NCBI GenBank assembly: GCA_942493035.1
Contig: OW818666.1
Coordinates: forward strand, 3,028,702 to 3,092,701
DNA length: 64,000 nucleotides
Direction of reading: 5' to 3'
Source of the DNA: an uncultured Spirochaetota bacterium
GTDB lineage: Bacteria > Spirochaetota > UBA4802 > UBA5550
Numbering within the stretch: the stretch's first letter is position 1; every line of letters starts with the position of its first letter. This document shows, piece after piece, positions 1 through 64,000 of this stretch. The notes under the pieces were generated by a model that was not told the origin of the DNA, ran no database searches, and worked only from the letters and a program-made list of their open reading frames with translations. Made by a program: the position numbers and the translations under genes.

Positions 1-1926
1 ACCCGAAGTAACAGTCTCCCATAGTACTCTGTATTCATCCCCCTTTAAAAAATCTGATTTTAATATACGGGGATTATTCCCTAGAAGTTCATCTCTTGAA
101 TAACCGGTTGTCTTTTCCGCTGCAGGATTAACATACTGGATTGAACCTTTAGTATCAGTTAAAACAATAGATACAGGACTCTGCTCCACAACATATGATA
201 GAGAGCGGAGTTCAGCCTCAACCAGTTTCCGCTTTGTTATATTTTCATGTGCTACAACAATTCTTATCGCCCCGTTATATTCAAATCTGGTAACGAGCAT
301 ATTGAACCATCGTTTCTCTTCAGGAGAATGGCAGGGGTACTCCAATGAAAACTCCTCCTGCTCACCATTAATAATTGAACGTATCCCCCATGCAACAGTC
401 ATTGCCTCATCAGAATTTGAACCGCCAGATGTCTCACATACTTCAAGATAATTACTCCCCTCATAAGTTGAGGGAATATCCATGGAATTATTTAATGCAA
501 ACTCCCTCCAGGCCCGGTTAACAGCAATTATTACCCCCTCCTCATCAAGAATTGCAATATTGGTAGATAAAGCATCAAGTGTTGCACGCGCAAAGAGCTC
601 TGATTTTTTCAATTCATCTTCAACATGTTTACGTTCTGTAATATCGGTATAAAAATTCATCGTGGCAGGTTTACCATTCCATTCAGTAAGAACAGAATTG
701 ACCTCCACCCATTTGACAACTCCACCGAAGACAACGGCACGAAAGGGATATCTTGTCTCTGAATGTTCCCCGCTGATCCGCTTAATATAATTATTTGTTA
801 CTCTGGTACGGTCATCGGGGTGAATAAAATTTATGAAGGGCCGGCCGGTTATCTCCTCCGCAGTATAGCCGCCGAAGAGTTCAATGGTTTTACTGTTCAT
901 AAATTTAATCACACCATCCTGGGCTATAATAATAGCCTCATTGGCAGTATCGAATATAAGCCTGTAGTTTCTTTCTCTCTCTGCAAGAGCCTCTGCAGAT
1001 CTTTTCTTCCCGGCTATTTCCCATGCCACATCTGCAAAAAAAGAAACAATCTGAATATCGTTTTCTGTATAATATGAACTTTTATTCCCTACACCAAGAA
1101 TCGCGACAATCCTGTCATTGCGGAATATCGGCACCACCAGTTCGCGGATCAGCGGAGCATGTCCGACAGGGAGTCCCTTCCGGTTTGGAAGCGAAGCATA
1201 GTCATTATGGATAACAGATCTGCGCTCACGTACTGCATCACCCCATACTCCGGCATTCTCTATACCGTAATGACTCCCTTTACCTTCAGCATTGCAGTAC
1301 TCTTTCATTGTCCGGGTTGACCAGGCCTGCAGGTGCAGAGTCTTTTCGTCATCACCCACAAAGTGATAGAATCCGATGGGGCTTTCGGATATCTCTGTTA
1401 CTTCGTCGAGAGTTTTCTGAAGCACTTCATCAAGGGAGTGGTTTAACGAATACTCCACAAGCCTGAGCCTTGCCTCAATTATTTTTTCTGATTTTTTATA
1501 ATCTGTAACTTCACTCCTAATTTCACAACGCTTTCCATCTATTTCAAAAAGTTCAAAAGCCGTCTCAATAGCTGACAGCAGCAGCAGATCTCCTGTGTTT
1601 TTGATATAATATCCGTAACGGGTAATACCGCGAATTTTATCCATCGTTTGATTATCAATACCTGAAGCGATAAAAATAACAGGGAGAGTTTTAGAGGCAA
1701 GTATTATCCGTGCGGCTTCCGCACCGTCCATTCCGGAAGAGGAATCTGTATTCATCAATATCAGATTTATGTCATTATTTTCATTGGTGTATTTTACAGC
1801 ATCTTCCGGGTGGGAAACACTTTTTACATAATATCCGGCGTTTTTTAAAACTTCCGTAATTGCCGAATTAGAATCTTTGTTCTCCTCTACAAGAAGTATT
1901 GTTTTACTTAAAGAAGCCTTAGTCAT
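1..1926 (-). CDS. Hybrid signalling protein, N-terminal receiver domain plus multiple PAS domains. Partial: the C-terminus lies beyond the window start.
   Basis: ATG at 1926 on the minus strand. Translation MTKASLSKTILLVEENKD...LILMNTDSSSGMDGAEAA is a CheY-like receiver. Further downstream the DITERK-type PAS linker motifs recur. No stop codon before coordinate 1. Confidence 0.7.
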   Translation of the reverse strand, partial: MTKASLSKTILLVEENKDSNSAITEVLKNAGYYVKSVSHPEDAVKYTNENNDINLILMNTDSSSGMDGAEAARIILASKTLPVIFIASGIDNQTMDKIRGITRYGYYIKNTGDLLLLSAIETAFELFEIDGKRCEIRSEVTDYKKSEKIIEARLRLVEYSLNHSLDEVLQKTLDEVTEISESPIGFYHFVGDDEKTLHLQAWSTRTMKEYCNAEGKGSHYGIENAGVWGDAVRERRSVIHNDYASLPNRKGLPVGHAPLIRELVVPIFRNDRIVAILGVGNKSSYYTENDIQIVSFFADVAWEIAGKKRSAEALAERERNYRLIFDTANEAIIIAQDGVIKFMNSKTIELFGGYTAEEITGRPFINFIHPDDRTRVTNNYIKRISGEHSETRYPFRAVVFGGVVKWVEVNSVLTEWNGKPATMNFYTDITERKHVEDELKKSELFARATLDALSTNIAILDEEGVIIAVNRAWREFALNNSMDIPSTYEGSNYLEVCETSGGSNSDEAMTVAWGIRSIINGEQEEFSLEYPCHSPEEKRWFNMLVTRFEYNGAIRIVVAHENITKRKLVEAELRSLSYVVEQSPVSIVLTDTKGSIQYVNPAAEKTTGYSRDELLGNNPRILKSDFLKGDEYRVLWETVTSG

Positions 1927-2041
1927 AATTTATTCCATTTAATATAAACGGTAAGCTACTCTGAAAATGTCAGAAATAACAGCCTACCGATAGTATAACT
2001 CATACCGCAGAATAAATCAATAGCACGTTAGTGTTAAATTC

Positions 2042-2061
2042 TATAACACGAACGTGTTATA
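2042..2061. promoter_or_regulatory. Perfect 9+9 palindrome TATAACACGaaCGTGTTATA, operator-like. It sits ~115 bp upstream of the receiver-PAS gene start at 1926 and overlaps the stop codon of the upstream gene.
   Basis: Read directly from the sequence. The same ACACGAACGTGT core recurs twice at 31550-31592 upstream of another receiver-PAS kinase gene. Confidence 0.4.
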
Positions 2062-3298
2062 GGGAGGTAACCTTAAATACCATAGAACACTCAACTTTAA
2101 TCTTAGGACCGGATTTTATATCTGAATGATCTGTTATATTATTTATCCCGATACTGCCGCCATGTTTTGTTACTATTTTTTCAACAAGCGTAAGCCCTAG
2201 CCCGTAATCAAGAGTATGGTAGCCGTCATTTACCGTTTTTGTAAGTCTGTAAAAAGGTTCAAACACAAGGTTTTCATATCCAGTCGGAATCCCCTTAAGA
2301 CCTTTTTCTGTAGGAAGAATATCATTTATCACAGAGATGGTGAGGTTATCCTTCTGCGCCATAAATAATACTATAACATCTGAAGATTCAGGAGAATACT
2401 TCATCGAATTGAGAATAATCTCCTCCACTGCCTGCAGAAAATAATTGATATTGATGTCAGCATACAAATTATCGAAAAAATCTTTTTTGTCACTCAACAT
2501 CAGATGATGTTTTTTTACAGATGCAACTGAGGTCATTCCGGATATTCTTTCAGCAACTTTATCATGAATAGCGCCGAGCGGCATTTTTTCAGATATATGC
2601 TTCTCTGTAACAATCTTCATCATGTCGCTGAAAGTCTGCAGTGCTTTCTCCGCAGCTCTTACATTCCCGCGGATCATTTCAAAAAGTTCACCGCTGATTT
2701 TATAATCTTCCCCATCTTTCTTTGCGGTAGATTCCATTACAGCCATCAGAGTTACCAGAGCACCAAATCCCGCACCCTGATTAAAACTGGTCAGCAGACT
2801 CTCGAAAATATTTGCACCCATGGATTTATCATCACGGTTTTTCAGCCTCTCTTCAAATTTATACCATTCAAGATTATTCTCCAGCCGTATTACCTTCTCT
2901 TTCCGGGTTATATCAAGAGCATGTTTCATCTCACTGGTTTCAAAAGCACGGGACAGTTTCAAAAGAAGATCACTCATATCAACAGGTTTAAGGATATAAT
3001 CATATATACCCTTCTTCATTATATCGATAATGAGTTCAGGACTCCGTTCAATGGTGGTTACAAAAATTACCGGGGGATTCTCAAAAGAGCTCAGGTGTGA
3101 TATAAGTTCATTTCCGTTCATGACCGGCATATCTATATCGGTAATAACAACCTGTGCGGGATTGCTTTTATATTTTTTAAGCGCTTCACTTCCATTGACC
3201 GCTGTCTCAACAGCATAGCCGTTTGAGATGAGAAACTGCGCAAGAGTCTTCAGCATTATTATGTCGTCTTCAGCGATTAAAACTTTTTTTTCTGCCAT
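2057..3298 (-). CDS. Response-regulator receiver protein with a C-terminal GHKL/HATPase_c domain and no recognisable H-box. Resembles an RsbW/SpoIIAB-type serine kinase fused to a receiver.
   Basis: N-terminus MAEKKVLIAEDDIIML...VVITDIDMPVMNG is a receiver domain. C-terminus has the NSMKYSP...DNG-type N and G boxes (GLGLTLVEKIVTKHGGSIGI). Confidence 0.6.
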   Translation of the reverse strand: MAEKKVLIAEDDIIMLKTLAQFLISNGYAVETAVNGSEALKKYKSNPAQVVITDIDMPVMNGNELISHLSSFENPPVIFVTTIERSPELIIDIMKKGIYDYILKPVDMSDLLLKLSRAFETSEMKHALDITRKEKVIRLENNLEWYKFEERLKNRDDKSMGANIFESLLTSFNQGAGFGALVTLMAVMESTAKKDGEDYKISGELFEMIRGNVRAAEKALQTFSDMMKIVTEKHISEKMPLGAIHDKVAERISGMTSVASVKKHHLMLSDKKDFFDNLYADININYFLQAVEEIILNSMKYSPESSDVIVLFMAQKDNLTISVINDILPTEKGLKGIPTGYENLVFEPFYRLTKTVNDGYHTLDYGLGLTLVEKIVTKHGGSIGINNITDHSDIKSGPKIKVECSMVFKVTSL

Positions 3299-3333
3299 AT
3301 TATTATTCCTTTTTACGCGATCTTAAAATCATT

Positions 3334-3702
3334 TCAGATCTTCATATATTTTTTGACAACATTCTCAAGCTGTTCAGACTGGAACGGTTTTGAAATCCAG
3401 GCATTTGCTCCATTCAGTCTTGCGTCAGTTATAATGTCATCATCGGTTTCATCAGTTAAAATTATTATCGGGAGGTTACGGTATTCATTCTGTTCCCTTA
3501 TAATTTTGAGTAAAGTAATTCCATCAATCTCCGGCATATTTGTATCAGATAATAATAGATCTATACTGTCAGCTTTCAGAATAAGCAGCGCATCTGCTCC
3601 ATTTGAAGCTTCCTTTACTTCATATCCGGCAAAATTCAAAATAGAAATCAGATTGTCCCTGAAATCATCTGATTCAAATGCGATGAGAATTTTCTTCGCC
3701 AT
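3334..3702 (-). CDS. Single-domain CheY-like response regulator.
   Basis: 122 aa. KKILIAFESDD, LLLSDTNMPEIDG and a conserved Lys region. Sits immediately upstream in the same orientation as the 2057-3298 gene. Confidence 0.8.
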   Translation of the reverse strand: MAKKILIAFESDDFRDNLISILNFAGYEVKEASNGADALLILKADSIDLLLSDTNMPEIDGITLLKIIREQNEYRNLPIIILTDETDDDIITDARLNGANAWISKPFQSEQLENVVKKYMKI

Positions 3703-4016
3703 ATACCCTTCCCGCTAAGAAACCGGCAGTTATTGACTTTATATGATTATAATTTTCCCGTGTATTTATACAACAATTCTATGTATTAAGTTAATTATTA
3801 ATAGATATTATGACCACAATAATTTCCCGAAGTTAAAAATAAGATATTATTCATAATGGCTTATAAACCGGCGGCATTTTTCTCCACTCCTTACAGGTGC
3901 GGGAAAGACATATTTTAACTTCTATTATCATATAGTAATTGTTTTTTTGCTCTTTTAAAAATGTTATTGAAGGAAATCATATGTTTTAATAACAACATAA
4001 TTATTACAGGAAAAAG

Positions 4017-4571
4017 ATGAAACCTTCGTATAACATCCATATCGGCGAATACTACGCGAGCAAGACTCCGGCAATTATTACAACAATTCTCGGCCCATGC
4101 GTGGCAGTGTGCATCTATGATAAGACAAAAATGATCGGCGGGATGAACCACATCCTTATGCCTGGAGATGCCCCTGACAGAGAAAATATAATCGACTCAC
4201 GATATGGCATAAATGCCATGGAACTTCTGATTAACCAGATGATGAAACTCGGCGCCAACAGATATAAACTTACAGCAAAAGTTTTCGGAGGAGCAGCAAT
4301 ACTCTCCTCTATTTCCGGCGAATTCAACATGGGTATAAGAAATGTTGAATCGGTAATACAATTTCTTGAGATAGAAAAAATTCCTATTATCAATTATAAT
4401 TTCGGAGGATTTGATTCCAGAAGAATTTACTATCACTCCGACACCGGTGAGGTTCTGATAAAAAGAATCAAATCAAGAGAAGCACTTACTGAAGACTCAG
4501 TTGTCCGGGAAAGACGGCTTGAGGCTGAAAAAAGAATTAAGAAAACACCGTCAGTTATATTTTTCGACTGA
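4017..4571 (+). CDS. cheD: CheD-like chemoreceptor glutamine deamidase, paralog 1.
   Basis: The ILGPCVAVCIYD and GGMNHILMPGD motifs match the CheD catalytic Cys/His region. RBS-like AGGAAAAAG precedes the ATG. ~70% identical to the ORF at 32014-32568. Confidence 0.8.
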   Translation: MKPSYNIHIGEYYASKTPAIITTILGPCVAVCIYDKTKMIGGMNHILMPGDAPDRENIIDSRYGINAMELLINQMMKLGANRYKLTAKVFGGAAILSSISGEFNMGIRNVESVIQFLEIEKIPIINYNFGGFDSRRIYYHSDTGEVLIKRIKSREALTEDSVVRERRLEAEKRIKKTPSVIFFD

Positions 4572-4575
4572 TTTT

Positions 4576-4621
4576 GCAGAACCTCCCCATCGCCATGTGG
4601 AGAGGGGGCCGGGTGATGAGG
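4576..4621. terminator. GC-rich hairpin between convergent cheD-like gene and kinase gene. Candidate bidirectional terminator and member of the CTCCCC...GGAGAGGG repeat family.
   Basis: CCTCCCCATCGCCATGTGGAGAGGGGGCCGGGTGATGAGG lies between stop codons at 4571 and 4622. Similar modules occur at 8041-8075 and 27521-27560. Confidence 0.4.
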
Positions 4622-6682
4622 TCACACTTCAAACTCCAGAATAATTATCGTTCCCTCTCCCCGTTCAACTTTTACACTTCCTCCAACCTGATCAACAAGC
4701 ATATTTACAAGATCAAGTCCAAATCCCTTTGATTTTTCAGATTCTAATGATTCCGGAATTCCGACTCCGTTATCCCGTACCCGTATAGTAAAAATTTTAT
4801 CTTTTTTATAGGCAGTTACACTTATTACACCTTCATCCCTTCCTATGAATGCATGCTTCATAATATTTGTAAGTAATTCGTTTATAATTATCCCCAGAGG
4901 TGTAAGAATCTGAATATTTAGTATAAAATCTTCAATGTCTGTTTCAATCTGTATTCCGATTCTGCCGGGAAAGCTCCCCACGACCTCTGCGGTAAGCGGC
5001 TGAAGATAATCTTTAACAGATAACTCTCTATAATTATCTGTACAGTAGAGTCTGTCATAAAGCATTATCATGCTCTGCACGCGCCGTTCAGCATCGCGGA
5101 GTGATTCCTCAGCTGATTGATTCTCTTCAGCGGATATCTGCAGTGTAAGAAGACCCTTGATAGTGTTCATGTTGTTCTTAATACGGTGGTGTACTTCACT
5201 AAGAAGAAGTTCCTTCTCAGCAAGAAGAGTGCGGACTCTCTCTTCAGAAAGTCTGCTCTCGGTAATATCGCGGACAAAAATTGAAACACCGACTATTTCA
5301 TTATTGTTATAGATAGGATTATATAAAATCTCGTGGAACAAGCGGTTGATGTCGTTAGTCTCCCGGACAACAGTATATGATTCACCCGACATAGCGCGAT
5401 CAATATTCAGTTTGGCAATTTCCCTCTCATCCTCCGGAATTATGAAGTCCAGTGCGTTCTGCCCCGTGGCAATCTCTTTCCCGTATCTCCGCTTAATGTC
5501 GTCAGAATAAGTTTTATTAAAATAAAGATACCTGTAATTTTTATCAACAGACAGGATAATCAGACCTGCCGGGCTCTCCAGACTCGACTTCAATAGCATC
5601 TGCGCCTTTTCCAGTTCCTGATTGGTAGATGTAAGCTCCTCATTGGTTGCAACCTGCTCCTCGTATGTAGCATCTAGCTCTTCTACGGCAGCGATAAGAT
5701 CTTCATTTTTATTTCGTAAACGTGCTTCACTCTCACGCAGTGCCGCCTCACTTAATCTTAAATCATCCAGCGCATGTCTTAGAGTTAATGTTCTGATCAG
5801 TATCTTTTTTTTAAGCTGTTTATTCCACAAAAATACAAATCCCGAAACAGCAAATAACAGTATCATAAATGCAGCCGCAAATTTGAATTCGCGGCTCTCC
5901 ATAAAACTGACAGTATGAAGACTGATCCATTTGCGGTAAATTTTGTCCCGCTCAGACTGTGATATAGCCGCAAGCCCCTTAGTCAGAATGCTGTTCAGCT
6001 GCGGCCAGTCCTTTCGCGACCCGATAGCAAGCCGTATGGGGTAACCGGCATCACCGGATATCTGAATATTAGAAATACCCTCCTTCTCGGTTAGATAGGA
6101 TGCAGTTGCAAGATCTATAACAGCCGCATCGGAGATTCGATATGATACATTAAGAATTGCGTTAAGATCCGAAGATACAATGTCGCTTTTAATCTGAGGA
6201 TGATTCTTTTTTATAAATTCTGTTATAGCATATCCCTGAACAAGTGAAACTCTTTTTCCGGCAAGTTCGCTGAGAGATAAATTGCTCATTGAATCTTTCC
6301 GGACAAGAATAACATTTTTAATTTCCACTATAGGCTCAGTGAATAACAGATATTCACTCCGCTCGGGAGTTTTTGTCGCAGCGTTAACAATTGAAACTTT
6401 TCTATCTTTTGCAAGTGAAAGGATCTCATCAAAAGATGATGCCTTAACTATATTAAAACTGATTCCGAGTTTCTTCTCTATAAGTTTTATATAATCATGA
6501 GCCAGACCTCTGGTTGTTCCAGCTTTGTCATCGTAAAATTCAAAAGGTGCATAAAACGGATCCGGAGCAAAATAGATCTCATTCTTATGGTTATCGAGCC
6601 ACTCCTCCTCGGCAGGATCGAGAACTACCTGTTTTGCGTTATATGATTTATCACATGACATCAGCAGAAACGCCGATAACAT
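4622..6682 (-). CDS. Sensor histidine kinase: signal peptide, periplasmic SBP_bac_3-like solute-binding domain, TM helix, NEEL-heptad coiled coil, PAS, HisKA_2 and HATPase.
   Basis: N-terminal solute-binding-like region (KTPERSEYLLFTEP). TM segment FAAAFMILLFAVSGFVFLW. Coiled-coil heptads NEDLIAAVEELDATYEEQVATNEELTSTNQELE. H-box EVHHRIKNNMNTIKGLL. N-box NELLTNIMKHAF. G-box DNGVGIP...GFGLDLV. Confidence 0.85.
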   Translation of the reverse strand: MLSAFLLMSCDKSYNAKQVVLDPAEEEWLDNHKNEIYFAPDPFYAPFEFYDDKAGTTRGLAHDYIKLIEKKLGISFNIVKASSFDEILSLAKDRKVSIVNAATKTPERSEYLLFTEPIVEIKNVILVRKDSMSNLSLSELAGKRVSLVQGYAITEFIKKNHPQIKSDIVSSDLNAILNVSYRISDAAVIDLATASYLTEKEGISNIQISGDAGYPIRLAIGSRKDWPQLNSILTKGLAAISQSERDKIYRKWISLHTVSFMESREFKFAAAFMILLFAVSGFVFLWNKQLKKKILIRTLTLRHALDDLRLSEAALRESEARLRNKNEDLIAAVEELDATYEEQVATNEELTSTNQELEKAQMLLKSSLESPAGLIILSVDKNYRYLYFNKTYSDDIKRRYGKEIATGQNALDFIIPEDEREIAKLNIDRAMSGESYTVVRETNDINRLFHEILYNPIYNNNEIVGVSIFVRDITESRLSEERVRTLLAEKELLLSEVHHRIKNNMNTIKGLLTLQISAEENQSAEESLRDAERRVQSMIMLYDRLYCTDNYRELSVKDYLQPLTAEVVGSFPGRIGIQIETDIEDFILNIQILTPLGIIINELLTNIMKHAFIGRDEGVISVTAYKKDKIFTIRVRDNGVGIPESLESEKSKGFGLDLVNMLVDQVGGSVKVERGEGTIIILEFEV

Positions 6683-6782
6683 AAGTATTAAAAAATTATT
6701 TTTAAATTTTATAACAGCCCCCCTCCACTCTCTTGTGTGTATAAAGATTCATCGGATTTTAAAATTACAGAATGTGTTTCCT

Positions 6783-6853
6783 GTAGAGACGCAGCATTCT
6801 GCGTCTCTACTAAATCCTATAATCCCTTAATCTGCTTAATCCTAATTCAGACA
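6783..6853. repeat. Partial copy of the TGTCTGAAT foldback element family. A 28-bp perfect palindrome is followed by the conserved right arm AAATCCTATAATCCCTTAATCTGCTTAATCCTAATTCAGACA.
   Basis: GTAGAGACGCAGCATTCTGCGTCTCTAC palindrome at 6783-6810. The right-arm TIR supplies the V-stop (GTCTGA) of the kinase gene ending at 6847. Confidence 0.6.
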
Positions 6854-8007
6854 TCCTCAAATTCCAGCAAAAACTTTGTCCCTTCGCCCCGCTCAATCTT
6901 TATACTTCCGTTCAGCTGCTCCGTAAGCATACCTACAAGCTGCATTCCAAAACCGGTTGAGTTTTCAAATGTAATCCCTTCAGGGATCCCTGCACCATTA
7001 TCTGCAATTGTTATTAAAATTATATTTCCCGCTTTTGATGCGGTTACGCTTATAACACCATCGCTGCGGCCTGTAAAGGCATATTTCATTGCGTTGGTTA
7101 TAATTTCATTCACAAGTATTCCCAGTATTGAAAGAATCTTGGCCTCAAGAACAATGTCATCAATTCCGGTTTTGATTTTAACAGATTTTTTTAGAGGAAA
7201 AATTCCTACAATTTCATAAATAAGATCGGGGAAGTATTCTTTAAGAGATACAGACGCTGTATGTTCCGAACGGTACAATTTGTCATACAGTACGCTCATG
7301 CTCTGCACCCTCCCCGCAGCATCAAAGAGCACATTTTTTGCGGCTTCATCAGTCCGGGCGTTTGCCTGCATGTTCAGCAGAGCTCCGATGTTATACATAT
7401 TATTTTTAACACGATGATGGACCTCTTTCAGAATAAGCTCTTTCTCATTCAGCAGATTATACACAGTCTCCTCTGCGAGTTTCCGATCGGTTATATCTAC
7501 AGCATTTATGTAGCATTTTTTTTCATTTGAGGAGATCACACCTTCAATATGAATAAAAGATTTAATATCATTTTCAATTTTCAGTCTTACTTCGCAGATC
7601 TGTCTTAAACCGGTTTTAAAGATCTTGTCCATAAAGTCATCGAATTCAGGGAGAGTCTCCGGCGATACAAATGATCTGAACTTGCTGTTTACCAGATCAG
7701 AACGATCACTTCCAAGCATTCCTGCACCGCTACGGTTCATCTCGTAAATTGTACTGTCGGGATTAAGAGTGAAATATCCCATTGCCGCATATTCATAAAA
7801 CGCGTTGAACTTCTCTGCAGCAGCAGCTGCGATATCCCTTTCGGAGAGTACTTCCTCATTTATAAGTTCAAGCTCAATATTTTTCAACTCTAGCCCGGTT
7901 ATAATTTTTTCAATCTCTGGAGCGGTTAAAGAGGATATATTAACATGATCTTTCTTTTTATAAAGCTCTTCTGCTTTTTTAATGAATAATTTATCATCTG
8001 ATTTCAT
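6847..8007 (-). CDS. Cytoplasmic PAS - HisKA_2 - HATPase sensor histidine kinase.
   Basis: 386 aa. H-box EVHHRVKNNMYNI. N-box NEIITNAMKYAF. G-box DNGAGIP...GFGMQLV. No TM segment. Confidence 0.85.
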   Translation of the reverse strand: MKSDDKLFIKKAEELYKKKDHVNISSLTAPEIEKIITGLELKNIELELINEEVLSERDIAAAAAEKFNAFYEYAAMGYFTLNPDSTIYEMNRSGAGMLGSDRSDLVNSKFRSFVSPETLPEFDDFMDKIFKTGLRQICEVRLKIENDIKSFIHIEGVISSNEKKCYINAVDITDRKLAEETVYNLLNEKELILKEVHHRVKNNMYNIGALLNMQANARTDEAAKNVLFDAAGRVQSMSVLYDKLYRSEHTASVSLKEYFPDLIYEIVGIFPLKKSVKIKTGIDDIVLEAKILSILGILVNEIITNAMKYAFTGRSDGVISVTASKAGNIILITIADNGAGIPEGITFENSTGFGMQLVGMLTEQLNGSIKIERGEGTKFLLEFEDV

Positions 8008-8086
8008 ATCATTACCTTTTTGAATTTACTATTTGTCTTCCTTCTCCTCCCCATGTAGAGAAGGAATGAGGTCACGCATCCCATTT

Positions 8087-8215
8087 TGTCTGAATTAGGA
8101 TTTATAGGATTAGCGGATTAAAGGATTTCCATGAAACTGTAGGCTCGTAGCGCGCTACGAGCCTACAGTTTCTAAATCCTATAATCCTCTAATCTGCTTA
8201 ATCCTAATTCAGACA
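8087..8215. repeat. Complete foldback (MITE-like) element. Terminal inverted repeats TGTCTGAATTAGGATT / AATCCTAATTCAGACA with internal TAATCC-type subrepeats and a central 40-bp perfect palindrome (8133-8172).
   Basis: Left arm TGTCTGAATTAGGATTTATAGGATTAGCGGATTAAAGGATTT and right arm are near-reverse-complements. Centre GAAACTGTAGGCTCGTAGCGCGCTACGAGCCTACAGTTTC is perfectly palindromic. The right TIR supplies GTCTGA (Val-stop) of the 8209-11223 kinase. Confidence 0.7.
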
Positions 8216-11200
8216 GCTTCAAACTCCAGCACAAACCTCGTCCCTTCGCCACGTTCAATCCTTATACTCCCGCCGATCTGCCCGGTAAGCATACCTGCAA
8301 GCTGCATTCCGAAACCTGTTGAGTTTTCAAAAGTTACCGACGCGGGAAGACCCGCTCCGTTGTCTCCGTAAATCACTGTAACCACATTCTCTTTTCTTTT
8401 TGCAGATATGCTTATAATTCCACTCTCTTTATCATTGAAGGCATACTTTATAGAATTGGTTATAAACTCGTTTATAATAATCCCGACAGGAGAGAGCATC
8501 TTTGAATTTAATATAAAATCCTCAATGTCAACTTCCGCTTTTATAAAAGCGCGATAAGAAAATAACCCAAGCACTTCACTGATCAAGGGTTCAAGAAAAT
8601 CCTTAATACTCATTTCATTATAATTATCCGACCGGTAGAGTTTATCATAAAGTATCATCATCTTTTTTATACGAAGAGCTGAATCATGAAGTATAGCCTT
8701 ACACTCCTCATCCTTCATTGCATCGGACTGCAGTGTGAGCAGACCGTAGATTGTATTCATATTGTTTTTTACCCGGTGATGGGTCTCTTTGAGAAGTATC
8801 TCTTTTTCACGAAAAAGTAATTTTATTTCATCTTCCACCATTTTCCGTTCAGTAATATCTTCTGCAACACCTTCAAGCCAGTCCTTATCCTTAATATGTT
8901 TTGCCGAGAGACGTATCCATATTATAGATCCATCCTTTCTCCAGAAACGGGCTTCAAAATTAAAAATCTCCCTGTTTTGCTTAAGAAGCGAAATCATTCT
9001 TTTTCTCTCTTCTTTATCAACATACTGTTCAGCTATATTATAATTTACCGCAAGAATAGATTCTCTATTTTCATATCCGGCAAAGCGTGCGAGTGTATCG
9101 TTTGCGTCAAGCATCAGCCCCGATTCAACCTCGGATCTGAACAGCCCTATCTGTGAATTGAGGAAAAGATTTCTATATGTTTCCTCCGCAATTTTGAGAG
9201 CCTCTTCCGCACACTTCAGTTCCGTGATTTCACGAAAGCTTGCAATCCCCCCGACAAGCTGTCCGGAACTGTTGAAGAGAGGAGCTGCATTAACCGACAG
9301 CCATTTTCTTTCACCATCCTTTGCTGCAATCTGATGCTGAAGATCTACTACAATGCGCTGTTCTTTCAAAGCAACAGCAAGTGGAAGCTTGTCTTCAGGA
9401 TATGGATTCCCATATCCATCAATCTGCATCCACTCACGGCTCTGATAATATTTCCCAAGAATATCTTTGCCAATACCAAGAATTGTCTGGGCCGCCTGGT
9501 TTGAGTAAGTGATTTGACCGTTAAGATCAACAGTTACCATGCCATCGACCATTGTCTGCAGCATCGTCTCCAGTTTATTTTCAGATTTCAGAAGCGCATC
9601 CTCGGCCTGCTTCCGCTCGGTTATATCAAGAACAACACCAATCAGACCTGTAATATTTCCGGAGACATCTTTAATACTCCCTTTGTGAAAGACAACATCA
9701 CGGAGCTCCCCCCTGGCATTCTTCACCTGTGATTCGTATACCTGAATTCCCGCCTTTTCAAAAAGCACCGAATCCTGTTTATGATAAATTTCCGCAAGTT
9801 CAAGGGGATTAACATCAAAAACATTTTTACCTATGAGATCCTCTTTTTTCGCCCCGAAAAAAGCTTCAAATGCCTGATTAAATCCGGTATAACGCCCCTG
9901 AAGATCTTTATAAAAAACCGGCACCGGTAAAGACTGAAGTAAAAGACTTAGTGACAGTTCACTCCCCTTCAACGCATCTTCAGTCATCTTCCTTTCAGAA
10001 ATATCAATACCGACTCCAGTGAAATACGTTTTGCCGTCGATAGTAAGTTTTACACCATTAGAGCGAATAAGAAGTTTACCTCCACCCTTTATAAGCAGAT
10101 TTGCCTCTACCTCGCCATAACCGGTCCTGAATACTTCATCTACTGCTGCAGCCACTCTTACTGCATCTTCACCTTCAAACCAGTCCGACATATTCATATG
10201 AGATAACTCTTCCGCTGAATAGCCGGTCATAGTTTCATGTTTCTTATTCCATCGTATAAGGTTGCCATTTTCATCATAGACATAGAGATAACCGGGAATA
10301 CTTTCAAGAAGAGCTTCTATAAAAATCTTTTCACTAAGAATAGCTCTATCCTTTGCCAGAAGATCCTCATTAACTGCTATAAGCTCCTCATTCGCGGCCT
10401 CCATCTCCTCCATGGCGGCGTTCAGCTCTTCATTAGCTGCTTCAAACTCTTCAGTTTTATTTTTAATTTCCACCTCCGCGCGTTTACGTTCGGTGATGTC
10501 GCGAACTATAGCAAGAACCTCCTCATCATCAAGCTTTGCTATTCGAAGATCATATATATGCGGCTCATTATCAATATCCAGTGTATATATATAATTCTGG
10601 ATGTCCCCTGTCTCAATACACTTCCGGAAAAGAGCAAGAAGCTTCTGAACTTCATCGGCCGAAAACAGTACATTTATATTATTACCGATAATTACTTCAG
10701 AAGGTAATGCAAGAGAATCAGAATCTGAACTTCCGGAAAAATCTTTGAAAAATCCCTTACTATCCACAACAAACATCATGTCAGGAATCGTCCGTAGAAT
10801 TGTCTGACTTCGCAGAGATTCCTTTCTCGCCTCTTCGTGAGAGTTGTACAGATCAAACGCCATCTCCATAGACGATTGAAGAACAAAATCGCCGGAGCTC
10901 TTTACCACATAGCCGTAGCGGGTTATATTACGCACCTTCTCCACCATCTCGCGTTCAGAGTGTGATGTATGAAAGACTATAGGTATATTTTTTTCTGCAA
11001 GTATCTGACGGGCAGCCTCTGTGCCGTCAATGCCTTCTCCAAGGTTTATATCCATTAGAATAAGATCAATTTTTTCAACGCCTTCTGTAATCTCAACAGC
11101 CTTTTCACCTGAAGTCGCAGTAATAACTTTATAGCCGAATCTCTGCAGAGCTTTAGAAACTACAATCCCGATTATTGCTTCATCTTCAACGAGAAGTATC

Positions 11201-11223
11201 GTCTTTTGATTTTCATAATTCAT
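8209..11223 (-). CDS. Hybrid sensor kinase: N-terminal receiver, multiple PAS domains, NEEL coiled coil, HisKA_2 and HATPase.
   Basis: 1004 aa. N-terminus MNYENQKTILLVEDEAII...LILMDINLGEGIDGTEAA. Heptads EEFEAANEELNAAMEEMEAANEELIAVNEDL. Several DITERK PAS linkers. H-box ETHHRVKNNMNTIYGLL. G-box DNGAGLP...GFGMQLAG. Confidence 0.85.
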   Translation of the reverse strand: MNYENQKTILLVEDEAIIGIVVSKALQRFGYKVITATSGEKAVEITEGVEKIDLILMDINLGEGIDGTEAARQILAEKNIPIVFHTSHSEREMVEKVRNITRYGYVVKSSGDFVLQSSMEMAFDLYNSHEEARKESLRSQTILRTIPDMMFVVDSKGFFKDFSGSSDSDSLALPSEVIIGNNINVLFSADEVQKLLALFRKCIETGDIQNYIYTLDIDNEPHIYDLRIAKLDDEEVLAIVRDITERKRAEVEIKNKTEEFEAANEELNAAMEEMEAANEELIAVNEDLLAKDRAILSEKIFIEALLESIPGYLYVYDENGNLIRWNKKHETMTGYSAEELSHMNMSDWFEGEDAVRVAAAVDEVFRTGYGEVEANLLIKGGGKLLIRSNGVKLTIDGKTYFTGVGIDISERKMTEDALKGSELSLSLLLQSLPVPVFYKDLQGRYTGFNQAFEAFFGAKKEDLIGKNVFDVNPLELAEIYHKQDSVLFEKAGIQVYESQVKNARGELRDVVFHKGSIKDVSGNITGLIGVVLDITERKQAEDALLKSENKLETMLQTMVDGMVTVDLNGQITYSNQAAQTILGIGKDILGKYYQSREWMQIDGYGNPYPEDKLPLAVALKEQRIVVDLQHQIAAKDGERKWLSVNAAPLFNSSGQLVGGIASFREITELKCAEEALKIAEETYRNLFLNSQIGLFRSEVESGLMLDANDTLARFAGYENRESILAVNYNIAEQYVDKEERKRMISLLKQNREIFNFEARFWRKDGSIIWIRLSAKHIKDKDWLEGVAEDITERKMVEDEIKLLFREKEILLKETHHRVKNNMNTIYGLLTLQSDAMKDEECKAILHDSALRIKKMMILYDKLYRSDNYNEMSIKDFLEPLISEVLGLFSYRAFIKAEVDIEDFILNSKMLSPVGIIINEFITNSIKYAFNDKESGIISISAKRKENVVTVIYGDNGAGLPASVTFENSTGFGMQLAGMLTGQIGGSIRIERGEGTRFVLEFEAV

Positions 11224-11262
11224 AGTCTAACTTCCCTGTGCAGCTGATCTTTTAATCCTGAT

Positions 11263-12675
11263 TCAGGCATCATTAAACTCCAGTACAAACCGTGTTCCAT
11301 CGATACGGTCAATTCTTATTCTCCCGCTTAACTGCTGGACAAGCATACTTATTAATTCCAGTCCGAATCCTTTTGAGTTTTCAAAATTTACTGAATCAGG
11401 AATACCAACCCCATTGTCCTGTATCACAATATGAGTACGGTTATCATTTCTTGATGCTTCAACAGTTATAATACCGCTGTCTCTACCGACAAACGCGTAC
11501 TTCATAATATTTGTCAGAAGTTCATTTAAAATAATACCAAGAGGGAAAAGTGTCCCTGCGCTCAGTATAAAATCATCAATATTTTTTTCAATTTTCACAA
11601 TCTGTTTGTTCGGGAAATTACTTATAATTTCATCTACCAGCGATGGAAGGTATTCTTTTACAGAGAGTTCTCTGTAATCAGCAGAACGGTAAAGCTTGTC
11701 GTAGAGCACCATCATGCTATCGACACGGTTTTCCGCATCATGAAGAGCTGCAACAGCTGAAGGATCCTTAAGAGTTTCGGACTGAAGAAAAAGAAGACTT
11801 TTAATTGTATTCATATTATTTTTTATACGATGATGGACTTCTTTCAATATCAGTTCTTTTTCAGCAAGTAGTGATTTTATTTTTTCTTCGGCAATTTTAC
11901 GTTCAGTTATGTCCAGGAATGTAACAACTGCACCAACGACTTGACCTTCACGCAATTGCGGATAAGACCAGTATTCAGCAGGAAAAGATGTTCCGTCGGA
12001 ACGCCAGAGCACTTCGTCATCAACATGTGTACCTGAACCCTGTATAAACGCCTGGAATATACGGCAATCTTCAACCGGAAAAAATTTTCCGTCTGAATGC
12101 TTTCCATGTATCTGCCAATGCATATTTTTTCCAAGCAGTTCATCGGGATGTTTATACCGGAGCATTGTCACACATGAATTATTGCAGAATGTGCAGTTAC
12201 CATCCATGTCAATTCCGTATATAGCTTCAGCTGTGGAATTAAGCACGAGATGAATTTTTTCTTCATTCTTTCGCAACGACTCCTCTGCCTCTCTCCGCTT
12301 ATCCTCATTTTCTATCTCTTTATCAACTCTCCGTATAATCTCAGGAAGCAGATCCATAAAATTTTTATCTTTTACAATATAATCCCTGGCTCCGAGCTTC
12401 ATCATATCAACTGCTATCCTCTCATCACCCTGACCCGTAGAGATAATAAATGACGGCAGACTATGCCCGGCCTGCTTCAGTTCTGTAATAAATTCTTTCG
12501 CGTTCATATCCGGAAGTGTGTAATCGAGAAGCATTAAATGCGCGTTATTTACCGAAAGCCAGTCAACAGCCCCACTCCCTGAATTTACAATTGCAGATTC
12601 ATAACCGCACTCTTCTACTTTATCTCTGATCAATTCAGAGAGACCTTCATCATCATCAACAATAAGAATCATCAT
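11263..12675 (-). CDS. Receiver - PAS - HisKA_2 - HATPase hybrid kinase.
   Basis: 470 aa. Receiver MMILIVDDDEGLSELIRDKVEECGY is near-identical to the receiver of the next gene. The PAS domain carries a Cys cluster GNCTFCNNSC. H-box EVHHRIKNNMNTIKSLL. Confidence 0.85.
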   Translation of the reverse strand: MMILIVDDDEGLSELIRDKVEECGYESAIVNSGSGAVDWLSVNNAHLMLLDYTLPDMNAKEFITELKQAGHSLPSFIISTGQGDERIAVDMMKLGARDYIVKDKNFMDLLPEIIRRVDKEIENEDKRREAEESLRKNEEKIHLVLNSTAEAIYGIDMDGNCTFCNNSCVTMLRYKHPDELLGKNMHWQIHGKHSDGKFFPVEDCRIFQAFIQGSGTHVDDEVLWRSDGTSFPAEYWSYPQLREGQVVGAVVTFLDITERKIAEEKIKSLLAEKELILKEVHHRIKNNMNTIKSLLFLQSETLKDPSAVAALHDAENRVDSMMVLYDKLYRSADYRELSVKEYLPSLVDEIISNFPNKQIVKIEKNIDDFILSAGTLFPLGIILNELLTNIMKYAFVGRDSGIITVEASRNDNRTHIVIQDNGVGIPDSVNFENSKGFGLELISMLVQQLSGRIRIDRIDGTRFVLEFNDA

Positions 12676-12796
12676 CAGTATCTCTCCACTGCATTAAAAC
12701 TATAATCATCTGACTTTCTCAAAAAAAATATCCGTCAAAGCGGTTATGACCGGATTATTATAAATCGTTTTTAATATATTCATCAAAAATCCCGTT

Positions 12797-14074
12797 TCAA
12801 AAATTTATTACAATCATATCTCTTCCGGAATTTTTTGCTTTATAGAGTCTTTTATCTGCGGTCTCTATTAATGAGGCCACAGAAACATCTTCAAGTTCCG
12901 AACTTTCTGAAATACCGCAACTGAATGTAAAACTGATCTCTTTATCCTTATAAATAAACTTTTTATTTCTTACAATATCCAGAATACGCTCAATTTTCAA
13001 ACGCGTCTGATCTTTCCCTGAATTCATTGAAACAATTATAAACTCCTCTCCGCCATAACGGCCCGAAAGATCGTATGGCCGGAGACTGCCGCTGATAATG
13101 TCTGCGAATTCTTTAAGGACAAAATCACCGGCCTGATGACCATGTTTATCATTTACTTTTTTAAAATAATCAATATCTATGATTGAAACCGTAAAATTTT
13201 TCCTCTCCCGCAAAAATTCTGCCACAATCACTTCAAGTCTGTCAAAAATATACCTTCTGTTATATATATTGGTAAGTGGGTCGCGGATAGACATATCCTG
13301 TATCTTTTCATACATCTCTTTTTTTTCCGTGATGTCCATATAGATTCCGAACATTCGAAGAGGTTTATTATCCTTCTGCCATTCAATGACTTTCCCTTTA
13401 TTCAAAACCCATACCCAACGTCCATCTTTATGCTTCATACGGCTTTCAAATTCAAAGTAATCCAGTTCCCCGGCAAAGTGCAGTTTCAGTAATTCATAAG
13501 CGCTCTTTAAATCATCAGGGTGAACATTCTTAAGCCAGGTCTGATTCCGCACAGGCATTAATTCTTCAAGTGTGTATCCTATAATCTCCGCCGAACGTTC
13601 ATTCAAAATCACTTCACCGGTTTGAACATTCCATTCCCATGTGCCGAGCCTGGTACTCTGAATTACATTCTCAAGCCGTTCTTTATGTTCCTTTGCTTTC
13701 TTTTCATTTTCAATTTCCCTGACAACTCTTCTTATAACTTCAGGGAGCAGGTCCAGAAAGTTTTTATCTTTTATAATGTAATCCCTCGCTCCGAGTTTCA
13801 TCATATCAACTGCTATCCGCTCATCACCCTGACCTGTGGAAATAATAAATGATGGTATATATAATCCATTCCCCCGCAGTTCTGTTATAAATTCTTTTGC
13901 GTTCATATCGGGAAGAGTATAGTCAAGAAGCATAAAATATGGAGTATACATTAAAAGCCAGTTCATAGCCTCTGCCGCAGAGTTTACAATTGCAGTTTTA
14001 TATCCGCACTCCTCTACCTTCTCTTTAATCAGGTCAGCAAGACCCGTATCATCTTCAACGATAAGAATTATCAT
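12797..14074 (-). CDS. Response regulator with PAS and GGDEF diguanylate cyclase output (PleD/WspR-like).
   Basis: Receiver MIILIVEDDTGLADLIKEKVEECGY. GGEEF active-site motif, GHQAGDFVLKE and RYGGEEFIIV. Stop overlaps the upstream gene start (14071-14074). Confidence 0.85.
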   Translation of the reverse strand: MIILIVEDDTGLADLIKEKVEECGYKTAIVNSAAEAMNWLLMYTPYFMLLDYTLPDMNAKEFITELRGNGLYIPSFIISTGQGDERIAVDMMKLGARDYIIKDKNFLDLLPEVIRRVVREIENEKKAKEHKERLENVIQSTRLGTWEWNVQTGEVILNERSAEIIGYTLEELMPVRNQTWLKNVHPDDLKSAYELLKLHFAGELDYFEFESRMKHKDGRWVWVLNKGKVIEWQKDNKPLRMFGIYMDITEKKEMYEKIQDMSIRDPLTNIYNRRYIFDRLEVIVAEFLRERKNFTVSIIDIDYFKKVNDKHGHQAGDFVLKEFADIISGSLRPYDLSGRYGGEEFIIVSMNSGKDQTRLKIERILDIVRNKKFIYKDKEISFTFSCGISESSELEDVSVASLIETADKRLYKAKNSGRDMIVINF

Positions 14075-14499
14075 ATCTTCACTATCTGAATAAAAAGTCC
14101 CAGCCGTTTTAAAGTCTCTGTAAACTTTATAAAATCAACAGGCTTGGTGATATACATATTACATCCAAGTTTATAACATTCCTCCACTTCACGCGGATCA
14201 TCAGTAGTTGTCAGCATCATAACCGGGATCTCTTTCAATTCAGGGTTCACTTTCAGTCTTCTTAAAACTTCAAGACCATCCATTTTCGGCATATTAAGAT
14301 CAAGAAGTAAAAGATAACTCTTACTTTTGTCTCTTTCACTTTGTCCGGTTCCGGATAAAAAGCCCCAAACCTCTTCACCATTAGTGAAGCGGATAGTTTT
14401 ATTACAAACTCCTGCATCCGCAAGTCCGTCTTTAATCAACTCGGCATGTCCGTCATCATCTTCCGCGATTAGAATTATCATCTCTTTATAATCCGTCAT
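14071..14499 (-). CDS. Single-domain CheY-like response regulator.
   Basis: 142 aa. IILIAEDDDGHAELI, LLLLDLNMPKMDGLEVL and KPVD. Four-bp ATGA overlap with the downstream GGDEF gene. Confidence 0.8.
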   Translation of the reverse strand: MTDYKEMIILIAEDDDGHAELIKDGLADAGVCNKTIRFTNGEEVWGFLSGTGQSERDKSKSYLLLLDLNMPKMDGLEVLRRLKVNPELKEIPVMMLTTTDDPREVEECYKLGCNMYITKPVDFIKFTETLKRLGLFIQIVKI

Positions 14500-14620
14500 A
14501 TTTATGCCTCGATTTTAATATTAGTCTAAATTAAAATTTATTTCCGGAGTTGAGTACTGTGATTCACCTCACCATATGCAGCCGCCAAACTCATGACTTG
14601 TACCTGCCCGCATCTTAACA

Positions 14621-14738
14621 GCCCCCTAAATCCCCCGGAGGGGGACTTCGTAAAATATCGCAAAATTCATTCATTTTTGACATAATTTTTTCAAAACAAT
14701 GTCTTTTAAGTCCCCCTCCGGGGGGTTGGGGGGCTTAG
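14621..14738. repeat. IR-flanked element. CCCCCGGAGGGGGACTT and AAGTCCCCCTCCGGGGG arms flank a 57-bp AT-rich spacer that contains a TTGACA hexamer.
   Basis: Read directly from the sequence. Same architecture as 24837-24939: GC-rich IR arms of the CCCCCGGAGGGGG type flanking a ~56-bp AT-rich spacer. Confidence 0.5.
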
Positions 14739-14761
14739 TAGTGGGTTTTGAAACTCACCCA

Positions 14762-17680
14762 TTACTCCGTAAACTCAAATCTCTGCAGCTCTACAAAAAA
14801 AGTACTCCCCTTACCCGGTTCAGATTCAACGCGAACTCTTCCATTATGCTTTTCAGCAATCCTTTTAACAATACTTAATCCCAGACCATCCCCTGTATCA
14901 GGCTGACTGGAATCCACCTTATAGAATATATCCCATATTTTTTCAAGATGCCTCTGGTCAATACCGGAACCATTATCCCGCATAGAATATACCACCCTCC
15001 TGTATTCAATACCGGCAGTAATTTCAATTATTAATTGTCTGCTCTTGTCACGATACTTTATTGCATTACCGATTATGTTAGAAAAAAGCTGATTAAGAAG
15101 ATTTTCATCACCATAACAAGGCGGGAGGTCTGATATATTTACAATAGCATTCAATTCAGTTAGTTGAAAATTGTAATTACCTATAATAGTATGTAGCAGC
15201 TGACTGGTATCAATTTTTTTAATGCTCATCAATGTCCGTCCGGTCCGTGACAAATGGAGAAGTCCGGCAAGGAGTGTATCCATTTTCGTTACACTGGCGA
15301 AAATAAATTTAAGTGACTTAGGAATATCCTCATCTATGATATGATCTAAATCAGATTTAATCCCGGGAGATATTGATGAATCAGTAATTATAGTTTTAAT
15401 TGAATCCGCATGTTTTTGCAGACGCCTGCTGAATCCCTGAATATTTACAAGGGGTGATCTCAAGTCGTGAGATGCAATATACAGATAATTCTCAAGCTCT
15501 TCGTTCTTGGCAAAAATCTCATTCTGTATCTCTCTGATACCGGTTATATCCGTGGTAATTGTCGCGAAATTATTTTTTTTCGGGGACACTGCCGACACGG
15601 AAAAATATTTATCCAGCGGTTCAAAATATGTTGTATATTCATACGGAACACCTGTCGTGGCAACCCGTGCATACTCATCGATAAACGGTGCAGTCCCGGT
15701 CTGAAATACGTCAGTAGCAAGTTTTCCTGAAGCATCACTTTTTTCAATTCCGGTAATTGCGGTGAACGCATTATTACAATCGGTTATCCGGTAATTAACC
15801 GCTTCACCTTTCTCATCAAACACCAGTTCATGAAGCACTACCATCTCGGTCATTGAGCTGAAGAGAGTATTCAGTTTCTCTTCACTCTCACGAAGGGCTT
15901 CCTCTACATGTTTGCTCTCTGTGATATCTCTTGCAGTCCCTTCAAATCCTATGACAGTGCCGGATTCATTCCGCAATGGAACTGCACTTGAAGTATGCCA
16001 GCACCACGTCCCATCTAAGTGACATACCCGGTATTCCACACCCTCCTGCCGCTCACCGGTTTCAATCACCTTCTTAAGCCACTCAGCACATGCCGGGACA
16101 TCATCGGGATGAACAAAAGGCACAAAGGACTGACCAACAACCTGATTTAACGGGTGACCAAGGAGTGCTGTCCATGCAGGTGAAACAAAAGTAAATATTC
16201 CATCTGAAGTAAGGGTGTAAATAATATCGTGGCTGTTTTCGACAAGCTGGCGAAACTTCTCCTCACTATCATGCAGGGCTTTCTCTGCCTCCTTGCGTGC
16301 AGTAATGTCAGTAGCAGTAGTAAGATTCATTACTACAATTCCGTTTTCATCTTTGATAGGATTTGCCTTTGCGAGAAAATACATAATTCTGTCGGGCAAT
16401 GGAACTGTAACTTCCAGAGACCGGGCTTCCCCGGTTTCGAAAACCTGTCTGTTAGTTTCCTGCCTGTAATCAGCATGCTCTTTGGGATAAACATCCCAGA
16501 AAGTTTTCCCTATAAAATATTCAGGTTTCTGCCCGAAGGTAGAAGCAAAGACATTATTTGCAAATTGATACTCCCCTTTTTCATTTACGCAGAAGACCAC
16601 ATCACTTGTATTTTCAATAAGTGAACGGTACTTCAATTCACTCTCGCGCAAGGCAGTTTCGATCCTTTTTCGATCACTGATGTCGCGTGTCACACTCATT
16701 ATATGAGGCACACCCTGAATATTAATGATCTTGGCAGATATCAATCCGGTTACCGGAGTGCCGTCTTTACGCTGAAAAACAACCTCTAAGTTTTCGCATA
16801 TACCTCTTTCACGCAAAGCAGAAACTACTTTAAGCCGATCTTCCGGATATTTCCAGAGATTAATTTCAAGTGATGATTTACCTGTTACATCTTTTCGGGT
16901 ATAACCGGTCAGAGTAGAGAATCCTTCATTTACCCGGATAAAAAAACCGTCGTCAATCTGTGTGATCAAAACCGAATCGGGATTAGTGTTGAAAAAAAGT
17001 TCCAGGTTTTCCTTGTCCTCGCTGTTTTCAGAATTCAGCCGCTGATTGAGCATTATTATAAGACCAAATGTCACCAGAATCCCTGAGATAAATAGAAATA
17101 CAAATGAAATCGCCTGCATCATAGCTGGAGTAAATAAGCTTTCTACGGGATCAGCAGCAATTGTTATAATGGAACGAAAAGAAAAGAAACAGCCCTGAGT
17201 AAAAAAAAGTACCGTGTTGAAATTTGCAGAAGCTTCAACAGAAACAGTCTTGTAAAAAAATATACTCCATGCGATGAGAAATGAAACGGCTCCAACGATA
17301 CCATAAATAATTACTGTCCTGGATGTTATATAATCATTAAAGTATGTAAAATAAATAAATGATAAAAGATAAACAGAAAAAATTGAAATAATAAGTCCAC
17401 TATTCTCTTTCTTATCAAAAAACCGCATCACCCCAATATATAAAAAAACTGTTCCCGCCAGGATCAGTGCGTTTGCCAGAATGATTGAAATCATCTTTAC
17501 AGCAATAATACCGCGAAGAAAAAGAAAAATATACCCGGAAGACATTGAGGTAAAACCGAGCAGCCACCATCCAACACCCTTGTAGGCTTCATTAACCCTG
17601 TATTGCAGAAAGAGAGCAATAACCTGTAAAAAATTTGTGATGCTAAGTACAATTACCATGGTGAATATATCAATTTTCAT
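14762..17680 (-). CDS. Membrane sensor histidine kinase of the classic HisKA/HATPase_c type. N-terminal polytopic membrane domain followed by multiple PAS domains.
   Basis: 972 aa. Hydrophobic N-terminal ~200 aa with at least 6 predicted helices. PAS linkers (VTRDISDRKR, TARDITESKHVEEAL). H-box ASHDLRSPLVNIQGF. N-box NAIKY. G-boxes DNGSGI...GDGLGLSIV. Confidence 0.85.
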   Translation of the reverse strand: MKIDIFTMVIVLSITNFLQVIALFLQYRVNEAYKGVGWWLLGFTSMSSGYIFLFLRGIIAVKMISIILANALILAGTVFLYIGVMRFFDKKENSGLIISIFSVYLLSFIYFTYFNDYITSRTVIIYGIVGAVSFLIAWSIFFYKTVSVEASANFNTVLFFTQGCFFSFRSIITIAADPVESLFTPAMMQAISFVFLFISGILVTFGLIIMLNQRLNSENSEDKENLELFFNTNPDSVLITQIDDGFFIRVNEGFSTLTGYTRKDVTGKSSLEINLWKYPEDRLKVVSALRERGICENLEVVFQRKDGTPVTGLISAKIINIQGVPHIMSVTRDISDRKRIETALRESELKYRSLIENTSDVVFCVNEKGEYQFANNVFASTFGQKPEYFIGKTFWDVYPKEHADYRQETNRQVFETGEARSLEVTVPLPDRIMYFLAKANPIKDENGIVVMNLTTATDITARKEAEKALHDSEEKFRQLVENSHDIIYTLTSDGIFTFVSPAWTALLGHPLNQVVGQSFVPFVHPDDVPACAEWLKKVIETGERQEGVEYRVCHLDGTWCWHTSSAVPLRNESGTVIGFEGTARDITESKHVEEALRESEEKLNTLFSSMTEMVVLHELVFDEKGEAVNYRITDCNNAFTAITGIEKSDASGKLATDVFQTGTAPFIDEYARVATTGVPYEYTTYFEPLDKYFSVSAVSPKKNNFATITTDITGIREIQNEIFAKNEELENYLYIASHDLRSPLVNIQGFSRRLQKHADSIKTIITDSSISPGIKSDLDHIIDEDIPKSLKFIFASVTKMDTLLAGLLHLSRTGRTLMSIKKIDTSQLLHTIIGNYNFQLTELNAIVNISDLPPCYGDENLLNQLFSNIIGNAIKYRDKSRQLIIEITAGIEYRRVVYSMRDNGSGIDQRHLEKIWDIFYKVDSSQPDTGDGLGLSIVKRIAEKHNGRVRVESEPGKGSTFFVELQRFEFTE

Positions 17681-17689
17681 TTATTTCTC

Positions 17690-17886
17690 CGGTAGACATT
17701 ATCGATCATTCTGCGTCCCCGCCCCCTCTGGCCCCTGGCCATCTCCCCCTTGATGAGAAGGTGGAGAGAATATAAAATCTTTTCCGTACACCCCTTGCCC
17801 CATCTCATCATGGGCGACGAACAGGATGTTCTAGTGTCGGGTGCGGACAGGACGTCCAAAATGCACCCGACGAAAGGTGCCCGTAG
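17690..17886. repeat. Left part of a GC-rich REP-like composite repeat (family shared with 31596-31940, 32581-32760 and 49135-49215). Truncated by the IS insertion.
   Basis: Contains the CATCTCCCCCTTGATGAGAAGGTGGAGAG module and the 36-nt bulged hairpin 17836-17871, and ends ...CGACGAAAGGTGCCCG. The intact units elsewhere continue GCGGGCGGATAGGGGC, which here resumes at 19341. Confidence 0.6.
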
Positions 17887-17995
17887 GGTTTACTATGCTA
17901 GAACAGAGAGGTTAATTTATTTGAAAATCTAAAAAAGAAGGCTACCTTAGAAGTGCAAAAGAAGTAAAACAAAAATCAACAAAGGAGGTAGCCTT

Positions 17996-19069
17996 ATGAG
18001 TAATTTAATGAACTATATAGTTAAAAACAAGGAAATTTTTATTGGTCTTGAAGATTCTAAAAAGACTTGGAAAGTATGTGTACGAAGCGGAAAAGTAACA
18101 ATTCATGAGGCGAGTATGCCAGCTGAATATGAAGTACTTAAAAACTATTTTAACAACAAATTTGCGGATTGCCTCATACATGTAATGTATGAGGCCGGAT
18201 TTAGGGGATTTGGATTACACGATCAGTTGAAATCTGACGGATATGATTGTATTGTTACGCCTCCACATACTGTAACTCAAGAGAAAACACAACGGCAGAA
18301 AAATGACCGTATAGACTGCCGGAGGCTGGCAAAGAATCTAGAAAGTGGCGATTACCATATCTGCCACGTTCCAGATCGAAAGCGCCGTGAAGACCGCCAG
18401 ATATCACGTTTATATGAGCAATTACAACGCGATATAACAAGGGAATGTAACAGGATCCGAAGGGCATTGGAGTTTCACGGCTTAGACAATCAGTTTCAGG
18501 GAGGCAGTTGGTATCGAACACATTATAAAAAAGCATACGAACGTATTCCCGAGATGGATATTTCTTTATCACTGAAATTTGACTTCAGTATTATGTTCAA
18601 TGAATTGTTTCATCTCTGGGAACTTCAGAAACAGGTGCTGAAAGAAATTCATATATTGGCAAAGTCAGAAGCATACAAAGAAGATGTTGACTTGCTAAAA
18701 AGCGCACCTGGTATCGGTATTCTGACAGCAATCAGACTTGTTCTGGAGTGGGGAAGTCTTGACAGGTTTCACAATAAAGCTGAATTCTCAAGTTTTCTGG
18801 GATTGATCCCAAGTGAATATTCATCAGGTGAAACGGAACGGAAAGGTCATATTACAAAACAGGGAAATAAATTAGTACGGTCATGGCTTGTTGAGTGCGC
18901 ATGGCGAGCATTGAAATATGATCCGGTACTACTGCAAATATTTAATAATGTTGTTAACAGTTCGGGAAGCAGAAAGAAAGCGATTGTTGCAGTTGCAAGA
19001 AAACTGGCTATTCGTTTACGGACTCTGTTAATTCATAGAACACCATATACGGTTGGTTTAGTTCATTGA
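17996..19069 (+). CDS. IS110-family transposase: DEDD RuvC-like N-terminal domain plus Transposase_20 C-terminal domain.
   Basis: 357 aa. N-terminus FIGLEDSKKTWKVCV. C-terminal SFLGLIPSEYSSGETERKGHITKQGNKLVRSWLVECAW motif typical of the IS110/IS116/IS902 family. Strong SD AAAGGAGGT 7 nt upstream. Confidence 0.9.
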   Translation: MSNLMNYIVKNKEIFIGLEDSKKTWKVCVRSGKVTIHEASMPAEYEVLKNYFNNKFADCLIHVMYEAGFRGFGLHDQLKSDGYDCIVTPPHTVTQEKTQRQKNDRIDCRRLAKNLESGDYHICHVPDRKRREDRQISRLYEQLQRDITRECNRIRRALEFHGLDNQFQGGSWYRTHYKKAYERIPEMDISLSLKFDFSIMFNELFHLWELQKQVLKEIHILAKSEAYKEDVDLLKSAPGIGILTAIRLVLEWGSLDRFHNKAEFSSFLGLIPSEYSSGETERKGHITKQGNKLVRSWLVECAWRALKYDPVLLQIFNNVVNSSGSRKKAIVAVARKLAIRLRTLLIHRTPYTVGLVH

Positions 19070-19340
19070 TGTTTAAGGATATTATAACAAACAAGGAGCT
19101 GTACATTACAATGCTTTATTTAACAATTTGGTGCATGATGTCCTATCCGCTGTCCCTTCTGAGGACGTCACAGGGTTTATCAGCACCATTAAAAGCTAAA
19201 GAATAAATAAACTGTACACAAGTACGAATAGCGGCATATAAAGCGTTTTAATTGCAGGCTGCCTGGTTATTAAAAAAAAGGAGCACGCTAAAAGAAAAAA
19301 ATTTAAAAAAAGGTAGCACTTAAATTTGACTTTCTCATAG
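19070..19340 (+). ncRNA. Candidate IS1111-type bridge (guide) RNA region in the 3' non-coding end of the IS.
   Basis: 270-bp non-coding tail. Contains GGTGC-ATGATGT-CCTATCCGC (19130-19150), where CCTATCCGC is the exact reverse complement of the target right-flank GCGGATAGG. Also contains AGGACGTC (19165-19172), identical to the target hairpin loop region at 17849-17856. Inference only. Confidence 0.35.
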
Positions 19341-19368
19341 CGGCGGATAGGGGCGGCGGATAAGGGCG

Positions 19369-20964
19369 TCACACATCAAACTCCAGCACAAACGTTGTCC
19401 CTTCGCCACGTTCAATCCTTATAACTCCACCTATCTGTTCAGTCAGCATATTAACAAGCTCCAGTCCAAAACCTCTTGTATTCTGAAGACTCACAGCCTC
19501 CGGAATTCCAACACCGTCATCCTGTACTTTAATAACAACATGATTATCAATCATTGACACAGACATAATTATCGTGCCGTGATCTCTCCCTGTAAATGCA
19601 TACTTCATCATATTTGTAAGCAGTTCATTAACTATAATTCCCAGAGGTGTGAGCTTATTTATATTCAGTATAAAATCTTCAATATCAGTTTTAATCTCAA
19701 TTTTTGCTCTATCAATAAAACTACCGGTAATCTCTTCTGTCAAAGGCTGAAGATAATCCTTAACCGAAAGTTCACGAAAATTTTCCGTGCAGTACAATCT
19801 GTCATAAAGCATTATCATACTCTGAACGCGGCTCTCGGCATCACGGAGCGAGGCTGCGGCTGTCGGATTATCCTCAGCTGAGAGCTGCAGAGTGAGGAGT
19901 CCCTTTATTGTATTCATATTGTTTTTTATACGATGATGAACTTCTTTAAGAAGAAGCTCTTTTTCAAGCAGAAGATTCTGTATTTTCTCATCAGAAAATT
20001 TTCTCTCTGTAATATCACGGCCTATTCCAAGCACTCCTATCAGATGCCCTGTATTATCATACATCGGGGTTTTAATTGTATCAAGCATGGCCCGGTGTCC
20101 GTCATCGGCGAAGGTAATCCACTCTTCGTTACTGGTAGGTTTTCCAGCCACCATTGCCCTGCGGTCATTTTCCCGGAAGAAGTCAGCAAGCTCTTTATCT
20201 ACAAAATCATAATCCGTTTTCCCGATTATATCTTTAACCGCTGCACCAAAAAATCGCTCGAACATTGTGTTACATGCAAGATAAACACCATCTTTATCCT
20301 TAAGCCAGATAAGGTCCGGAATAGCCAGCAGCAGAGTGAGCAGATGACTTTCACTTTTATGAAGGGCTGACTCGCTGCTTTCCAGAGCATACATAAATCT
20401 GTTCCGTGACAGATTATCAGATATTATTTTCCCGATGAGAAGAGTCGCCAGCGGATATAAAATCATTACCGGCAGTGCAATTTTTTTCACAACAGTAACA
20501 GCAATATTCTGCGGTAGTGTAAACATCAGCAGAATCATTGAGACATGGACTAGAATACCTATACCGAGTAGATTCAATGCTGAAACTTCTTTATTCCTCA
20601 TAGTCGTTCTAAAATAAAAAAATAATCCTATGATGGTTGAAGATACAATAACCAGAATCCCGGTAAAGGCCCCTGCTCCGCCCTGAAGAACTCTTAAAGA
20701 TACAGTCATCACAAAAGCAACAGATGCAGATACTGGTCCGAAAAATAAACCGCACAAGCTTATTACCACAGACCTCCCGTCAAAGATCAGACCCGGCCCC
20801 ATGTTCAGCGGACGGAGCATACCAATCACAGCAATCCCTCCGAATAAAATACCCTGAAGGACAGAACCGGTCCGGCGATCCTTCCACCGCTCCCCGATAA
20901 AACCGGATATAACACTAAGCGCCGCAAGAAGCGCAAGATTATATATAAGATCAATGATTATCAT
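19369..20964 (-). CDS. Membrane sensor kinase: 5TM LytS-type N-terminal domain, PAS, HisKA_2 and HATPase.
   Basis: Start moved to the ATG at 20964 (AAGGAG SD 7 nt upstream). The upstream in-frame ATG at 21021 lies inside the foldback element TIR. Hydrophobic N-terminal ~190 aa. H-box EVHHRIKNNMNTIKGLL. G-box DDGVGIP...GFGLELV. Confidence 0.8.
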   Translation of the reverse strand: MIIIDLIYNLALLAALSVISGFIGERWKDRRTGSVLQGILFGGIAVIGMLRPLNMGPGLIFDGRSVVISLCGLFFGPVSASVAFVMTVSLRVLQGGAGAFTGILVIVSSTIIGLFFYFRTTMRNKEVSALNLLGIGILVHVSMILLMFTLPQNIAVTVVKKIALPVMILYPLATLLIGKIISDNLSRNRFMYALESSESALHKSESHLLTLLLAIPDLIWLKDKDGVYLACNTMFERFFGAAVKDIIGKTDYDFVDKELADFFRENDRRAMVAGKPTSNEEWITFADDGHRAMLDTIKTPMYDNTGHLIGVLGIGRDITERKFSDEKIQNLLLEKELLLKEVHHRIKNNMNTIKGLLTLQLSAEDNPTAAASLRDAESRVQSMIMLYDRLYCTENFRELSVKDYLQPLTEEITGSFIDRAKIEIKTDIEDFILNINKLTPLGIIVNELLTNMMKYAFTGRDHGTIIMSVSMIDNHVVIKVQDDGVGIPEAVSLQNTRGFGLELVNMLTEQIGGVIRIERGEGTTFVLEFDV

Positions 20965-21002
20965 GAAAAACTCCTTGTACCAAAAAATTCTCTCTATCCT
21001 TT

Positions 21003-21106
21003 TGTCTGAATCAGGATTCATAGGATTTAAAGATTAAAGGATGCGGTAAAATAAAACCCTCTCTAAATCCTATAATCCCTTAATATGCTTAATCCTGATT
21101 CAGACA
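21003..21106. repeat. Foldback element copy with both TIRs: TGTCTGAATCAGGATTCATAGGATTT ... AATCCTGATTCAGACA.
   Basis: The arms are reverse-complementary and flank ATGCGGTAAAATAAAACCCTCTC. The right TIR provides the stop codon (GTCTGA) of the 21100-24774 kinase. The left TIR creates a spurious upstream ATG for the 19369 gene. Confidence 0.65.
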
Positions 21107-24100
21107 ATATCAAACTCCAGCACAAACTTTGTCCCCTCGCCACGCTCTACTCTTATATGACCGCCGATCTGCTCTGTAAGTATACTTACAAGCTGCATAC
21201 CGAAACCCGCCGGTTTATTCTGATCAAAAGATTCAGGGAGTCCTTTACCATTATCCTGAATAACAATAGAAACCTTCCTTCCTGTAAGATTTGCAGATAT
21301 TGTAATCTTACAGCTGCTTCTTCCGCTGAACGCGTACTTCATAGTATTAGTCAGCAGTTCGTTAATAATTATACCTAAAGGCTGAAGAATCTTTACATCC
21401 AGAATAAAATCATCAATCTGCTTCTCAATCTTAACGGACATTTTATCGGGAAAATTTGCCAGAATTTCATCAATCAAAACAGGAAGATAATCTGAAACGG
21501 ACATCTTTTCAAAATCGGGGGAACGGTACAGCTTGTCATAGAGCACCATCATACTGAGAACCCGCCCCTCGGCATCAAACAGTACTTTCTTAATCTCCGG
21601 ATTATCCTGATCCTCACCCTGAATCCGGAGAAGATTTGAAATAGTACCCATGTTGTTCTTAATCCGGTGATGAACCTCTTTCAAAAGGAGTTCTTTTTCA
21701 GAGAGCAGATTTAAAACCTCATCCTCGACCTGTTTTCTCTGGACGATCTTCCACACCGCATCCATCATAAGATTAAGCTGACGGATATCAGATTCACTAT
21801 AATCGGTCTCTTTATTGGCTACACCAACAACTGATACAATATGCTCGTTACTGAATACCGGAATAGTAAGATATTTTTTCAGCGGATTATGCCCTTCCGG
21901 TAATCCTTTTTTATAAATATTCGATGCTTCAAAATCGTTTACCATAATCGGCTGTCTCTGCCGTACGGCTTCACCCCAAAGACCGGTTTTTGACAGCATA
22001 TAAATTGTCTGCTTTTCAACAACAGCACACTGTTTCATAACATCTTTTGACCATGTATTAAGAGAGAACTCCTCTCGATCTTCATCATAGAAATAAATAT
22101 ATCCGATTTTACTTCCGGTAAGTTTAATTGCCTCAGCAAGTGTATAATCGAGCAGATTCTGAATATTATCAGTTGAATGCTGATTAATACTCAGCAGACT
22201 CTCAAGCCGGGCTTCGTCGAGTTTAATCACCTCCTCAGCCTTTATACGGTCAGTAAGGTCAAGACCGCATGAATAATTTTTATCGCCGAGTGTTATATAG
22301 CCCCATGAAATATTTTTCTTCGAGCCGTCTTTACAGTTAACCACAACCTCCATCGGTTCAATCGATGTCTGAGTCTCTATTGCATGTATAACTCTTTCAT
22401 TCCATTCCTCTGAAATCTTTCGGCGATACTCTTCATCGGGATACGCAAGAGGCCACCACTCGGCAACAGAGGGGATATCCTCCATTGTATATCCGAACAA
22501 TTCAACCATTGTGGGATTAACATATTGTGTAACCTGTTCTATTCCGGTTGTGAGATGTATTGCAAGCGGGAGTGTATCGATAATTGCCTTGAATTTCTTT
22601 TCGCTCTCCCGAAGCGCCAGTTCTTTTGTCTGCAGATCTTCAGCAGTGGCAATAAGTTCTTCATTTGCAGCATCGAGCTCTTCCATGGCAGCGGTAAGCT
22701 CTTCGTTCGCCGCCTCCATCTCCTCCAGAGCAGTTTTCAGCTGATCATTTTTTGTCTTAATCTCATCTTCGGCAATTTTACGTTCTGTGATATCCTGAAT
22801 TATACCAACCATTCTCGGGCCATGAAGTGTATCTATGATTTCACCTTTTGCATTAACATATATGACCGTTCCGTCACGATGGATGACGCGATGCTGGACA
22901 TCGTACGGTATCCCTTCTTTTAATGCTCTTTCAATAAACGGGAAGATCAGACCTCCATCTTCCGGATGAACAGAATCTGCAAATGCCTCGAACAACGGTT
23001 TATCAGGATCAATATCGAACATACGGAAAAGTTCATCCGAACCCTCTACATGATTAGTAACAGGATCAAGACTGAAATGCCCGATTTTTCCAATACTTTG
23101 TGCCTTCTTCAGATAAAATTCATTCTGCCTGAGATTCTCACTTGATAACTTACGGTCTGTGATATCTATCTCTATACCATCCCATACCAGCGTATTATCG
23201 GCAAGACGACGCGGCGCCGATGTAATATAAACCCATATTATTTCGCCGGAAGGTTTTCTAATACGGGCCTCTTCAACGAACTGTGTCATATTTAAAATAG
23301 CAGTCTCTTCACGCTCAGCCAGCATTTTCTGATCCTCTTCAACGAACTGGCTATACAGCGCCATGGGGTTCTTCATCACTTCTGACGCAGTAACACCATG
23401 AAGCCGTTCAATTCCGGAACTTAGATAAGTGAATATCCGATCTTTACCATCTTTACCGGTATTAACCTGATATACAAATCCGCCGGGGAGATTATCACTC
23501 AATATTGACAGCTGATTCTGTCTTTCGATAAGAGTCTCTTCTGCCGATTTACGATCAGTTATATCCTCACCGGAACTTAATATTCCTTCAAAACTTCCAT
23601 CGGAATTATATAGAATGGTGTTATGCCAGGCGATTAACCGTTCCTCACCTTTTAATGTTAAAAGTTTATTCTCATAAAACTCTACAGAACGGATCTCACC
23701 AGTCATAATCATTTTAAAAACGTTCTTTATCTCTTCAACCATAGCTCCCGGAATAAAAGTATCAAACCAGTTCAGTCCAAGGATTTCCTCTCTTGAACCA
23801 CCCAGAATTTCACACCCTTTCCGGTTGATCATCTTAATCACTCCATTACAATCAAGAGCCATCATCATAACACCGGCAACTTCGAGATATTTTGCAGCAC
23901 GGTCACGTTCGGAGTTTAATATATTTTCAATCCTTTTAATTTCAGTTAAATCTCTAAACTCAACTGTACGTACCATTTTACCCTTATATGGCACATTTCT
24001 GGCTTCTAAACGAATAGGATATTCCTCTCCATTTTTGCGGACTCCAATCGCTTCATAAGGTTTTTCATAACCGGCTTTGATCTTTTCCAGCACCAGATCG

Positions 24101-24774
24101 CGTGTCTTTTCGGAGATCAGAAGTAAACCATTCATGCCGACTAATTCTTCAACAGAGTATCCGGACATATCTGACAATCCCTGATTGCACTCAAGAATAA
24201 TCCCCATATCATGAATTGCTATTCCGCCGAAAGAAGCATTATGAAGCGCCTTGAAACGGGCCTCACTTTCCATAATCTCGTTCCCTGTTCTGACGAGCTC
24301 TTCATTCAAAGCTTCCAGTTCCTCGTTCGATGCCTCCATCTCTTCATAGAGAGCTTCCATCTCCATTTTCTGAGATTGTATATTGTCATGAGCATAAAAA
24401 AGTTTAAAGGCCATCTTAATAGATGCATCAAGAACTGTTATTCCTGAATTTTTAACAACATAACCGAACGATGTAATATTTTCTGTTTTCCTTACGACTG
24501 CAGGTTCCGTGTGGCTTGATAAAAAAACAAGAGGTACAGCTCTGTAATTCAGAATAATTTCTGCAGTCTCAGTACCATCAATACCTTCACCCAGATCTAT
24601 ATCCATAAGGACTAAATCGATAGAACTGTTATCCTTAAAAACTTCAATTGCCTTTTCTCCGGTAACCGCAGTGATGATATTATAACCGTATTTCTCAAGA
24701 GTCATTTTCTGAGCAACAGCAATAATTGCTTCGTCCTCAACGAGTAATATAGTTTTTCTTTTATCTTCACTCAT
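21100..24774 (-). CDS. Large hybrid kinase: receiver, two NEEL coiled coils, multiple PAS, GAF, HisKA_2 and HATPase.
   Basis: 1224 aa. N-terminus MSEDKRKTILLVEDEAII...LVLMDIDLGEGIDGTE. Heptads EEMEASNEELEALNEEL and LEEMEAANEELTAAMEELDAANEELIATAEDL. GAF-like region near DYTLAEAIKLTGSKIGYIYFYDED. H-box EVHHRIKNNMGTISNLL. Confidence 0.85.
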   Translation of the reverse strand: MSEDKRKTILLVEDEAIIAVAQKMTLEKYGYNIITAVTGEKAIEVFKDNSSIDLVLMDIDLGEGIDGTETAEIILNYRAVPLVFLSSHTEPAVVRKTENITSFGYVVKNSGITVLDASIKMAFKLFYAHDNIQSQKMEMEALYEEMEASNEELEALNEELVRTGNEIMESEARFKALHNASFGGIAIHDMGIILECNQGLSDMSGYSVEELVGMNGLLLISEKTRDLVLEKIKAGYEKPYEAIGVRKNGEEYPIRLEARNVPYKGKMVRTVEFRDLTEIKRIENILNSERDRAAKYLEVAGVMMMALDCNGVIKMINRKGCEILGGSREEILGLNWFDTFIPGAMVEEIKNVFKMIMTGEIRSVEFYENKLLTLKGEERLIAWHNTILYNSDGSFEGILSSGEDITDRKSAEETLIERQNQLSILSDNLPGGFVYQVNTGKDGKDRIFTYLSSGIERLHGVTASEVMKNPMALYSQFVEEDQKMLAEREETAILNMTQFVEEARIRKPSGEIIWVYITSAPRRLADNTLVWDGIEIDITDRKLSSENLRQNEFYLKKAQSIGKIGHFSLDPVTNHVEGSDELFRMFDIDPDKPLFEAFADSVHPEDGGLIFPFIERALKEGIPYDVQHRVIHRDGTVIYVNAKGEIIDTLHGPRMVGIIQDITERKIAEDEIKTKNDQLKTALEEMEAANEELTAAMEELDAANEELIATAEDLQTKELALRESEKKFKAIIDTLPLAIHLTTGIEQVTQYVNPTMVELFGYTMEDIPSVAEWWPLAYPDEEYRRKISEEWNERVIHAIETQTSIEPMEVVVNCKDGSKKNISWGYITLGDKNYSCGLDLTDRIKAEEVIKLDEARLESLLSINQHSTDNIQNLLDYTLAEAIKLTGSKIGYIYFYDEDREEFSLNTWSKDVMKQCAVVEKQTIYMLSKTGLWGEAVRQRQPIMVNDFEASNIYKKGLPEGHNPLKKYLTIPVFSNEHIVSVVGVANKETDYSESDIRQLNLMMDAVWKIVQRKQVEDEVLNLLSEKELLLKEVHHRIKNNMGTISNLLRIQGEDQDNPEIKKVLFDAEGRVLSMMVLYDKLYRSPDFEKMSVSDYLPVLIDEILANFPDKMSVKIEKQIDDFILDVKILQPLGIIINELLTNTMKYAFSGRSSCKITISANLTGRKVSIVIQDNGKGLPESFDQNKPAGFGMQLVSILTEQIGGHIRVERGEGTKFVLEFDIV

Positions 24775-24836
24775 ATAATGTTACTCCGGTAATTAGACTT
24801 TCTCTTTTACTTAAGATCTGCCTCGATTTTCTTACA

Positions 24837-24939
24837 GCCCCCACACCCCCGGAGGGGGCAAAGCGGAATACTTTAAAAAAACTAATCCCTACTACAATAC
24901 CCATTTATCCATCTTTGCCCCCTCCGGGGGTGCGGGGGC
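24837..24939. repeat. IR-flanked element. 27-bp arms GCCCCCACACCCCCGGAGGGGGCAAAG / CTTTGCCCCCTCCGGGGGTGCGGGGGC (1 mismatch) around a 49-bp AT-rich spacer.
   Basis: Read directly. Same GC-rich IR-arm type and ~50-bp AT-rich-spacer layout as 14621-14738, but with an unrelated spacer sequence. Lies between two kinase genes (stop at 24971, start at 24774). Confidence 0.55.
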
Positions 24940-24970
24940 GTCAAGTGTAAGCGCTGGTTAAGATAACACT

Positions 24971-27364
24971 CTACACTTCAAACTCCAGCACAAACCTTGT
25001 CCCCTCTCGACGCTCAATCCTTATTCTTCCGCCGATCTGCTCCGCGAGCATATTCACAAGTTCAAGTCCAAAACCGGTTGAGTTTTTGAAATCAATTGTT
25101 TCCGGCATCCCGACTCCGTTATCCTGAACATAAACTACTGCAAGATTCCCTTTTACAGATGCTGATACTTTTATCACTCCGCTATCTCTCTCTGTAAACG
25201 CATACTTCATCATATTAGTAAGGAGTTCATTGACGATTATTCCAAGCGGCGAGAGCGTTTTAACATTCAATATAAAATCTTCAATATCTGTTTCAATCTT
25301 CACTTTCGAGGAATTCGGGAAACTCCCTACAATCTCCTCTGTCAGCGGCTGGAGATACTCTTTAACCGAGAGCTCGCGGAAATTTTCAGTACTGTAAAGT
25401 CTGTCATATAACATTATCATACTCTGAACACGACTCTCGGCGTCACGGAGAGATGCAGCTGCTGAGGGATTCTCCTCGGCAAGAAGCTGCAGTGTCAGTA
25501 AACCTTTTATCGTATTCATGTTGTTCTTTATACGATGGTGAACTTCATTCAGAAGGAGTTCTTTACTAACCAGAAGGGATTTTATTTTTTCTTCCGATTG
25601 TTTGCGTTCAGTAATATCTCGCGCAGTTACTACAAAACGATTTGCCCCCCCTATTACAGCAAAACGCATATTTATCTCAGTACTGAATAATTCTCCGTTT
25701 TTACGCTTTGCAAGCCACTCAAAAGTCTGCGGACCCGATTCTCTCGCTTTCCTTAGCCATCCCATCGCTTCACTCTGAGAAAAAGGCGGCTCACCCTGAC
25801 TGAGGTCACCAACCGGAGTGCGTAGAGCTTCAGAGTGAGTATATCCGTACAACTCACACATGCTCCGGTTAACATCAATTATTTCGCCTGTATCGGCATC
25901 ATCAACAAATACTGCATCACTAAGCGAATCCAACACCGCGTTCAGGTATTCCTCACTTTTACGTAATGCGTCCTCAGTTCTTTTAAGACTTGTAATATCT
26001 ATAAATGTACATACGACCTGCCTTACTGTTCCATCATCATTTAATTGAGGTTCGGCATCTACCAGCAGCCAGACCCTGTCGCCTGAAGCAGGACGATAAA
26101 CACCCATAATAACATCATGTACCGCATGCCGGGCAGCAATTGCCTCAGGAACAGGATGAGTGTTGCCCGGAAATGGAGATCCATCATCATGTATAACATT
26201 CCAGTCAGGATCAAAAGATGTTTTACCAAGCAGCTGATCTTCAGTAAGACCCAGAAGTTCAAGCGCCTTGGGATTGCTCATCAATATTTCAGCTTTCGGG
26301 CTTTGAAGAAGTACTCCAACCTGCATATCACTGACCAGATTCCGGAATCTCTCTTCACTGTCGCGGAGAGTGTCACTGGTGGATATAAGCTCCTCATTAG
26401 CAGCCTCCATCTCTTCCAGTGCTGAACTCAGTTCCTCATTGACCGCTTCCAGTTCTTCATTCTTCAGTTTAATCTCAGACTCACTTTGAATAATTTTAAA
26501 AGTGGCTCTCCTCACCTGGAGCTTTAATAAAACAATAAAAAACAGAGCAGATACACCCAATCCGGTAATTATCCATAAATGCATTCTTTTCTGTGCGGCA
26601 TAATAATCCGGAGAATGAGTTGAAAAGTTTTTTATATAGATAATCTCATACTCACCCGAGGCCTTAATCTCTTTCAGACGTTTATTAATGAACTCCACCA
26701 GCTCCGGCCTGTTTTTAGATATTCCATATGAAGCGCCCTGAGGGAACAAACCATCATGCTGCAGTACCACCTGACCGACCAGATTATTTTTTGATATATA
26801 ATACTTAACTACCTCTGTAATCTCAATGAAGGCATCAATACGGTTTTCCTTCAACGCCATTATCATCTGTAAAAAAGTTTCAAAAACTTCATAATTTGGT
26901 GACTTGAACTGATCGCGTACAATGACTTCACTGTAGTATCCCCTCACTGCTCCCAATCTATATTTCCCCGCATTTTTAATGTCCATCTTACCGGCATTCA
27001 CATTCGTGAAAACTCCGTAATACCGGATATATGCATCGTCAGTGAAATAAACCTGATTCTCTCTTTCCGGAGTTTTAACAAGCGGACCGCAAAAATCCAG
27101 CCGGTTATTTATTGTATGTTCATAGATTTCATTCCATGTGTGACCATATTTAAATTCCAGTTTATAGTCACCTTTTTCGAATATCAGTTTAATCAGATCC
27201 AGCTCATACCCCTGGGGTGTATTGTTTTCAATAAATGAAAACGGAGGATAGTCCGTATCAACACCAAAAGTTACAACACTTTCTGATGCATTTAATGTTG
27301 TGCTGAAGAACATCAAACACAATAAGATAAAAAACATCGCACACCGGATCTTAATACTGTTCAT
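24971..27364 (-). CDS. Sensor histidine kinase: signal peptide, periplasmic SBP_bac_3-like domain, TM, NEEL coiled coil, 2x PAS, HisKA_2 and HATPase.
   Basis: Start placed at ATG 27364 (MNSIKIRCAMFFILLCLMFFSTTLNAS signal peptide). The longer ORF reaches 27418. Periplasmic domain includes KTPERENQVYFTDD. TM helix LWIITGLGVSALFFIVLL. Heptads NEELEAVNEELSSALEEMEAANEELISTSD. H-box EVHHRIKNNMNTIKGLL. Confidence 0.8.
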   Translation of the reverse strand: MNSIKIRCAMFFILLCLMFFSTTLNASESVVTFGVDTDYPPFSFIENNTPQGYELDLIKLIFEKGDYKLEFKYGHTWNEIYEHTINNRLDFCGPLVKTPERENQVYFTDDAYIRYYGVFTNVNAGKMDIKNAGKYRLGAVRGYYSEVIVRDQFKSPNYEVFETFLQMIMALKENRIDAFIEITEVVKYYISKNNLVGQVVLQHDGLFPQGASYGISKNRPELVEFINKRLKEIKASGEYEIIYIKNFSTHSPDYYAAQKRMHLWIITGLGVSALFFIVLLKLQVRRATFKIIQSESEIKLKNEELEAVNEELSSALEEMEAANEELISTSDTLRDSEERFRNLVSDMQVGVLLQSPKAEILMSNPKALELLGLTEDQLLGKTSFDPDWNVIHDDGSPFPGNTHPVPEAIAARHAVHDVIMGVYRPASGDRVWLLVDAEPQLNDDGTVRQVVCTFIDITSLKRTEDALRKSEEYLNAVLDSLSDAVFVDDADTGEIIDVNRSMCELYGYTHSEALRTPVGDLSQGEPPFSQSEAMGWLRKARESGPQTFEWLAKRKNGELFSTEINMRFAVIGGANRFVVTARDITERKQSEEKIKSLLVSKELLLNEVHHRIKNNMNTIKGLLTLQLLAEENPSAAASLRDAESRVQSMIMLYDRLYSTENFRELSVKEYLQPLTEEIVGSFPNSSKVKIETDIEDFILNVKTLSPLGIIVNELLTNMMKYAFTERDSGVIKVSASVKGNLAVVYVQDNGVGMPETIDFKNSTGFGLELVNMLAEQIGGRIRIERREGTRFVLEFEV

Positions 27365-27520
27365 AATGACGTGCTCCCGTATAACTAAACATATAGACCT
27401 CACCCGCTTGCTGCGCACCCTCTCCTCAATGAGAGGTTTTCCGTATTCTAAACTTTCCGCTGCATTAACAAAATAAACCTGTAAAAAATATTTCTTCCAA
27501 ACACAACAGCCCTGTTACAA

Positions 27521-27560
27521 CCTCCCCCTCTCTTTGAGGAGAGGGGGCCGGGGAGAGAGG
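27521..27560. repeat. GC-rich hairpin module CCTCCCCCTCTC-tttgag-GAGAGGGGGCCGGGGAGAGAGG downstream of a kinase stop. Candidate terminator.
   Basis: 8-bp stem CCCCTCTC/GAGAGGGG. Same family as 4576-4621 and 8041-8075. Confidence 0.45.
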
Positions 27561-30500
27561 TCAAACTTCGAACTCCAGCACAAACCGGGTCCCGTTACCT
27601 CGCTCAATCCTTATGTTCCCGTCTATCTGTTCAGTAAGCATACCTACAAGCTGCATACCAAATCCGGATGAATTTTCAAATTTTACTGTTTCCGGGATTC
27701 CAACTCCATCATCCTCAATTATCATTACGGCTTTACAGCCCTTAAGAACTGCGGATACGTTTATAGATCCGCCATCTCTGCCGATAAATGCATATTTCAT
27801 CATATTCGTTATAAGTTCATTTACTATAATCCCTACGGGAACCAGTGTTTGAACATGAAGATCAAAGTCATCAATTTGACTCTCTATTTTTACATTTTTA
27901 TTTTTAGGAAAATTATCTGCAATCTCGGAAACAAGCCCCGGAAGGTATTCGCGGAGAGATACTTCATTAATATTTTCAGTACGGTATAGTTTATCGTAGA
28001 GAACCATCATACTCTGAACACGGCTTTGTGCATCTTTTAAAGCATCAACAGCAACAGCATCAGTCAAAGACTCCGACTGCAGAGCAAGAAGCCCATTAAT
28101 GGTACTCATGTTATTCTTTATACGGTGATGAACCTCTTTCAAAAGAATATCCTTTTCCAGAAGAAGACTTCTTATTTTCTCTTCGGCATCTCTCCTTTCA
28201 AGCTCGCCAGCCGCGCGTATTGCCACCATTTTTAAAATAGATTCGGCAAGACGGGGATTCTCCATCTTATCCCGCCCGATAACAGCTATGAGCCCAATCG
28301 GTTCACCATTGGATCCCCAGAGTGTAACTCCGGCATAGCTCTCGGCTTTCATCTCCTGAAGTACAATATCCTTTGGAAAAAGCACTCTCACATTTGTTTC
28401 AAATGTACAGATGGTCTTACCGGCAACTACACCACAAGGTGTGTCATTAAGTGTATACTCAATGTTATCCTCAAACTCGCCGTCAAAATAAACAGCAACC
28501 GTCCGTGCCGAAAGCCCGCCCCCCACAAGTTTGTCAATACACACAAAATCCATCTTTAAAGTTTCAGCAAGATACCTGGCCAGAGACTGAAAGAAATCAT
28601 CCCCTCCTGATGAACCCGAACTTCCCATTATTAAAAACATCTGAGTCTTTTCTATCTGCCTGGACTCGGTTATATCATGGGAAAAGACCACCATTCTCTG
28701 ACGTCCATCATCGTATTGATAAACACTGCTTCGGCATTCGAAAGTATGATAACTCCCTTTTTTATGACGAAAGCGCCACTCATCTACAGAAATTCCGTTT
28801 TCTGATTTTAGTTCTAAAAATTTTAGTCTGGCAGACTCAATATCATCGGGATACATCTGTTCAATAGTGTTCCTTCCGAGTAATTCGTCGGGACTGTAAC
28901 CAAGCACATCTTTATAACGTTCACTGACAAAAGTATATCTTCCGTTTTCATCTATTTCACATATTAGTTCACTGCTGTTTTCAATAATCCGATTTAAATT
29001 TTTCCGGCTCTCCCGAAGCTCAAACTCTGCTTTTTTACGGAGAGTAACATCACTGAGAGTCCCGACCATTCTTAACGCTTTACCTTCCGAATCGGTTTCA
29101 ACTGCTTTGCCGCGGATGCAGACCCAGAGCCACTCCCCTGATTTCATTTTCATTCTTAAATCTATATTGAATTTGAGTCCGCTATCAGTACTCTTTTTAA
29201 GATCGGTCTCTACGCGATCTATATCTTCAGGGTGAACGAGCACTCTCCAGGAATTATAATTTGCGGGAAATTCATTATCAGTGTACCCGAGAGTTTTGTA
29301 GTACTGCTCACTAAAATATGCCTTGCCATCCGGGACATGCCAGTCCCAGATTCCATCGTCAACAGCAGCAAGTGCCGAGGAGAATCGATCTTCACTTATT
29401 TTAGTTTTCTCCTCTGCGCGTTTAAGATCCGAGATGTCTCTTGATACACCTAATACTCTATCAACCTGACCATCCCCTGCGAAAATCGGAGTTACACGCC
29501 AGTCGAGAGTAACCTTACCATCGGCTCCCTCCCACTCAAAGACTTCCATTTGTGCTTTGCCTGTATCAAAAACCTTCTGAATTTTTTCCTCCCACAATTC
29601 GCACTGTGCCGGATCATATCCCAGTTCCCTGTGAGTTCTGCCAATAAACTCATCCCATGTTGTGTTGCTGACTTTTAATGTAGCATTGTTTGCATATATA
29701 TGTCTTTTTTCTTTATCATAAACCATAATATAGTCTGTACTGCTTTCAGCAAGGCTCCGGAACTGCTCCATGCTTTCACTAAGTTTTCTATCCATTCCAC
29801 TCCTGTCTGTAATATCATGGATAATGGAAAAAAGAAGTTTATTTTCATTAATGGTTACCGGAGATGAGTAGACCTCCACGGTTCTGATTTCAGAATTTGC
29901 AAGTCTGTGAGGAAAAACAAAATGAGTTCTCTTATCATCTTTAGCGCGCTGCATCTCCTCTGCAATTTCATCAGAAGATAAAACATTAATATCCTGTATC
30001 TTCATCCTGCGGAAATGATCCGGTTCATAGCCATAAAATAATTCAGCAGAGTGATTGGCATCGATAATATATCCGCTCACGGGATCTATAAGAAGCATAA
30101 CTGCATGGTGCTGGAAAAACATTCCTCGAAATTTCTCCTCGCTCTTTTCAACTTCTCTTTCACTTACGATCAGTCTTTCATTCGTTGAAATTAATTCCTC
30201 ATTGGTCGCCTCCATCTCCTCCATGGCCGCAGTCAGTTCCTCGTTTGTCGCCTCCATCTCTTCTATTGTCGCGTTTAACTCTTCATTAAGCGTTTCCAGC
30301 TCTTCATTCTTTGATTTAATCTCCTCTTCTGAACGCTTCCTTTCTGTTATATCTTCAAAAATAACACAAAACCGGTCTTTACCTTCGCCAGGTCGATAAA
30401 CATTGCAATGATATATTTTATTTGTCGAAATATTAAACATCTCAAATGAACTAGCCTCGCCTGTAATAACAACGTCACGGCATTTGCTTATCCAACTATC

Positions 30501-31472
30501 TTCTATGTCAGGGAAAATCTCATGAACTGTCTTACCTTGAACTTCATCATTTTTTAACCCGGTTATCCTCTCATAGGCTTCATTGATATAGATATAACGG
30601 AAACTGATAAACTCACCGGTTTCATTAAAAACAGATTCATATGAAACAAATGCATTTATCATTCTTTTAATAATCAGCTCTAAATTTTTCTGACTTACAG
30701 CAAGGGCATCTTCGGCAAACTTCCGCTCGGTATTATCAGAGAGAATACAGTGCGTCTGCTTAAAGCTTCCATCCTCCTGGTATCCAACTCTCCCCTCGAA
30801 AGCAATATATCTTCTGCTGCCATTTTTATGCATCATCTGAAATTCAGAGTGTATCTTTCCCTGTGCTTTAAATATAGGAAACCTTTCACGGAATGCTTCA
30901 ACGTATTCCGATGCGAGAAAATCTCCAAACCATCTCCCCGCAACCTCCTCTCTGCTGTATCCTAGAGTCTCAAGCCATTTCTGATTAACCTCAAGAAAAC
31001 AGCCATTCTCATCAAGAGACTGATAACCCAGGGGTGCCCTGTCAAACATGGAATAAAAATGCTCCTCACTCGCCTTAATTTTCTTATTTGCTTCAACAAG
31101 CTCAAAAGCCATCTCAATGGAAGATTGCAGAACGAAATCTCCGGAACTCTTTATGACATAACCGTAACGCGTAATACCGCGGACACGATCCACCATCTCC
31201 CGCTCGGAATGAGAAGTATGAAAGACTATGGGAATATCACGTCTGGCAAGAATCTGTTTTGCAGCCTCTGTCCCGTCTATTCCATTCCCCAGATCTATAT
31301 CCATAAGAATAAGATTTATATTCCCGTTTAAAGTGGAGAGCTCCACAGCTTTTTCACCTGAACCAGCAGTTAAAACATTGTAGCCAAACCTCTTTAAAGT
31401 CTTGGTAATAACAATGGAAATTATAGCCTCATCCTCAACAAGGAGAATGGTTTTATTTGTGTCATTATTCAT
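27561..31472 (-). CDS. Large hybrid kinase: receiver, multiple PAS, long NEEL coiled coil, GAF, HisKA_2 and HATPase.
   Basis: Start placed at ATG 31472 (MNNDTNKTILLVEDEAII; AAGGA SD 9 nt upstream). The longer ORF reaches 31523. Heptads NEELETLNEELNATIEEMEATNEELTAAMEEMEATNEELISTNERL. GAF-like region LIGLIAVIGRDK. H-box EVHHRIKNNMSTINGLL. Confidence 0.85.
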   Translation of the reverse strand: MNNDTNKTILLVEDEAIISIVITKTLKRFGYNVLTAGSGEKAVELSTLNGNINLILMDIDLGNGIDGTEAAKQILARRDIPIVFHTSHSEREMVDRVRGITRYGYVIKSSGDFVLQSSIEMAFELVEANKKIKASEEHFYSMFDRAPLGYQSLDENGCFLEVNQKWLETLGYSREEVAGRWFGDFLASEYVEAFRERFPIFKAQGKIHSEFQMMHKNGSRRYIAFEGRVGYQEDGSFKQTHCILSDNTERKFAEDALAVSQKNLELIIKRMINAFVSYESVFNETGEFISFRYIYINEAYERITGLKNDEVQGKTVHEIFPDIEDSWISKCRDVVITGEASSFEMFNISTNKIYHCNVYRPGEGKDRFCVIFEDITERKRSEEEIKSKNEELETLNEELNATIEEMEATNEELTAAMEEMEATNEELISTNERLIVSEREVEKSEEKFRGMFFQHHAVMLLIDPVSGYIIDANHSAELFYGYEPDHFRRMKIQDINVLSSDEIAEEMQRAKDDKRTHFVFPHRLANSEIRTVEVYSSPVTINENKLLFSIIHDITDRSGMDRKLSESMEQFRSLAESSTDYIMVYDKEKRHIYANNATLKVSNTTWDEFIGRTHRELGYDPAQCELWEEKIQKVFDTGKAQMEVFEWEGADGKVTLDWRVTPIFAGDGQVDRVLGVSRDISDLKRAEEKTKISEDRFSSALAAVDDGIWDWHVPDGKAYFSEQYYKTLGYTDNEFPANYNSWRVLVHPEDIDRVETDLKKSTDSGLKFNIDLRMKMKSGEWLWVCIRGKAVETDSEGKALRMVGTLSDVTLRKKAEFELRESRKNLNRIIENSSELICEIDENGRYTFVSERYKDVLGYSPDELLGRNTIEQMYPDDIESARLKFLELKSENGISVDEWRFRHKKGSYHTFECRSSVYQYDDGRQRMVVFSHDITESRQIEKTQMFLIMGSSGSSGGDDFFQSLARYLAETLKMDFVCIDKLVGGGLSARTVAVYFDGEFEDNIEYTLNDTPCGVVAGKTICTFETNVRVLFPKDIVLQEMKAESYAGVTLWGSNGEPIGLIAVIGRDKMENPRLAESILKMVAIRAAGELERRDAEEKIRSLLLEKDILLKEVHHRIKNNMSTINGLLALQSESLTDAVAVDALKDAQSRVQSMMVLYDKLYRTENINEVSLREYLPGLVSEIADNFPKNKNVKIESQIDDFDLHVQTLVPVGIIVNELITNMMKYAFIGRDGGSINVSAVLKGCKAVMIIEDDGVGIPETVKFENSSGFGMQLVGMLTEQIDGNIRIERGNGTRFVLEFEV

Positions 31473-31549
31473 TATTGAAGGTCCTTTTCGATATAAAAGA
31501 ATATATTTTTCAATATAACACATTTATCATAAATAAACAACTCAATTCA

Positions 31550-31592
31550 ATCACACGAACGTGTGATTTTTCTATCACACGTTCGTGTGATG
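31550..31592. promoter_or_regulatory. Two tandem 18-bp palindromes, ATCACACGAACGTGTGAT and ATCACACGTTCGTGTGAT, ~80-120 bp upstream of the hybrid kinase start. Operator-like.
   Basis: Read directly. Core ACACG-AA/TT-CGTGT is shared with the palindrome at 2042-2061 upstream of another receiver-PAS gene. Centres are 25 bp apart. Confidence 0.45.
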
Positions 31593-31595
31593 CGG

Positions 31596-31940
31596 GAAAT
31601 CTGCCACCCCGCCCCCACTGTCGCTCCCCCTCTGGCCTCTGGCCATCTCCCCCCTGGTGAAAGGGTGGAGAAAAACGCGGAATGTTTCGTATATTTGTTG
31701 AGACGCAGCATGCTGCGTATCTACAAATATACGTACACCTTTCACCATCTTACCATGGGGAAAGGTGCCTGGCGGGCGGATAGGGGCAGGGCGCCGAAAA
31801 AACACAAAACATTCCGAACTACCCTTTCACCATCTCACCATGGGCGACGAACAGGATGTTCTAGTGTCGAGTGCGTGCAGGACGCACAAATTGCACTCGA
31901 CGAAAGGTGCCCGGCGGGCGGATAGGGGCGAGGCGGGCCA
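31596..31940. repeat. Composite GC-rich REP-like repeat cluster in the divergent intergenic region between the kinase and cheD paralog 2.
   Basis: Contains CATCTCCCCCCTGGTGAAAGGGTGGAG, the ACGCAGCATGCTGCGT palindrome and three CACCATGGGG-GAAAGGTGCC units. Ends GGTGCCCGGCGGGCGGATAGGGGCGAGGCGGG. One unit carries the 36-nt bulged hairpin at 31865-31900. Confidence 0.65.
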
Positions 31941-32013
31941 CAAAAATTCTTATTGCATTAATCGCTGATTTTATCTATATTATAACTGCTACATAAAACT
32001 ATCAGAGAATAAG

Positions 32014-32568
32014 ATGAAACCCACAGTAAATATACATATTGGCGATTACTACTCCAGCAGAACACCCGTTGTTATAACTACAGTCCTGGGGCCATGCGCA
32101 GCAGTCTGCCTTTATGACGCGGATAATAAAATAGGAGGGATGAATCATATACTTCTTCCGGGAGATTGCCCCGCCGAAATGGGTGATGGTGATTCCAGAT
32201 ATGGTATAAATGCCATGGAACTTCTGATAAATCAGATGATGAAACTCGGAGCTAACCGCTACAAACTCACTGCAAAAATATTCGGAGGGGCGTCCATTCT
32301 CTCCACAGTATCTTCCGAGTTCTGCATGGGGATGAGAAATATCGAATTTGTAGTGGATTTTCTGTTAACAGAAAAAATACCAATACTCAACTACAATTTC
32401 GGAGGAGTAGACTCCCGGAGAATATTCTACCACACCGACACAAGCGACGTGCTTCTAAAAAGAATAAAATCAAGAGAAGCAATCAACGAATTTGCCCATG
32501 TCCAGCAGAGACGGCTCGACTTAGAGAAGAGGATAAAGAAGTCATCGAAAATTGTTTACTTTGACTGA
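32014..32568 (+). CDS. cheD: CheD-like chemoreceptor glutamine deamidase, paralog 2.
   Basis: VLGPCAAVCLYD and GGMNHILLPGD motifs. ~70% identical to the 4017-4571 product, with the same C-terminal extension KRIKSREA...RRL.LEKRIKK. Confidence 0.8.
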   Translation: MKPTVNIHIGDYYSSRTPVVITTVLGPCAAVCLYDADNKIGGMNHILLPGDCPAEMGDGDSRYGINAMELLINQMMKLGANRYKLTAKIFGGASILSTVSSEFCMGMRNIEFVVDFLLTEKIPILNYNFGGVDSRRIFYHTDTSDVLLKRIKSREAINEFAHVQQRRLDLEKRIKKSSKIVYFD

Positions 32569-32580
32569 GGAAGATAGAGA

Positions 32581-32760
32581 CGCCACACACCATGGCCGCA
32601 CCCGCCCCCTCTGTCGCGATGCGACATCTCCCCCCTGGTGAAAGGGTGAAGAAAAATGCGGAATATTTCGTATTACCCTTTCACCATCTCACCATGGGGA
32701 AAGGTGCCCGGCGGGCGGATAGGGGCGGGGCGTGGCGGAACCGTGCGAGCCAATGCAACT
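32581..32760. repeat. GC-rich REP-like repeat unit, same family as 31596-31940. Sits between the convergent cheD-like and giant kinase genes; likely terminator function.
   Basis: CGACATCTCCCCCCTGGTGAAAGGGTGAAG...TACCCTTTCACCATCTCACCATGGGGAAAGGTGCCCGGCGGGCGGATAGGGGCGGGGCG. 11-bp stem GGTGAAAGGGT/ACCCTTTCACC. Confidence 0.6.
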
Positions 32761-32764
32761 AGAT

Positions 32765-35700
32765 TCACACCCCCACAGAAAAAACAATCTCCACTCTGGT
32801 ACCACTCTTTTTAGAAATACTAACAGTCCCGCCAATCTGCTCCGCAAGTGCAGAAACCAGATTAAGTCCAAAACCTCCGGACCCTGATGCTATTACTTCA
32901 TCGGAGACACCGGCACCATCATCACTGATACATAAAGTTACATTATCATTCTCTTTCTTAATAGAGACTTTTATAATACCCTCTCTTCCATCTGGAAATG
33001 CATACTTAAACGCATTGGTAATAAGTTCATTTATGGCAATACCAACCGGGAAAATCGTCTTTGTATCCAGTATAAAATCATCAATCTCTTTTATAATGGT
33101 AATCTGTCGGGCATTTTCAAAAATAAGAAATATCTCATCTATAAACTTTTCAAAATATTCTTTAATATGCATCTTGCGGTAATCTTCAGATCTGTAAAGT
33201 TTATCATACATAAGCATCATGCTCTGAACACGGCTCCGTGCATCGTTAAGAGCAGTTATCGCAGCAGCATCACTCATAGAAGCTGCCTGGAGCATCAGCA
33301 GACCTGAAATTGTATTCATATTATTTTTAATCCGGTGATGTACTTCACTAAGAAGAAGCTCCTTCTCTTTAAGAAGAGAGTTTATCGTTTCAAAAGATTT
33401 TCTGCTTTCAGAAACATCCCTGCTGAAGACTGCAATACTTACAACTTCACCGGCACTGTTTTTAATAGGGTAAATATGACTATCGAGAGATAAGCCCCCC
33501 CTTTCATCCGAAATAACAAGCGGCTGACCTGCGCTGATAACCTCTTTTATTTTTTCAAGTCTCGAAGCTGCAAGCCCGGGTGAAAAATAACTGAACATAT
33601 TCGATCCGATCATCTGATCGACACTTACCCCAAACCTGTCAGAAAGAGTTTGGTTCGCCTCAAGAACAATACCATCAGGTGTCATAAGAAAAACACCGTC
33701 AGTAGTCGAGTTCATAAGCGCTTTAAGTTTTGATTCTGATTCACGGAGCTTCTCTTCAATCATCCTTTTCTGGATTACAGCCTGAATATTTGACATGAAT
33801 ATTTTAAGATTAATCCTCTCATTATCACTGTAACCATTTTTAGAGTTTGCAACAGCAGCAACGGACTTTATCCGGCCGTTAACAAAAACAGGGATGACCA
33901 TCAGGTTCTCCACTTTAACATGCCCAGAAGGCAGGCCCTTTTTTGCCGGATTATCCGCGCTGTAATCATTTATAATTATATCTTCACGTAACCTCACAGC
34001 TTCAGCCCAGATACCGCATTCACTTATTTGATACTGCTGCGGCTTCTGATCCATCATGCAATCTTTCATAGCCTCGCCCGACCATGAGTATATAGTCATA
34101 GCTTTTTCATCGTCATTTATAAAACCGTAAAAACCATACCTGCTGTCTGTTATACGGACAATTGTAGCAAGAATATTATCACAAATAGTTTTAATATCAT
34201 CATCTGCATGTTTTGCCACATTCCAAAGATCATCAAGCCTGGCAAGCGCGGTTTCAGTCTCCATACGGTCGATCTTCTGTTCAGTAATATCCCTGTTGCT
34301 CCCTCTCCGGCCTGCAAAATTTCCGGCATTATCATAAACAGCACGGCAGGTGTGCCCTATCCATTTTACAGATCCGTCTCTGGTGGTAATTCTGAATTCA
34401 GTTTCATTCTCTTCGGGGAACTGATGGACTTCATTATTTTTAAAACACGGACTATTACAATCATCAGGGAAAACTAAACTGCGGAATAATAATTGATCGT
34501 TTACAAACTCATCCTTTGTGTATCCTGTAATTCTTTCACATGACGGCGAGCAGTAGATCATACGTCCGTCAGTCCCGATCCAGAACTCCCAGTCATATGG
34601 AAAATCCGCTATCGTTCTATATTTTTCATAATCGGCAGCAATCCTTTTTTCAAGTTTTCTTTTTTCAGTAATATCCTTTCCCATCACAAGCACAGCCGGA
34701 CCATCAGGAAGAGTTATCGGGAAAGAAGCCGATTCCGTCAGGCAGCCTGTTCCATCAGGTCTCACAAAAGTTAACTCAATGGGAGGATTAGCATCACCTG
34801 TCATTGCCCGCTTTTCTCTTTTTTTTATTTCAAGCATATCCTTTTGTGATAATGTATCTGCTACATCTTTTCCAATAACATCTCCCGGCATTTTAAATCC
34901 CAGTATTTCTGCTCCTGCAATGTTCGCAAAAATATACTTCCCATTCCTTAAAAGCAGTAATAAATCCGGATTTTTATCCACGATAAGACGGTATCTCGTT
35001 TCGCTCTCTTCAAGTTCCTTCATCATCAGCTTTTCTGATAATGCGATTGCAATATTATTTCCAAAATGTTCAAACAGGTTTATAAGTTTTTCAGTGAACA
35101 TCCCTTTCCGTTTATCATTAAGCTGAATTGTACCGAATGTTTTACCGCCCGTCCGGAGAGGGATCAGAGCCACAGATTCGTAACCCATCCCATTACACCT
35201 GTTCCTTGTTCTGGCCTGTCTGTCTTCATCGGTTGTGGACTTGAGAAGATCCGTTGTACAATTTGACCAGAAACTCCCCTGTCCGGTAAAAAACGGCTTC
35301 GATGGATCAAACCTGCCTCTTATAATATTGCCGCACATGCACTCAATAACAGGATTACCAATGTCATCCCGCAGAAGCTGACCATTAATATCATAAGCAC
35401 AGAGTGAATTTTCCAGTTTAACAAACTCCCGGGAAAAACCATCTGTTTCAAAATAGGGATAATCATCCCCCTCTTTAAGACGTATACCTACGGCCTCACA
35501 GCCTGACCAGTTTTTCAAAAATATGATAACCGACTTCATAAAATCATGAAGATCACTATCGGCATTAATAATACTCAAAAGATCAATAATAGCTCTTCTC
35601 TCATCATCGACCACTCTTCTTTCAGTCATATCCCTGCTTATTCCAAGCAATGATGTAATTTCGCCGTTTTTATAAAGTGGAGTCTTAACCGTATCAAAAT

Positions 35701-38185
35701 AATGAACCATACCGTTTATAACAGCGGATTCATTCTCTACAATTACCTTTTCACCAGCCAGAGCTCGAAGATCATCCTGCTCCCATCCCCTAATTCCTTT
35801 CTGAATATTACCCTTAACATTATCTTCGCCCCATCCGGCTTCAATATCACTCAATCCTATGAGCTCCCGTGGTTTCTTATTCATTGCCAATGCATATGTT
35901 TTGTTACAGAGAATGAGCTTGAGATCAGTGCCCTTAACGAAGATATAGTCAGGTGAGGAGTTGATTATATTCAGCAGCATCTCTTCGCTATCCTTCAATG
36001 CAGTCTCGGCAACTTTTCGTTCTGTAATATCCGCTATTACGCTGTCATATTCTATAAGATTTTTATCATCGTCATAATGAGGAACCGGTGTGTTCCTTAC
36101 CCATGCCATTGAACCGTCACGGCAGATAATACGATGCTCAATAGGAGAGAATACACCTCTATTCATAATATCAGAAGCAAAGAGTACCACTCTCCCTCTG
36201 TCATCGGGATAGATCATCTTATACCACAGCTCCGGATCTGCAGCAAAGTCTTCAGGAGTGTAACCGGTAACAGCTTCACACCCCGGACCATGTACAGTCC
36301 TTACAGGAGATTTATTTTCGATAAAAACCGTGTAAATATATCCGACTACCGATTCAAAGAGCCGTTTATACCTGACATCTCTCTCGATTAAAAGTTCTTC
36401 AGCTTTTTTCCGTCCTGTTATATCTTCAAATATTGTAGCAAAATAGCCTCTCTCGGGGGAGTATGCGGTAACCTTAAACCACTTGTTCAGCTGACGTGAA
36501 AAATTTTCAATAGTAAGACGTACTCCGGTAAAGGCCACCTGACCATAAGTTGCAATCCAGTAAGGTTCAATATCCGGAATAAGCTCGGTAACTCTTTTAC
36601 CGATTATCACTTCCGGATCAAGTCCTGTATAGCTTTCAAAAGCCGGGTTCACTTCAAGAAAAACATAATCAACGGGATTACCCCAGTCATCGACAATAAT
36701 CTCATGAAGAGCAAAACCATCGATCATACTCTCAAATAGTTCTCTATACTGTTTGTTTTTCTTATTCAGTTTTTTCTCGGCAATCTTCTTCTCAGTAATA
36801 TCCCTCGCGCCTAAAACCGCACCGGTAACAACACCATTCTCACCGGAAATATTGCGCCCTGTAACCTCAAACCACCTGTAACTCCCGTCTTTATGCCTCT
36901 GTTTTAACTCAACAGAACCCTCACCCTTAATGCACATACCGGTTATATTTTTTACATCCAGCTCTCTATTCTCCGGATGAATTATATCACCAGCCCATGT
37001 ACCTAAAAGCTCCTCCTGCCTGTATCCTAAAACTCTCTCAAATGAAGGTGAAACATACTTGTAGAAACCATCAGTATCAAGACGCGCCACAAGATCGGCC
37101 ATATATTCAGTAACATCACTAAGCCTCTCCTCGCTCTCTTTGTGGAGATTGGAATAGCGGTCACGTTCCGACAATGTTTTAGCGAGTTTAATATTGCTGT
37201 AGCTGAGTTTTGAAATTATATTCAGAAGTTTAATATAAAAAGTCATAGCAGTAAAAATTTCATCTCTGCCATACCGCGGAACAGACTCCATGGAATTAAT
37301 AAATTCCGCTTCATCAAATCCGAACCGGCTTGCTTGAGAACGGGAAAAATCATAATCAATAACGTCATCGTCAAACATAAACTGACCCAGAAAAAGATTA
37401 CCGGCTGTCTTTCCGCCAATCTCAATAGGGGTAGCCATCTCCCACATGTTATTCCTGCATTTAACAAGCTTATAAGAACCGGGAATAATTCCCTCAACAT
37501 CTTCAGTGTTGCTCTCAATGCAATTTCTGCATGATTCAGGATTCGCCCTGAAAAATTTCCTGCATATACCATTATAACCTGTTGAAGCAATAACTTCACC
37601 ATTATTGTCAACTATACCAACACTGACACCGGTCATTATGTTAAAATCCTCAAGAATCGATTGAAGCATACTGGTATCAATAATATCTGTAAACTCCAGA
37701 ATACCAATATCCCCTTCAGGCGAGAGAATACTGTCCAGTTTCAGCCTCACCCTCTCCTCGCTGATGCGGAGTGACTGAGCAGAAATCTTCAGCCGTTCAT
37801 GGGAATCAAAAAGTTCAAATGCCATCTCAATGGAAGAGAGAAGAACAAAATCACCGGAGTTTTTTATAACATAACCGTAACGGGTAATCTCTTTAACAGT
37901 TTCAACAACACTCTGCTCGGAGTGAGAGGTGAGAAAAACGATTGGAATATTATTATTCAACAGAATCTGCCGCGCCGCTTCAGGGCCGTTAATACCGGAA
38001 CCTAAATCAATATCCATAAGAATAAGATCAATCGAAGAGTCTTTCCCGGCTGTTTCTACCGCTTTTTTGCCATTATTAACAGTAATAACTTCATATCCGC
38101 GGCCTTTCAGCATTTTAGCTGTTACCATTGAAATAATGGCTTCATCCTCAACAAGGAGAAGTTTTTTACCCCTTACCCTATCCAT
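32765..38185 (-). CDS. Giant hybrid kinase (1806 aa): receiver, a Cys-containing PocR-like sensory domain, many PAS and at least 2 GAF domains, HisKA_2 and HATPase.
   Basis: N-terminus MDRVRGKKLLLVEDEAII...LILMDIDLGSGINGPEAA. Cys motif GICRKFFRANPESCRNCIES. Repeated DITE(K/R)K PAS linkers. GAF-like segments (KSVAAVANSKNGYSDNE). H-box EVHHRIKNNMNTISGLL. G-box DDGAGVS...GFGLNLV. Confidence 0.85.
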   Translation of the reverse strand: MDRVRGKKLLLVEDEAIISMVTAKMLKGRGYEVITVNNGKKAVETAGKDSSIDLILMDIDLGSGINGPEAARQILLNNNIPIVFLTSHSEQSVVETVKEITRYGYVIKNSGDFVLLSSIEMAFELFDSHERLKISAQSLRISEERVRLKLDSILSPEGDIGILEFTDIIDTSMLQSILEDFNIMTGVSVGIVDNNGEVIASTGYNGICRKFFRANPESCRNCIESNTEDVEGIIPGSYKLVKCRNNMWEMATPIEIGGKTAGNLFLGQFMFDDDVIDYDFSRSQASRFGFDEAEFINSMESVPRYGRDEIFTAMTFYIKLLNIISKLSYSNIKLAKTLSERDRYSNLHKESEERLSDVTEYMADLVARLDTDGFYKYVSPSFERVLGYRQEELLGTWAGDIIHPENRELDVKNITGMCIKGEGSVELKQRHKDGSYRWFEVTGRNISGENGVVTGAVLGARDITEKKIAEKKLNKKNKQYRELFESMIDGFALHEIIVDDWGNPVDYVFLEVNPAFESYTGLDPEVIIGKRVTELIPDIEPYWIATYGQVAFTGVRLTIENFSRQLNKWFKVTAYSPERGYFATIFEDITGRKKAEELLIERDVRYKRLFESVVGYIYTVFIENKSPVRTVHGPGCEAVTGYTPEDFAADPELWYKMIYPDDRGRVVLFASDIMNRGVFSPIEHRIICRDGSMAWVRNTPVPHYDDDKNLIEYDSVIADITERKVAETALKDSEEMLLNIINSSPDYIFVKGTDLKLILCNKTYALAMNKKPRELIGLSDIEAGWGEDNVKGNIQKGIRGWEQDDLRALAGEKVIVENESAVINGMVHYFDTVKTPLYKNGEITSLLGISRDMTERRVVDDERRAIIDLLSIINADSDLHDFMKSVIIFLKNWSGCEAVGIRLKEGDDYPYFETDGFSREFVKLENSLCAYDINGQLLRDDIGNPVIECMCGNIIRGRFDPSKPFFTGQGSFWSNCTTDLLKSTTDEDRQARTRNRCNGMGYESVALIPLRTGGKTFGTIQLNDKRKGMFTEKLINLFEHFGNNIAIALSEKLMMKELEESETRYRLIVDKNPDLLLLLRNGKYIFANIAGAEILGFKMPGDVIGKDVADTLSQKDMLEIKKREKRAMTGDANPPIELTFVRPDGTGCLTESASFPITLPDGPAVLVMGKDITEKRKLEKRIAADYEKYRTIADFPYDWEFWIGTDGRMIYCSPSCERITGYTKDEFVNDQLLFRSLVFPDDCNSPCFKNNEVHQFPEENETEFRITTRDGSVKWIGHTCRAVYDNAGNFAGRRGSNRDITEQKIDRMETETALARLDDLWNVAKHADDDIKTICDNILATIVRITDSRYGFYGFINDDEKAMTIYSWSGEAMKDCMMDQKPQQYQISECGIWAEAVRLREDIIINDYSADNPAKKGLPSGHVKVENLMVIPVFVNGRIKSVAAVANSKNGYSDNERINLKIFMSNIQAVIQKRMIEEKLRESESKLKALMNSTTDGVFLMTPDGIVLEANQTLSDRFGVSVDQMIGSNMFSYFSPGLAASRLEKIKEVISAGQPLVISDERGGLSLDSHIYPIKNSAGEVVSIAVFSRDVSESRKSFETINSLLKEKELLLSEVHHRIKNNMNTISGLLMLQAASMSDAAAITALNDARSRVQSMMLMYDKLYRSEDYRKMHIKEYFEKFIDEIFLIFENARQITIIKEIDDFILDTKTIFPVGIAINELITNAFKYAFPDGREGIIKVSIKKENDNVTLCISDDGAGVSDEVIASGSGGFGLNLVSALAEQIGGTVSISKKSGTRVEIVFSVGV

Positions 38186-38295
38186 TCATCACTGCCCCGG
38201 GATTAAATAGTAGAAAAACGAACCTACAATGAGCAAGTTAATCTAAATTGAACAATTAGTCAAACTTAATCAAAAAAAGATGAATATATGAAGAT

Positions 38296-38420
38296 TGAGG
38301 GGTCAGAGCCTCAAACGAAATGTCTGAACCGCAGATTAAGCAGATTTAAGTGATTATGGTGATTTTCATATACGGAATCATAGCTCATCACTAAAATCAC
38401 CGTAAATCTGCGGTTCAGAC
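38296..38420. repeat. Long imperfect palindrome in the divergent promoter region. 16-bp perfect arms GTCTGAACCGCAGATT / AATCTGCGGTTCAGAC with nested GGTGATTTT/AAAATCACC and AGTGAT/ATCACT pairs, plus an upstream TGAGG-GCCTCA hairpin.
   Basis: Read directly. Lies between the start of the 1806-aa kinase (38185, minus) and the outer-membrane candidate (38606, plus). Confidence 0.55.
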
Positions 38421-38605
38421 AGCTGCACACAATGCTCCTTCATAACGTAAAAAATGAAAGTCGCTCTCCGATACCAGGATATACATCAAAACCATTCTAT
38501 AATAGAACAAGTCTATTCCCGCAGTCTTAACAAATCATTAAAAATTTGACTAAACTGAATAATTATATTAAAATAAAATCATCAAAACTAATTAGAGAGG
38601 AATAT

Positions 38606-39730
38606 ATGAAAAAACAGATCTGCATAATAAGTGTTATGCTTTTTTTTATGGCGGGAGTGAATTTATCTGCAAAGATAAGAATTGATATTGAACCGCCCAC
38701 AGTTACAGGTACAGGCGACGATCCAACAGTTAATGCTCAACTCGCTGCTCTTGCCAATACTTTTGCCGCAGACCTTGAGCAAAACTCTGATCTTAAAACA
38801 TTGGGGAATCAGGAAAAACTTGCAACCGGTTTCGGAAACGCAGTAGGATATGCGGCCCGTTCAGCATCACTCGACGGATACCAGGGCTATGACCTATTCG
38901 CGTTTATGTATGGAAACTCTGTAGGTATACAGCTTCCTGCACTCTCTGCATCGGGCATCGACCAGATCGGTGACGATATAGAGAAGGATAAGGATGCCGA
39001 TGTCGGTGTTGGTATATCTAATGCATTCAATCTTGGATTAAATATAACCCTACTGAAAAACATGATCGGTTTGGATGCTCTGCTCCCCAACAGATTGTAT
39101 ATGAATATTAAATATTTCAGCTACTCTGTTGATATGGGAGATTATTCATTTGAAACAAAAACTTTCGGTCTTGGCATTAACTATCAGCTGATAGATAATG
39201 GCGGCGACAGATTCAGTCTGTTTAAATGGTCAGGCCTCTCTTTAGGAACCGGATTACTCTACAACAAAAATAATATTGAAATGACCTATGATATGGGTGA
39301 CTATGAATCAGAATCAATCACCCCTGTTGCAGGAGAGACTTTTTATCTTGGATTTACACCTGAAACTACATTTGGTTTAGACATCTCAAGCTATGTAATC
39401 CCTGTAGATATTTCAACATCTGCAAGACTATTATGGATATTCAACTTTACAGTCGGTGCAGGTCTTGATTTTACATTCGGAACATCCGAAATAATCGCCG
39501 AAGCAAATTCTGATATTGATCTTTACCAGAACGGTACAAAAATTAATCCAACTGGTGCAGGCAGCGCAACTATTGACGCAGGTACAACAGGTGAACCGAC
39601 ACTCGCCAATTTCAGACTCACAGGCGGACTCGGTATATGCTTTGGACCTCTCCCTGTCGATGTAAGTCTAACATGGTATCCGGTTACTAATGGAGCCGCA
39701 TTGAATATCTCAACAGGAATTGTCTGGTAA
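38606..39730 (+). CDS. Secreted protein, putative outer-membrane beta-barrel.
   Basis: Start at ATG 38606 with AGAGAGG SD. Signal peptide MKKQICIISVMLFFMAGVNLSA. Gly/Ser/Thr-rich with alternating hydrophobic patterns. C-terminal ...NISTGIVW ends in an aromatic residue, as in OMP beta-signals. Confidence 0.45.
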   Translation: MKKQICIISVMLFFMAGVNLSAKIRIDIEPPTVTGTGDDPTVNAQLAALANTFAADLEQNSDLKTLGNQEKLATGFGNAVGYAARSASLDGYQGYDLFAFMYGNSVGIQLPALSASGIDQIGDDIEKDKDADVGVGISNAFNLGLNITLLKNMIGLDALLPNRLYMNIKYFSYSVDMGDYSFETKTFGLGINYQLIDNGGDRFSLFKWSGLSLGTGLLYNKNNIEMTYDMGDYESESITPVAGETFYLGFTPETTFGLDISSYVIPVDISTSARLLWIFNFTVGAGLDFTFGTSEIIAEANSDIDLYQNGTKINPTGAGSATIDAGTTGEPTLANFRLTGGLGICFGPLPVDVSLTWYPVTNGAALNISTGIVW

Positions 39731-39847
39731 ACAGAGATAATTTCAATAAAAAAATTGTATTAAAATTTTAAATAGAAATGGAACATCATCTCTTCCGTTT
39801 CTATTTAAAATAAAAAAACTAACTATTACTTAATTTATAAATATGCG

Positions 39848-41002
39848 TCATTCTAATATTGCATCTAAAGCTTCATTCCATAAAGTATCTACAGCAAAGG
39901 ATGTATAATCATAATCTGGTGCAACATCCGAAAGCGAAGCAGGAAAATAAACAGAAAGCATCGGTTCATAATTAGTCAAAATAAATGAACTGAACGGAAT
40001 ATTTTTTCCCGGCATTAAATTTTCACAGTAATCAACTATATCAATATGATCACTTACTCCACTCACAGAATATCTGGTAGATGTATTCCGTGCTGTCATT
40101 GCACCAGCTGCATCAGAAATAGAGGCTGAAGATATTTCATCAATATATGAATTACCTAAAAATGAATAATTTATAAACTCTGAAAAACTATCCATCGAGT
40201 ATACCATCATTGTAATATCGTCATTAACCCTCTTCCATGATGAAGCGAATACCATTCCTAAATCCGCAGGTGTTAAATCAGAATCAAGATGAGAAACTAA
40301 ATCAGTATAATCAAAACCTGAAAGCGGAAGAGGATTTGGAGAAGCAGCGATATACCCGGCACAACCGGTTAGTTCATAGAGAGTTTCGAGATTTCCCATA
40401 TTACAGGCATCAAAAACTATAAGATCAGGCGGATTAACTTTTAATGCAACTGCAAGATTGGCTATACTTGTAGACGTATTGTAAGAAGTCGAGTCATAGC
40501 CGATAGATTTTAATATGGAGGAAGATGGAGATTTCCACCCATCACCATGACTACCTATTATCAGTGCATATCTGTCAGATGGAAAATTTAATTTGCAGAA
40601 ATCGAGTAATTTTGTAATCACAGAAGCATCTGACATATTCAGTTCTTCAGCTGCGGCGATTGTCAGAGCGAGTTCTTCTGATGCAATCTCTTCCGAAGAT
40701 AAAGTATTAACGTCATTCCCGTGGACAACACGGAAAAGTTTTGTATCAGACCATCCGCCGAATTTGTCAGATGGGACAGATGGACGGTCAACAAGCGCAA
40801 TTATAGTAATCTGTTCAGGCAAAGATGAGAGTTCCATTTCTTTTAGATCTGAAAGGATATTATTTTCAAGATTATTATCTCCATTACCATAAAACATGAT
40901 CGTCCAGGATATATTTCCCGGACGATCTGCTTCAATTGTACAGGATAAAAAAAACAATCCGGATAATAAAATCGTTAAATGAAATAAAACGAGGGAATGC
41001 AT
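39848..41002 (-). CDS. Clostripain-like (peptidase C11 family) cysteine peptidase, lipoprotein.
   Basis: Start moved to the internal ATG at 41002 (MHSLVLFHLTILLSGLFFLSC lipobox-like) to avoid overlap with the upstream lipoprotein gene. The catalytic-dyad-type motifs IGSHGDGW and VFDACNMG are shared with the 41471-43186 paralog. Confidence 0.55.
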   Translation of the reverse strand: MHSLVLFHLTILLSGLFFLSCTIEADRPGNISWTIMFYGNGDNNLENNILSDLKEMELSSLPEQITIIALVDRPSVPSDKFGGWSDTKLFRVVHGNDVNTLSSEEIASEELALTIAAAEELNMSDASVITKLLDFCKLNFPSDRYALIIGSHGDGWKSPSSSILKSIGYDSTSYNTSTSIANLAVALKVNPPDLIVFDACNMGNLETLYELTGCAGYIAASPNPLPLSGFDYTDLVSHLDSDLTPADLGMVFASSWKRVNDDITMMVYSMDSFSEFINYSFLGNSYIDEISSASISDAAGAMTARNTSTRYSVSGVSDHIDIVDYCENLMPGKNIPFSSFILTNYEPMLSVYFPASLSDVAPDYDYTSFAVDTLWNEALDAILE

Positions 41003-41036
41003 TCTAATGAAAATCCCCCTGCTCATCATAATCCTC

Positions 41037-41450
41037 TTATTTACGCGGTTTAAAATTTTTAAAATTGGCAGTTTTCTCTTTTTTCGAATCGGGAGTTTTA
41101 TCAATTGAGTTTATGTTTTTAACTTCTATAGTCCCGCTCCATGTCTGCTTTTGAGTAAGAATACCGCTGGCAGAGGCATACTTTCCTACATTTTTTGCAA
41201 GTTCAGACTTCTTTGTACCGGTAACTGTGTAGGTAACCATTGATTTTGAAGTCCAGTTTGTCACAATATACACATTACCTGAATCTTCTTTTATCAAGCC
41301 ATAGATGCTTATTTTTTCTTCAGTGATATCGGCTGTAGTTTTAACTACAGCCGGTTTTATATCACTGTTACCCCTAACACTGCTCTGAGTTGAAGAACAG
41401 CATATATTAAACATCATAAATACAATAAGAACTATTTTTATCATTTTCAT
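41037..41450 (-). CDS. Small lipoprotein of unknown function between the two C11 peptidase genes.
   Basis: 137 aa. Signal peptide MKMIKIVLIVFMMFNICCSS (lipobox). Lys-rich tail. Confidence 0.5.
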   Translation of the reverse strand: MKMIKIVLIVFMMFNICCSSTQSSVRGNSDIKPAVVKTTADITEEKISIYGLIKEDSGNVYIVTNWTSKSMVTYTVTGTKKSELAKNVGKYASASGILTQKQTWSGTIEVKNINSIDKTPDSKKEKTANFKNFKPRK

Positions 41451-41470
41451 AACTGATTCAATCCCTATAT

Positions 41471-43186
41471 TTAAATGTTTGTCATAGTAAGCGTATAAGG
41501 AGTCGTTACACTGACTGAACCACTTACAATTAAATAAATGGTGTGGGTTGTCGGATTATATGATGGTATATCCGCAAAATATCCAGAATCCAGTGTGCCA
41601 ACATACGATTCATCTTGTGTAGTATTATTTACCAGGAATACATCTACCTCAGCAGCTACACCACCGGTTACACTTAACCTGAATGTACCATCAGAACTAA
41701 CCTCATAAATATCCTGATCTCCAGTGTAAAAAATGTATCCGGTTTCTATTGAAGTTGATGTTGTGTAAATACCACCGCCAGCAGCAATCTCCTTAATTTC
41801 ATTGTCATCTGTTGCATCGGGATTTGTTATAGTTGTAAGATATGTTCTCCACAAGGGAGCTGCACCCGAATCAGCAAACTGAATATTAGTTGCAGTATAA
41901 TCTGCCTGCTCACCAAGTCCGGTCCATTTTACTGGCATAAATATTGAAAGCCCGTTAGCATTCGGATGATCATTACCTATATAATTCGCAACTACAGCAT
42001 CACCAAGTGCCGCAATAACGGCAGTACGTTCAGTAGTACATAAGCTTTCTTTTGTACTATAATCTTCTATGTCAATATAATCAGCATTCGCAAAAAATTC
42101 TGAAAGAATTCTTGCATCCATATTCGGATTGCTTCCGTTTGCTACATCAAGCGCAGCACCAAGATCATTTATTTTAGCGGCAAGTGTACTTATTTTGGAA
42201 AGATCAATCAATGATAGAGTAATGGATTCATCGGTCTCCCCAATGTTTTCTACGTTATTACCGAATACATATGCAGTCTGATATTCATCAAGAATTTTTG
42301 TGCCGAATGAAATAGAATCATATGTACTCAAATCGGAAGGGAGAGCCTCTAATATCTGAGTATACGGAAATCCATAACCGGGAATAGTTTCCTGTGAAGC
42401 TACCATATAATATGATAAATCTTTAAGTTCATAGGCAACTTCAACCATCGCCATAAGACAGGCGTCAAAAGCAATTATATCAAGTTTAGTTGTACCCATC
42501 GCTGATGCTACTGCTGCGCTTAATTCAGACGTATATAGAGTTGCATTACCGTCAGTTTCATCCCAGCAGACAGCCTTTGTAACTCCAATACTTTCAAGTC
42601 TGATTTTCTTTGCAGCAGGATTATCTCTCCATCCGCCGCCATGATTAGTAAAAAGAAGCATTCTCTTATTTGCAGGGTAGTTCTCTATACAGAATTCTAT
42701 AAATTTTGTTAAAGTATCTCCATCCCCCATATTGACTTCTGCACCTGAAGTATTGTTTGATATTCCAAGCGATTCAACAGCTATTCTCTTTGACACAATG
42801 GATTTATTGATATAACCAGACGAATCAAATTCAACTTCATATACACGTGAATCACTCCAGTTATCAGACCCGGTATAGTAACTTGCATTTCTATCAACTA
42901 ACGCAACTATTTTGATTTTCTTCCCTGATAGATCAACAGACTCCATCTCGTTAAGGTCATTCATGATGAATTCTTCAAGATCGTTATCTGCATCACAATA
43001 ATACATTATCAGCCAATCCTGTGCTTCAGTAAGAGGTAATCCGGAATTAGAATAATTTGGAGTACCATCATCACCTCCATCATCACTGTTTCCATCGTCG
43101 CCACAAGCAGTAAATGCAAAAAGTGACAGAATTATACATGAAATAAATAGCTCATTGAATCTTTTTTTAACATTTTTGAATCTCAT
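41471..43186 (-). CDS. Clostripain-like (peptidase C11 family) cysteine peptidase lipoprotein, paralog of 39848-41002, with an acidic Gly/Asp-rich linker.
   Basis: 571 aa. LSLFAFTACGDDGNSDDGGDDG lipobox and linker. Motifs WLIMYYCDADNDLE, VALVDR, LFTNHGGGW and IAFDACLMAM parallel those of the paralog. Confidence 0.6.
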   Translation of the reverse strand: MRFKNVKKRFNELFISCIILSLFAFTACGDDGNSDDGGDDGTPNYSNSGLPLTEAQDWLIMYYCDADNDLEEFIMNDLNEMESVDLSGKKIKIVALVDRNASYYTGSDNWSDSRVYEVEFDSSGYINKSIVSKRIAVESLGISNNTSGAEVNMGDGDTLTKFIEFCIENYPANKRMLLFTNHGGGWRDNPAAKKIRLESIGVTKAVCWDETDGNATLYTSELSAAVASAMGTTKLDIIAFDACLMAMVEVAYELKDLSYYMVASQETIPGYGFPYTQILEALPSDLSTYDSISFGTKILDEYQTAYVFGNNVENIGETDESITLSLIDLSKISTLAAKINDLGAALDVANGSNPNMDARILSEFFANADYIDIEDYSTKESLCTTERTAVIAALGDAVVANYIGNDHPNANGLSIFMPVKWTGLGEQADYTATNIQFADSGAAPLWRTYLTTITNPDATDDNEIKEIAAGGGIYTTSTSIETGYIFYTGDQDIYEVSSDGTFRLSVTGGVAAEVDVFLVNNTTQDESYVGTLDSGYFADIPSYNPTTHTIYLIVSGSVSVTTPYTLTMTNI

Positions 43187-43412
43187 TACGTAACTCCTGA
43201 TTTTTTATCTTAAGAATATCATACCCATCTAATTTTTATATGTTTTATTAAAAAACTTATTATATGATTATATCAATGTGACACTGTCAATCTGTATTTG
43301 AACAAAGTGACTAATAATACCCGATTAATTAGCTCCAGTGCCGATTTTGAAAAATCAATTATATTTTTTCAACATGCATCTTTATATGTCTAATAAAATA
43401 ATGGTGAATTTA

Positions 43413-43949
43413 TCAGTTTTTAAGTATTTCGTATAATTCTTTGTGGGATTTTAACTGGGCATAATCAGCAGCAGTAAAGCCGGAATGGTTTTTTATTTTT
43501 AAATCAGCCCCATGGCTAAGAAGAAGCATTACAGCCTCTTTATGGCCATTTTCTGAAGCAAACATAAGCGCTGTTATTCCATATGTATTTACAGCATTGA
43601 CATCCGCGCCATGAGAGATAAGAATTCCGATTATCTTTATCAAATTGTCATCTGAAGCGTACATAAGAGGGGTAAGTCCCATATTATCTTTTTTATTTAT
43701 ATCCGCGGCATTTTTAAGCAGAAATTCTACTACAGCAGGATTGTTACTCAAAACCGCATACATCAGCGGAGTCATCCCTTTATCATCCCTGTAATTTATA
43801 TCTGCACCATTGAGCAGAAGCTTTTCAATTGCTGGAATATCACCCTTCGATGATTCACGTATAATATCATTATTTTCTGCTGCACTGAGAGAAAAAGATA
43901 TCATTAAGACAGATAGAACCGTCAGCAGAACTGCTATTTTTTTCATCAA
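43413..43949 (-). CDS. Secreted ankyrin-repeat protein.
   Basis: 178 aa. Signal peptide MMKKIAVLLTVLSVLMISFSLSAA. At least 4 ANK repeats (GMTPLMYAVLSNNPAVVEFLLKNAADIN, GLTPLMYAS..., GITALMFASENGHKEAVMLLLSHGADL). Confidence 0.75.
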   Translation of the reverse strand: MMKKIAVLLTVLSVLMISFSLSAAENNDIIRESSKGDIPAIEKLLLNGADINYRDDKGMTPLMYAVLSNNPAVVEFLLKNAADINKKDNMGLTPLMYASDDNLIKIIGILISHGADVNAVNTYGITALMFASENGHKEAVMLLLSHGADLKIKNHSGFTAADYAQLKSHKELYEILKN

Positions 43950-44068
43950 ATACTCACCGGTAAATTTAATTATTCTTTTATAATGTAGTCTTCAACGAAC
44001 ACAAGCTCTTTTTTTAGGCATATGCCTATTTTCACAGGAAACAACTCTTAATTGGCATCTTATATAAA

Positions 44069-44112
44069 GATCAGACACTTAAGATATAGTGTCTGATCTT
44101 TATATAACAGGT
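44069..44112. repeat. Perfect 18-bp inverted repeat ATATAAAGATCAGACACT-taagatat-AGTGTCTGATCTTTATAT, followed by a T-rich run.
   Basis: Read directly. AT-rich stem-loop upstream of the ankyrin gene start; could be an operator or a weak terminator. Confidence 0.4.
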
Positions 44113-44231
44113 GAATTTTTTTATTTTTTTATAAGAGTTATCCAAAAAAATTCATACCAGGCCCGGAGCTGAGAGGTTTGATTATTATATTATAAGCGAG
44201 AAATTGTCATACAATGTAACCGGTAAAAAAA

Positions 44232-44321
44232 TGTAACTGCTCATAAACCGGTGGAATTTTATCTCCGCCGCGCCACGGTTGTGCAGAGAGCAATTTTACT
44301 ACCAGTTTATGAGCAGTTACA
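44232..44321. repeat. Palindromic element. 21-bp outer IR TGTAACTGCTCATAAACCGGT / ACCAGTTTATGAGCAGTTACA around a CTCCGCCGCGCCAC core. Same family as 46899-46963, in opposite orientation.
   Basis: The reverse complement GTGGCGCGGCGGAGATAAAATTCCACCGGTTT matches GGCGCGGCGGAGATAAAATACCCCCGGTTTT at 46927-46963. Confidence 0.55.
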
Positions 44322-44414
44322 AAAAAAATCAAAAAAAATCTTCATAAAAAACTTGACAGATTACATGTTAATACGTTTTTTCAAAATAATATTAAAAGGA
44401 ATAATCAATAATAA

Positions 44415-44507
44415 ATGAAACCCGTTCAGAGCACATCACCAATTTTACAAAACCTCATCCTCGTGGTCGTGGTGGTCAGCTCATGCATATACCGGTTTAT
44501 ACCGTAG
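44415..44507 (+). CDS. Branched-chain amino acid attenuation leader peptide (30 aa, MKPVQSTSPILQNLILVVVVVSSCIYRFIP).
   Basis: Short ORF with an ILV-rich run (LILVVVVV; Val codons GTG GTC GTG GTG GTC). An intrinsic terminator follows 30 nt downstream, and the acetolactate synthase gene lies further downstream on the same strand. Confidence 0.5.
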   Translation: MKPVQSTSPILQNLILVVVVVSSCIYRFIP

Positions 44508-44537
44508 GGTAAGTTATTATATAATAAACAATAAAAG

Positions 44538-44575
44538 CCCCCGCCGGTGTAAACCGGCGGGGGCTTTTTTAGTTT
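44538..44575 (+). terminator. Intrinsic terminator/attenuator: AAAAGCCCCCGCCGG-tgtaaa-CCGGCGGGGGCTTTTTT.
   Basis: 11-bp GC stem followed by a 6-T run, preceded by an A run (potentially bidirectional). Confidence 0.7.
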
Positions 44576-44682
44576 ATGGTTGTTTAAATGTGCTGAGTAT
44601 CCGCACATACAGATTCCGGATTATTGAAAAGTGATTCAGTAATATTTTTTAAACATGCATTTTACCGTAAAAAAAATATTAC

Positions 44683-44713
44683 ATATCCCCACCCCCTTCG
44701 GCGGCGGGGATAT
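44683..44713. repeat. GC hairpin ATATCCCCACCCCC-ttcg-GCGGCGGGGATAT followed by a T run. Same motif family as 51156-51195.
   Basis: Read directly. Could be a second attenuator/terminator within the ilvB leader. Confidence 0.4.
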
Positions 44714-44739
44714 CAGAGTCTTTTTAAATTATAGGGGAG

Positions 44740-44908
44740 TTCTGAAAACTCAATATTTAATGGGGTAAAGGCCAGCCTTTTTTCGACATCCTACCGGTGC
44801 TGGCAGGCGAACATCGTGTTCGCTCGGGCGGTAGCCCCTTTCTAAGCCCCGCAGGGCTTCCTGCGGTCCCGGAAACGGAGTTTTTGGAACCGCCCTATAA
44901 TAAGTTAA
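44740..44908 (+). ncRNA. Unclassified structured leader-RNA candidate upstream of the acetolactate synthase gene. A closed multi-stem domain.
   Basis: Closing stem TTATAGGG...CCCTATAA. Internal stems GAGTT-ctgaa-AACTC, GCCAGC...GCTGGC, GGCGAACA-tcgt-GTTCGC (a 7-bp stem), GGGCGGT...ACCGCCC and CCGCAGG-gcttc-CTGCGG. GC content is well above the local background. Confidence 0.3.
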
Positions 44909-44958
44909 GGAATAAATACTTAAAGTAATTACTTTATTTCAAATTAAAGGAGCCCATT

Positions 44959-46668
44959 ATGAAAATGTCAGGTGCGGAAATCATCATCAAATCTCTTGAA
45001 AAACATGGTATAGAAACTGTCTCAGGGATTCCGGGAGGAGCAGCTCTTCCTCTTTATAACGCGCTCTACTCCAGCAGCATAAAACATGTACTTGCCCGGC
45101 ACGAACAGGGTGCGGGTTTTATTGCACAGGGGATGGCGCGCTCTACGGGGAAACCGGCTGTATGCATAGCAACATCAGGACCTGGAGCTACAAATCTCAT
45201 CACAGCAATAGCCGATGCCAAACTCGACTCAATCCCGCTTGTTGCAATTACATGCCAGGTTCCACTCTCGCTCATAGGAACAGATGCCTTTCAGGAGGTT
45301 GACATGTACGGATTAACTCTATCCATCAGCAAGCACTCACTCCTTGCAAAAAGTACAGAGGAACTCCCCATGATTATAAACGATGCATTCCGTATTGCAC
45401 AGAGCGGCAGACCGGGACCCGTTGTAGTTGATGTTCCAAAAGATATATTAAGCCGCATAATAGAAATCGATGGACTTCCGGAACCTGCGGAGATCTGTAA
45501 CTATTCAAAACACTCGAAGCTTCCATCAGGGATCTGCCGTGCAATCGCAGAAAAAATTAATTCATCAAAACGTCCGGTACTATACGCAGGCGGCGGCATT
45601 ATCGCATCATCCGCATTTGAAGAGCTTAAAGCTCTGGCAGAAAAAAATTCAATCCCCACAGCAGTAACACTAATGGGACTGGGATCTTTCCCCTGTGACA
45701 GCGAACTATACCTGGGAATGGTTGGCATGCACGGGAACCACAGCACAAATATAATATTTGATAATGCCGATCTGATCATCTGTATCGGAAGCCGTTTCAA
45801 TGACAGAACCACGGGAACTGCAGCCCACTTCGGCAAAAAAGCAGATATAATACATATAGACATAGATCCATCGGAGATAAACAAAATCAAAAAGACATCT
45901 ATATCGCTGGCATCTGACGCGAAGAGCGCCATTGAATTTATTATGCCTCTAATTGAACAAGACAGCAGAGAAGAGTGGCTCGAAACATGTAAAACAAAGC
46001 GCGCCCGTTATGACAAAAAACATCACGGTATAGAAGCTCACCCCGAATCGATAATCAAAGCGGTAAGCGCTGCAGCCGATAAAGACGCAATAATCACTAC
46101 AGATGTTGGCCAGCACCAGATGTGGGTAGCAAGAAATTATCCGTTCAAAACAGGGAGAAATTTTCTTACATCTGGAGGTCTTGGAACAATGGGATTCGGC
46201 CTTCCCGCAGCAATAGGTGCGGCTCTTGCTAATCCCGATAAACAGGTAATCTGTTTCAGCGGAGACGGTTCAATTCTGATGAACATACAGGAGCTTGCAA
46301 CTCTTGCCGATCTTAAACTTAATGTAAAAATAATACTGCTGAACAACGGCCAGCTTGGACTTGTGCGCCAGCAGCAGGAGCTGTTTTATAATAAAAATTT
46401 TATTGCCACAACATTCATCACAGCTCCTGACTTTCCGGAGATTGCAAAAGCTTTCAATATAACCGGTTTCGGCATAGATTCAACAGCACCGAATTCAATG
46501 ACCATCGAACAGTGTATGAAAGTACCCGGACCGGTTCTTATAAATGTTCCGGTTCAGGAGGAATACAATGTATACCCCATGGTTCCGCCGGGCGAATCAA
46601 ATATTGTAATGATGAAAGGTGAAGAGATAGAAATGAGTGAGCCGTTGAAAAAAGCTGTGTCTGAATAA
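44959..46668 (+). CDS. ilvB: Acetolactate synthase large (catalytic) subunit, ThDP-dependent.
   Basis: 569 aa. GIPGGAALPLYNAL, HVLARHEQGAGFIAQGMARSTGKPAVCIATSGPGATNLITAIADA, the GSRFNDR region and C-terminal ThDP-binding GDGS...NNG. SD AAAGGAG. No ilvN-like small-subunit ORF follows. Confidence 0.9.
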   Translation: MKMSGAEIIIKSLEKHGIETVSGIPGGAALPLYNALYSSSIKHVLARHEQGAGFIAQGMARSTGKPAVCIATSGPGATNLITAIADAKLDSIPLVAITCQVPLSLIGTDAFQEVDMYGLTLSISKHSLLAKSTEELPMIINDAFRIAQSGRPGPVVVDVPKDILSRIIEIDGLPEPAEICNYSKHSKLPSGICRAIAEKINSSKRPVLYAGGGIIASSAFEELKALAEKNSIPTAVTLMGLGSFPCDSELYLGMVGMHGNHSTNIIFDNADLIICIGSRFNDRTTGTAAHFGKKADIIHIDIDPSEINKIKKTSISLASDAKSAIEFIMPLIEQDSREEWLETCKTKRARYDKKHHGIEAHPESIIKAVSAAADKDAIITTDVGQHQMWVARNYPFKTGRNFLTSGGLGTMGFGLPAAIGAALANPDKQVICFSGDGSILMNIQELATLADLKLNVKIILLNNGQLGLVRQQQELFYNKNFIATTFITAPDFPEIAKAFNITGFGIDSTAPNSMTIEQCMKVPGPVLINVPVQEEYNVYPMVPPGESNIVMMKGEEIEMSEPLKKAVSE

Positions 46669-46710
46669 TTTTATTTTTAAAAAACCGGAAGTGTTTTCAA
46701 ACTAACAAAT

Positions 46711-46750
46711 CTCCCGGCCTGCGGCCACCCTCTTTAGTAAAAAGGGTTTT
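46711..46750 (+). terminator. Terminator hairpins after ilvB: GGCC-tgc-GGCC and ACCCTCTT-tagtaaaa-AGGGTTTT.
   Basis: The loop sequence TAGTAAAA is shared with the terminator-like hairpin at 52484-52505. Confidence 0.5.
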
Positions 46751-46898
46751 GTCTATACAGATATTCATAACCCACTTTATTAAAGTGATGTAGAGCAGAG
46801 CGAAACCGGGGGATTTAAAGTTTCAACCGCGCAAGTGCCAGGAAGAGAACAATAGATCCACCGTTATTTGTGCTTTCATCTTTATTGTATCTTCTCCT

Positions 46899-46963
46899 AA
46901 ACCAGTGGGATATTGCTCTCCGCCGCGCCACCGGCGCGGCGGAGATAAAATACCCCCGGTTTT
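46899..46963. repeat. Palindromic element with a perfect 27-bp core CTCCGCCGCGCC-accg-GCGCGGCGGAG and outer IR AAACCAGTGG / CCCCCGGTTT.
   Basis: Read directly. Homologous to 44232-44321. Confidence 0.55.
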
Positions 46964-47052
46964 AAGCAGTTCCCCTTTATTTCATTTCAATTACTCAATA
47001 ATTACTTGCAATTATTCAAATATAATTTATCATTATAATATATCATACTTAA

Positions 47053-49128
47053 ATGGAAAACATTAAAATGCGGTACGAAAGAAACAGTGTAATTAAAAAT
47101 ATAATAATTGCAGAAGAACTGAGAAAGAACATTGTCACAATCTCCGACATGATGTTCCCGATAATCTACTCTGAAAATATTGAAAAAACTATCGATTCTA
47201 TTTTACTGGAAACAGAGAGCAGCACACTTCTTACAGTTCTTATAATACCTGTTGATCAATATAAAAATATATACAAACATCTGAATTTAATCGATTATTC
47301 CAGAATATTTTACCAGATGCTTCTTATAGGATCGGAAGAGGCTCTTGACGATCAGAATCTGGACAGGTTGTATCATATCAGTGATTTTCTTCCCGAGACT
47401 GCCACCGAGAAAAAACTGAAATTTGTAATAAACAAATCTCTATCCATAATAGAAAAACACTTTCAGAACGAACAGAAAAAAAACTGGTATTTCAGCAGAT
47501 TAACAGACGCGCAGAGAGACCAGGAGGATCTGATCAACATCGGGAAGTCGCTCTCCGGTGAAAAAGATATGGAGAAGCTCCTGCGGCTTATACTTTATCT
47601 CAGCAAAAAAATTACAGGCGCCGATGCGGGAAGTATCTACCTTGTGGAAGAGGATGAAAACGAGAAGAAGCGTCTCAGATTTAAATATTCACATACATTT
47701 TCAAGAGAGATCCCCCTTGAAGAATTTGTAATGGATATGAACAAGAAATCTATCTCCGGTTATGTAGCTGTAACCGGTGAAGTTCTCAACCTCCCCGATG
47801 CCTATAAAATTCAGGAGCTTGCACCATATTCATTTAATCCTTTTTTTGACAGACAGCACAGCTATATCAGCCGATCAATGCTTGTTGTCCCGATGAAAAA
47901 TCATATGGACCAGATAATCGGAGTTATACAGCTCATTAACAGCAAAGAGGATCATTCCGGACTAAAAAAATATGAGAATGAAGCCTTCGAAATTAAACTT
48001 GAAAATCTTGCAGATTTCGATCAATACGTTGTTACCTTTGATGAAAGATACAACAGTCTGCTCGAAGCAATCGCAGGTCAGGCTGCTATCTCCATTGAAA
48101 ATAACAGACTTATCAACCAGATACAGAAACAGTTCGAAGAATTTGTCAAAGCATCAGTAACCGCCATAGAGTCACGGGACCCTGCAACTTCCGGTCACTC
48201 GTTCAGAGTTGCCCAGATATGCAAGGAGATGGCGGCAGCTGTAAACGAAATGCATTCAGGTTATCTTAAAGATTTCAATTTCAATGAAAATGATATTAAG
48301 GAGCTGGAGTTTGCCGCTCTCCTCCACGACTTCGGAAAAGTATATATAGATCTGAACATTTTTAAAAAAGCAAAAAAACTCTATCCTAAAGATCTTGAAA
48401 ACTTGAAGCTCCGTCTCGATTACCTTTACCGGTACCTCGAACTTGCGTACTTCGCGAAAGAGATGGAGATACTGCGTGAAGGGCTAAACTTTAATAAACC
48501 ATATGAGGAAGAACTGAGCAGAATACGGTCAGAGAAAACAGCAAAACTTACCCGCATAATTGAGATAAAGGATGACCTGGTAAGTCTTAACGAACCGACT
48601 GTTACAGACCGTGATCCCGATAAGGTTCTGGAAGGGATTCTGCATGAAATTGAAAATATCGAATGTATAGATATTACCGGACATCATGTAGATATACTCA
48701 CCGACAACGATAAAGTAAACCTTCTGATAAAACGAGGGAGCCTCAACAATGAAGAGCGTCTGGAAATTGAAAGTCATGTTATTGAAACATACAAATTCGT
48801 AAGCAAAATTCCATGGCCGCCGGAATATAAACGGATACCCGAAATTGCAATGCGCCACCACGAGAAACTCGACGGTACAGGTTATCCCGATGGACTGAAA
48901 GGAAAAGAGTCCATATCTCTTCAGTCAAGAATGATGGCGATAGCTGATATATATGACGCACTCACAGCACAGGACAGACCGTACAAAAAATCCGTACCGA
49001 TCGATAAAGTAGTGAAAATACTCAAAGAGGAAGCGGACAACAACAAACTCGACTCGGACCTCGTAGACCTTTTCATAGATGCAAAAATCTATGAAAAAGT
49101 ATCACCAACAGCAACATCCGAAAATTAA
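47053..49128 (+). CDS. GAF-domain HD-GYP phosphodiesterase (c-di-GMP-specific PDE family) with an N-terminal domain of unknown function.
   Basis: 691 aa. GAF-like region (GADAGSIYLVEEDE...VIQLINSKEDH). HD motif AALLHDFGKV. GYP motif HHEKLDGTGYPDGLKG. Confidence 0.8.
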   Translation: MENIKMRYERNSVIKNIIIAEELRKNIVTISDMMFPIIYSENIEKTIDSILLETESSTLLTVLIIPVDQYKNIYKHLNLIDYSRIFYQMLLIGSEEALDDQNLDRLYHISDFLPETATEKKLKFVINKSLSIIEKHFQNEQKKNWYFSRLTDAQRDQEDLINIGKSLSGEKDMEKLLRLILYLSKKITGADAGSIYLVEEDENEKKRLRFKYSHTFSREIPLEEFVMDMNKKSISGYVAVTGEVLNLPDAYKIQELAPYSFNPFFDRQHSYISRSMLVVPMKNHMDQIIGVIQLINSKEDHSGLKKYENEAFEIKLENLADFDQYVVTFDERYNSLLEAIAGQAAISIENNRLINQIQKQFEEFVKASVTAIESRDPATSGHSFRVAQICKEMAAAVNEMHSGYLKDFNFNENDIKELEFAALLHDFGKVYIDLNIFKKAKKLYPKDLENLKLRLDYLYRYLELAYFAKEMEILREGLNFNKPYEEELSRIRSEKTAKLTRIIEIKDDLVSLNEPTVTDRDPDKVLEGILHEIENIECIDITGHHVDILTDNDKVNLLIKRGSLNNEERLEIESHVIETYKFVSKIPWPPEYKRIPEIAMRHHEKLDGTGYPDGLKGKESISLQSRMMAIADIYDALTAQDRPYKKSVPIDKVVKILKEEADNNKLDSDLVDLFIDAKIYEKVSPTATSEN

Positions 49129-49134
49129 TTTTAA

Positions 49135-49215
49135 TCACTCCCTTCCCCTTCTCACCAAGGGGAAGGTGCCCAAAGGGCGGATGGGGAGGCGGATGGGGCG
49201 GTTCGGATGGGGGAC
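49135..49215. repeat. GC-rich REP-like repeat unit downstream of the HD-GYP gene. Same family as 31596-31940.
   Basis: TTCCCCTT-ctcacca-AGGGGAAGGTGCCCAAAGGGCGGATGGGGAGGCGGATGGGGCGG, compare CTCACCATGGGGAAAGGTGCCCGGCGGGCGGATAGGGGCGGGGCG. Confidence 0.55.
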
Positions 49216-49452
49216 AAACCACATCTATTCTCATTATTTAACACAATCTTTACACAACTGCACTTAATACCGGTTTGACAAAATTGTATCATTTTTATCT
49301 CATGATAACATCTGATATCGTATCCTCAAAACTCCGTTTCGAGGAAGGAGAGAGCCCTGCGGGACTTCTAAATGGGCTTCCACCACTTAAACCCTATTAA
49401 GATCAGGTTATCAGGACTGTCTTTAAAATAATAACATCCGGAGTAAACATAA

Positions 49453-50673
49453 ATGAAAGATAACACAATTACATATGATAATGGAATACTTGTAGTTCCG
49501 GATAAACCGGTACTCTTATACATCGAGGGGGACGGAATTGGCCCTGACATCTGGAGAGGCGCGCGCGAGGTGATGGATAAAGCCGTTCAGGTTGCTTACA
49601 ACGGAGAAAAAGAAGTTATCTGGAAAGAGATTCTCGCCGGTGAAAAAGCCCACAAAGCCACAGGCGAATGGCTCCCGGAAGAATCAATCGCTCAGATTGA
49701 AAAATATAAAATTGCAATAAAAGGCCCACTTACGACACCTGTCGGCGGAGGCATGAGAAGTATCAACGTAGCTCTCAGGCAGAGATTCAAACTTCATTCC
49801 TGTATAAGACCTGTGCGTTACTTTAAAGGTGTACCAAGCCCTGTTAAATGGCCCGAACATGTAGACATGGTAATATTCCGTGAAAACATGGAGGACCTCT
49901 ATTCAGGGATCGAATGGAAAGCTGGAAGTGCGGAAGCAGAAAAAGTTCTAGCATTTCTTAATGGCGAGATGGGTCAATCTATCGCTGATGATTCCGGTAT
50001 TGGAATAAAACCTATCAGTGTCCGCAACACAAAAAACCTCATGAGAAACGCTGTACGTTACGCCATTAATCATAACCGGAAATCTGTCACAATAATGCAT
50101 AAAGGGAACATTATGAAATTCACCGAAGGGGCTTTCCGTGACTGGTGCTACGAAGTTGCGAAAGATGAATTTCCTGATAATACTATAACAGAGAAAGAAC
50201 TTAAAGCGAAGTACAATTGGAAACAACCTGAAGGGAAAGTAGTTATAAAAGACCGAATAGCCGACGCGCTTTTTCAGGAGATAATAATACGCCCGCTTAA
50301 TTATGATGTAATAGCAGCACCGAATCTTAATGGCGACTATATATCCGATGCGCTTGCAGCTCTTGTGGGCGGTCTTGGAATTGCTCCGGGTGCAAATATC
50401 GGAAACAATCACGCAATATTCGAAGCTACGCACGGAACAGCTCCGGACATTGCCGGAGAAGATATAGCTAATCCGGGTTCACTTATTCTTTCGGGTGAGA
50501 TGATGCTGCGCTACATCGGATGGGATGAAGCCGCGGACCTTATAATAAACGCATTCGAAAGAACAATTTCTGAAGGAAAAGTAACAATAGATCTTTCAAG
50601 TCAGATGGATGGAGTATCTTCATTAAAATCTTCTGAGTTCGGTCATGCTGTTGCGGAGAATATTAAAGCTTAA
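49453..50673 (+). CDS. icd: NADP-dependent isocitrate dehydrogenase (prokaryotic type).
   Basis: 406 aa. [32 protein letters not shown], and the characteristic IDH/IMDH-family C-terminal region [13 protein letters not shown]...[12 protein letters not shown]. Confidence 0.9.
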
Positions 50674-51068
50674 CTGGTATACTCATCCTTGATAATTCTA
50701 TCTGTTAGTATTAAAACTGCGGCAATTTCGATAAATGCTGTGATAAACCGGAAAACTGTTACTACGGTATCAACCGTAGTAACATCATTTCCTGAAAACA
50801 TCCTGTTATAAACATAGGCCAGCGAATAAGCAAAGTGAATATCCATAAAATAAAGCTGAATTTTACGGTTTATATCTTTCTTATTAAAAAGTCTGAAAAC
50901 ATGAAATGTAAGAAAAAAAGATAAAAGAATACCTGCAGTAACGGCATAGAATTTTCCATACAGAAAATTTAAAAAAATCATAAGATAAATGATCTCTATA
51001 TAGTAAAAAGTAGCCAGATAGGGAACAAATGAGTTCACTTTTTCTTTGATATCGATTTTTTTAAGCAT
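50670..51068 (-). CDS. Hypothetical small integral membrane protein.
   Basis: 132 aa with 3-4 hydrophobic segments. Overlaps the icd stop by 4 bp in convergent orientation. No recognisable motif. Confidence 0.35.
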
Positions 51069-51155
51069 TAAATTAATCCCGGCAACATGAATAAAGTATT
51101 ATATAAAAATTGTGACTACTTAGTTATATAAAAGATGCAGAAAATAAGTGAAAAA

Positions 51156-51195
51156 ATATATCTCTCCCCCCGCCTTCGGCGGGGGGAGAGATATA
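51156..51195. repeat. Perfect hairpin ATATATCTCTCCCCCCGCC-ttcg-GGCGGGGGGAGAGATATAT.
   Basis: Read directly. Lies in the divergent intergenic region, so it is not positioned as a terminator. Confidence 0.5.
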
Positions 51196-51347
51196 TTTCC
51201 GTTGATTTTCAAACATAATTTGAAATATAGCTAAGTAGTTACTGAAAATTTAAGATATAATATCTTACTATTTGATACAATAAAATTATTGTCAACAAAT
51301 GTATATTATATAGAATGACTGAAATAGCGTCAGCGATTTATTTTTGA

Positions 51348-51440
51348 GGGCACAGCGCTTCGCGCTGTGCCTGAGATGGGGGATTTCGGGGGCAAAGCCA
51401 TCGGAATCCCCCATCTCCTGCGCGTGCGAAGCACGCGCCT
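51348..51440. repeat. Cluster of three consecutive GC hairpins with UUCG/GAAG-type loops (a BIME-like REP cluster) upstream of rluD.
   Basis: GGCACAGCGC-ttcg-GCGCTGTGCC, then GAGATGGGGGATT-tcgggggcaaagccatcgg-AATCCCCCATCTC, then GCGCGTGC-gaag-CACGCGC. Confidence 0.5.
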
Positions 51441-51481
51441 CCTAAAAAAATAAATTACCGGCTGAAATAAAGGGGAACCAA

Positions 51482-52426
51482 TTGGAAGAAAAATATACAA
51501 TAACTGTGCCTGAAGAATTTCATCTTGATAGAATTGATCTTGTAATACCTGCATCTCTTGAGGCGGATTTTACACGAAGTCAGATACAGAGGCTTATAAA
51601 AAACGGACAGATAACCGTAAACGGATTACCTACAAGACCAAACTACAAAGCAAAAACCGATGATGAGATAGAGATAACTATAACAGAAGAGGAATATGTA
51701 GAACCGGTAGCGGAAAATATCCCGCTGAACATACTCTATCAGGACGATGATATTGCAGTAATAAACAAACAGCCCGGTCTTGTAGTACACCCGGGACCGG
51801 GAAACTACAGAAGCACACTGGTCAGCGCACTGATGTATCATATAAAAAAATTGTCTACCGCAGGTGATCCTCACAGACCCGGAATTGTCCACAGGCTAGA
51901 TAGAGATACATCAGGCTTAATGGTAATCGCAAAAACAGATGAAGCTTACGAAGGGATGGTCAAACAGTTTCAGGCCAGAACAATCGAAAAACGATACACT
52001 GCAATCATAATCGGAAAACCGGTAAAAGAACACGCTGTAGTAAACAGACCTATTGCTCGTCATAGAAAATACCGTCAGAAAATGACTATAGATGAAGATG
52101 GTCGTGAAGCCATTACGGAATATAAAATATCTAAAATCTGGCATACACAGGTGAGTACATTCACAATGCTCGACGTAAGAATACACACCGGACGGACTCA
52201 CCAGATAAGAGTACACCTCTCGTCAATCGGAAATCCTGTCATCGGTGATCAGATCTATTCAAAGAAGTGGGAGAAATACAAAGTACCTTACCTTCTCCTC
52301 GCATCAACATTTCTTAAATTTAAACATCCAGTAACAGGTGAGGAGTTATCATTTACAGCGGAGCTCCCTGAACACATGAAGGACTATATTGTTAAGCTGG
52401 ATACTATGCTTGAACAGTATCAGTAA
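51482..52426 (+). CDS. rluD: 23S rRNA pseudouridine synthase, RluD/RluA family.
   Basis: 314 aa with a TTG start (AAAGGGGA SD). S4 domain QRLIKNGQITVNG. Catalytic HRLDRDTSGLMVIAKT. Also GRTHQIRVH. Confidence 0.85.
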   Translation: MEEKYTITVPEEFHLDRIDLVIPASLEADFTRSQIQRLIKNGQITVNGLPTRPNYKAKTDDEIEITITEEEYVEPVAENIPLNILYQDDDIAVINKQPGLVVHPGPGNYRSTLVSALMYHIKKLSTAGDPHRPGIVHRLDRDTSGLMVIAKTDEAYEGMVKQFQARTIEKRYTAIIIGKPVKEHAVVNRPIARHRKYRQKMTIDEDGREAITEYKISKIWHTQVSTFTMLDVRIHTGRTHQIRVHLSSIGNPVIGDQIYSKKWEKYKVPYLLLASTFLKFKHPVTGEELSFTAELPEHMKDYIVKLDTMLEQYQ

Positions 52427-52479
52427 TTGAGCGAAGAGTAACCGGATCCACAGCTTAATAACTCAATCCTGAAAATCCC

Positions 52480-52512
52480 CTCTCCCCCCCCTTAGTAAAA
52501 GGGGGTTATTTA
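52480..52512 (+). terminator. Terminator hairpin CCCCCCCCTTAG-taaaa-GGGGG after rluD.
   Basis: Shares the loop sequence TAGTAAAA with the ilvB terminator at 46726-46749. Confidence 0.5.
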
Positions 52513-52923
52513 AAACAAAACACTCTCCACTTTCTTATAGATACTTTTTGCAAATTCATAAAAAATTTTAGCGTCTTCAATATCCGGTTTCCCGTTTGGC
52601 ATCAAACCCAAATCTCCCGGGTATCTGGATTCGATGTAGAGCCTGTTCAAACTATCAAGAATATCATCTTCAATAATTTCCAAAAGATCCAATACCTGAC
52701 TTTTCAATAATATTAAGTCATGTTTTTTCGGTATTTTGCGGTTGTTATATTCAAGCATTGCTTTTAGTGATTTTTCTACTGCCTGTTGAGCATGAAAAGC
52801 GACCATATGTGTAAAATAATCATTATGAATTATCTCTTCAATTAACTTCAGATCATCAGACGCAGATTTTAGCCATTCAATTGCCATAGTTTTATTCATA
52901 ATAAAGATATTCCATTTTGACAT
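52510..52923 (-). CDS. hepT: HEPN-domain toxin (HepT-like) of a HEPN/MNT toxin-antitoxin pair.
   Basis: 137 aa. R-x5-H motif (NRKIPKKHD) and ESRYPGD. Overlaps the upstream nucleotidyltransferase gene. Confidence 0.7.
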   Translation of the reverse strand: MSKWNIFIMNKTMAIEWLKSASDDLKLIEEIIHNDYFTHMVAFHAQQAVEKSLKAMLEYNNRKIPKKHDLILLKSQVLDLLEIIEDDILDSLNRLYIESRYPGDLGLMPNGKPDIEDAKIFYEFAKSIYKKVESVLF

Positions 52924-53255
52924 ATCTCTCTGGAAAAAGAACTATCCAATTCTACGAACTTCTGATTCATCTGTTTTGTATGAACAATCAAATCAATAGG
53001 GACTTTACTTCTGATTCTTCTAATCTGCCTTGAAATTTTCAGGTATATTTCGTTTTTTTCACGCCAGTTGTTTGGCATAAAATCATCTTTTGTCACTACA
53101 TATAAATCAATGTCACTGTCGCTATCCGGATTGCCCCATGCATAGCTACCGAAAAGAATAACTTTTTCAGGGTCCATATTTTTCAGTGCTTCGATGATCT
53201 CAGTCCTGATATTGTCAGGTAATTTCATTATTATACCCTTTTTGATTCTTATCAT
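52896..53255 (-). CDS. mntA: Minimal nucleotidyltransferase antitoxin (MntA-like).
   Basis: LFGSYAWGNPDSDSDIDLYVV, the GS-x9-DxD nucleotidyltransferase motif. The start may instead be the internal ATG at 53228. Confidence 0.7.
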   Translation of the reverse strand: MIRIKKGIIMKLPDNIRTEIIEALKNMDPEKVILFGSYAWGNPDSDSDIDLYVVTKDDFMPNNWREKNEIYLKISRQIRRIRSKVPIDLIVHTKQMNQKFVELDSSFSREICQNGISLL

Positions 53256-53442
53256 ATGGTTATATAATTTGTATCATATAATCAACAATTATAATTAAAT
53301 CAATCCGGAAGAAGAATGTCAAGCCGGATAAACAATTAACAGATCGAGAAGAAAAAATGCAGAAAACTATTCCTGGAAAAACCACCCTTCCATTTGTGAT
53401 AAAAATAAACTTCTTCAGGAAAGAAACCGAATCACTTTTATT

Positions 53443-54411
53443 TCAGTAATTAATACCCACTGCATCTTTAACTCTCTTCAGTGTAACTGCTGCAACATTT
53501 CGAGTTTTGTCTGCACCTTTCTTCAGTATATTATAAACCTCAGCCTGATCATCTTCAAATCTTTTACGGTTTTCGCGGTATGGCCTGAAGTACTCGGTTA
53601 AAATCTCAAGCAGATCCTTTTTAACCTGTCCATAACCTGTTCCCCCTTTAAGATACAGCTCCTTCATATCATTCAGCTGGCTCTCTGAAGCAAACAGTTT
53701 GTATAAAGCAAAGACATTACATGTGTCGGGATTTTTCGGATCTTCAACCGCTGCAGAATCTGTAACAATCTTCATAACTTTTTTCTTCAGAGACTTCTCG
53801 TCCTCGAAAATATCCAGCGTGTTGCCGTAACTCTTCGACATCTTCTGACCGTCAATCCCGGGAATGGTTGCAACATCATCCTCAATTTTACCTTCAGGAA
53901 TTACAAATATATCACCGTAGGTATTATTAAAACTCCCTGCAATATCCCTTGTTATCTCAATGTGCTGCTTCTGATCTTTACCGACCGGAACTATATTCGC
54001 ATCGTAAAGCAGAATATCCGCAGCCATAAGTATCGGATAAGTATACAATCCGACATTCGGCACAAGTCCCCGTGCAACTTTATCTTTAAAGCTGTGACTC
54101 CGCTCAAGAAGTCCCATAGATGTATGACATGACAGAATCCACGAAAGCTCCATCACTTCAGGGACATCTGACTGTACCCAGAAACAGCATTTTTCCGGAT
54201 CAAGACCAAGTGCCAGAAAATCGATCGCGGCATTTATAGTATTTTTTTTAAGTTCAGCTCCGTCATGAAGAGAGGTCATCGCGTGATAATTAACTATAAA
54301 ACAGAACAGTTCACTGCTGTTCTGAAGCTCAATCATCGGCTTCATCATCGCAAAATAATTACCGATATGAAGTGAACCGGAAGGTTGAATACCTGATAAA
54401 ACTCTCGCCAT
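53443..54411 (-). CDS. trpS: Tryptophan--tRNA ligase.
   Basis: 322 aa. VLSGIQPSGSLHIGNY (HIGH-class motif), KMSKS. Class I aaRS. Confidence 0.9.
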   Translation of the reverse strand: MARVLSGIQPSGSLHIGNYFAMMKPMIELQNSSELFCFIVNYHAMTSLHDGAELKKNTINAAIDFLALGLDPEKCCFWVQSDVPEVMELSWILSCHTSMGLLERSHSFKDKVARGLVPNVGLYTYPILMAADILLYDANIVPVGKDQKQHIEITRDIAGSFNNTYGDIFVIPEGKIEDDVATIPGIDGQKMSKSYGNTLDIFEDEKSLKKKVMKIVTDSAAVEDPKNPDTCNVFALYKLFASESQLNDMKELYLKGGTGYGQVKKDLLEILTEYFRPYRENRKRFEDDQAEVYNILKKGADKTRNVAAVTLKRVKDAVGINY

Positions 54412-54555
54412 AAAATCCTCTCTTTTTTACTCAATTATTTATAAAAAATAGGAGTAATTTTTGGTGTCAATAATAAAATTTTTCTTTACTATTCATTCTG
54501 ACTTTGCATATTTCACCTATAGCCGTTAATGATTTATTAATTCCGGAGGAATTCA

Positions 54556-54786
54556 ATGCAGAAGAATATGGGAAGCGCTGACAGTTTTATAAGAACAATG
54601 CTCGGTATATCATTTTTAGTAAACATCATAATCCTTGAGCCGGGTATAGTCGGAACAATTATACTCCTCGTTCTCGGAGCTCTTAACCTTGGAACAGCAT
54701 GGATAGGATTCTGCCCTGCGTACAAACCCTTTGGTATCTGCACATGCGATGACAAGTGCTGTACAAAAACAGAAAAAAGCGCATAA
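54556..54786 (+). CDS. Small inner-membrane protein, DUF2892/YgaP-like.
   Basis: 76 aa with two TM segments. The Gly- and Cys-containing second helix GALNLGTAWIGFCPAYKPFGICTC fits the DUF2892 pattern. Confidence 0.5.
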   Translation: MQKNMGSADSFIRTMLGISFLVNIIILEPGIVGTIILLVLGALNLGTAWIGFCPAYKPFGICTCDDKCCTKTEKSA

Positions 54787-54834
54787 TCTTTTGCCGGTTC
54801 AGAGCTTATCTTATAGCTCTGAACCTTACAAAAT

Positions 54835-55779
54835 CTAATGAGCGCAGCAATCTCCGCTGTGACTTCCGCAGAAATCACTTAGTTCCGCCTGAATTGCAGT
54901 ATGTTCAATATCAAACTTCTCATTCAGCATTGAATTTATCTTCATTATAATCTTGTCGGATAGACCTGCAGAATCACCAGCCAGACAAACATGGCATGAT
55001 AAAAAAACCTCTTTAGAATTGATCGACCAGATATGAAGACCATGAAGACTCTCCACGCCTTCAATTCCCAGTATAAAATTATAAACCTCAACAGAGTCAA
55101 TATGCCCCGGAACACCCTGGAGGAAAATCCTCAGAGATTCGCGCAATATCCCCAATGAGCTCCATATAATCATCACCGCAATAAAAAAACTGATAACAAT
55201 ATCTATCCAGTAATTCGATGTAAAATAAATTGCAACTGCAGCAGCAATAACAGCCACTGATGAGAGAGCGTCAAAAAAGAGATGAAGAAACGCTGCTCTT
55301 ATATTTAAACTTTTATCTCCGCCGCCATGGCCAAGAAAAAACATGGAGATAAGATTACCCGCAAGACCAACACACGCAACAGGCAGCATTATTGAAAAAT
55401 CCACCTCAACAGGATTTTTAAAACGCTCTATCGCCTCATAAAAAATATATAATCCGATCAGCACCAGTGTAAACGCATTAATAAAAGCTATTAGTACTTC
55501 AAAGCGCTTCAGCCCGAATGTATATGAATCTGTTCTTTTTTTCTCCGAAACTTTTTCACCGGTATACCCGAGTACAAGCGATAATACGTCCGACAGATTA
55601 TGCCCCGCATCTGATATAAGCGCAAGACTCCCGGAGACTATCCCTCCGATATATTCCGCAACAGTGATAATAACATTAAGAGCTATAACCACCGCAAATT
55701 TAAAACCATCCCCTGTATTATGCGAATGGTGTGAATGATGATCGTGATTGTGACCTTCTGCTTCATGATGACTGTGCAT
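54835..55779 (-). CDS. czcD: Cation diffusion facilitator (CzcD/ZitB-like) metal efflux transporter.
   Basis: 314 aa. His-rich N-terminus MHSHHEAEGHNHDHHSHHSH. CDF signature SLALISDAGHNLSDV. Six TM segments. Confidence 0.85.
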   Translation of the reverse strand: MHSHHEAEGHNHDHHSHHSHNTGDGFKFAVVIALNVIITVAEYIGGIVSGSLALISDAGHNLSDVLSLVLGYTGEKVSEKKRTDSYTFGLKRFEVLIAFINAFTLVLIGLYIFYEAIERFKNPVEVDFSIMLPVACVGLAGNLISMFFLGHGGGDKSLNIRAAFLHLFFDALSSVAVIAAAVAIYFTSNYWIDIVISFFIAVMIIWSSLGILRESLRIFLQGVPGHIDSVEVYNFILGIEGVESLHGLHIWSINSKEVFLSCHVCLAGDSAGLSDKIIMKINSMLNEKFDIEHTAIQAELSDFCGSHSGDCCAH

Positions 55780-55849
55780 TTATCTTCTCCCTTACTTGAA
55801 TAAACATTTTAAATTGTTATTATTTTTCCGCTTTCAGCAGGACCCGGCG

Positions 55850-56155
55850 TTATACCTCAAGTATATGCTCTATCCCCAGTTTTAAAATTAAATATATATG
55901 TTCATCATCAAACGAATAATATGAGTTTTTACCGTCTCTCCTGACTTTAGCAAGTCTCGCCTGCTTCAGAGTCCTGAGCTGGTGTGATACAGCTGACTGA
56001 TTCATGTTAACTCTATTCGAAAGTTCAGTAACACTGACCTCACCCTCTTTTAATGCTAAAAGAATTTTCAGTCTTGTGGGATCACCGAATATTTTATAGA
56101 ACTCCGCCAGATCTGTAAATTTTGATTCGTCAAACTCAGGATTTTTTGTTTTCAT
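55850..56155 (-). CDS. ArsR/SmtB-family metalloregulator.
   Basis: 101 aa. FGDPTRLKILLAL...VSVTELSNRVNMNQSAVSHQLRTLKQARLA winged HTH. Sits directly upstream of the CDF gene. Confidence 0.85.
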   Translation of the reverse strand: MKTKNPEFDESKFTDLAEFYKIFGDPTRLKILLALKEGEVSVTELSNRVNMNQSAVSHQLRTLKQARLAKVRRDGKNSYYSFDDEHIYLILKLGIEHILEV

Positions 56156-56269
56156 ATTTTACCCTTGATCACGTGAACATATGAGCCATTAATCATATGA
56201 TATATTATTAATCAACTTTTTTTTATTGACTCAACAGGTAAAAATGAAATTATTCCCCTGGAGTAATAA

Positions 56270-57448
56270 ATGACCTTAAAAAAAATAACAACCATATCCC
56301 GTCTGACCGCAATTATGATATTGTTTATAAGTATTACAGCCGGGCTCTCTGCCGCAAATCGGATTGCAGTAGTAAAAAGCCGGTTTGACAATATTGAACT
56401 GGTACTGGATACTTATCATATTAAATATAACCTCATCGAGTTTAAAGATCTGGGCAGAAGTGATATATATAACAATTACGATTCGATATTCTTCCCTTCC
56501 GGAATTCTTTCCGAATACGAAGACAATCTTGATGTTGAGTGGCAGGGAAAAGAATTTACATCGGTAAAATTATCAAAAGATTTCTTTGAACTGGACGAAA
56601 AAGCATTTAAAAGCAATTTTAGAAGCTTCACAAAAAATGGTGGCTCATCATATTTTTCAGGATATGCATTCAAACAGCTCGCGCTAGCCTATGATGATTT
56701 TAACTTTTTTGATGATTTCGCTTTCATGGGTATACCCGGCCGGATTGAAGCTGATATCAAGGGTGACCTTGCACGTTTCAGCCTTAAAAGAAAAACAGCT
56801 CTCTACATGGAATACCCCGGCTGGGTCGCTTTAAAAAGTGTTGATGGAGCAGAGGTACTTGCAGAAGCTGATTTCTCCACTCCCCGTGGTAATAAATCCG
56901 GACCTATTAGCGTACTGATACACGATACAGGTGAAATTCTATATACAAGCTATTACAGTACTGTTTACAGTGAATTTAAACGTTTTAATATTTATCGTAT
57001 CGCAGGGAGTCACTTACGCAAGGAAGCGGTCAACCGTGTAAAAGACCGATCGCAGGAACCTACCGGAGTAATTGTTGATTCTTTTCTGGGTGGAGAGTCA
57101 CATAGAACATATTATTTCAACCTTAAAGAGGGGAATAATACGATCCATTTTCTTTCAGAGAATGCCACATATATGTTCGAAATATACGACAGAAATATGT
57201 CATTAATTGTATCGAAAGATTTTCAGGAAACTGCTCAAAGCTACAACATAATTTCCCTGAAAGAAGATTACTGTTTTGTTAAAGTATATCCATCAGGAAA
57301 AGATAGATTTATAATGCATTCAGTTGTTTCAGCATACGGTGCTGTAATTCCTCCCGGAGTAACCTATGCTGTTAAAATTTTACTGGGCATTTTAGGATCT
57401 GTATTCATTTTAGCATTTCTTAAAGTAACAATTTCCAGATTAAAATAA
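56270..57448 (+). CDS. Hypothetical protein with N- and C-terminal TM anchors.
   Basis: 392 aa. N-terminal TM ITTISRLTAIMILFISITAGLSA. C-terminal TM ILLGILGSVFILAFL. No recognisable motif. Confidence 0.5.
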   Translation: MTLKKITTISRLTAIMILFISITAGLSAANRIAVVKSRFDNIELVLDTYHIKYNLIEFKDLGRSDIYNNYDSIFFPSGILSEYEDNLDVEWQGKEFTSVKLSKDFFELDEKAFKSNFRSFTKNGGSSYFSGYAFKQLALAYDDFNFFDDFAFMGIPGRIEADIKGDLARFSLKRKTALYMEYPGWVALKSVDGAEVLAEADFSTPRGNKSGPISVLIHDTGEILYTSYYSTVYSEFKRFNIYRIAGSHLRKEAVNRVKDRSQEPTGVIVDSFLGGESHRTYYFNLKEGNNTIHFLSENATYMFEIYDRNMSLIVSKDFQETAQSYNIISLKEDYCFVKVYPSGKDRFIMHSVVSAYGAVIPPGVTYAVKILLGILGSVFILAFLKVTISRLK

Positions 57449-57523
57449 CAATTATTCCATATTTTTTTATTTACATAATAGACAATAGTTTTCATCTAAT
57501 GAATGTTGTATTTGTTCATCGTT

Positions 57524-57547
57524 AAAAGCCCCTGCGGGGGGCTTTTG
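57524..57547 (+). terminator. Intrinsic terminator AAAAGCCCC-tgcg-GGGGGCTTTTG.
   Basis: Perfect 8-bp GC stem plus a T run, 75 bp after the stop at 57448. Confidence 0.65.
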
Positions 57548-57839
57548 AGGGGTTTCACTCCTTAAATCCCGTAAAAAAAGTATATCTGCATCGAGCAGAA
57601 ATTTAATCTGCACATGCATCATCAGTATTCTACTGAAGGTGCATCAAAGTTTCTAAAATTATATGCTGTTTTTAATAATTCGAAGATATTTAAAATATTA
57701 TATTTTAACGTAAAAAGATCGTAATTGGCCGTAAACCGTCGACATTCTATCGCCGCCGTGCCTTTGGCGCAGCGGGAGCAGTTTTACAAACGGTCTATGA
57801 ACACTTACAATAAATCCTGCATTAAAAGGAGTATTCCAG

Positions 57840-58601
57840 ATGGGGAGAATAATTTCTGTTTCCAATCAGAAAGGTGGTGTTGCAAAAACTACCACAACAG
57901 TAAATGTGGCTGCTTTCCTGGCCGACAAGGGGAAAAAAGTTCTAATTATAGATATAGATCCACAGGGTAATGCCGGTTATGGTATCGGTATAAATGCCGA
58001 GGAGATGCAGACAACTATATACGAAGTTATGATAGGAGAGATTCCTATTGAAGAAGCTATCTTCAAGTCTGACATTGAGGGACTATCGATAATCCCGGCT
58101 AACATACATCTATCCGGTGCACAGGTCGACCTGCTTGACACTGACGAGAAAGAATTTATACTCAAAAAAATTCTGGCTCCTGTAAAGAAGCATTACGACT
58201 ATATATTCATAGATTGTCCCCCTTCCCTGGGAGTACTGACTCTGAACGCCCTGGTCGCGGCTGATACAGTTTTAATTCCGCTTCAGTGCGAGTATTACGC
58301 TCTGGAGGGGATAAGTCAGCTTCTTCGAATTATTGTAATGGTTCAGGAACGGCTCAACAAGTCTCTTAAAATTGAAGGTGTTGTACTTACCATGTATGAT
58401 CCAAGAACAAATCTTGCACAGCAGGTTGTTAATGACGTAAGAGAGTATTTCAAGGAAAAAGTTTTCAAGACAGTAATCCCGCGTAATGTAAAACTATCCG
58501 AAGCTCCATCTTTCGGGAAACCAATTGGACATTATGACAAAACATGTCCCGGAAGTATAGCTTACGAAAAACTCGCTGAAGAGGTAATAAACAATGACTA
58601 A
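57840..58601 (+). CDS. parA: Chromosome-partitioning ATPase ParA/Soj.
   Basis: 253 aa. Deviant Walker A NQKGGVAKTTT. DIDPQGN. Start overlaps parB (58594). Confidence 0.9.
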   Translation: MGRIISVSNQKGGVAKTTTTVNVAAFLADKGKKVLIIDIDPQGNAGYGIGINAEEMQTTIYEVMIGEIPIEEAIFKSDIEGLSIIPANIHLSGAQVDLLDTDEKEFILKKILAPVKKHYDYIFIDCPPSLGVLTLNALVAADTVLIPLQCEYYALEGISQLLRIIVMVQERLNKSLKIEGVVLTMYDPRTNLAQQVVNDVREYFKEKVFKTVIPRNVKLSEAPSFGKPIGHYDKTCPGSIAYEKLAEEVINND

Positions 58602-59478
58602 AAAAGCATTAGGCAAAGGACTCGGAGCTATTATCTCCATGTCCCCCGCATCCGTAGAAGAGATTGAAAACAACGTTGTAAACAATAAAGACAGAATCAG
58701 GGATCTGGATATGTCCAAAATTATCCCTAATCCTGATCAGCCGAGAACATTCTTCGATGAAAATGAAATCACCGGCCTTGCCGAATCTATAAACGCAGTC
58801 GGCATAATCCAGCCTATTATTGTCAGAGAAAAAGACGGGCTCTTCATCATTATAGCAGGTGAAAGAAGATTCAGAGCATGCAAACTCAACGAGATGAAAA
58901 AAATCAAGGGTATTGTAATAGAGGCTGACGAAGAACAGAACTTCTCCATGGCTCTGATAGAAAATATCCAGAGAGAAAATCTTAATGCAATTGAAGAAGC
59001 TAAAGCCTATAAATTGATGATCAACAGATTTAAAATGAAGCAGCAGGATGTGGCAAAGAAAGTAGGTAAAGACAGAACTACTGTAACCAACACCCTCCGC
59101 CTTCTCAACCTTCCGGAAGAGGTGCAGGAGGGGATCATCGATAAAAGAATCAGCGCGGGACACGCAAAGGTTCTTCTCTCTCTTGAAGATCCTGAAAAGC
59201 AGCTTCGTCTATTCAATGATATAGTTGAAAAAGGTCTTTCAGTAAGATCACTTGAACAGATAATTTCACCCGAAAAAAATGAAAACGGCAGTAACGGGAA
59301 AGGCACAGAGCAGAAAGCAGTACAGGCAAAAAGCCCGCAGATAAAAAAGATGGAAGAGGACCTTATAACAAAGCTGGGAACAAAAGTAGAAATCAGACAT
59401 TCAGGAAGCAAAGGAAGAATTGAAATAAGCTACTATTCACTCGATGATTTTGAAAGAATTATGGAGAAGATAAAATAA
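58594..59478 (+). CDS. parB: Chromosome-partitioning protein ParB/Spo0J.
   Basis: 294 aa. IIQPIIVRE...IIAGERRFRA ParB box. HTH region QQDVAKKVGKDRTTVTN. Confidence 0.9.
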   Translation: MTKKALGKGLGAIISMSPASVEEIENNVVNNKDRIRDLDMSKIIPNPDQPRTFFDENEITGLAESINAVGIIQPIIVREKDGLFIIIAGERRFRACKLNEMKKIKGIVIEADEEQNFSMALIENIQRENLNAIEEAKAYKLMINRFKMKQQDVAKKVGKDRTTVTNTLRLLNLPEEVQEGIIDKRISAGHAKVLLSLEDPEKQLRLFNDIVEKGLSVRSLEQIISPEKNENGSNGKGTEQKAVQAKSPQIKKMEEDLITKLGTKVEIRHSGSKGRIEISYYSLDDFERIMEKIK

Positions 59479-59491
59479 TTATGACTTTCGC

Positions 59492-59604
59492 CCGCAGGCT
59501 CTTGTCTTCTGTAGGCTCGTAGCGCGCTACGAGCCTACAGAAGACAAGAGCCTGCGGTTTTAAAATCTTATAATTTCATAATCATGCAAATCTTAATTCA
59601 GACA
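59492..59604. repeat. 66-bp perfect palindrome (59492-59557) followed by a foldback-family right arm AAAATCTTATAATTTCATAATCATGCAAATCTTAATTCAGACA.
   Basis: CCGCAGGCTCTTGTCTTCTGTAGGCTCGTAGCGCGCTACGAGCCTACAGAAGACAAGAGCCTGCGG. The core CTGTAGGCTCGTAGCGCGCTACGAGCCTACAG is identical to the 8133-8172 palindrome. Lies between convergent parB and phosphoesterase genes. Confidence 0.7.
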
Positions 59605-59607
59605 AAT

Positions 59608-60102
59608 CTAAATCTCTTCCAGATCTATCTTCTCCACCCTGCCGGTTTCAATATCCAGAATTGCAATTGAAGATTCATCGTGACCGTAAACTGCACCGGG
59701 ATTAATAATCCTGCATTCATTTGAAACATAATTCTCGAAATGATGTGTATGCCCTTTTATAATATAATCATACTTTCCCGAAGCCACTGCATCTCGATAC
59801 ATCGGGACATCATGTCCATGAAAAACCATAAACTTCTTTCCCGACAATTCAAACTCGGATTTCAAATCCACAGACTTCATTCCGAGTTCATTGGCCTTCA
59901 CATCAATCTCTTCACTGTCAATCAGGTCACCATTCCCAAGAACCAGATAACATTCGAAGTCTTTCAGATAATGAAGCATTCTGGGAGATGTAATATCTCC
60001 AGCATGGATTACAGTTTTAATACCCCTGCTCTGAAAAATGGCAATAGCCTTTTTCGTAGCATCAATATCGTTATGTGTATCAGACATTATACCAATCTGC
60101 AT
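59608..60102 (-). CDS. Metallophosphoesterase, YfcE/MJ0936 family.
   Basis: 164 aa. GIMSDTHND, HAGDI, VLGNGD, GHTH calcineurin-like motifs. Confidence 0.8.
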   Translation of the reverse strand: MQIGIMSDTHNDIDATKKAIAIFQSRGIKTVIHAGDITSPRMLHYLKDFECYLVLGNGDLIDSEEIDVKANELGMKSVDLKSEFELSGKKFMVFHGHDVPMYRDAVASGKYDYIIKGHTHHFENYVSNECRIINPGAVYGHDESSIAILDIETGRVEKIDLEEI

Positions 60103-60108
60103 AATCTA

Positions 60109-62019
60109 TCAACCGAGCCTTGCGCCCACAGGGATACTCTCATCTGCAAAAATTACCTGAGGTTTATCCTTACTGCTTTTTTTAGCTGCAAGAAGCATAC
60201 CGCGCGATTCCTTGCCGAAAATTACTGCGGGCTTTAAATTTGAAACCAGGAGAATTTTTTTCCCCTTTATATCCTCAGGCGCATAGGCCTGTGCAATCCC
60301 TGCCACAATCTGCCGTGTATCAGAACCTGAATCAACTGTAAGATAAAGAAGTTTATCAGAACCTTCAACTTTTTCCGCGTCAACAACCAGAGCAACCCGG
60401 ATATCTACCTTTCCAAAATCACTTATATCTATTAATCCTTCACTTTCATTTTTCTTCTCTTTTACAGGTTCAACCTTAACTTCAGTTTTAACTTTTTCAA
60501 TCTTAGGGAATAGTATTCCTAAATCTTTAAGAATTTCCCCGGTTTTAAGATTATTCAAACCATTCAAAGAATCAATATCCGTTGCAGCATTCTCTCCATT
60601 AAGCGACGCGATAATTTCAGGAGAAACCGTAATGAGAACAGGCGACAGCAGAACTGCAACGCTGTAGATAGATTCAAGAAGATTGCGGATTACAGAGGAG
60701 AGCTTATCCATATTATTCTCTTTCGCAAGCTGCCACGGTTTTGTTTCATCAACATACTTATTGAGAGAGCGGATAAACTCCCACAGCTTTTCAAGCCCTA
60801 TACTTGTCTGAAACTTACAGCAATACTCAACATAGCTGTCAGATGCTTTTTTAAATCCTGCAAGGAGTTCATCTCTTCCCGCTTTATCTTCCCCGACGTC
60901 AGAAATTTTACCTTCAAAATATTTACCGGCCATATTAAATGTACGGTTAATAAGATTACCAAGATCGTTTGCCAAATCGTAATTGATTCTGTCGATAATC
61001 AGATCTTCGTTAAACCGTGCATCAAGCCCGAATGTCATTTCTTTTAAGAAAAAATATCTTATCTGATCATTTCCGTATTTACTGACAAGATCGTGAGGAG
61101 TAACAACATTTCCAAGACTCTTCGACATCTTGGCTTCATCCATGTTCCAGTAACCGTGAACATTCAGATTCATATATGGATCGATATCAGCGGCCTTGAG
61201 CATTGTCGGCCAGAAAATACCGTGAGGTTTTAAAATATCCTTAGCAATTATATGCTGAACTGCAGGCCAGTATTTTTTATATTTCGCATCATCAGGATAA
61301 CCTATGGCGCTGACATAATTTATCAAAGCATCGAACCATACGTATGTCACAAAATTTTCATCAAAGGGAAGAGGTATCCCCCAGGTAAGTCGCGAAACCG
61401 GACGGGATATACAGAGATCTTCCAGAGCGTCACCTTTCAGCATTGAAAGGACTTCATTTTTGTAACGTTCCGGTCTGATGAAATCCGGATTTTTATTTAT
61501 ATGATCCAGAAGCCAGTCCTGATATTTACTCATCTTGAAAAAATAGTTTTTCTCTTCTATAAATTGCGGTGCTTTGTTATGCTCCGGGCATTTACCGTCA
61601 ATGATCTCTTTATCAGTAAGAAACCTCTCGCAGCCAACACAGTAGTTACCCCCATAGCTTCCGAAGTAGATGTCACCTTTGTCGTAAACCTTCTGAAGTA
61701 TATCCTGTACAACTTTTTTGTGACGCGGCTCAGTTGTGCGGATAAAGTCTGAATATTTAATATTGATGTCATCCCATGCAGTCTTGAATTTACCGCTGAT
61801 CTTATCGGCATAATCCTGAGGGGTCATACTCCCTGCTTCGGCTGCAGTGGCAATCTTATCTCCATGCTCATCGGTTCCAGTTAGAAAATATGAATCATAT
61901 CCAAGTGTCAGATGAAGTCTGTGAACAAAATCTGCAAGAATTGTTGTATATGCATGTCCAATATGAGGCTCAGCGTTTACATAATAAATTGGTGTTGTAA
62001 CATAAAAAACTTTTTCCAT
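60109..62019 (-). CDS. metG: Methionine--tRNA ligase with a C-terminal tRNA-binding (EMAP/Trbp111-like) domain.
   Basis: Start placed at ATG 62019 (GAGGCGGG SD); the track ORF starts at a TTG at 62031. PIYYVNAEPHIGHAYT (HIGH motif). Zn knuckle CVGCERF...CPEH. KMSKSLGN. C-terminal VDIRVALVVDAEKVEGSDKL. Confidence 0.9.
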   Translation of the reverse strand: MEKVFYVTTPIYYVNAEPHIGHAYTTILADFVHRLHLTLGYDSYFLTGTDEHGDKIATAAEAGSMTPQDYADKISGKFKTAWDDINIKYSDFIRTTEPRHKKVVQDILQKVYDKGDIYFGSYGGNYCVGCERFLTDKEIIDGKCPEHNKAPQFIEEKNYFFKMSKYQDWLLDHINKNPDFIRPERYKNEVLSMLKGDALEDLCISRPVSRLTWGIPLPFDENFVTYVWFDALINYVSAIGYPDDAKYKKYWPAVQHIIAKDILKPHGIFWPTMLKAADIDPYMNLNVHGYWNMDEAKMSKSLGNVVTPHDLVSKYGNDQIRYFFLKEMTFGLDARFNEDLIIDRINYDLANDLGNLINRTFNMAGKYFEGKISDVGEDKAGRDELLAGFKKASDSYVEYCCKFQTSIGLEKLWEFIRSLNKYVDETKPWQLAKENNMDKLSSVIRNLLESIYSVAVLLSPVLITVSPEIIASLNGENAATDIDSLNGLNNLKTGEILKDLGILFPKIEKVKTEVKVEPVKEKKNESEGLIDISDFGKVDIRVALVVDAEKVEGSDKLLYLTVDSGSDTRQIVAGIAQAYAPEDIKGKKILLVSNLKPAVIFGKESRGMLLAAKKSSKDKPQVIFADESIPVGARLG

Positions 62020-62037
62020 TTCCCGCCTCAAATATAT

Positions 62038-62895
62038 CTATTTATCCAGATCTTCATCAATTTTAAAGAGTTCCTCAATAAGTTCCTCTTTGATTCTATG
62101 TTTCCCGTCTTTCAAGTCCATGTCTTTTGTTTTGATATTGAGGAACCTGTCCCCTTCTTTAATCATTACTGTTTCTTTAAGAGTATTAACAGAAACAACT
62201 CTGAAACTTTTATCCTTCGCTACAACAACGGAATCTATCTCCGGCATTGTTTCGTTAATCTCCCTGTAGGTGTTATACTCAAAACCGAGACAGCATAACA
62301 GCCTTCCGCACATCCCGGAAATTTTCATTGAGTTGAGATTGAGGTTCTGTTCTTTCGCCATTTTAATTGATACAGGCTCAAACTCCTCCCGCTGATACAG
62401 ACAGCACATCGGTTTTCCGCACGGGCCATATCCGCCGACAATTCGAGCTTCATCTCTGACACCAATCTGTCTCATCTCAATTCTTGTACGGAACACTGCA
62501 GCAAGTTCCCGTACAAGTTCCCTGAAATCAATTCTGTTCTCGGCAACAAAGTAAAATATAATCTTTGTCTTATCGAAAAGACACTTCACCGAAACCAGTT
62601 TCATATCAAGTTTTTTAGCCTTTGACTTTTCCCGACATACAGTAAAAGCTTTCTCTTCTATCGACTCAAGCTCGGGTATCTTGCTTAAATCTTCAGGAGT
62701 AGCCTTTCTCATAATTTTACCGGTCACAGCAATCGACGGATTATTCTGATAACCGCGGATCTTAACCACACGCCCCACATCTATGCCATGCTCAATCTCC
62801 ACAACACACTGCGAGTTCTGTCTTAGAAAAAAATCATTTGTATCTACAAAATATATCTGATAGCTATTTCTTAATTTTACAGCTGAAACTTCCAT
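62038..62895 (-). CDS. PSP1 C-terminal domain protein (YaaT/RicT-like).
   Basis: 285 aa. Conserved Cys clusters GPCGKPMCCLYQ and GMCGRLLCCL. Sits directly downstream of holB, as in the B. subtilis holB-yaaT arrangement. Confidence 0.7.
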   Translation of the reverse strand: MEVSAVKLRNSYQIYFVDTNDFFLRQNSQCVVEIEHGIDVGRVVKIRGYQNNPSIAVTGKIMRKATPEDLSKIPELESIEEKAFTVCREKSKAKKLDMKLVSVKCLFDKTKIIFYFVAENRIDFRELVRELAAVFRTRIEMRQIGVRDEARIVGGYGPCGKPMCCLYQREEFEPVSIKMAKEQNLNLNSMKISGMCGRLLCCLGFEYNTYREINETMPEIDSVVVAKDKSFRVVSVNTLKETVMIKEGDRFLNIKTKDMDLKDGKHRIKEELIEELFKIDEDLDK

Positions 62896-63003
62896 ATAAT
62901 CCTCAACTTTTTTATATCGTAAAGCAGCCTTCGGCTGCCATTAAACGCCGGCGCCCCCTGCATCACTCTCTCCCGTGCCGCACAGCTGCATGGGAAAAAT
63001 TTG

Positions 63004-64000
63004 CTACAACCACGAAAAATCTGCCTCCGGAAATCCGGAAGAGTCTATTTCACTGAAAGAGTACATAAATCCCTTCAGTATATTCTTAACATTCAGATTG
63101 TGACCAAGCCCTTTCTTTAAAGCAAGCAGTATTCTTACAATTTTAACAGCATCCCCCTGAGAAACCGCAATCTCTTCAGGTATATAACCTGTTTTACCGT
63201 CAAATCCATACCTTACAGTATAACTGTAAATATTTATTAGTACAGTCAATAAAAATTCGCTGTCCGGTACAACCTTTATATCAGTAAATTTAAACATCTC
63301 ATTGTTACCGTTCTTAACAAATCCCGAGATAGTATTGCAGATATTTTTTATTTCATTAAAAAGACTCTCCTCATGAAGTTTAAGGGCAATCTCGGCAGAT
63401 CCCCCGGAAACTGCAGTAAAAAGTTCACTATCGGAGGTTCTTCTCCCCTGTATATCTATAATTTTAAGTATATTCTCGTCATTCAAAGGCTGAAAAGGAA
63501 TCTCTATGCATCTTGAGATGATTGTAGGGAGTATTCCGGTACGGCTCTCGGCAATCAAAAAAATATTCGATTTTGAATACGGTTCCTCAATAGTTTTCAG
63601 GAGGGCATTCTGTCCGGCATCAGAAATCGTATCGACTCCATCAATGATTACCGAGTAGTTACCTGTTGAAGATGCTCTGCAGAGCCTGTCAATGAGCCAC
63701 CTTACCGAGCCCGGCATAAGTTTATCCTTATTACCTACAGGTATTTTCCCCTTCTCATCCCTATCGAGAATTATAAGATCAGGAAAAGTTTTAGCAGAGA
63801 TCTGCCTGCATATATTACACTCACCACATGGAGAGTTAACGGCATTGCACAAAAATGAGCTTAAAAATCTTTCGGCAATCAGTCTTTTACCTATGCCTCT
63901 CTGGCCTGTGAACAAAATTGAATGAGGCATCCCCTCACCGCTCTTCAGCGATGAAAGATATTTCAGCTCCCGTTCATGTCCGATTATTCCATTTAGATTC
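63004..64000 (-). CDS. holB: DNA polymerase III delta-prime subunit. The 5' end is possibly beyond the window: the in-frame reading continues to the window edge.
   Basis: ILFTGQRGIGKRLIAERF (AAA+ Walker A), the CGECNICRQI zinc module and IIDGVD. There is no upstream stop before coordinate 64000, so the true start may be MPHS at 63930 or further upstream. Confidence 0.75.
   Translation of the reverse strand, partial: NLNGIIGHERELKYLSSLKSGEGMPHSILFTGQRGIGKRLIAERFLSSFLCNAVNSPCGECNICRQISAKTFPDLIILDRDEKGKIPVGNKDKLMPGSVRWLIDRLCRASSTGNYSVIIDGVDTISDAGQNALLKTIEEPYSKSNIFLIAESRTGILPTIISRCIEIPFQPLNDENILKIIDIQGRRTSDSELFTAVSGGSAEIALKLHEESLFNEIKNICNTISGFVKNGNNEMFKFTDIKVVPDSEFLLTVLINIYSYTVRYGFDGKTGYIPEEIAVSQGDAVKIVRILLALKKGLGHNLNVKNILKGFMYSFSEIDSSGFPEADFSWL

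Follow-up and report, generated by a model that had tools for sequence, protein, structure and literature searches.

Gene content of the window

The window, i.e. the entire stretch of 64,000 nucleotides that was analysed, carries two cheD genes on its plus strand, cheD-1 (4017..4571) and cheD-2 (32014..32568), 28 kb apart and each encoding a protein of 184 aa. The genes described here around and between them lie on the minus strand, and their domains were assigned with Pfam. The window opens with a REC-GAF-PAS-PAS sensor ORF (1..1926) of which 642 aa are visible before it runs off the left edge, followed by a REC-HATPase_c protein of 413 aa in which no HisKA domain could be recognised (2057..3298) and by a cheY-like single-domain receiver (3334..3702). 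The latter two are divergent from cheD-1, which on its other side is convergent with an SBP_bac_3-PAS-HisKA_2 kinase (4622..6682). The array then continues with a PAS-HisKA_2 kinase (6847..8007), a REC-PAS(x5)-HisKA_2 kinase (8209..11223), a REC-PAS-HisKA_2 kinase (11263..12675), and a c-di-GMP output pair (12797..14499) in which a REC gene (14071-14499) overlaps a REC-PAS-GGDEF gene (12797-14074). Further along lie a PAS-rich kinase of the classical HisKA/HATPase_c type (14762..17680), a 5TMR-LYT-PAS-HisKA_2 membrane kinase (19369..21021), a REC-PAS-GAF-HisKA_2 kinase (21100..24774) and a second SBP_bac_3-PAS-HisKA_2 kinase (24971..27418). The far end of the array is marked by cheD-2, which is divergent from a REC-PAS-HisKA_2 kinase of 1320 aa (27561..31523) and convergent with a REC-PocR-PAS-GAF-HisKA_2 kinase of 1806 aa (32765..38185). 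A first-pass annotation of the sequence had already described this shared layout of the two cheD genes, as well as the lack of chemotaxis core genes: neither Pfam nor phmmer with reference Che proteins revealed a CheA, CheW, CheR, CheB or MCP ORF in the window.

Both CheD paralogs are conserved

The cheD-1 and cheD-2 products are CheD-family Cys/His amidohydrolases that share 127 of 184 residues (69%, close to the ~70% noted at first pass), and they match the Pfam CheD family (PF03975) with 89.5 and 86 bits, respectively, against a cut-off of 25 bits. They fall in separate clades, D1 and D2, the latter also containing orthologs from the related genomes L007, L010, L012, L095 and L096. Residues Cys28 and His45, present in both copies and invariant across 32 CheD homologs, fall on the motifs LGSCVAVC and AHVMLP when aligned with Thermotoga maritima CheD (PDB 2f9z); Thr22/Thr23 upstream of Cys28 also align with that protein, which completes the residues of a CNF1-like amidohydrolase site. 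The cheD-1 sequence matched 2f9z_C with an E-value of 2e-23, and the same chain was the top PDB match (TM 0.82, E 1.5e-15) when an AF2 model of cheD-1 (pLDDT 82.9, pTM 0.73) was searched with Foldseek, followed by NTAN1, YfiH and CNF, as the superfamily predicts. All nine NCBIfam matches were CheD models, each scoring under its equivalog cut-off (best 164.9 vs 223). Judged from alignment and model, both copies have an intact CheD fold and intact catalytic residues, the latter as noted at first pass. The cheD-1 protein has an additional C-terminal helix (aa 154-176, about 30 residues); since this helix also occurs in CheDs encoded in Desulfobacterota operons, its presence is not peculiar to a kinase setting.

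Comparison with orthologs yielded dN/dS values of 0.03-0.08 for cheD-1 and 0.04-0.06 for cheD-2, and both genes are under strong purifying selection. They are intact ORFs of 184 codons in every genome compared, with almost no paralog-specific change at positions conserved in the CheD family, and with V29A as the sole D2-specific fixed change. Both are monocistronic, and a sigma70-like promoter motif precedes each of them. The duplication that gave rise to the pair is old.

The single-domain receiver next to cheD-1 scored 114 bits against the CheY of the chemotaxis operon in the relative L002, vs 25-40 bits for other receivers. Alignment showed that it has kept the phospho-acceptor Asp57 and the switch residues Thr87, Lys109 and Trp106. 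The acidic Mg2+-binding pair (D12/D13 in Escherichia coli) is replaced by F,E in the window copy; its counterparts have D,E at this position in L091 and L004, and G,G in L093. Because this acidic pair is not kept and because its best NCBIfam match, CheY, scored 70 vs a cut-off of 189, we regard this gene as a CheY-like paralog and not as CheY. It also adjoins cheD-1 in L091, L001 and L004, and the REC-HATPase_c protein has orthologs in the same three genomes (413 aa at the same position in L091, 418 aa in L001 and 412 aa in L004).

A chemotaxis cluster beyond the left edge in related genomes

The first-pass annotation took both cheD genes to be orphans and proposed a receptor-free adaptation module, in which CheD would act directly on the kinases. 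Related genomes argue against both claims. The locus L091, whose CheD is 91% identical, is collinear with positions 1-8828 of the window at 74-81% nucleotide identity; the truncated ORF 1..1926 aligns there with positions 4001-5926 (81% nucleotide identity), and cheW, cheR and ODP come next. More precisely, genes for a deacetylase, a GNAT protein, CheW, a short CheR and an ODP-like protein are found in L091 at 0.2-4 kb past the equivalent of window base 1, with cheW, the short cheR and the ODP-like gene at 2.4-4 kb. In L093 (CheD 79%) and L094 (CheD 82%), cheD is followed by the CheY-like gene, two to three kinases and then a che cluster in the order CheW, short CheR, ODP, MCP (one or two copies), CheR, CheB, CheW, CheY, STAS and CheA. 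In the more distant L002 (CheD 56%), the same che operon is directly divergent from cheD with zero kinases in between. The short CheR of these relatives has no CheR_N domain, the ODP-like protein has a metallo-beta-lactamase fold, and the cluster MCPs have ordinary methylation heptads, including the E-Q pair that CheD could deamidate (SANEQSAS, SVEEVSSSMEEMNSS, ATEEMASTTEELLSQ).

As the left edge of the window falls inside the kinase array, reading the cheD genes as orphans without che genes is probably a window-edge effect, and since the locus in the 91%, 82% and 79% relatives continues from cheD-1 into a cluster with MCPs, CheA, CheW, CheR and CheB, a receptor-free role is not supported. From synteny only, we infer that a che cluster lies beside the window in this genome as well, which would put cheD-2 more than 30 kb from the MCPs.

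Other CheD loci pointed in the same direction. A che core gene was located within 10 kb of the CheD homolog in 62 of 80 genome loci, the other 18 being stand-alone cheD genes, many of them from Spirochaetota. The nearest CheD outgroups sit within canonical che operons; Desulfobacterota CheDs of ~50% identity, for example, are encoded inside CheY-CheA-MCP-CheW-CheR-CheD-CheB operons, and a short CheR and an ODP are also present in part of these. Among the 78 genome loci outside the lineage, none had CheD beside a NEEL coil (see below) or a HisKA_2 kinase, and no CheC or CheX partner gene was seen at any CheD locus examined.

Within the lineage, the placement of CheD relative to these kinases is conserved, as the first-pass annotation had suggested looking for. 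In all relatives compared, D1 and D2 lie at either end of the kinase array, although their distance varies (18.6 kb in one relative, about 47 kb in another), and in six of six genomes D2 resides within the same supercluster, never having moved beside another che locus.

All-glutamate heptad coils in the array kinases

Several array kinases carry regular coiled coils with NEEL heptads, which we located as heptad-spaced [AS]xx[EQ][EQ]xx[AS] sites. Six such segments were found in five kinases, each of which has HisKA_2 and HATPase_c domains (Pfam), with no sites in the rest of the 17 window proteins scored. Every coil contains two to four consecutive consensus sites at an exact spacing of seven residues, adding up to three to five per kinase. 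Their positions are aa 317-365 of the kinase convergent with cheD-1 (DNA 5588-5734; sites at aa 331, 338 and 345), in which the last heptad of this NEEL-type coil reads N-Q-E-L; aa 248-296 of 8209..11223 (DNA 10336-10482; sites at aa 262, 269 and 276); aa 127-168 (DNA 24271-24396; sites at aa 141 and 148) and aa 674-722 (DNA 22609-22755; sites at aa 688, 695 and 702) of 21100..24774; aa 311-359 of 24971..27418 (DNA 26342-26488; sites at aa 325, 332 and 339); and aa 404-459 of the kinase divergent from cheD-2 (DNA 30147-30314; sites at aa 418, 425, 432 and 439), where the longest of these coils contains TAAMEEMEATNEEL. The kinases 6847..8007, 11263..12675 and 19369..21021 have no NEEL coil and zero motif sites. 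The NEEL coils noticed at first pass in kinases adjacent to CheD are thus real, except that such a site is absent from the kinase convergent with cheD-2. No neighbour of D2 is more conserved than this PocR kinase, which adjoins D2 in L007, L010, L012 and L095; the motif detector found zero NEEL or consensus sites in it and in three orthologs.

The proposed resemblance of these coils to MCP methylation heptads and to the linkers of CheR/CheB-PAS proteins held up. By their sequence, NEEL coils do match the consensus for MCP methylation and CheD recognition; the detector picks out only NEEL kinases in this lineage, and at the CheD loci of other genomes the flagged ORFs were all MCPs among those cross-checked. 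In addition, L007 encodes a CheB-CheR-PAS fusion with a NEEL coil after its CheR domain, which matches the window coils with iE values of 6e-7 to 6e-6 (6e-6 for 21100..24774). All 33 NEEL consensus sites scored in the lineage are Glu-Glu (0% Gln), vs 29 of 91 MCP consensus sites (32%) with a Gln, leaving nothing there for a deamidase to deamidate and arguing against the suggested deamidation of kinase coils.

Kinases with a methyl-accepting coil are not a new arrangement either, as they already constitute the MAC (methyl-accepting coiled-coil) class of Wuichet & Zhulin (2010), at least as that work is relayed in PMC6943060 and bioRxiv 10.1101/2022.05.07.491037. When set beside this class by their heptads, their kinase domains and the class descriptions, the NEEL kinases correspond to it and can be called MAC-like at the sequence level. 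CheB/CheR are fused in MAC1 and genomically associated in MAC2, and CheD does not figure in descriptions of the class. According to bioRxiv 10.1101/2022.05.07.491037, experimental characterisation is lacking for every MAC protein.

In six of six genomes, a NEEL-coil protein is encoded among the genes immediately divergent from D2. In L012 and L096 this is a type-b kinase like that of the window. L010 and L095 have a type-a paralog instead, which was inserted next to D2 and has no window counterpart, and in L007 the CheB-CheR-NEEL-PAS fusion is likewise inserted at this position. For cheD-1, no NEEL coils were present in the immediate kinase neighbours in L001 and L004. NEEL coils occur in about one third of all kinases of these arrays, so that the adjacency of D2 and NEEL coils is partly expected.

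Proposed role of the two CheD proteins

Taken together, cheD-1 and cheD-2 probably encode accessory CheDs belonging to a neighbouring chemosensory cluster, which grew as kinases were intercalated into it. Both genes would be part of a large supercluster of chemosensory and two-component genes that typifies an uncultured Leptospirales-like spirochaete lineage, the closest named genome being Spirochaetae bacterium HGW-Spirochaetae-5. In its ancestor, cheD would have been divergent from an operon encoding a short CheR, an ODP-like di-iron protein, MCP, CheR, CheB, CheW, CheY, STAS and CheA, after which PAS-HisKA_2 kinases would have intercalated and amplified, and CheD would have been duplicated long ago into copies that now bracket the kinase array. 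The cheD-1 gene and the degenerate cheY paralog would then represent the distal end of a che cluster predicted to start about 2.5 kb left of the window. From what is known of the family, Cys28/His45 of each CheD would act on [A/S]-x-x-[E/Q]-[E/Q]-x-x-[A/S] helical sites of the cluster MCPs, deamidating the Glu-Gln pair and/or binding the receptor, and thereby tuning CheA. The NEEL kinases would be MAC-like neighbours, more likely serving as CheR/CheB substrates or merely having a plain coiled-coil linker than being deamidase substrates.

This reading does not account for the retention of the strongly conserved cheD-2 at the far end of the array. The distance of cheD-2 from cheD-1 and from the inferred MCPs, the NEEL-coil proteins divergent from D2 in six of six genomes and the absence of a CheC or CheX partner at the loci examined also speak against it.

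Alternatively, a CheD, most likely D2, might bind the NEEL coils of HisKA_2 kinases as a Glu-methylester esterase or an allosteric binder, and so link adaptation of the receptor type straight to two-component kinases; this retains the first-pass proposal without its receptor-free and deamidation elements. We consider this unlikely, even though D2 is strongly conserved, the coils fit the consensus that the same detector finds in MCP methylation helices beside CheD elsewhere, and a NEEL coil persists at the D2-divergent position while two different kinase paralogs (and the fusion in L007) fill it. The NCBIfam model NF041119 is moreover named deamidase/methylesterase, and T. maritima CheD was reported by Chao and colleagues in 2006 to be both a methylesterase and a deamidase and to bind the receptor-mimicking helix of CheC, which would suit such a role. 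However, Gln is absent from all consensus sites, the six genomes cannot count as independent cases given their common ancestry, and the sites are missing from both the PocR kinase and the cheD-1 neighbours in L001 and L004. Furthermore, the pairing of CheD with NEEL or HisKA_2 kinases occurs in 0 of 78 loci outside the lineage, D2 lacks adaptive divergence from MCP-operon CheDs, and descriptions of MAC systems involve CheB/CheR but not CheD. A more specific form of this alternative, in which D2 was recruited to MAC-type kinases and recognises the all-Glu NEEL heptads of the divergent REC-PAS-HisKA_2 kinase as a methylesterase or allosteric partner, is likewise unlikely. If true, two-component kinases inside a che supercluster would be subject to covalent adaptation in the manner of chemoreceptors, and D2 would be the first defined accessory enzyme of MAC proteins.

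A division of labour between the paralogs is similarly improbable. D1 would then serve the adjacent ODP-MCP cluster, and D2 would serve other MCP classes or a second che pathway elsewhere in the genome, or would modulate a CheC/CheX-type phosphatase, its position at the edge of the array being historical. A flagellar F2-type che operon is normally present in spirochaetes as well, and Borrelia CheD has been reported to modulate a CheC/CheX-type phosphatase. The old duplication with retention of both copies, their separate promoter motifs and the frequency of stand-alone cheD genes (18/80) fit such a split, but in none of the six genomes has D2 left the supercluster for a place beside another che locus. 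Finally, that the cheD copies are decaying remnants of a che operon invaded by kinases is very hard to believe, since the acidic Mg2+ pocket lost from the neighbouring CheY paralog (to F,E here and to G,G in L093) is countered by intact reading frames in every genome, by the retention of all family-invariant residues and by selection data (dN/dS 0.03-0.06) that contradict decay.

Comparison with known systems

The window CheDs belong to the same Pfam family as the CheDs of T. maritima (TM0903, PDB 2f9z) and Bacillus subtilis, which are chemoreceptor glutamine deamidases/methylesterases, sharing the fold (TM 0.82) and 34% identity with the former, and the relatives encode cheD beside MCP, CheA, CheW, CheR and CheB. 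Unlike these two model proteins, they come as two conserved paralogs with a C-terminal helix, no CheC or CheX gene was seen at their loci, and their genes are monocistronic and divergent from the cluster instead of within an operon. As in MAC kinases, the coils of sensor kinases in the window have methylation heptads like those of MCPs. In relatives, CheR, short CheR and CheB are encoded in the adjacent cluster, with the CheB-CheR-NEEL-PAS fusion in L007. Unlike in MAC systems, the window itself has no CheB or CheR, and its MAC-like kinases would be embedded in, not apart from, a CheA/MCP cluster.

Treponema denticola has an ODP di-iron sensor with its MCP as well as a CheW-CheR-like SAM sensor (PMC7666581, PMC10653840). 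The relatives similarly have adjoining genes for CheW, short CheR, an ODP-like protein and an MCP, all outside the window, although CheW and the short CheR are each encoded by a gene of their own, unlike in the T. denticola CheW-CheR-like sensor. Among the surveyed CheD loci, spirochaetes usually have cheD apart from the core operon, as is the case for the stand-alone cheD of Borrelia burgdorferi.

Two CheD paralogs bracket the kinase array

The cheD-1 (positions 4017–4571, plus strand) and cheD-2 (32014–32568, plus strand) genes each comprise 184 codons and matched the Pfam CheD family (PF03975; cut-off of 25 bits) with 89.5 and 86 bits, respectively. Their products are 69% identical over the full length and aligned to chain C of T. 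maritima 2f9z (E 2e-23), to our knowledge the sole CheD structure solved. In this alignment, Cys28 falls on the LGSCVAVC cysteine and His45 on the AHVMLP histidine of 2f9z, and an alignment of 32 homologs revealed both of these and about 30 further residues to be invariant. An AlphaFold2 model of CheD-1 (pLDDT 82.9), which carries an extra C-terminal helix at residues 154–176, had 2f9z_C as its top PDB match (TM 0.82), followed by the related amidohydrolases NTAN1, YfiH and CNF. Because Pfam, the 2f9z alignment, the invariant residues and the model agree, both genes encode intact, bona fide CheD-family enzymes, just as the first-pass annotation had read them (two CheD-like paralogs with catalytic Cys and His retained).

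A neighbour-joining tree separated a D1 clade (the window and contig segments L091, L004 and L001 of relatives) from a D2 clade (the window, L012, L007, L010, L095, L096 and many metagenome sequences), and the duplication must therefore be older than these genomes. Both paralogs are under strong purifying selection (dN/dS of 0.03–0.06 in the least saturated pairs), ruling out that they are decaying relics. Comparison with operon CheDs at positions conserved in each clade yielded V29A alone for D2 and three mild changes for D1, so that these clade-conserved positions hold no signature of a new specificity and neofunctionalisation of D2 is unsupported.

The two paralogs bracket the kinase array at a distance of 28 kb in the window, 18.6 kb in Ga0071346_1000566 and approximately 47 kb in GCA_964450405.1. 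The PocR kinase follows D2 in five of six genomes; in L096, D2 is directly followed by Lsa36, Peptidase_C11, TPP-enzyme and GAF-HD genes, the same genes that lie past the array in the window. The proposed conserved placement of CheD near kinases is thus borne out in relatives.

When the stretches preceding cheD-1 and cheD-2 (3853–4016 and 31850–32013) were aligned with those of orthologs from six relatives, all shared a sigma70-like motif, TTATTGAA-N17-TAnAnT, made up of an A-rich tract, then TTATTG(A/C)A, about 17 nt and TAnAnT. This motif suggests independent and similar transcription of the two paralogs, both of which appear to be monocistronic. A scan for consensus promoters and terminators around cheD-1 returned matches at or below shuffle expectation, and no sigma28-type motif was evident by eye in the upstream alignment.

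Gene content around the cheD genes

According to Pfam, the genes between and around cheD-1 and cheD-2 (window G+C content of 39.7%) are nearly all devoted to signal transduction and lie on the minus strand. From the left edge, beyond which the first ORF continues, these are a REC-GAF-PAS protein (1–1926, minus), a 413-aa REC-HATPase protein without a recognisable HisKA/DHp domain (2057–3298, minus) and, divergent from cheD-1, a single CheY-like REC protein (3334–3702, minus). The REC-HATPase protein is kept in L091, L001 and L004 (412–418 aa), on a varying side of cheD-1. Past cheD-1 stand 11 genes, encoding nine kinases rich in PAS domains (eight HisKA_2 kinases, one classical HisKA kinase) and a REC/REC-PAS-GGDEF pair with a 4-nt overlap (12797–14499, minus), the latter constituting a diguanylate-cyclase output within the array; a GAF-HD-GYP-type phosphodiesterase is encoded at 47053–49128. 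The minus-strand run is interrupted by an IS110-family transposase gene (DEDD_Tnp_IS110 and Transposase_20; 17996–19069, plus), the sole plus-strand gene within the array besides both cheD genes, and L094 carries a Transposase_31 gene where the array meets its che cluster. Past cheD-2 follows a REC-PocR-PAS-GAF-HisKA_2 kinase of 1806 aa. These assignments confirm the local layout noted earlier, in which each cheD diverges from a receiver/kinase operon and converges with a PAS-HisKA_2 kinase.

The receiver beside cheD-1 scored 114 bits against che-operon CheY, equal to genuine operon CheYs of other phyla, whereas the remaining window receivers scored 25–40 bits. Alignment showed that it retains Asp57, Thr87, Lys109 and the aromatic Trp106, while F,E stands in place of the acidic pair D12/D13, against D,E or G,G in its orthologs. 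Conserved beside CheD, it has the appearance of a CheY paralog that is degenerating or has become a pseudo-receiver.

Further right, a block from 38.3 to 43.5 kb holds a Lsa36-family lipoprotein gene (38546–39730), two clostripain-like Peptidase_C11 genes (39848–41104 and 41471–43186) and an ankyrin-repeat protein gene (43413–43949). HGW-Spirochaetae-5 contig L012 lacks this block, although collinearity is kept elsewhere. An unannotated 137-aa ORF lies in the same stretch (38300–43500). The Lsa36 lipoprotein is of the Leptospira type, consistent with Spirochaetota/Leptospirales placement. A toxin-antitoxin pair consisting of HEPN and an MNT-type nucleotidyltransferase is found at 52510–53255 (minus), and a similar pair sits within a relative's kinase array (L007, 4510–5128). 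The window ends with parA, parB, MetRS, PSP1-domain protein and DNA polymerase III delta′ subunit genes (57840–59478, plus; 60109–63930, minus), a housekeeping flank indicating that the signalling island is chromosomal.

Relatives carry a che cluster past the left edge

Neither Pfam nor a phmmer search with reference Che proteins, covering all window ORFs of at least 50 aa, found a CheA, CheW, CheR, CheB or MCP gene within the 64 kb. The first-pass annotation had reported this absence from the window and had proposed, as a plausible arrangement, that the cheD genes are orphans forming a receptor-free adaptation module that acts on kinases. The closest CheD proteins stem from Spirochaetota metagenome-assembled genomes (HGW-Spirochaetae-5, 91% identity; 'uncultured Leptospirales', 82%), and the best matches in a scan of genome contigs were 82% and 70% identical. 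The che context was read from four relatives, whose contigs were walked using the MCP as a handle.

L091, whose CheD is 91% identical, runs parallel to the window without rearrangement: its positions 4001–7681 correspond to window 1–3645 at 81% nucleotide identity, 8165–11069 to 3949–6832, and 11156–13103 to 6847–8828. To the left of the point that matches window base 1, L091 carries the end of the kinase gene, a deacetylase gene, a GNAT gene, cheW, a gene for a short CheR (201 aa, without CheR_N) and an ODP-like gene (for a di-iron, metallo-beta-lactamase-fold protein). This collinearity would place cheW approximately 2.4 kb outside the window. The GNAT-like acetyltransferase and histone-deacetylase-family genes between cheW and the kinases (L091, 1920–3034) might have a bearing on the acetylation of CheY-like proteins.

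Two further relatives, L093 (the contig of L001; CheD 79%) and L094 (the contig of L004 and L007; CheD 82%), display the order cheD, CheY-like REC, two to three kinases, CheW, short CheR and ODP, followed by one or two MCPs, CheR, CheB, CheW, CheY, STAS and CheA. In L002 (CheD 56%), the same operon is directly divergent from cheD with zero kinases in between, and FliM/FliG/FliN-like genes lie on the opposite side. More distant CheDs (about 50% identical; from Desulfobacterota, Lentisphaerota and others) sit within CheY-CheA-MCP-CheW-CheR-CheD-CheB operons, some of which share the same short CheR and ODP. Overall, a che core gene lay within 10 kb of the CheD homolog in 62 of 80 genome loci, and a search of these loci for HisKA_2 kinases near CheD found none outside this lineage.

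The two cheD genes thus seem orphaned because the window cuts the locus and because kinases have been intercalated in this lineage specifically. The genes, layout and coils described initially are real, but the orphan status is not, as the syntenic loci of relatives continue into a che cluster with MCPs; absence of che genes from a window should not be equated with absence of che genes. We consider it probable that the CheDs are accessory to an adjacent chemosensory cluster, expanded by intercalated and partly MAC-like (methyl-accepting coiled-coil) kinases, and act on its MCPs. Synteny, fold and selection are direct observations of this analysis; the enzymatic target is a deduction.

MCPs and kinase coils as candidate substrates

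Five window kinases contain six NEEL segments, regular Glu/Ala-rich heptad coiled coils of two to four consecutive consensus heptads each (x-E-E-[L/M]-x-[A/S]-[A/T]). The motif [AS]xx[EQ][EQ]xx[AS], reportedly proposed by Chao et al. in 2006 as the CheD recognition consensus, is in essence the classical MCP methylation consensus Glx-Glx-x-x-Ala-Ser/Thr. It occurred 18 times in the 17 window proteins scanned, always inside NEEL segments and there in exact 7-residue steps. A detector requiring at least two such sites exactly 7 residues apart was run on 78 control loci surrounding CheD homologs in other genomes, and flagged ORFs in 31 of them; each one that could be cross-checked was the MCP. Moreover, the coil that follows the CheR domain in a CheB-CheR-PAS fusion of L007 matched the window coils (iE 6e-7 to 6e-6). 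Because of the motif spacing, this detector and the fusion-coil matches, the suggested resemblance of NEEL coils to MCP methylation heptads and CheR/CheB-PAS linkers is genuine.

The PocR kinase, D2's most conserved neighbour and a conceivable CheD target, has zero consensus sites; their absence from four orthologs speaks against it. Deamidation of NEEL coils by CheD is unlikely: all 33 NEEL-kinase sites of this lineage are Glu-Glu, whereas Gln occurs in 29 of 91 heptad-spaced sites when the MCPs adjoining CheD homologs of other genomes are counted. Some coils have an N-Q-E-L final heptad (for example ORF 4622–6682, where it reads TSTNQEL, its L091 ortholog, L010 and L095), but these heptads miss the full consensus, and the residue at that position varies between coils.

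With deamidation so disfavoured, binding or demethylation alone would remain. The genes divergent from D2 include a NEEL-coil protein in six of six genomes, namely an approximately 1300-aa kinase in the window as well as in L012 and L096, another kinase, roughly 765 aa long, in L010 and L095, and in L007 a 1293-aa kinase before which a REC, a PAS protein and the CheB-CheR-NEEL-PAS fusion are inserted. This adjacency is suggestive, but not significant, since about one third of the kinases across these arrays carry NEEL-type coils and the genomes share ancestry. In L001 and L004, the genes immediately next to cheD-1 are without coils. That D2 binds or demethylates NEEL coils is, in our estimation, quite improbable.

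The MCPs encoded in the L093, L094 and L002 clusters, on the other hand, carry SANEQSAS, SVEE(Q)VSSSMEEMNSS and ATEEMASTTEELLSQ, heptads of the standard methylation type that include a Glu-Gln pair. We infer that these MCPs would be the ordinary CheD substrates. Of the initial interpretation, the coil resemblance and conserved placement stand; the receptor-free module, which would be a new signalling logic if true, is not supported, as relatives show a CheA/MCP cluster at the same locus. Literature searches on orphan CheD with histidine kinases and on the CheD consensus returned nothing relevant.

Relation to known systems

This uncultured Leptospirales-like lineage has a conserved locus of approximately 50–70 kb in which the genes of a complete CheA/MCP pathway are interleaved with those of two strongly conserved CheDs and a dozen PAS-HisKA_2 kinases; many of these kinases have MAC-type methylation-like coils. 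The concept of methyl-accepting coil kinases is already known: according to PMC6943060 and bioRxiv 10.1101/2022.05.07.491037, MAC kinases, known from genomics since Wuichet & Zhulin (2010) defined them, comprise MAC1 (coil kinases fused to CheB/CheR) and MAC2 (associated with CheB/CheR), have been taken up into MiST3 and still await a first experimental characterisation. In L007 (5215–8226; GCA_964450405.1), a 1003-aa CheB-CheR-(NEEL x6)-PAS fusion without kinase domain resembles MAC1; together with the REC and PAS proteins it sits between cheD-2 and the usual NEEL kinase in this genome only. With MAC proteins beside CheR, CheB and CheD, the locus is a reasonable one for studying the possible methylation of such coils and the enzyme responsible.

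In relatives, CheW, the short CheR without CheR_N and the ODP-like gene adjoin the MCP (L091, 458–1568; L093, 8135–9877; L094, 4634–6551). This arrangement is reminiscent of two T. denticola sensors, the CheW-CheR-like SAM sensor (PMC10653840) and the ODP oxygen/iron sensor.

What the first reader, a model, noticed from the sequence alone, without database searches (positions are those of the whole stretch)
8087..8215. Foldback MITE-like element family whose terminal repeat supplies the Val-stop codons of kinase genes
Elements with TIRs TGTCTGAAT(T/C)AGGATT...AATCCT(A/G)ATTCAGACA occur complete at 8087-8215 and 21003-21106, as right-arm-only copies at 6811-6853 and 59561-59604, and as a fragment at 11252-11269. 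In four cases the element abuts a minus-strand gene so that the last sense codon and the stop (GTC TGA or GCC TGA) are encoded by the TIR itself (kinases ending at 6847, 8209, 21100 and 11263). At 59.6 kb the same TIR sits 3 bp after the TAG of an unrelated phosphoesterase gene. The element is therefore not simply a co-duplicated kinase 3' UTR. At 21.0 kb the left TIR also creates a spurious in-frame ATG upstream of the next kinase. The pattern suggests a non-autonomous element that inserts at gene 3' ends and doubles as a terminator or RNA-stability structure.
Basis: seen in the sequence. Interest (0 to 1): 0.62.

Follow-up and report, generated by a model that had tools for sequence, protein, structure and literature searches.

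The report
Gene-less copies of a nuclease-gene cassette
The short palindromic repeats that end four sensor-kinase genes here are gene-less copies of a small cassette found in many bacterial phyla, which in full form carries a nuclease-like gene of unknown function (GxxExxY), a link I could not find in the literature I could search.

Summary
The 16-mer AATCCTRATTCAGACA occurs 7 times (0.21 expected). It forms two full foldbacks (8087-8215, 21003-21106), two single arms and one fragment. Four HisKA_2 kinase genes end inside an arm (xxT GTC TGA).

The elements are not a co-duplicated UTR:
- The parB/phosphoesterase copy is absent from all seven related loci examined.
- The closest k6847 ortholog ends GAG GAA TGA with no element.
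- Arms within the window are 90-95% alike, but only 64-79% like arms at orthologous sites.

The family is very widespread. The same ~42-nt arm (four AATCCTG-like units plus ATTCAGACAA) gave over 120 genome loci in Chloroflexota, Poribacteria, Bacteroidota, Cyanobacteria and Proteobacteria.

In an independent metagenome sample, 74 of 83 GxxExxY (TIGR04256/PF13366, PD-(D/E)XK fold) genes have an arm within 250 nt, and 47 have arms on both sides. The window copies are therefore gene-less derivatives, comparable to REPINs beside their RAYT gene.

There is no target-site duplication and no transposase, so strict MITE membership fails. No terminator signal was found. That the nuclease moves the elements is inferred, not shown. 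I found no paper or Rfam family describing them.

The parts
8087..8128 (-). Left arm of the 129-bp foldback (TGTCTGAATTAGGATT... on the + strand; four GGATT units)
   Evidence: I1; profile E 1.7e-07
8137..8168 (.). Inner 32-nt perfect palindrome CTGTAGGCTCGTAGCGCGCTACGAGCCTACAG. It is a GTAG-headed REP-like hairpin that sits as cargo in the foldback centre.
   Evidence: (I5). An identical copy lies at 59509-59540 and in relative L129.
8174..8215 (+). Right arm of the foldback. It encodes Val (8212-8214) and the TGA stop (8209-8211) of kinase 8209-11223 on the minus strand.
21003..21044 (-). Left arm of the 104-bp foldback. It holds the spurious in-frame ATG (21019-21021) upstream of kinase 19369-21021.
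   Evidence: I6; E 8e-09
21065..21106 (+). Right arm of the 104-bp foldback. It encodes the Val and TGA stop of kinase 21100-24774.
6812..6853 (+). Arm abutting kinase 6847-8007. It encodes that kinase's Val and TGA stop.
6783..6810 (.). REP-like hairpin GTAGAGACGCAGCATTCTGCGTCTCTAC next to the 6812 arm. The same hairpin sits at the orthologous site in L128 and L126.
6734..6774 (-). Possible heavily decayed partner arm (TGTGTGTATAAAGATTCATCGGATTTTAAAATTACAGAAT)
   Evidence: Read directly. Not significant with the arm profile.
11252..11269 (+). Truncated arm (about 1.5 units) in the 39-nt gap between kinases. It gives the Ala and TGA stop of kinase 11263-12675.
59492..59557 (.). 66-nt perfect palindrome whose core is the same REP-like hairpin as at 8137-8168. 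On the + strand it is followed by TTTTAAAAT.
   Evidence: (I4)
59563..59604 (+). Degenerate single arm ending 3 nt before the TAG of the Metallophos_2 gene, in the parB/phosphoesterase convergent spacer
   Evidence: I3; E 0.095. Absent from all relatives examined.

Best explanation
The foldback at 8087-8215 and its four relatives in the window are gene-less members of a widespread family of small palindromic cassettes.

Anatomy. Each arm is about 42 nt: four 8-9-nt AATCCTG-like units followed by ATTCAGACA(A). In other bacteria, two such arms in the same outward-facing inverted arrangement bracket a ~125-aa GxxExxY gene (TIGR04256 / PF13366, PD-(D/E)XK nuclease fold). In those cassettes the arm often encodes that protein's own C-terminal tail and stop.

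Relationship. The window copies stand to the gene-carrying cassette as REPINs stand to a RAYT gene, or as MITEs stand to an IS. They keep the ends and have lost, or never had, the gene.

Placement. The elements sit tightly against gene boundaries without a target-site duplication. When an arm replaces the very end of an ORF, translation stops at the first in-frame stop inside the arm. In frame 2 this is GTC TGA, which gives the Val-stop ends of the four kinases.

History in this Spirochaetota lineage. The elements have been gained or lost at particular sites, homogenised within the genome, and used as landing places for REP-like hairpins.

Shown: family membership, the link to the gene cassette, presence/absence polymorphism, absence of a target-site duplication, and the stop-codon overlap.

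Inferred: that the GxxExxY nuclease acts on the arms and moves or copies them. Also inferred: that in the kinase operon the foldback's main effects are a change of 1-2 residues at the C-terminus and a long stem in the polycistronic RNA.
For: - Observation.
The consensus ATCCTGnaAATCCttaAATCCTGtAAATCCTGATTCAGACAA extends beyond the positions the search pattern fixed.
- Gene link, from the arm side: all 9 GxxExxY ORFs in the 120 arm-selected loci lie directly beside or between arms. An example is L108 6740-7247, arm-gene-arm, 508 bp.
- Gene link, from the gene side: of 83 GxxExxY genes sampled from metagenomes by protein similarity alone, 74 have an arm within 250 nt and 47 have arms on both sides. 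Background is 0.12 arms per kb.
- The family assignment of the protein is confirmed. E27, D66, E76 and K78 are invariant. The predicted fold is nearest to the Cas4, lambda-exonuclease and RecE nucleases.
- Arm subtype (GGATT versus GAATT units) follows protein relatedness: 57 of 63 nearest neighbours agree, permutation p about 5e-4.
- Negative control: four-helix-bundle proteins, another abundant small-gene family, lie more than 4 kb from any arm.
- Foldback sizes: the mode is 89-96 bp, elements with a gene are 500-620 bp, and none exceeds 1 kb.
- Mobility or turnover: the parB spacer differs in all seven related loci and none carries this arm. The k6847 ortholog in L129 ends GAG GAA TGA|TAATATT with no element.
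- Window arms are 90-95% alike, against 64-79% for arms at orthologous sites. The kinase paralogs themselves are only 51-55% identical.
- Gene-boundary preference: stops cluster at -8 to +4 nt and downstream ATGs at 0 to +2 nt.
Against: - No GxxExxY gene lies in the 64-kb window or in about 100 kb of related spirochaete loci. A partner gene in this genome is therefore assumed, not seen.
- No transposition event or nuclease activity has been observed. A Crocosphaera GxxExxY copy sits at a single conserved locus in every sample, so at least some copies are static.
- The genome loci were selected by an exact 16-mer, which inflates the apparent conservation of the arm's end.
- The gene/arm association shows linkage, not mechanism.
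- The structural model is moderate: only one of five models is confident, and the best PDB match has a TM-score of 0.52.
Confidence: 0.7

Rival explanations
1. The foldback is the target, not the derivative. Paired arms would be the recognition or landing site of a homing-type GxxExxY nuclease gene, which copies itself into the centre of gene-less foldbacks. Some other process would then spread the foldbacks themselves.
For: - The gene always lies between the arms, with no target-site duplication.
- PD-(D/E)XK homing endonucleases are known, and I-Bth0305I appears among the weak structural matches.
- REP-like hairpins also land in foldback centres.
Against: - It does not explain how arms reach new sites such as the parB spacer.
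- Single arms and tandem arm arrays are common.
- The arm encodes the protein's own tail, which suggests the arm and the gene evolved as one unit.
Confidence: 0.15
2. The element is chiefly a functional RNA or cis-regulatory element of the kinase operon: a terminator, a 3' stabiliser, an RNase III site, or a sponge for a GGA-binding protein. On this view selection, not mobility, explains its repetition.
For: - Predicted stems are very stable in the gene-sense RNA: -77.1 kcal/mol (z -14.5), -42 (z -7.3) and -32.5 (z -6.3).
- It starts at the stop codon.
- The sense strand carries repeated A/CAGGAUU motifs.
- From my own knowledge, not checked here: REP hairpins stabilise upstream mRNA, and REPs close to stop codons affect translation in E. 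coli.
Against: - There is no U-tract, and no terminator was called at the arms.
- No Rfam family matches.
- Arms occur singly, in tandem arrays, before start codons, on either strand relative to neighbouring genes, and around a protein gene.
- Arms at orthologous sites decay between related genomes.
- Any perfect palindrome folds well, so the z-scores are not evidence of an RNA function.
Confidence: 0.1
3. The element is a co-duplicated 3' flank: a single ancient insertion behind one kinase, copied along as the kinase genes multiplied, with no mobility of its own.
For: - Four of the five copies follow paralogous kinases in the same reading frame.
- The three kinases with full proximal arms group weakly in a tree.
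- Orthologous kinases in L126, L128 and L129 also carry the element, so some copies are old and inherited vertically.
Against: - The parB-spacer copy is absent from seven related loci.
- The orthologous site in L129 is empty.
- The kinases are 51-55% identical while their arms are 90-95% identical, and arms at orthologous sites are only 64-79% alike.
- The same arm occurs in unrelated contexts in several phyla.
Confidence: 0.04
4. The element is a classical MITE: a deletion derivative of a DDE-transposase insertion sequence with the same terminal repeats, moved in trans by that transposase.
For: - It has terminal inverted repeats beginning TG...CA, it is small, and it is multi-copy with presence/absence polymorphism.
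- An IS110-family transposase gene lies in the window at 17996-19069.
Against: - There is no target-site duplication.
- No arm pair encloses more than about 0.7 kb, and no transposase lies between arms in 200 loci.
- From my own knowledge: IS110 elements have no such inverted repeats. Nothing links the one here to the arms.
Confidence: 0.05

Closest known systems
REPIN / REP elements with their RAYT gene, and the mosaic BIMEs built from them (PMC2817692, PMC3184786)
   Same: - Both are short intergenic palindromic doublets present in many copies.
- In both, a small single gene is flanked by inverted copies of the repeat.
- Neither has a target-site duplication.
- Both sit at gene 3' ends and form mosaics with other repeat modules.
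- The hairpins inside the window's foldbacks are themselves GTAG-headed and REP-like.
   Different: - The flanked gene has a PD-(D/E)XK fold (GxxExxY), not an HUH/Y1 transposase.
- The arms are A+T-rich arrays of four 8-9-nt direct units with a fixed ATTCAGACA end, not one GC-rich hairpin.
- Nearly the same arm sequence occurs in several phyla.
Bacterial MITEs such as Correia/NEMIS elements of Neisseria, ERIC/RU and RUP (PMC2229807)
   Same: - They are foldbacks of about 100-150 bp with terminal inverted repeats.
- They are co-transcribed with neighbouring genes.
- Some (the 107-bp Correia form) are found fused to open reading frames, so a repeat contributing codons to a gene is known.
   Different: - As I recall, Correia elements duplicate a TA target and are thought to derive from insertion sequences.
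- Here there is no duplication and no transposase parent.
- The partner is a small nuclease-fold gene.
Homing endonuclease genes of the PD-(D/E)XK type
   Same: - It is a small free-standing nuclease-fold gene.
- It is inserted without a target duplication.
- Very similar copies occur in distant taxa: at least 80% identity between Crocosphaera and Bacteroidota.
   Different: - Homing genes normally sit in introns, inteins or conserved genes and are not bounded by long inverted repeats.
- No cleavage site or activity is known here.
Integron gene cassettes with attC sites
   Same: Both have an imperfect palindrome of about 60-140 bp directly after the stop of a short ORF. Tandem arrays occur in both.
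   Different: - The attC core sites (RYYYAAC / GTTRRRY) are absent from the arm sequence.
- No integrase was seen.
- Arms lie on both sides of the gene.

Membership tests
Classical bacterial MITE (IS-derived) | Terminal inverted repeats on a short non-coding element | tested here: met
   The arms are 42 nt and 86% complementary in the 129-bp element; the second element is 104 bp.
Classical bacterial MITE (IS-derived) | Target-site duplication flanking the element | tested here: not met
   48 of 73 foldbacks or cassettes have none. The rest show 1-3 nt, explained by the T(-1)/A(+1) preference. Neither complete window copy has one.
Classical bacterial MITE (IS-derived) | A parent insertion sequence with the same ends that encodes a transposase | tested here: not met
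   No arm pair encloses more than about 0.7 kb. The only recurrent gene between arms is GxxExxY. Only the fetched loci were examined, not whole genomes.
Classical bacterial MITE (IS-derived) | Multi-copy with presence/absence polymorphism between relatives | tested here: met
REP / REPIN-RAYT | A 20-40-nt GC-rich imperfect palindrome with a conserved GTAG head | tested here: not met
   The arms are A+T-rich multi-unit arrays. Only the inner hairpins at 8139-8166 and 6783-6810 fit this description.
REP / REPIN-RAYT | A RAYT (Y1/HUH transposase) gene flanked by inverted repeats | tested here: not met
   The flanked gene is PF13366/TIGR04256. The source genome was not scanned for a RAYT gene that could serve the inner hairpins.
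Intrinsic (Rho-independent) terminator | A GC-rich stem followed by a U-tract | tested here: not met
   None of the 12 terminator-like sites in 4000-22000 lies at an element. Only the 59.5-kb palindrome, read on the + strand, is followed by UUUUAAAAU.
Integron attC | R''/R' core sites (RYYYAAC ... GTTRRRY) and an integron integrase nearby | tested here: not met
   The arm ends are TGTCTGAAT...ATTCAGACA with no such core. An integrase was not searched for systematically.
Any Rfam RNA family | A match at or near a family's gathering score | tested here: not met
   There are 0 matches in the window and none at arms in 16 loci. Only weak chance-level hits appear in 6600-8400.
GxxExxY-cassette arm family (as defined in this report) | An arm of four AATCCTG-like units ending in ATTCAGACA(A) | tested here: met
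   A profile built from 164 arms of other genomes hits all seven window arms, with E-values from 8e-09 to 0.5.
GxxExxY-cassette arm family (as defined in this report) | Arms bracket a TIGR04256 gene | tested here: not met
   There is no GxxExxY ORF in the window. The window copies are gene-less forms, like most foldbacks of 89-236 bp elsewhere.

The most novel reading that the evidence does not exclude
GxxExxY proteins (TIGR04256/PF13366) are one of the large bacterial protein families of unknown function. On this reading they are the nuclease of a previously unrecognised class of tiny selfish elements of about 0.5 kb. These elements are bounded by multi-unit GGATT arms, make no target duplication, and wedge themselves exactly between the stop and start codons of neighbouring genes. 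They leave gene-less foldbacks across at least six phyla, and they rewrite the last codons of host genes, including these kinases and type I restriction hsdS genes.
Probability: 0.4. Interest if true: 0.85.

Novelty: new variant of a known kind. Interest (0 to 1): 0.68.

Why it matters
Small palindromic repeats that touch gene ends are familiar, so the kinase observation alone is modest. Three things the follow-up turned up are less expected.

- A near-identical 41-nt DNA arm is shared by Chloroflexota, Poribacteria, Bacteroidota, Cyanobacteria, Proteobacteria and Spirochaetota.
- This arm is the boundary of the GxxExxY gene. That protein family is very large: about 8000 clusters at E <= 1e-20 in one search. 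Its function is listed as unknown in the PD-(D/E)XK survey PMC3424549.
- The elements have no target duplication and sit flush with stop and start codons.

Together these give a directly testable hypothesis for what GxxExxY proteins do. They also offer a handle on horizontal spread between phyla.

There is a practical lesson for annotation as well. Arm-encoded tails (NPxNP..DSDK, ..LNQDLQD) and arm-internal ATGs create false C-termini and false starts.

Tried and rejected
- Rfam, at gathering score over the whole window and 16 loci, and in E-value mode over 6600-8400: nothing relevant.
- Full-text literature search for six arm 14-mers and four 12-16-mers: only unrelated primer hits, or none. 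A search for GxxExxY/PDDEXK_3/PF13366 found 5 papers, none on repeats or mobility. A search for PDDEXK + inverted repeats + selfish found nothing relevant.
- Source contig by exact protein look-up (ParB, k6847/P0121): not on record. The whole source genome therefore could not be scanned.
- Target-site duplication: looked for and not found.
- Intrinsic-terminator scan: nothing at the elements.
- Higher similarity of kinase 3' coding ends among element-bearing paralogs (a test for a carried gene fragment or gene conversion of coding DNA): not seen. The last 30 nt are conserved in all paralogs regardless of the element.
- Four-helix-bundle (IVS) proteins as a second cargo: not associated.
- Plasmid collection, DNA search with a cassette and with the window foldback: no match, though the low-complexity filter may hide arms. 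By protein, only 8 plasmid copies.
- Multi-locus test for one identical GxxExxY protein (Crocosphaera P0262): every place was the same locus, so it gave no evidence of recent transposition.
- attC-like and Xer/dif-like sites were considered from the sequence and rejected because the core motifs are absent.

Full report

Yes. AATCCTRATTCAGACA (up to 2 mismatches) occurs seven times in the window, against 0.21 expected.

- The repeat finder reports 42-nt arms at 8087-8128 / 8174-8215 (86% complementary) and arms at 21002-21042 / 21067-21107 (78%).
- Single arms lie at 6812-6853 and 59563-59604, and a fragment of about 18 nt lies at 11252-11269.
- Minus-strand ORFs end at 6847, 8209, 11263 and 21100. 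All four are PAS/HisKA_2/HATPase_c kinases.
- In gene sense their ends read GAT GTC TGA|ATTAGGATT, GCT GTC TGA|ATTAGGATT, GAT GCC TGA|ATCAGGATT and ATT GTC TGA|ATCAGGATT. The last codon and the stop therefore lie in the arm.
- At 59.6 kb the arm ends 3 nt before the TAG of a Metallophos_2 gene, in the spacer it shares with convergent parB.
- The ATG at 21019-21021 is inside the left arm and in frame with kinase 19369-21021. A downstream ATG preceded by AAGGAG is the likely true start.

**2. Anatomy**

Each arm consists of four 8-9-nt units of the AATCCTG type, followed by ATTCAGACA.

The interiors differ between copies.
- The 8087 element holds a perfect 32-nt GTAG-headed palindrome. The same palindrome forms the core of a 66-nt perfect palindrome at 59492-59557.
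- The 6812 copy has a different GTAG hairpin at 6783-6810.
- The 21003 element has no hairpin.

The elements are therefore mosaics: GGATT arms with REP-like hairpins as cargo.

All copies fold strongly as RNA or DNA (z-scores -6 to -15), as any palindrome must. None is called as an intrinsic terminator. Only the 59.5-kb palindrome, read on the parB strand, is followed by UUUUAAAAU.

**3. Co-duplicated flank or independent element?**

*Kinase endings.* Nine HisKA_2 paralogs lie in the window. Those without the element end LEFEV*/LEFDV* (GTG TGA, GTG TAG or GTT TGA). Those with it end LEFEDV*, LEFEAV*, LEFDIV* or LEFNDA*. Across 120 homologs the usual ending is LEF plus two residues. Val-stop is therefore ancestral to the family. 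The arm replaced an existing ending, producing xxT GTC TGA.

*Paralogs versus arms.* The paralogs are old, at 51-55% amino-acid identity over the last 215 residues. The extreme 3' coding region is equally conserved with or without the element. Yet the three kinase-proximal arms are 90-95% identical and share an odd unit, AATCTGCTT. Arms at orthologous sites in related genomes are only 64-79% like them. That pattern means recent spread or homogenisation within the genome, not ancient co-duplication.

*Relatives.* They were found through ParB and k6847 homologs, which place the window in an uncultured Spirochaetota lineage.

- The parB/phosphoesterase spacer is 129 bp in the window: palindrome plus arm.
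- In L121/L122 (ParB 95% identical) it is 93 bp, and in L232 it is 125 bp. Both carry a different repeat (AAGTCCCCCTCCGGGGGATTTAGGGG) flush with the stop.
- In L123, L124/L125 and L231 it is a plain hairpin spacer of 38-46 bp.
- None of the seven related loci has the GGATT arm.

For the kinases:
- The closest k6847 ortholog (L129, 85% identical) ends GAG GAA TGA|TAATATT with no element. The window reads GAG GA|TGTCTGAATTAGG.
- In L128 the same gene ends GAT GTC TGA. A 68-nt CCTC...GGGGGAGA repeat follows, and then the foldback resumes with TTGTCTGAACC.
- In L126 the gene ends ACT GTC TGA, followed by a decayed arm.
- The k8209 element is conserved at the orthologous site in L129, with a decayed arm but an identical REP hairpin. 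Its L128 counterpart lacks the hairpin.

So some copies are old and inherited, others are lineage-specific, and the parts turn over independently.

**4. The family is very widespread**

I scanned one genome per species with AATCCN{4,12}AATCCTRATTCAGACA. My own estimate of chance matches in 596 Gb on both strands is about 5.

The 80 listed titles include:
- Dehalococcoidia, Caldilineaceae and Poribacteria (many from complete sponge-symbiont chromosomes);
- Pontibacter isolates and other Bacteroidota;
- Dolichospermum and Sphaerospermopsis;
- a Methylococcaceae MAG and a Pseudomonadota MAG.

The 164 arms give the consensus ATCCTGnaAATCCttaAATCCTGtAAATCCTGATTCAGACAA. Conservation extends beyond the bases the pattern fixed, and A follows the end in 89% of arms. 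Full foldbacks, single arms and tandem arrays all occur.

A profile built from these arms finds the seven window arms and nothing else in the window. No Rfam family matches, and no paper in the searchable library contains the sequences.

**5. What the arms belong to**

*From the arm side.* Clustering the ORFs of the 120 loci gave one family that is always beside arms: a ~125-aa protein. It is TIGR04256 'GxxExxY protein' / PF13366 PDDEXK_3. In L108 the unit arm-gene-arm is 508 bp and sits exactly between gcvT and an amidohydrolase gene.

*From the gene side, independently.* I fetched 80 metagenome loci by protein similarity alone.
- Of 83 GxxExxY genes, 74 have an arm within 250 nt and 47 have arms on both sides.
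- The dominant layout is TGTCTGAAT-arm, gene, arm-ATTCAGACA.
- The downstream arm most often overlaps the last ~26 nt of the ORF.
- Arm density more than 600 nt from the gene is 0.12 per kb.

Further support:
- 58 of 120 database homologs end in arm-encoded tails such as NPENPKIK or NPANPDSDK.
- Arm subtypes (GGATT versus GAATT units) follow protein relatedness: 57 of 63 nearest neighbours agree, permutation p about 5e-4.
- A more distant Treponema copy has a different short inverted repeat, ACACGGATTCG / CGAATCCGTGT.
- Four-helix-bundle proteins, another abundant small-gene family, are not associated.
- Element lengths have a mode at 89-96 bp, reach about 236 bp with hairpin cargo, are 500-620 bp with the gene, and never exceed 1 kb. 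No transposase lies inside any of them.

*The protein.* The catalytic-type residues E27, D66, E76 and K78 are invariant. The AlphaFold model (pLDDT 82.8 for the best model, the other four poor) is nearest to Cas4 SSO0001, lambda exonuclease and RecE, but only weakly (E 8e-4, TM-score 0.52). The PD-(D/E)XK survey lists the family's function as unknown, with multiple transfers between divisions (PMC3424549). Proteins at least 80% identical occur in Crocosphaera/Cyanothece and in several Bacteroidota.

**6. How the elements sit in genomes**

There is no target-site duplication. 48 of 73 elements have none, and the rest show 1-3 nt that follow from the T/A preference next to the ends.

ORFs of at least 80 aa that read into an arm stop 3-8 nt before it (17 cases) or at the arm's own TGA (8 cases, several of them doubtful ORFs in GC-rich genomes), out of 85. 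Downstream ORFs start 0-2 nt after CAGACA in 16 of 321 arm ends, a spike absent at random control positions.

Type I restriction hsdS genes read into the arm in another frame and end ...YLNQDLQD*. The kinases' arm-supplied stop is thus one case of a general habit. Frame 2 gives the shortest possible tail, which may be why it is the frame seen in every kinase case. That explanation is my inference.

**7. Most likely mechanism**

*Shown:*
- The window elements belong to this arm family.
- The family's full form carries the GxxExxY gene.
- The elements come and go between close relatives.
- They carry no duplication.
- They overlap or abut stop codons.

*Inferred:*
- The GxxExxY nuclease acts on the arms, by cutting or by promoting recombination or copying, and so moves or copies both the gene-bearing and the gene-less forms.
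- The gene-less foldbacks in this genome depend on a copy encoded elsewhere. None lies in the window or in about 100 kb of related loci.
- For the kinases, the consequences are a change of one or two residues at the C-terminus and a long stem in what is probably a polycistronic transcript.

The closest working analogy is REPIN/RAYT. Membership of that family fails, because the protein and the repeat are of different types. Strict MITE membership also fails, because there is no duplication and no transposase parent. A variant in which the foldback is the homing target rather than a derivative cannot be excluded.

**8. Verdict**

The local finding is a new member of the familiar world of small palindromic repeats. 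Its identity as a gene-less form of a cross-phylum GxxExxY cassette is something I could not find described in the literature I searched. It gives a testable function for a very large protein family of unknown role.

Caveats:
- The source genome could not be scanned.
- The genome loci were chosen by an exact motif.
- Association is not mechanism.
- The literature search covers open-access text only.

Noticed in passing
window 4577-4621, 27505-27560, 8040-8084; L128 1957-2030 and 4226-4330: A second repeat family, CCTCnCnCCCCGGCCCCCTCTCC-ACAT-GGAGAGGGGGAGG, also sits flush with kinase stops. It always reads TGA|CCTC, for example GAA GTG TGA CCTC. In L128 it lies between a duplicated TGTCTGA, as if it had inserted at the arm's end.
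   Followed up: partly
window 14623-14733 and 24837-24939; L121 10940-10978; L232 about 2170-2200; L126 after 10688: A third palindromic family (AAGTCCCCCTCCGGGGGATTTAGGGGG and its inverse) occupies gene 3' ends. In two relatives it fills the same parB/phosphoesterase spacer that holds the GGATT arm in the window. That spacer is a hotspot for different repeats.
   Followed up: partly
window 17996-19069 (+): An IS110-family transposase gene (DEDD_Tnp_IS110 + Transposase_20) lies inside the kinase array, with about 200 nt of non-coding leader upstream. I found no link to the arms.
   Followed up: partly
L126 7163-7980: A tandem array of about ten arms, with a period of roughly 83-166 bp, lies between two kinase genes in a related metagenome contig. 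Similar arrays occur in L152, L204, L087, L093 and L110.
   Followed up: no
L012 1298-1356; L117 3080-3104; L110 and L119: Arm-GxxExxY-arm cassettes repeatedly sit directly after type I restriction hsdS genes. The hsdS ORF reads into the arm and ends ...LNQDLQD*.
   Followed up: partly
P0254, P0256, P0262, P0306 versus P0255, P0316, P0323, P0325, P0332: GxxExxY proteins at least 80% identical to one query occur both in Cyanobacteria (Crocosphaera, Cyanothece) and in several Bacteroidota families. This suggests recent transfer between phyla. The Crocosphaera copy sits at one fixed locus with only a decayed foldback upstream (L215 1820-1960).
   Followed up: partly
window 8137-8168 and 59509-59540; L129 about 2055-2085: The REP-like hairpin GTAGGCTCGTAGCGCGCTACGAGCCTAC is identical at two window sites and in a relative whose neighbouring arms have decayed. 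It behaves as a separate and more recently active, or more constrained, repeat.
   Followed up: partly
L222-L230 (IMG/VR contigs): The arm pattern occurs in 9 stretches from 8 viral or proviral contigs. These are possible vehicles, or may simply be host flanks of prophage calls.
   Followed up: no
window 10348-10470, 22621-22785, 26354-26476, 30159-30323: Repeats with a 21-nt or 42-nt period lie inside several kinase genes (families D6, D8 and D18). They are probably coiled-coil heptad linkers shared by the paralogs.
   Followed up: no
window 4017-4571 and 32014-32568 (+): Two 184-aa ORFs on the opposite strand flank the kinase array and are 76% identical at the DNA level (D16). The counterpart in relative L128 is annotated CheD.
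   Followed up: no

What the first reader, a model, noticed from the sequence alone, without database searches (positions are those of the whole stretch)
17690..19380. An IS110/IS1111-family element inserted inside a REP-like repeat, with a candidate guide segment complementary to the target
The sequence ...CGACGAAAGGTGCCCG ends abruptly at 17883. The remainder of the repeat unit (CGGCGGATAGGGGCGG) resumes at 19341, after a 1.46-kb element encoding a DEDD/Transposase_20 recombinase. An intact copy of the target at 31903-31930 reads AAAGGTGCCCGGCGGGCGGATAGGGGCG. IS110-family elements are known to target REP sequences and to use a bridge RNA encoded in a non-coding end. This element has a long (270 bp) 3' non-coding end, which is IS1111-like. 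That end contains GGTGC...CCTATCCGC (19130-19150), and the 9-mer is the exact reverse complement of GCGGATAGG in the right target flank. The chance expectation for a given 9-mer in 270 bp on both strands is about 0.002. It also contains AGGACGTC, identical to the loop of the target hairpin.
Basis: partly seen in the sequence, partly recalled or inferred. Interest (0 to 1): 0.72.

Follow-up and report, generated by a model that had tools for sequence, protein, structure and literature searches.

The report
RNA-guided IS1111-type insertion sequence in repeat
This is an intact jumping gene of the IS110/IS1111 kind that carries its own small guide RNA, whose loop sequences match the repeat it landed in; it is a well-supported new example of a mechanism first described in 2024, not a new kind of system.

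Summary
A 1,457-bp element (17887-19343) splits a GC-rich intergenic repeat and encodes an intact 357-aa IS110-family recombinase.

The 274-bp 3' non-coding end holds one structured RNA, about 19105-19252 on the + strand. Its helices are supported by compensatory changes in 26 relatives.

In 19 distinct relatives with different targets, this segment changes together with the right flank (permutation p < 5e-5). Five more distant relatives, examined only afterwards, follow the same rule. The 3' side of the loop tracks the left flank. A second region of the RNA tracks the element's own ends.

Two other insertions of the same element in other metagenomes, with different distal flanks, have the same junctions.

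The anatomy is IS1111-type: subterminal inverted repeats, the RNA downstream of the gene, the top-strand guide ahead of the bottom-strand guide, and a promoter predicted across the circle junction.

The AGGACGTC match is best read as coincidence. The left-flank match is weak in this copy.

Verdict: new member of a known kind. RNA expression was not testable.

The parts
17701..17886 (+). Left part of the interrupted GC-rich intergenic repeat. It includes a hairpin module at 17838-17870 and the left target half ...GGTGCCCGTAG (17876-17886).
   Evidence: Same module order as the intact copies at 31589-31950 and 32576-32762. The hairpin keeps its pairing through compensatory changes between copies.
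17887..19343 (+). The insertion sequence, 1,457 bp, counted from GGTTTA... to ...CATAGCGG. Both GG core copies are included.
   Evidence: The ends are conserved in all relatives: GGTTTRCTATG and CATAGCGG. The copy in L043 is 98% identical.
17887..17888 (+). Left copy of the GG core dinucleotide (inferred crossover site).
   Evidence: GG stands at both junctions in every relative of this clade. An empty target of the L002-type sister element at window 24908-24959 carries exactly one GG's worth of G's, five in all.
17893..17906 (+). Left subterminal inverted repeat, CTATGCTAGAACAG. The predicted -10 hexamer TATGCT (17894-17899) of the circle-junction promoter lies inside it.
   Evidence: Aligns with the reverse complement of the right end as CTATG--AGAA. 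Relatives show the same, 9-12 bp with a 1-2 nt indel.
17938..17995 (+). 5' UTR hairpin. AAGGCTACCTT (17938-17948) pairs with AGGTAGCCTT (17986-17995), which buries the GGAGG ribosome-binding site (17984-17988) just before the ATG.
   Evidence: Read from the sequence. Both arms are conserved in all relatives, including those 46-50% identical.
17996..19069 (+). Recombinase gene, 357 aa, intact.
   Evidence: PF01548 and PF02371. NF033542 'IS110 family RNA-guided transposase', 195.7 bits against a cutoff of 140. Invariant in the 13-sequence alignment: E19/D20, E66, D104, D107, and Y275-S276-(S/T)277-G278 within GL-P----S(t)G. The C-terminal domain aligns to IS621 and ISCro4.
19105..19252 (+). Predicted bridge/seekRNA, about 148 nt. 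Closing stem P1 is 19105-19119 with 19238-19252. The covariance-model core is 19127-19239.
   Evidence: MFE fold -33.6 kcal/mol, z = -2.4. P1 duplex energy with own partner averages -11.0 kcal/mol, against -5.9 with non-cognate partners. Model R1 gives a single hit in the window, 97.7 bits, E = 9e-19.
19129..19188 (+). Target-binding stem-loop. P2 is 19129-19140 with 19178-19188. The apical hairpin P3 is 19152-19155 with 19163-19166. An asymmetric internal loop lies between them.
   Evidence: RNAalifold plus pair counts: 99.6% of cells paired; 49 cells changed on both sides, against 13.9 in shuffles; slid controls 14-55% paired.
19141..19151 (+). Right-target guide (T segment), UCCUAUCCGCU. 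It can pair with the top strand 19342-19352 (GGCGGATAGGG) through 9 Watson-Crick and 2 G-U pairs.
   Evidence: Read from the sequence. Covariation with the right flank in 19 distinct RNAs: 169 contiguous pairs observed, against a permuted mean of 68.6 and maximum of 106, p < 5e-5. Five held-out distant relatives agree.
19169..19179 (+). Left-target guide (B segment), CACAG+GG+UUUA. It has the same sense as the left flank plus core plus left end (17882-17892, CGTAG GG TTTA), so it would pair with the bottom strand.
   Evidence: Across relatives, 83 of 100 flank positions can pair, against about 2 of 5 for non-cognate flanks, p < 5e-5. In the window only 3 of 5 flank positions match.
19208..19235 (+). 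Donor-binding region. UAAAC (19208-19212) is complementary to left-end GTTTA (17888-17892). Hairpin P4 is 19214-19217 with 19222-19225. AUAGCGGC (19228-19235) is identical to the right end plus the first flank base (19337-19344).
   Evidence: The RNA segment and the right-end terminus change together: AAUAGCGG/CATAGCGG, AAUAGCAG/CATAGCAG, AAUAGUAG/CATAGTAG, AAUAGGAG/CATAGGAG. The base after CGG equals the first flank base in 17 of 19 RNAs, p < 5e-5. UAAAC/GTTTA, CAAAC/GTTTG and UGAAC/GTTCA co-vary, with some exceptions. P4 column 122/131 shows GC:15 and AU:11.
19326..19343 (+). Right end. It holds the -35 hexamer TTGACT (19326-19331), the right subterminal inverted repeat CTTTCTCATAG (19330-19340), then C plus the GG core (19341-19343).
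   Evidence: The rebuilt circle junction with one GG reads TTGACT-17 nt-TATGCT. Relatives give TTGACA/TTGACT with a 17-18 nt spacer to TATGYT.
19344..19368 (+). Right target half and the rest of the repeat, CGGATAGGGGCG GCGGATAAGGGCG. It abuts the stop codon of the minus-strand gene 19369-21021.

Best explanation
This is an intact, probably active IS110-family insertion sequence with IS1111-type anatomy. It chose its insertion site by RNA-DNA base pairing.

Shown here:
- An intact DEDD/Ser recombinase gene.
- A structured RNA-like element, about 148 nt, encoded downstream of the gene, with helices supported by covariation.
- A first internal loop in which the 5' side is complementary to the top strand of core plus right flank. 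The 3' side has the same sense as left flank plus core, so it would pair with the bottom strand.
- A second region, flanking a small hairpin, that matches the element's own left and right ends in the same way.
- All four matches co-vary with the DNA across relatives.
- A GG dinucleotide at both junctions that appears once in empty sites.
- Independent insertions of the same element at the same position and orientation in the same repeat family.

Inferred from published work on ISEc11, ISPa11 and IS621:
- The element excises as a circle with junction ...CATAGC-GG-TTTACTATG....
- That junction assembles a promoter, TTGACT-17-TATGCT, which drives the recombinase and the RNA.
- The RNA binds the recombinase and bridges the circle junction (donor) to a repeat unit (target).
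- Strands are exchanged at the GG core. The result is an insertion with GG on both sides and no other duplication.

In this copy, target choice rests mainly on the 11-pair right-hand guide. The left-hand guide matches only 3 of 5 flank bases.
For: - Protein family and catalytic motifs.
- Junctions, intact copies and the rebuilt empty site.
- RNA structure:
  - RNAalifold finds 19 pairs, 7 of them with compensatory changes.
  - 99.6% of cells are paired; 49 cells changed on both sides, against 13.9 in shuffles; slid controls give 14-55%.
  - The closing stem is supported by own-versus-cross duplex energies.
  - G-U pairs, such as G39-U82 in 24 of 26 sequences, fix the + strand as the RNA strand.
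- Guide-target covariation:
  - Right flank p < 5e-5.
  - Left flank p < 5e-5.
  - Five distant relatives (46-50% protein identity), examined only after the rule was formulated, obey it.
- Guide-donor covariation.
- Independent insertions with identical junctions: L043 and L067.
- A one-base guide change (UCCUAUCCGC to UCCCAUCCGC) is matched by a target change (CGGATAGGG to CGGATGGGG) in the 92% nt identical L041/L042.
- Empty L002-type site with a single GG at 24908-24959.
- Subterminal repeats and junction promoter spacing.
- At least four protein variants of this IS lie on the same 4.95-Mb contig.
- Mechanistic precedent: PMC11187229 and PMC11208160.
Against: - No expression data. The RNA, its ends and its binding to the protein are inferred.
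- No internal promoter stands out: 5 sites found against 4.7 expected.
- The left guide matches the left flank poorly in this copy and its closest kin (3 of 5; L041/L042 2-3 of 5).
- All three WIN-type contexts (window, L043/L044, L067/L068) carry CCCGTAG on the left. The intact copies in the window read CCCGGCG, and no uninterrupted GTAG variant was found.
- The other copies in the source genome could not be retrieved.
- No Rfam family exists for comparison.
- The single-GG core rests on one empty site of a sister element and on colinearity, not on a sequenced circle junction.
Confidence: 0.85

Rival explanations
1. The complementarity is read at the DNA level, not through an RNA. A single-stranded part of the element's right end would pair with target DNA, as the subterminal guide sequences of IS200/IS605 elements do.
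For: Sequence complementarity alone cannot tell RNA from DNA. No transcript was observed here, and no convincing internal promoter was found.
Against: - The guide lies about 190 bp from the element's tip, inside helices that keep pairing through strand-specific G-U pairs (G39-U82 in 24 of 26).
- Several guide-target duplexes need rU-dG or rG-dT wobbles (L002, L025, L029).
- For homologous IS1111 and IS110 elements, the RNA was shown to co-purify with the recombinase and to be required in trans (PMC11187229; PMC11208160).
- NCBI's family model for this protein is named 'RNA-guided transposase'.
Confidence: 0.04
2. The 9-mer match is chance, or a by-product of GC-rich repeat fragments having been captured inside the element. 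It plays no role in targeting.
For: The genome is rich in related GC-rich repeats, so short matches are more likely than in random sequence. The companion AGGACGTC match does look like coincidence.
Against: - The segment occupies the same loop position in 19 distinct RNAs, and five further distant RNAs, with unrelated targets. It is complementary to its own flank in nearly all of them.
- Non-cognate flanks average 3.3 contiguous pairs, against 8.9 for the RNA's own flank.
- The rest of the non-coding end does not resemble the repeat.
Confidence: 0.02
3. The element is RNA-guided in kind, but this copie's guide is not tuned to this repeat family. Its left guide (CACAG) points to a different or ancestral left half-site. 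The present insertions are off-target or relaxed events driven by the right guide alone.
For: - Only 3 of 5 left-flank positions match in the window, and 2-3 of 5 in L041/L042. Most other relatives match 4-5 of 5.
- Intact repeat copies in the window read GGCG where the occupied sites read GTAG.
Against: - The window and two other contexts (L043/L044, L067/L068) share exactly the same left junction, CCCGTAG. This argues for a reproducible preference and against sloppy targeting.
- The GTAG variant pairs one base better with the guide than GGCG does.
- The right guide plus core gives 11 pairs.
Confidence: 0.12

Closest known systems
ISPa11 and ISEc11 (IS1111 family) with their seekRNA (Siddiquee et al. 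2024, PMC11187229)
   Same: - DEDD recombinase with a GL-P----S(t)G motif.
- Subterminal inverted repeats with short asymmetric extensions.
- Long non-coding region downstream of the gene that encodes the guide RNA.
- The segment complementary to the top strand lies 5' of the segment complementary to the bottom strand.
- A promoter is predicted across the circle junction, as shown experimentally for ISEc11.
- ISPa11 also targets REP sequences.
- Close relatives carry different guides and different targets (natural reprogramming).
   Different: - The protein is 357 aa, just outside the 330-350 aa quoted for the family.
- It has under 36% identity to every plasmid-borne IS110-family protein searched.
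- Its placement in a recombinase tree with named IS1111 members was not tested.
- The inverted repeats carry a 1-2 nt indel.
- The extensions are 6 and 3 nt only if both GG copies are counted.
- The hosts are uncultured anaerobes (Spirochaetota, Desulfobacterota, Chloroflexota MAGs).
IS621 bridge RNA system (IS110 group; Durrant et al. 2024, PMC11208160; Hiraizumi et al. 2024, PMC11208158)
   Same: - Two binding regions in one RNA, one for the target and one for the donor.
- Each region reads the left half on the bottom strand and the right half on the top strand.
- The guides overlap a shared core dinucleotide.
- IS621 also targets REP sequences.
- One base beyond the core is read by the non-cognate region, here the first right-flank base by the donor region. 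This resembles the handshake guides.
   Different: - The RNA is at the 3' end of the element, not the 5' end.
- The order of guides within each loop is reversed.
- The core is GG (AG in distant relatives) instead of CT.
- The donor region sits in a multi-branch junction closed by stem P1, not in a simple internal loop. Durrant et al. noted this for many IS1111 members.
- Protein similarity to IS621 is limited to the C-terminal domain (E = 1e-7).
ISPpu9/ISPpu10 of Pseudomonas putida (PMC12288879)
   Same: IS110-family elements inserted in REP sequences. ISPpu9 has a small RNA gene downstream of the recombinase gene. ISPpu10 forms a junction promoter.
   Different: Per the abstract, the ISPpu9 downstream RNA (Ssr9) is not needed for transposition and moves as a separate module. 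Here the downstream RNA carries the covarying guides. No orphan copy exists in the window.

Membership tests
IS110 family (DEDD recombinase elements) | Recombinase with an N-terminal DEDD RuvC-like domain (PF01548) and a C-terminal Transposase_20 domain (PF02371) | tested here: met
   PF02371 E = 5e-24 and PF01548 E = 1.4e-11. NF033542 scores 195.7 bits against a cutoff of 140.
IS110 family (DEDD recombinase elements) | Conserved catalytic acidic residues and the Ser of the SG motif | tested here: met
   E19/D20, E66, D104, D107 and S276-(S/T)277-G278 are conserved in 13 homologues. KNDRID aligns with IS621 KTDTVD, and YSSG aligns with IS621 YESG. The first acidic motif reads GLEDSK, not the usual GIDxxK, so the identity of the first residue is inferred.
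IS110 family (DEDD recombinase elements) | Site- and orientation-specific insertion with no duplication beyond a short core | tested here: met
   The window and two other contexts share the same junctions and orientation. Only GG is repeated at the two junctions.
IS1111 subgroup | Subterminal inverted repeats (11-13 bp per Siddiquee et al.; 7-17 bp per Durrant et al.) | tested here: met
   CTATG(CT)AGAA pairs with CTATGAGAA. Relatives show 9-12 bp interrupted by a 1-2 nt indel. This is within the wider published range and imperfect against the narrower one.
IS1111 subgroup | Asymmetric terminal extensions of 7 (or 6) bp on the left and 3 bp on the right | tested here: inconclusive
   GGTTTA (6) and CGG (3) lie beyond the repeats. 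One GG is also present in the empty site. The net extension is therefore 6+1 or 4+3, depending on convention.
IS1111 subgroup | The longer non-coding region lies downstream of the recombinase gene | tested here: met
   274 bp at the 3' side against 109 bp at the 5' side.
IS1111 subgroup | [quoted passage not shown] | tested here: met
   The T segment (19141-19151) lies 5' of the B segment (19169-19179). The order is the same in all relatives.
IS1111 subgroup | C-terminal GL-P----S(t)G motif | tested here: met
   GLIPSEYSSG in the window. Relatives have SG or TG at this position.
IS1111 subgroup | Recombinase of 330-350 aa that clusters with IS1111 in a phylogeny | not tested
   The length is 357 aa, slightly outside the range. 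No named IS1111 reference sequences were available for a tree. The best plasmid-borne relatives are under 36% identical.
Bridge RNA / seekRNA | Conserved structured RNA in the long non-coding end | tested here: met
   The covariance model finds it downstream of the gene in relatives down to 46% protein identity. No Rfam family exists for it.
Bridge RNA / seekRNA | Loop segments that co-vary with both strands of the target | tested here: met
   Right flank p < 5e-5 and left flank p < 5e-5. Held-out relatives agree.
Bridge RNA / seekRNA | Segments that co-vary with the element's own ends (donor recognition) | tested here: met
   AAUAG(C/U/G)(G/A)G tracks CATAG(C/T/G)(G/A)G. YAAAC/UGAAC tracks GTTTR/GTTCA, with a few exceptions.
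Bridge RNA / seekRNA | The RNA is expressed, binds the recombinase and is required for transposition | not testable with these tools
   This needs RNA-seq, pull-down and a transposition assay.
REP (repetitive extragenic palindromic) elements, as the target | Short, GC-rich, imperfectly palindromic, multi-copy and extragenic | tested here: met
   At least five units of this family are in the window. All are intergenic and most abut stop codons. Other GC-rich palindromes lie at 4576-4621, 24908-24959 and 27521-27560. The window is 39.7% GC.
REP (repetitive extragenic palindromic) elements, as the target | Association with a RAYT (REP-associated tyrosine transposase) | tested here: not met
   The two 184-aa ORFs beside the repeats (4017-4571 and 32014-32568) are CheD, not Y1 transposases. 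The rest of the genome could not be examined, so 'REP-like' is the right wording.

The most novel reading that the evidence does not exclude
In this clade, the 3' guide of each binding region may read across the recombination joint on the bottom strand.

- The target loop's 3' guide equals left flank + GG + TTT of the element's left end.
- The donor region's 3' guide equals right end + GG + the first base of the right flank.

In IS621 the cross-talk positions (handshake guides) act on the top strands. If this pattern is functional, IS1111-type elements might do one of two things. They might exchange the bottom strands first. Or they might use the same RNA to recognise the integrated junctions for excision.

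Only the right-flank +1 position is supported by covariation (17 of 19, p < 5e-5; 3 of 5 in distant relatives). The TTT match is an identity without covariation, and it is absent in the distant relatives.
Probability: 0.2. Interest if true: 0.55.

Novelty: new member of a known kind. Interest (0 to 1): 0.35.

Why it matters
RNA-guided recombinases of the IS110/IS1111 family are being developed as programmable genome-editing tools. Most mechanistic work rests on IS621 and a few IS1111 members.

This locus, with some 20-25 relatives collected here, gives a fully annotated natural example from uncultured anaerobes:
- an explicit map of four guide segments;
- a GG or AG core;
- single-base co-changes of guide and target between near-identical elements;
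- a covariance model for an RNA that Rfam does not contain.

It adds breadth and a testable guide map. It does not add a new principle. For genome annotation, it shows that the 3' end of such elements should be annotated as an RNA gene. It also shows that the GC-rich repeats downstream of genes in this genome are insertion hot spots.

Tried and rejected
- Retrieving the source genome or its other IS copies failed. The protein scan of genome contigs found nothing. Exact-protein look-ups for the window protein, P0001, P0125 and P0127 found nothing.
- Megablast of the IS against plasmids found no match.
- Rfam gave no family at the gathering threshold and only noise at E up to 10. There is no curated IS1111 bridge RNA model to run, so a model was built de novo.
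- An internal sigma-70 promoter for the RNA was not found. The one site, at 19084-19112, is within chance expectation, and its start would cut into stem P1.
- AGGACGTC as a second guide was rejected as coincidence.
- GGTGC as a guide was rejected. It is the basal stem.
- The RAYT hypothesis for the two 184-aa ORFs beside the repeats was rejected. They are CheD.
- A search for an uninterrupted CCCGTAGGGCGGATAGG site in the fetched loci found none.
- Subgroup assignment by similarity to annotated plasmid IS elements was uninformative. All hits were under 36% identical and carried generic names.

Full report
**1. What is in the sequence**

Reading 17500-19600 and listing ORFs shows a 357-aa ORF at 17996-19069 on the + strand. 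It lies between two minus-strand sensor-kinase genes (14762-17680 and 19369-21021).

The protein hits PF02371 Transposase_20 (E = 5e-24) and PF01548 DEDD_Tnp_IS110 (E = 1.4e-11). It also hits NCBIfam NF033542, 'IS110 family RNA-guided transposase', at 195.7 bits against a cutoff of 140.

In an alignment with 12 homologues of 62-89% identity, the following are conserved (S/T at 277, the rest invariant): G17-L18-E19-D20, E66, D104, D107 and Y275-S276-(S/T)277-G278. The last motif aligns with the catalytic serine motif of IS621. The gene is intact.

**2. The interrupted repeat**

CGACGAAAGGTGCCCG occurs at 17868-17883 and, uninterrupted, at 31898-31913. GCGGATAGGGGCG occurs at 19343, 31918 and 32715, with one-mismatch copies at 19356 and 31776. 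A variant unit, GGTGCCC-AAA-GGGCGGATGGGG, lies at 49161-49213.

All relatives of the element start GGTTTRCTATG and end CATAGCGG. The element is therefore 17887-19343, 1,457 bp.

Joining the flanks with a single GG gives AAAGGTGCCCG-TA-GGGCGGATAGGGGCG. This has the same length as the intact AAAGGTGCCCG-GC-GGGCGGATAGGGGCG.

Independent support for one GG in the empty site comes from window 24908-24959. That stretch reads TTTGCCCCCTCC-GGGGG-TGCGGGGGCG. It equals the left flank of the 85% identical L002-type sister element (...CTCCG), plus GG, plus its right flank (GGTGCGGGGG).

The repeats are GC-rich palindromic units in a window of 39.7% GC. They sit right after stop codons. No REP-associated transposase is nearby; the adjacent 184-aa ORFs are CheD. 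'REP-like' is a fair description.

**3. Related elements**

The source genome could not be fetched. The 90% cluster of the protein does hold four variants on one 4.95-Mb contig. One of them is called 40 residues shorter at the N terminus. This indicates at least four copies in the genome.

Relatives came from three sources:
- a metagenome scan (L001-L017);
- a genome scan with a conserved RNA motif (L018-L040), which returned Spirochaetota, Desulfobacterota, Chloroflexota and other MAGs;
- exact-protein look-ups (L041-L069).

**4. The RNA**

All relatives share a conserved block downstream of the gene. It reads GGYGCAUGAYG, then about 10 variable nt, then a small hairpin ending ACGU, then 4-5 variable nt, then GGUUUR-UCAGCRCC. 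After a linker comes AAAC, a GUAC/GUGC hairpin, and GAAUAGCGG.

RNAalifold on 26 sequences predicts three helices with compensatory changes. Counting pairs gives 99.6% of cells paired and 49 cells changed on both sides, against 13.9 in shuffles. Sliding the 3' partners by 1-3 columns drops pairing to 14-55%.

A closing stem lies at 19105-19119 with 19238-19252. It differs completely in sequence between relatives but is always present. Mean duplex energy with the RNA's own partner is -11.0 kcal/mol, against -5.9 for non-cognate partners. The single-sequence fold of the window agrees.

Strand-specific G-U pairs show that the + strand is the RNA strand.

A covariance model built from the core finds exactly one copy in the window, at 19127-19239 (97.7 bits). 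It also finds the RNA downstream of the gene in relatives only 46-50% identical in protein. Rfam has no family for it.

**5. Guides**

*Right-target guide.* The 5' side of the internal loop (19141-19151, UCCUAUCCGCU) can form 9 Watson-Crick and 2 G-U pairs with the top strand 19342-19352 (GGCGGATAGGG).

In 19 distinct RNAs with a readable right flank, the number of contiguous pairs from the junction sums to 169. The permuted mean is 68.6 and the permuted maximum is 106, giving p < 5e-5.

Examples: L008 UAACGGGUUC with G+AACCCGTTA; L002 CCCCGUACCC with G+GGTGCGGGG; L036 UUUCACCAUC with G+ATGGTGAA.

Five distant relatives that were not used to form the rule also obey it.

*Left-target guide.* The 3' side of the loop has the same sense as the 5 nt of left flank plus the core. 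83 of 100 positions can pair with the bottom strand, against about 2 of 5 for non-cognate flanks, p < 5e-5. The window is a weak case: CACAG against CGTAG, 3 of 5.

*Donor guides.* In the second region, AAUAGCGG equals the right-end terminus CATAGCGG and changes with it in distant relatives. The observed pairs are AAUAGCAG/CATAGCAG, AAUAGUAG/CATAGTAG and AAUAGGAG/CATAGGAG.

The following base equals the first base of the right flank in 17 of 19 RNAs, p < 5e-5.

The segment 5' of the hairpin (UAAAC) is complementary to the left end GTTTA. It co-varies as CAAAC/GTTTG and UGAAC/GTTCA, with a few exceptions.

*Overall plan.* This is the two-region layout of a bridge RNA: left halves are read on the bottom strand, right halves on the top strand, and the guides overlap the core (PMC11208160). 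The order within each loop is reversed, which is the order reported for IS1111 seekRNAs (PMC11187229). The donor region sits in a multi-branch junction, as Durrant et al. noted for many IS1111 members.

**6.

L043 holds a 98% identical copy. Its distal flanks differ on both sides, but its junctions are the same...GGTGCCCGTAG|GG...GG|CGGATAGGGG.

L067 has a 91% identical protein and the same right guide. It sits in a short form of the repeat in a third context, again with the same junctions.

L041 and L042 are 92% identical in nucleotides. They carry one base change in the guide (UCCCAUCCGC) and sit at ...|CGGAGGGGG and ...|CGGATGGGG. The L002-type and L003-type sisters occupy several contexts each, always with their own cognate flanks.

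The test is passed.

**7. Element anatomy and family**

The left end reads GGTTTA-CTATGCTAGAAC. The reverse complement of the right end reads CCG-CTATGAGAAAG. These are subterminal inverted repeats of 9-12 bp with a 1-2 nt indel, and they are present in all relatives.

A circle junction with one GG places TTGACT 17 nt from TATGCT. Relatives give 17-18 nt. This matches the junction promoters known for ISEc11 and others.

These features fit the IS1111 subgroup: the 3' location of the RNA, the guide order, and the GL-P----S(t)G motif with S/T variation.

Not settled:
- the protein is 357 aa, against the quoted 330-350;
- tree placement with named members was not tested;
- the extension rule (7 or 6, and 3) depends on how the shared GG is assigned.

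**8. What does not hold**

GGTGC is the basal stem, not a guide.

AGGACGTC occurs only twice in the window, but four points argue against a role. ACGU is conserved in relatives with unrelated targets. GGACGU occurs in L003 and L055, which have other targets. The stem bases vary between repeat copies. The same IS in L043 lies beside a hairpin that reads AGGACGCC. Also, given about 180 8-mers in the flanking repeat and about 270 nt of non-coding end, one shared 8-mer is roughly what chance gives (my estimate).

**9. Open points**

All three WIN-type contexts have CCCGTAG on the left. The intact copies in the window have CCCGGCG, and no empty GTAG site was found. The middle of the repeat is variable (GGC, AAA, GTA, GAA, AAC). 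A preference for a sub-variant is therefore plausible but unproven.

The match of the loop's GG-UUU to the left end's GG-TTT is an identity without covariation. It is absent in the distant relatives. I do not count it as shown.

Expression, processing and protein binding of the RNA are all inferred from homologous systems.

**10. Verdict**

It is a new, well-documented member of a known kind (IS1111-type, bridge/seekRNA-guided), not a new mechanism.

Noticed in passing
window 24908-24959: An uninterrupted copy of the exact target of a sister element: TTTGCCCCCTCC-GGGGG-TGCGGGGGCG. The sister is the L002 type, 85% protein identity, found only in other metagenomes. The site lies right after the stop codon of gene 24971-27418. 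This genome therefore carries an empty landing site for a related IS, and the site shows a single GG core.
   Followed up: partly
window 17838-17870 and 31868-31900; L043 left flank: The 57-nt module present in the long form of the repeat folds into a two-tier hairpin. The outer stem is CGRGTGC/GCACYCG. The inner stem differs between copies but stays paired (GGAC/GTCC, GTGC/GCAC, CCGGC/GCCGG). The loop AGGAC is constant. Compensatory changes between repeat copies suggest selection on the structure. Its function is unknown.
   Followed up: partly
window 17938-17948, 17986-17995 and 19310-19317: A 9-11 nt motif occurs three times in the element. AAGGCTACCTT and its complement AGGTAGCCTT form a hairpin that buries the ribosome-binding site. 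A third copy, AAGGTAGC, lies about 10 nt upstream of the -35 hexamer in the right end. In relatives the right-end copy changes with the left-end arm (GGCTACCTT with AAGGTAGC; GGCTATCTT with AAGATAGCC or AAGATGGCC). This could be a translational switch or an extra protein-binding repeat. It is unexplained.
   Followed up: partly
window 17882-17886; L043, L067: All three WIN-type contexts (window, L043, L067) have CCCGTAG as the left flank. The intact repeat copies in the window read CCCGGCG or CCCAAAG at that place. This is either a preferred sub-variant of the repeat or something the insertion does to the site.
   Followed up: partly
window 49147-49222: A variant repeat unit with three tandem CGGATGGGG motifs, directly after the stop codon of gene 47053-49128. 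CGGATGGGG is the sequence matched by the guide of the 92% identical sister element (L041/L042), not by the window's own element.
   Followed up: no
window 1-38200: A long run of paralogous PAS/histidine-kinase genes, mostly on the minus strand (repeat families D1-D20; ORFs). GC-rich palindromes abut the stop codons at 4622, 19369, 27561 and 32765, and lie within about 12 nt of the stop at 24971. The IS is transcribed in the opposite direction to these genes.
   Followed up: no
window 4017-4571 and 32014-32568: Two 184-aa CheD paralogues (about 76% nt identity over 300 nt, D14), each next to GC-rich repeat clusters. They were tested as possible REP-associated transposases and are not.
   Followed up: yes
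window 17701-17758, 31589-31665, 32576-32641: A second, C-rich module (CCCCGCCCCC...CTCTGGCC.CTGGCCATCTCCCCCCTGGTGAAAGGG) precedes the targeted unit in three loci. It is partly the reverse complement of the targeted unit (TGGTGAAAGGG against CCCTTTCACCA). The whole intergenic element is thus a large imperfect palindrome built from modules.
   Followed up: no
L020, L024, L035, L037, L039, L040: One Chloroflexia MAG carries at least six copies of a related element with identical or near-identical RNAs. One copy (L035) has a different right guide, GAUCAGGUCG instead of AAUCUCGUCG. My end-finding pattern did not locate their right ends, so their targets were not compared.
   Followed up: no
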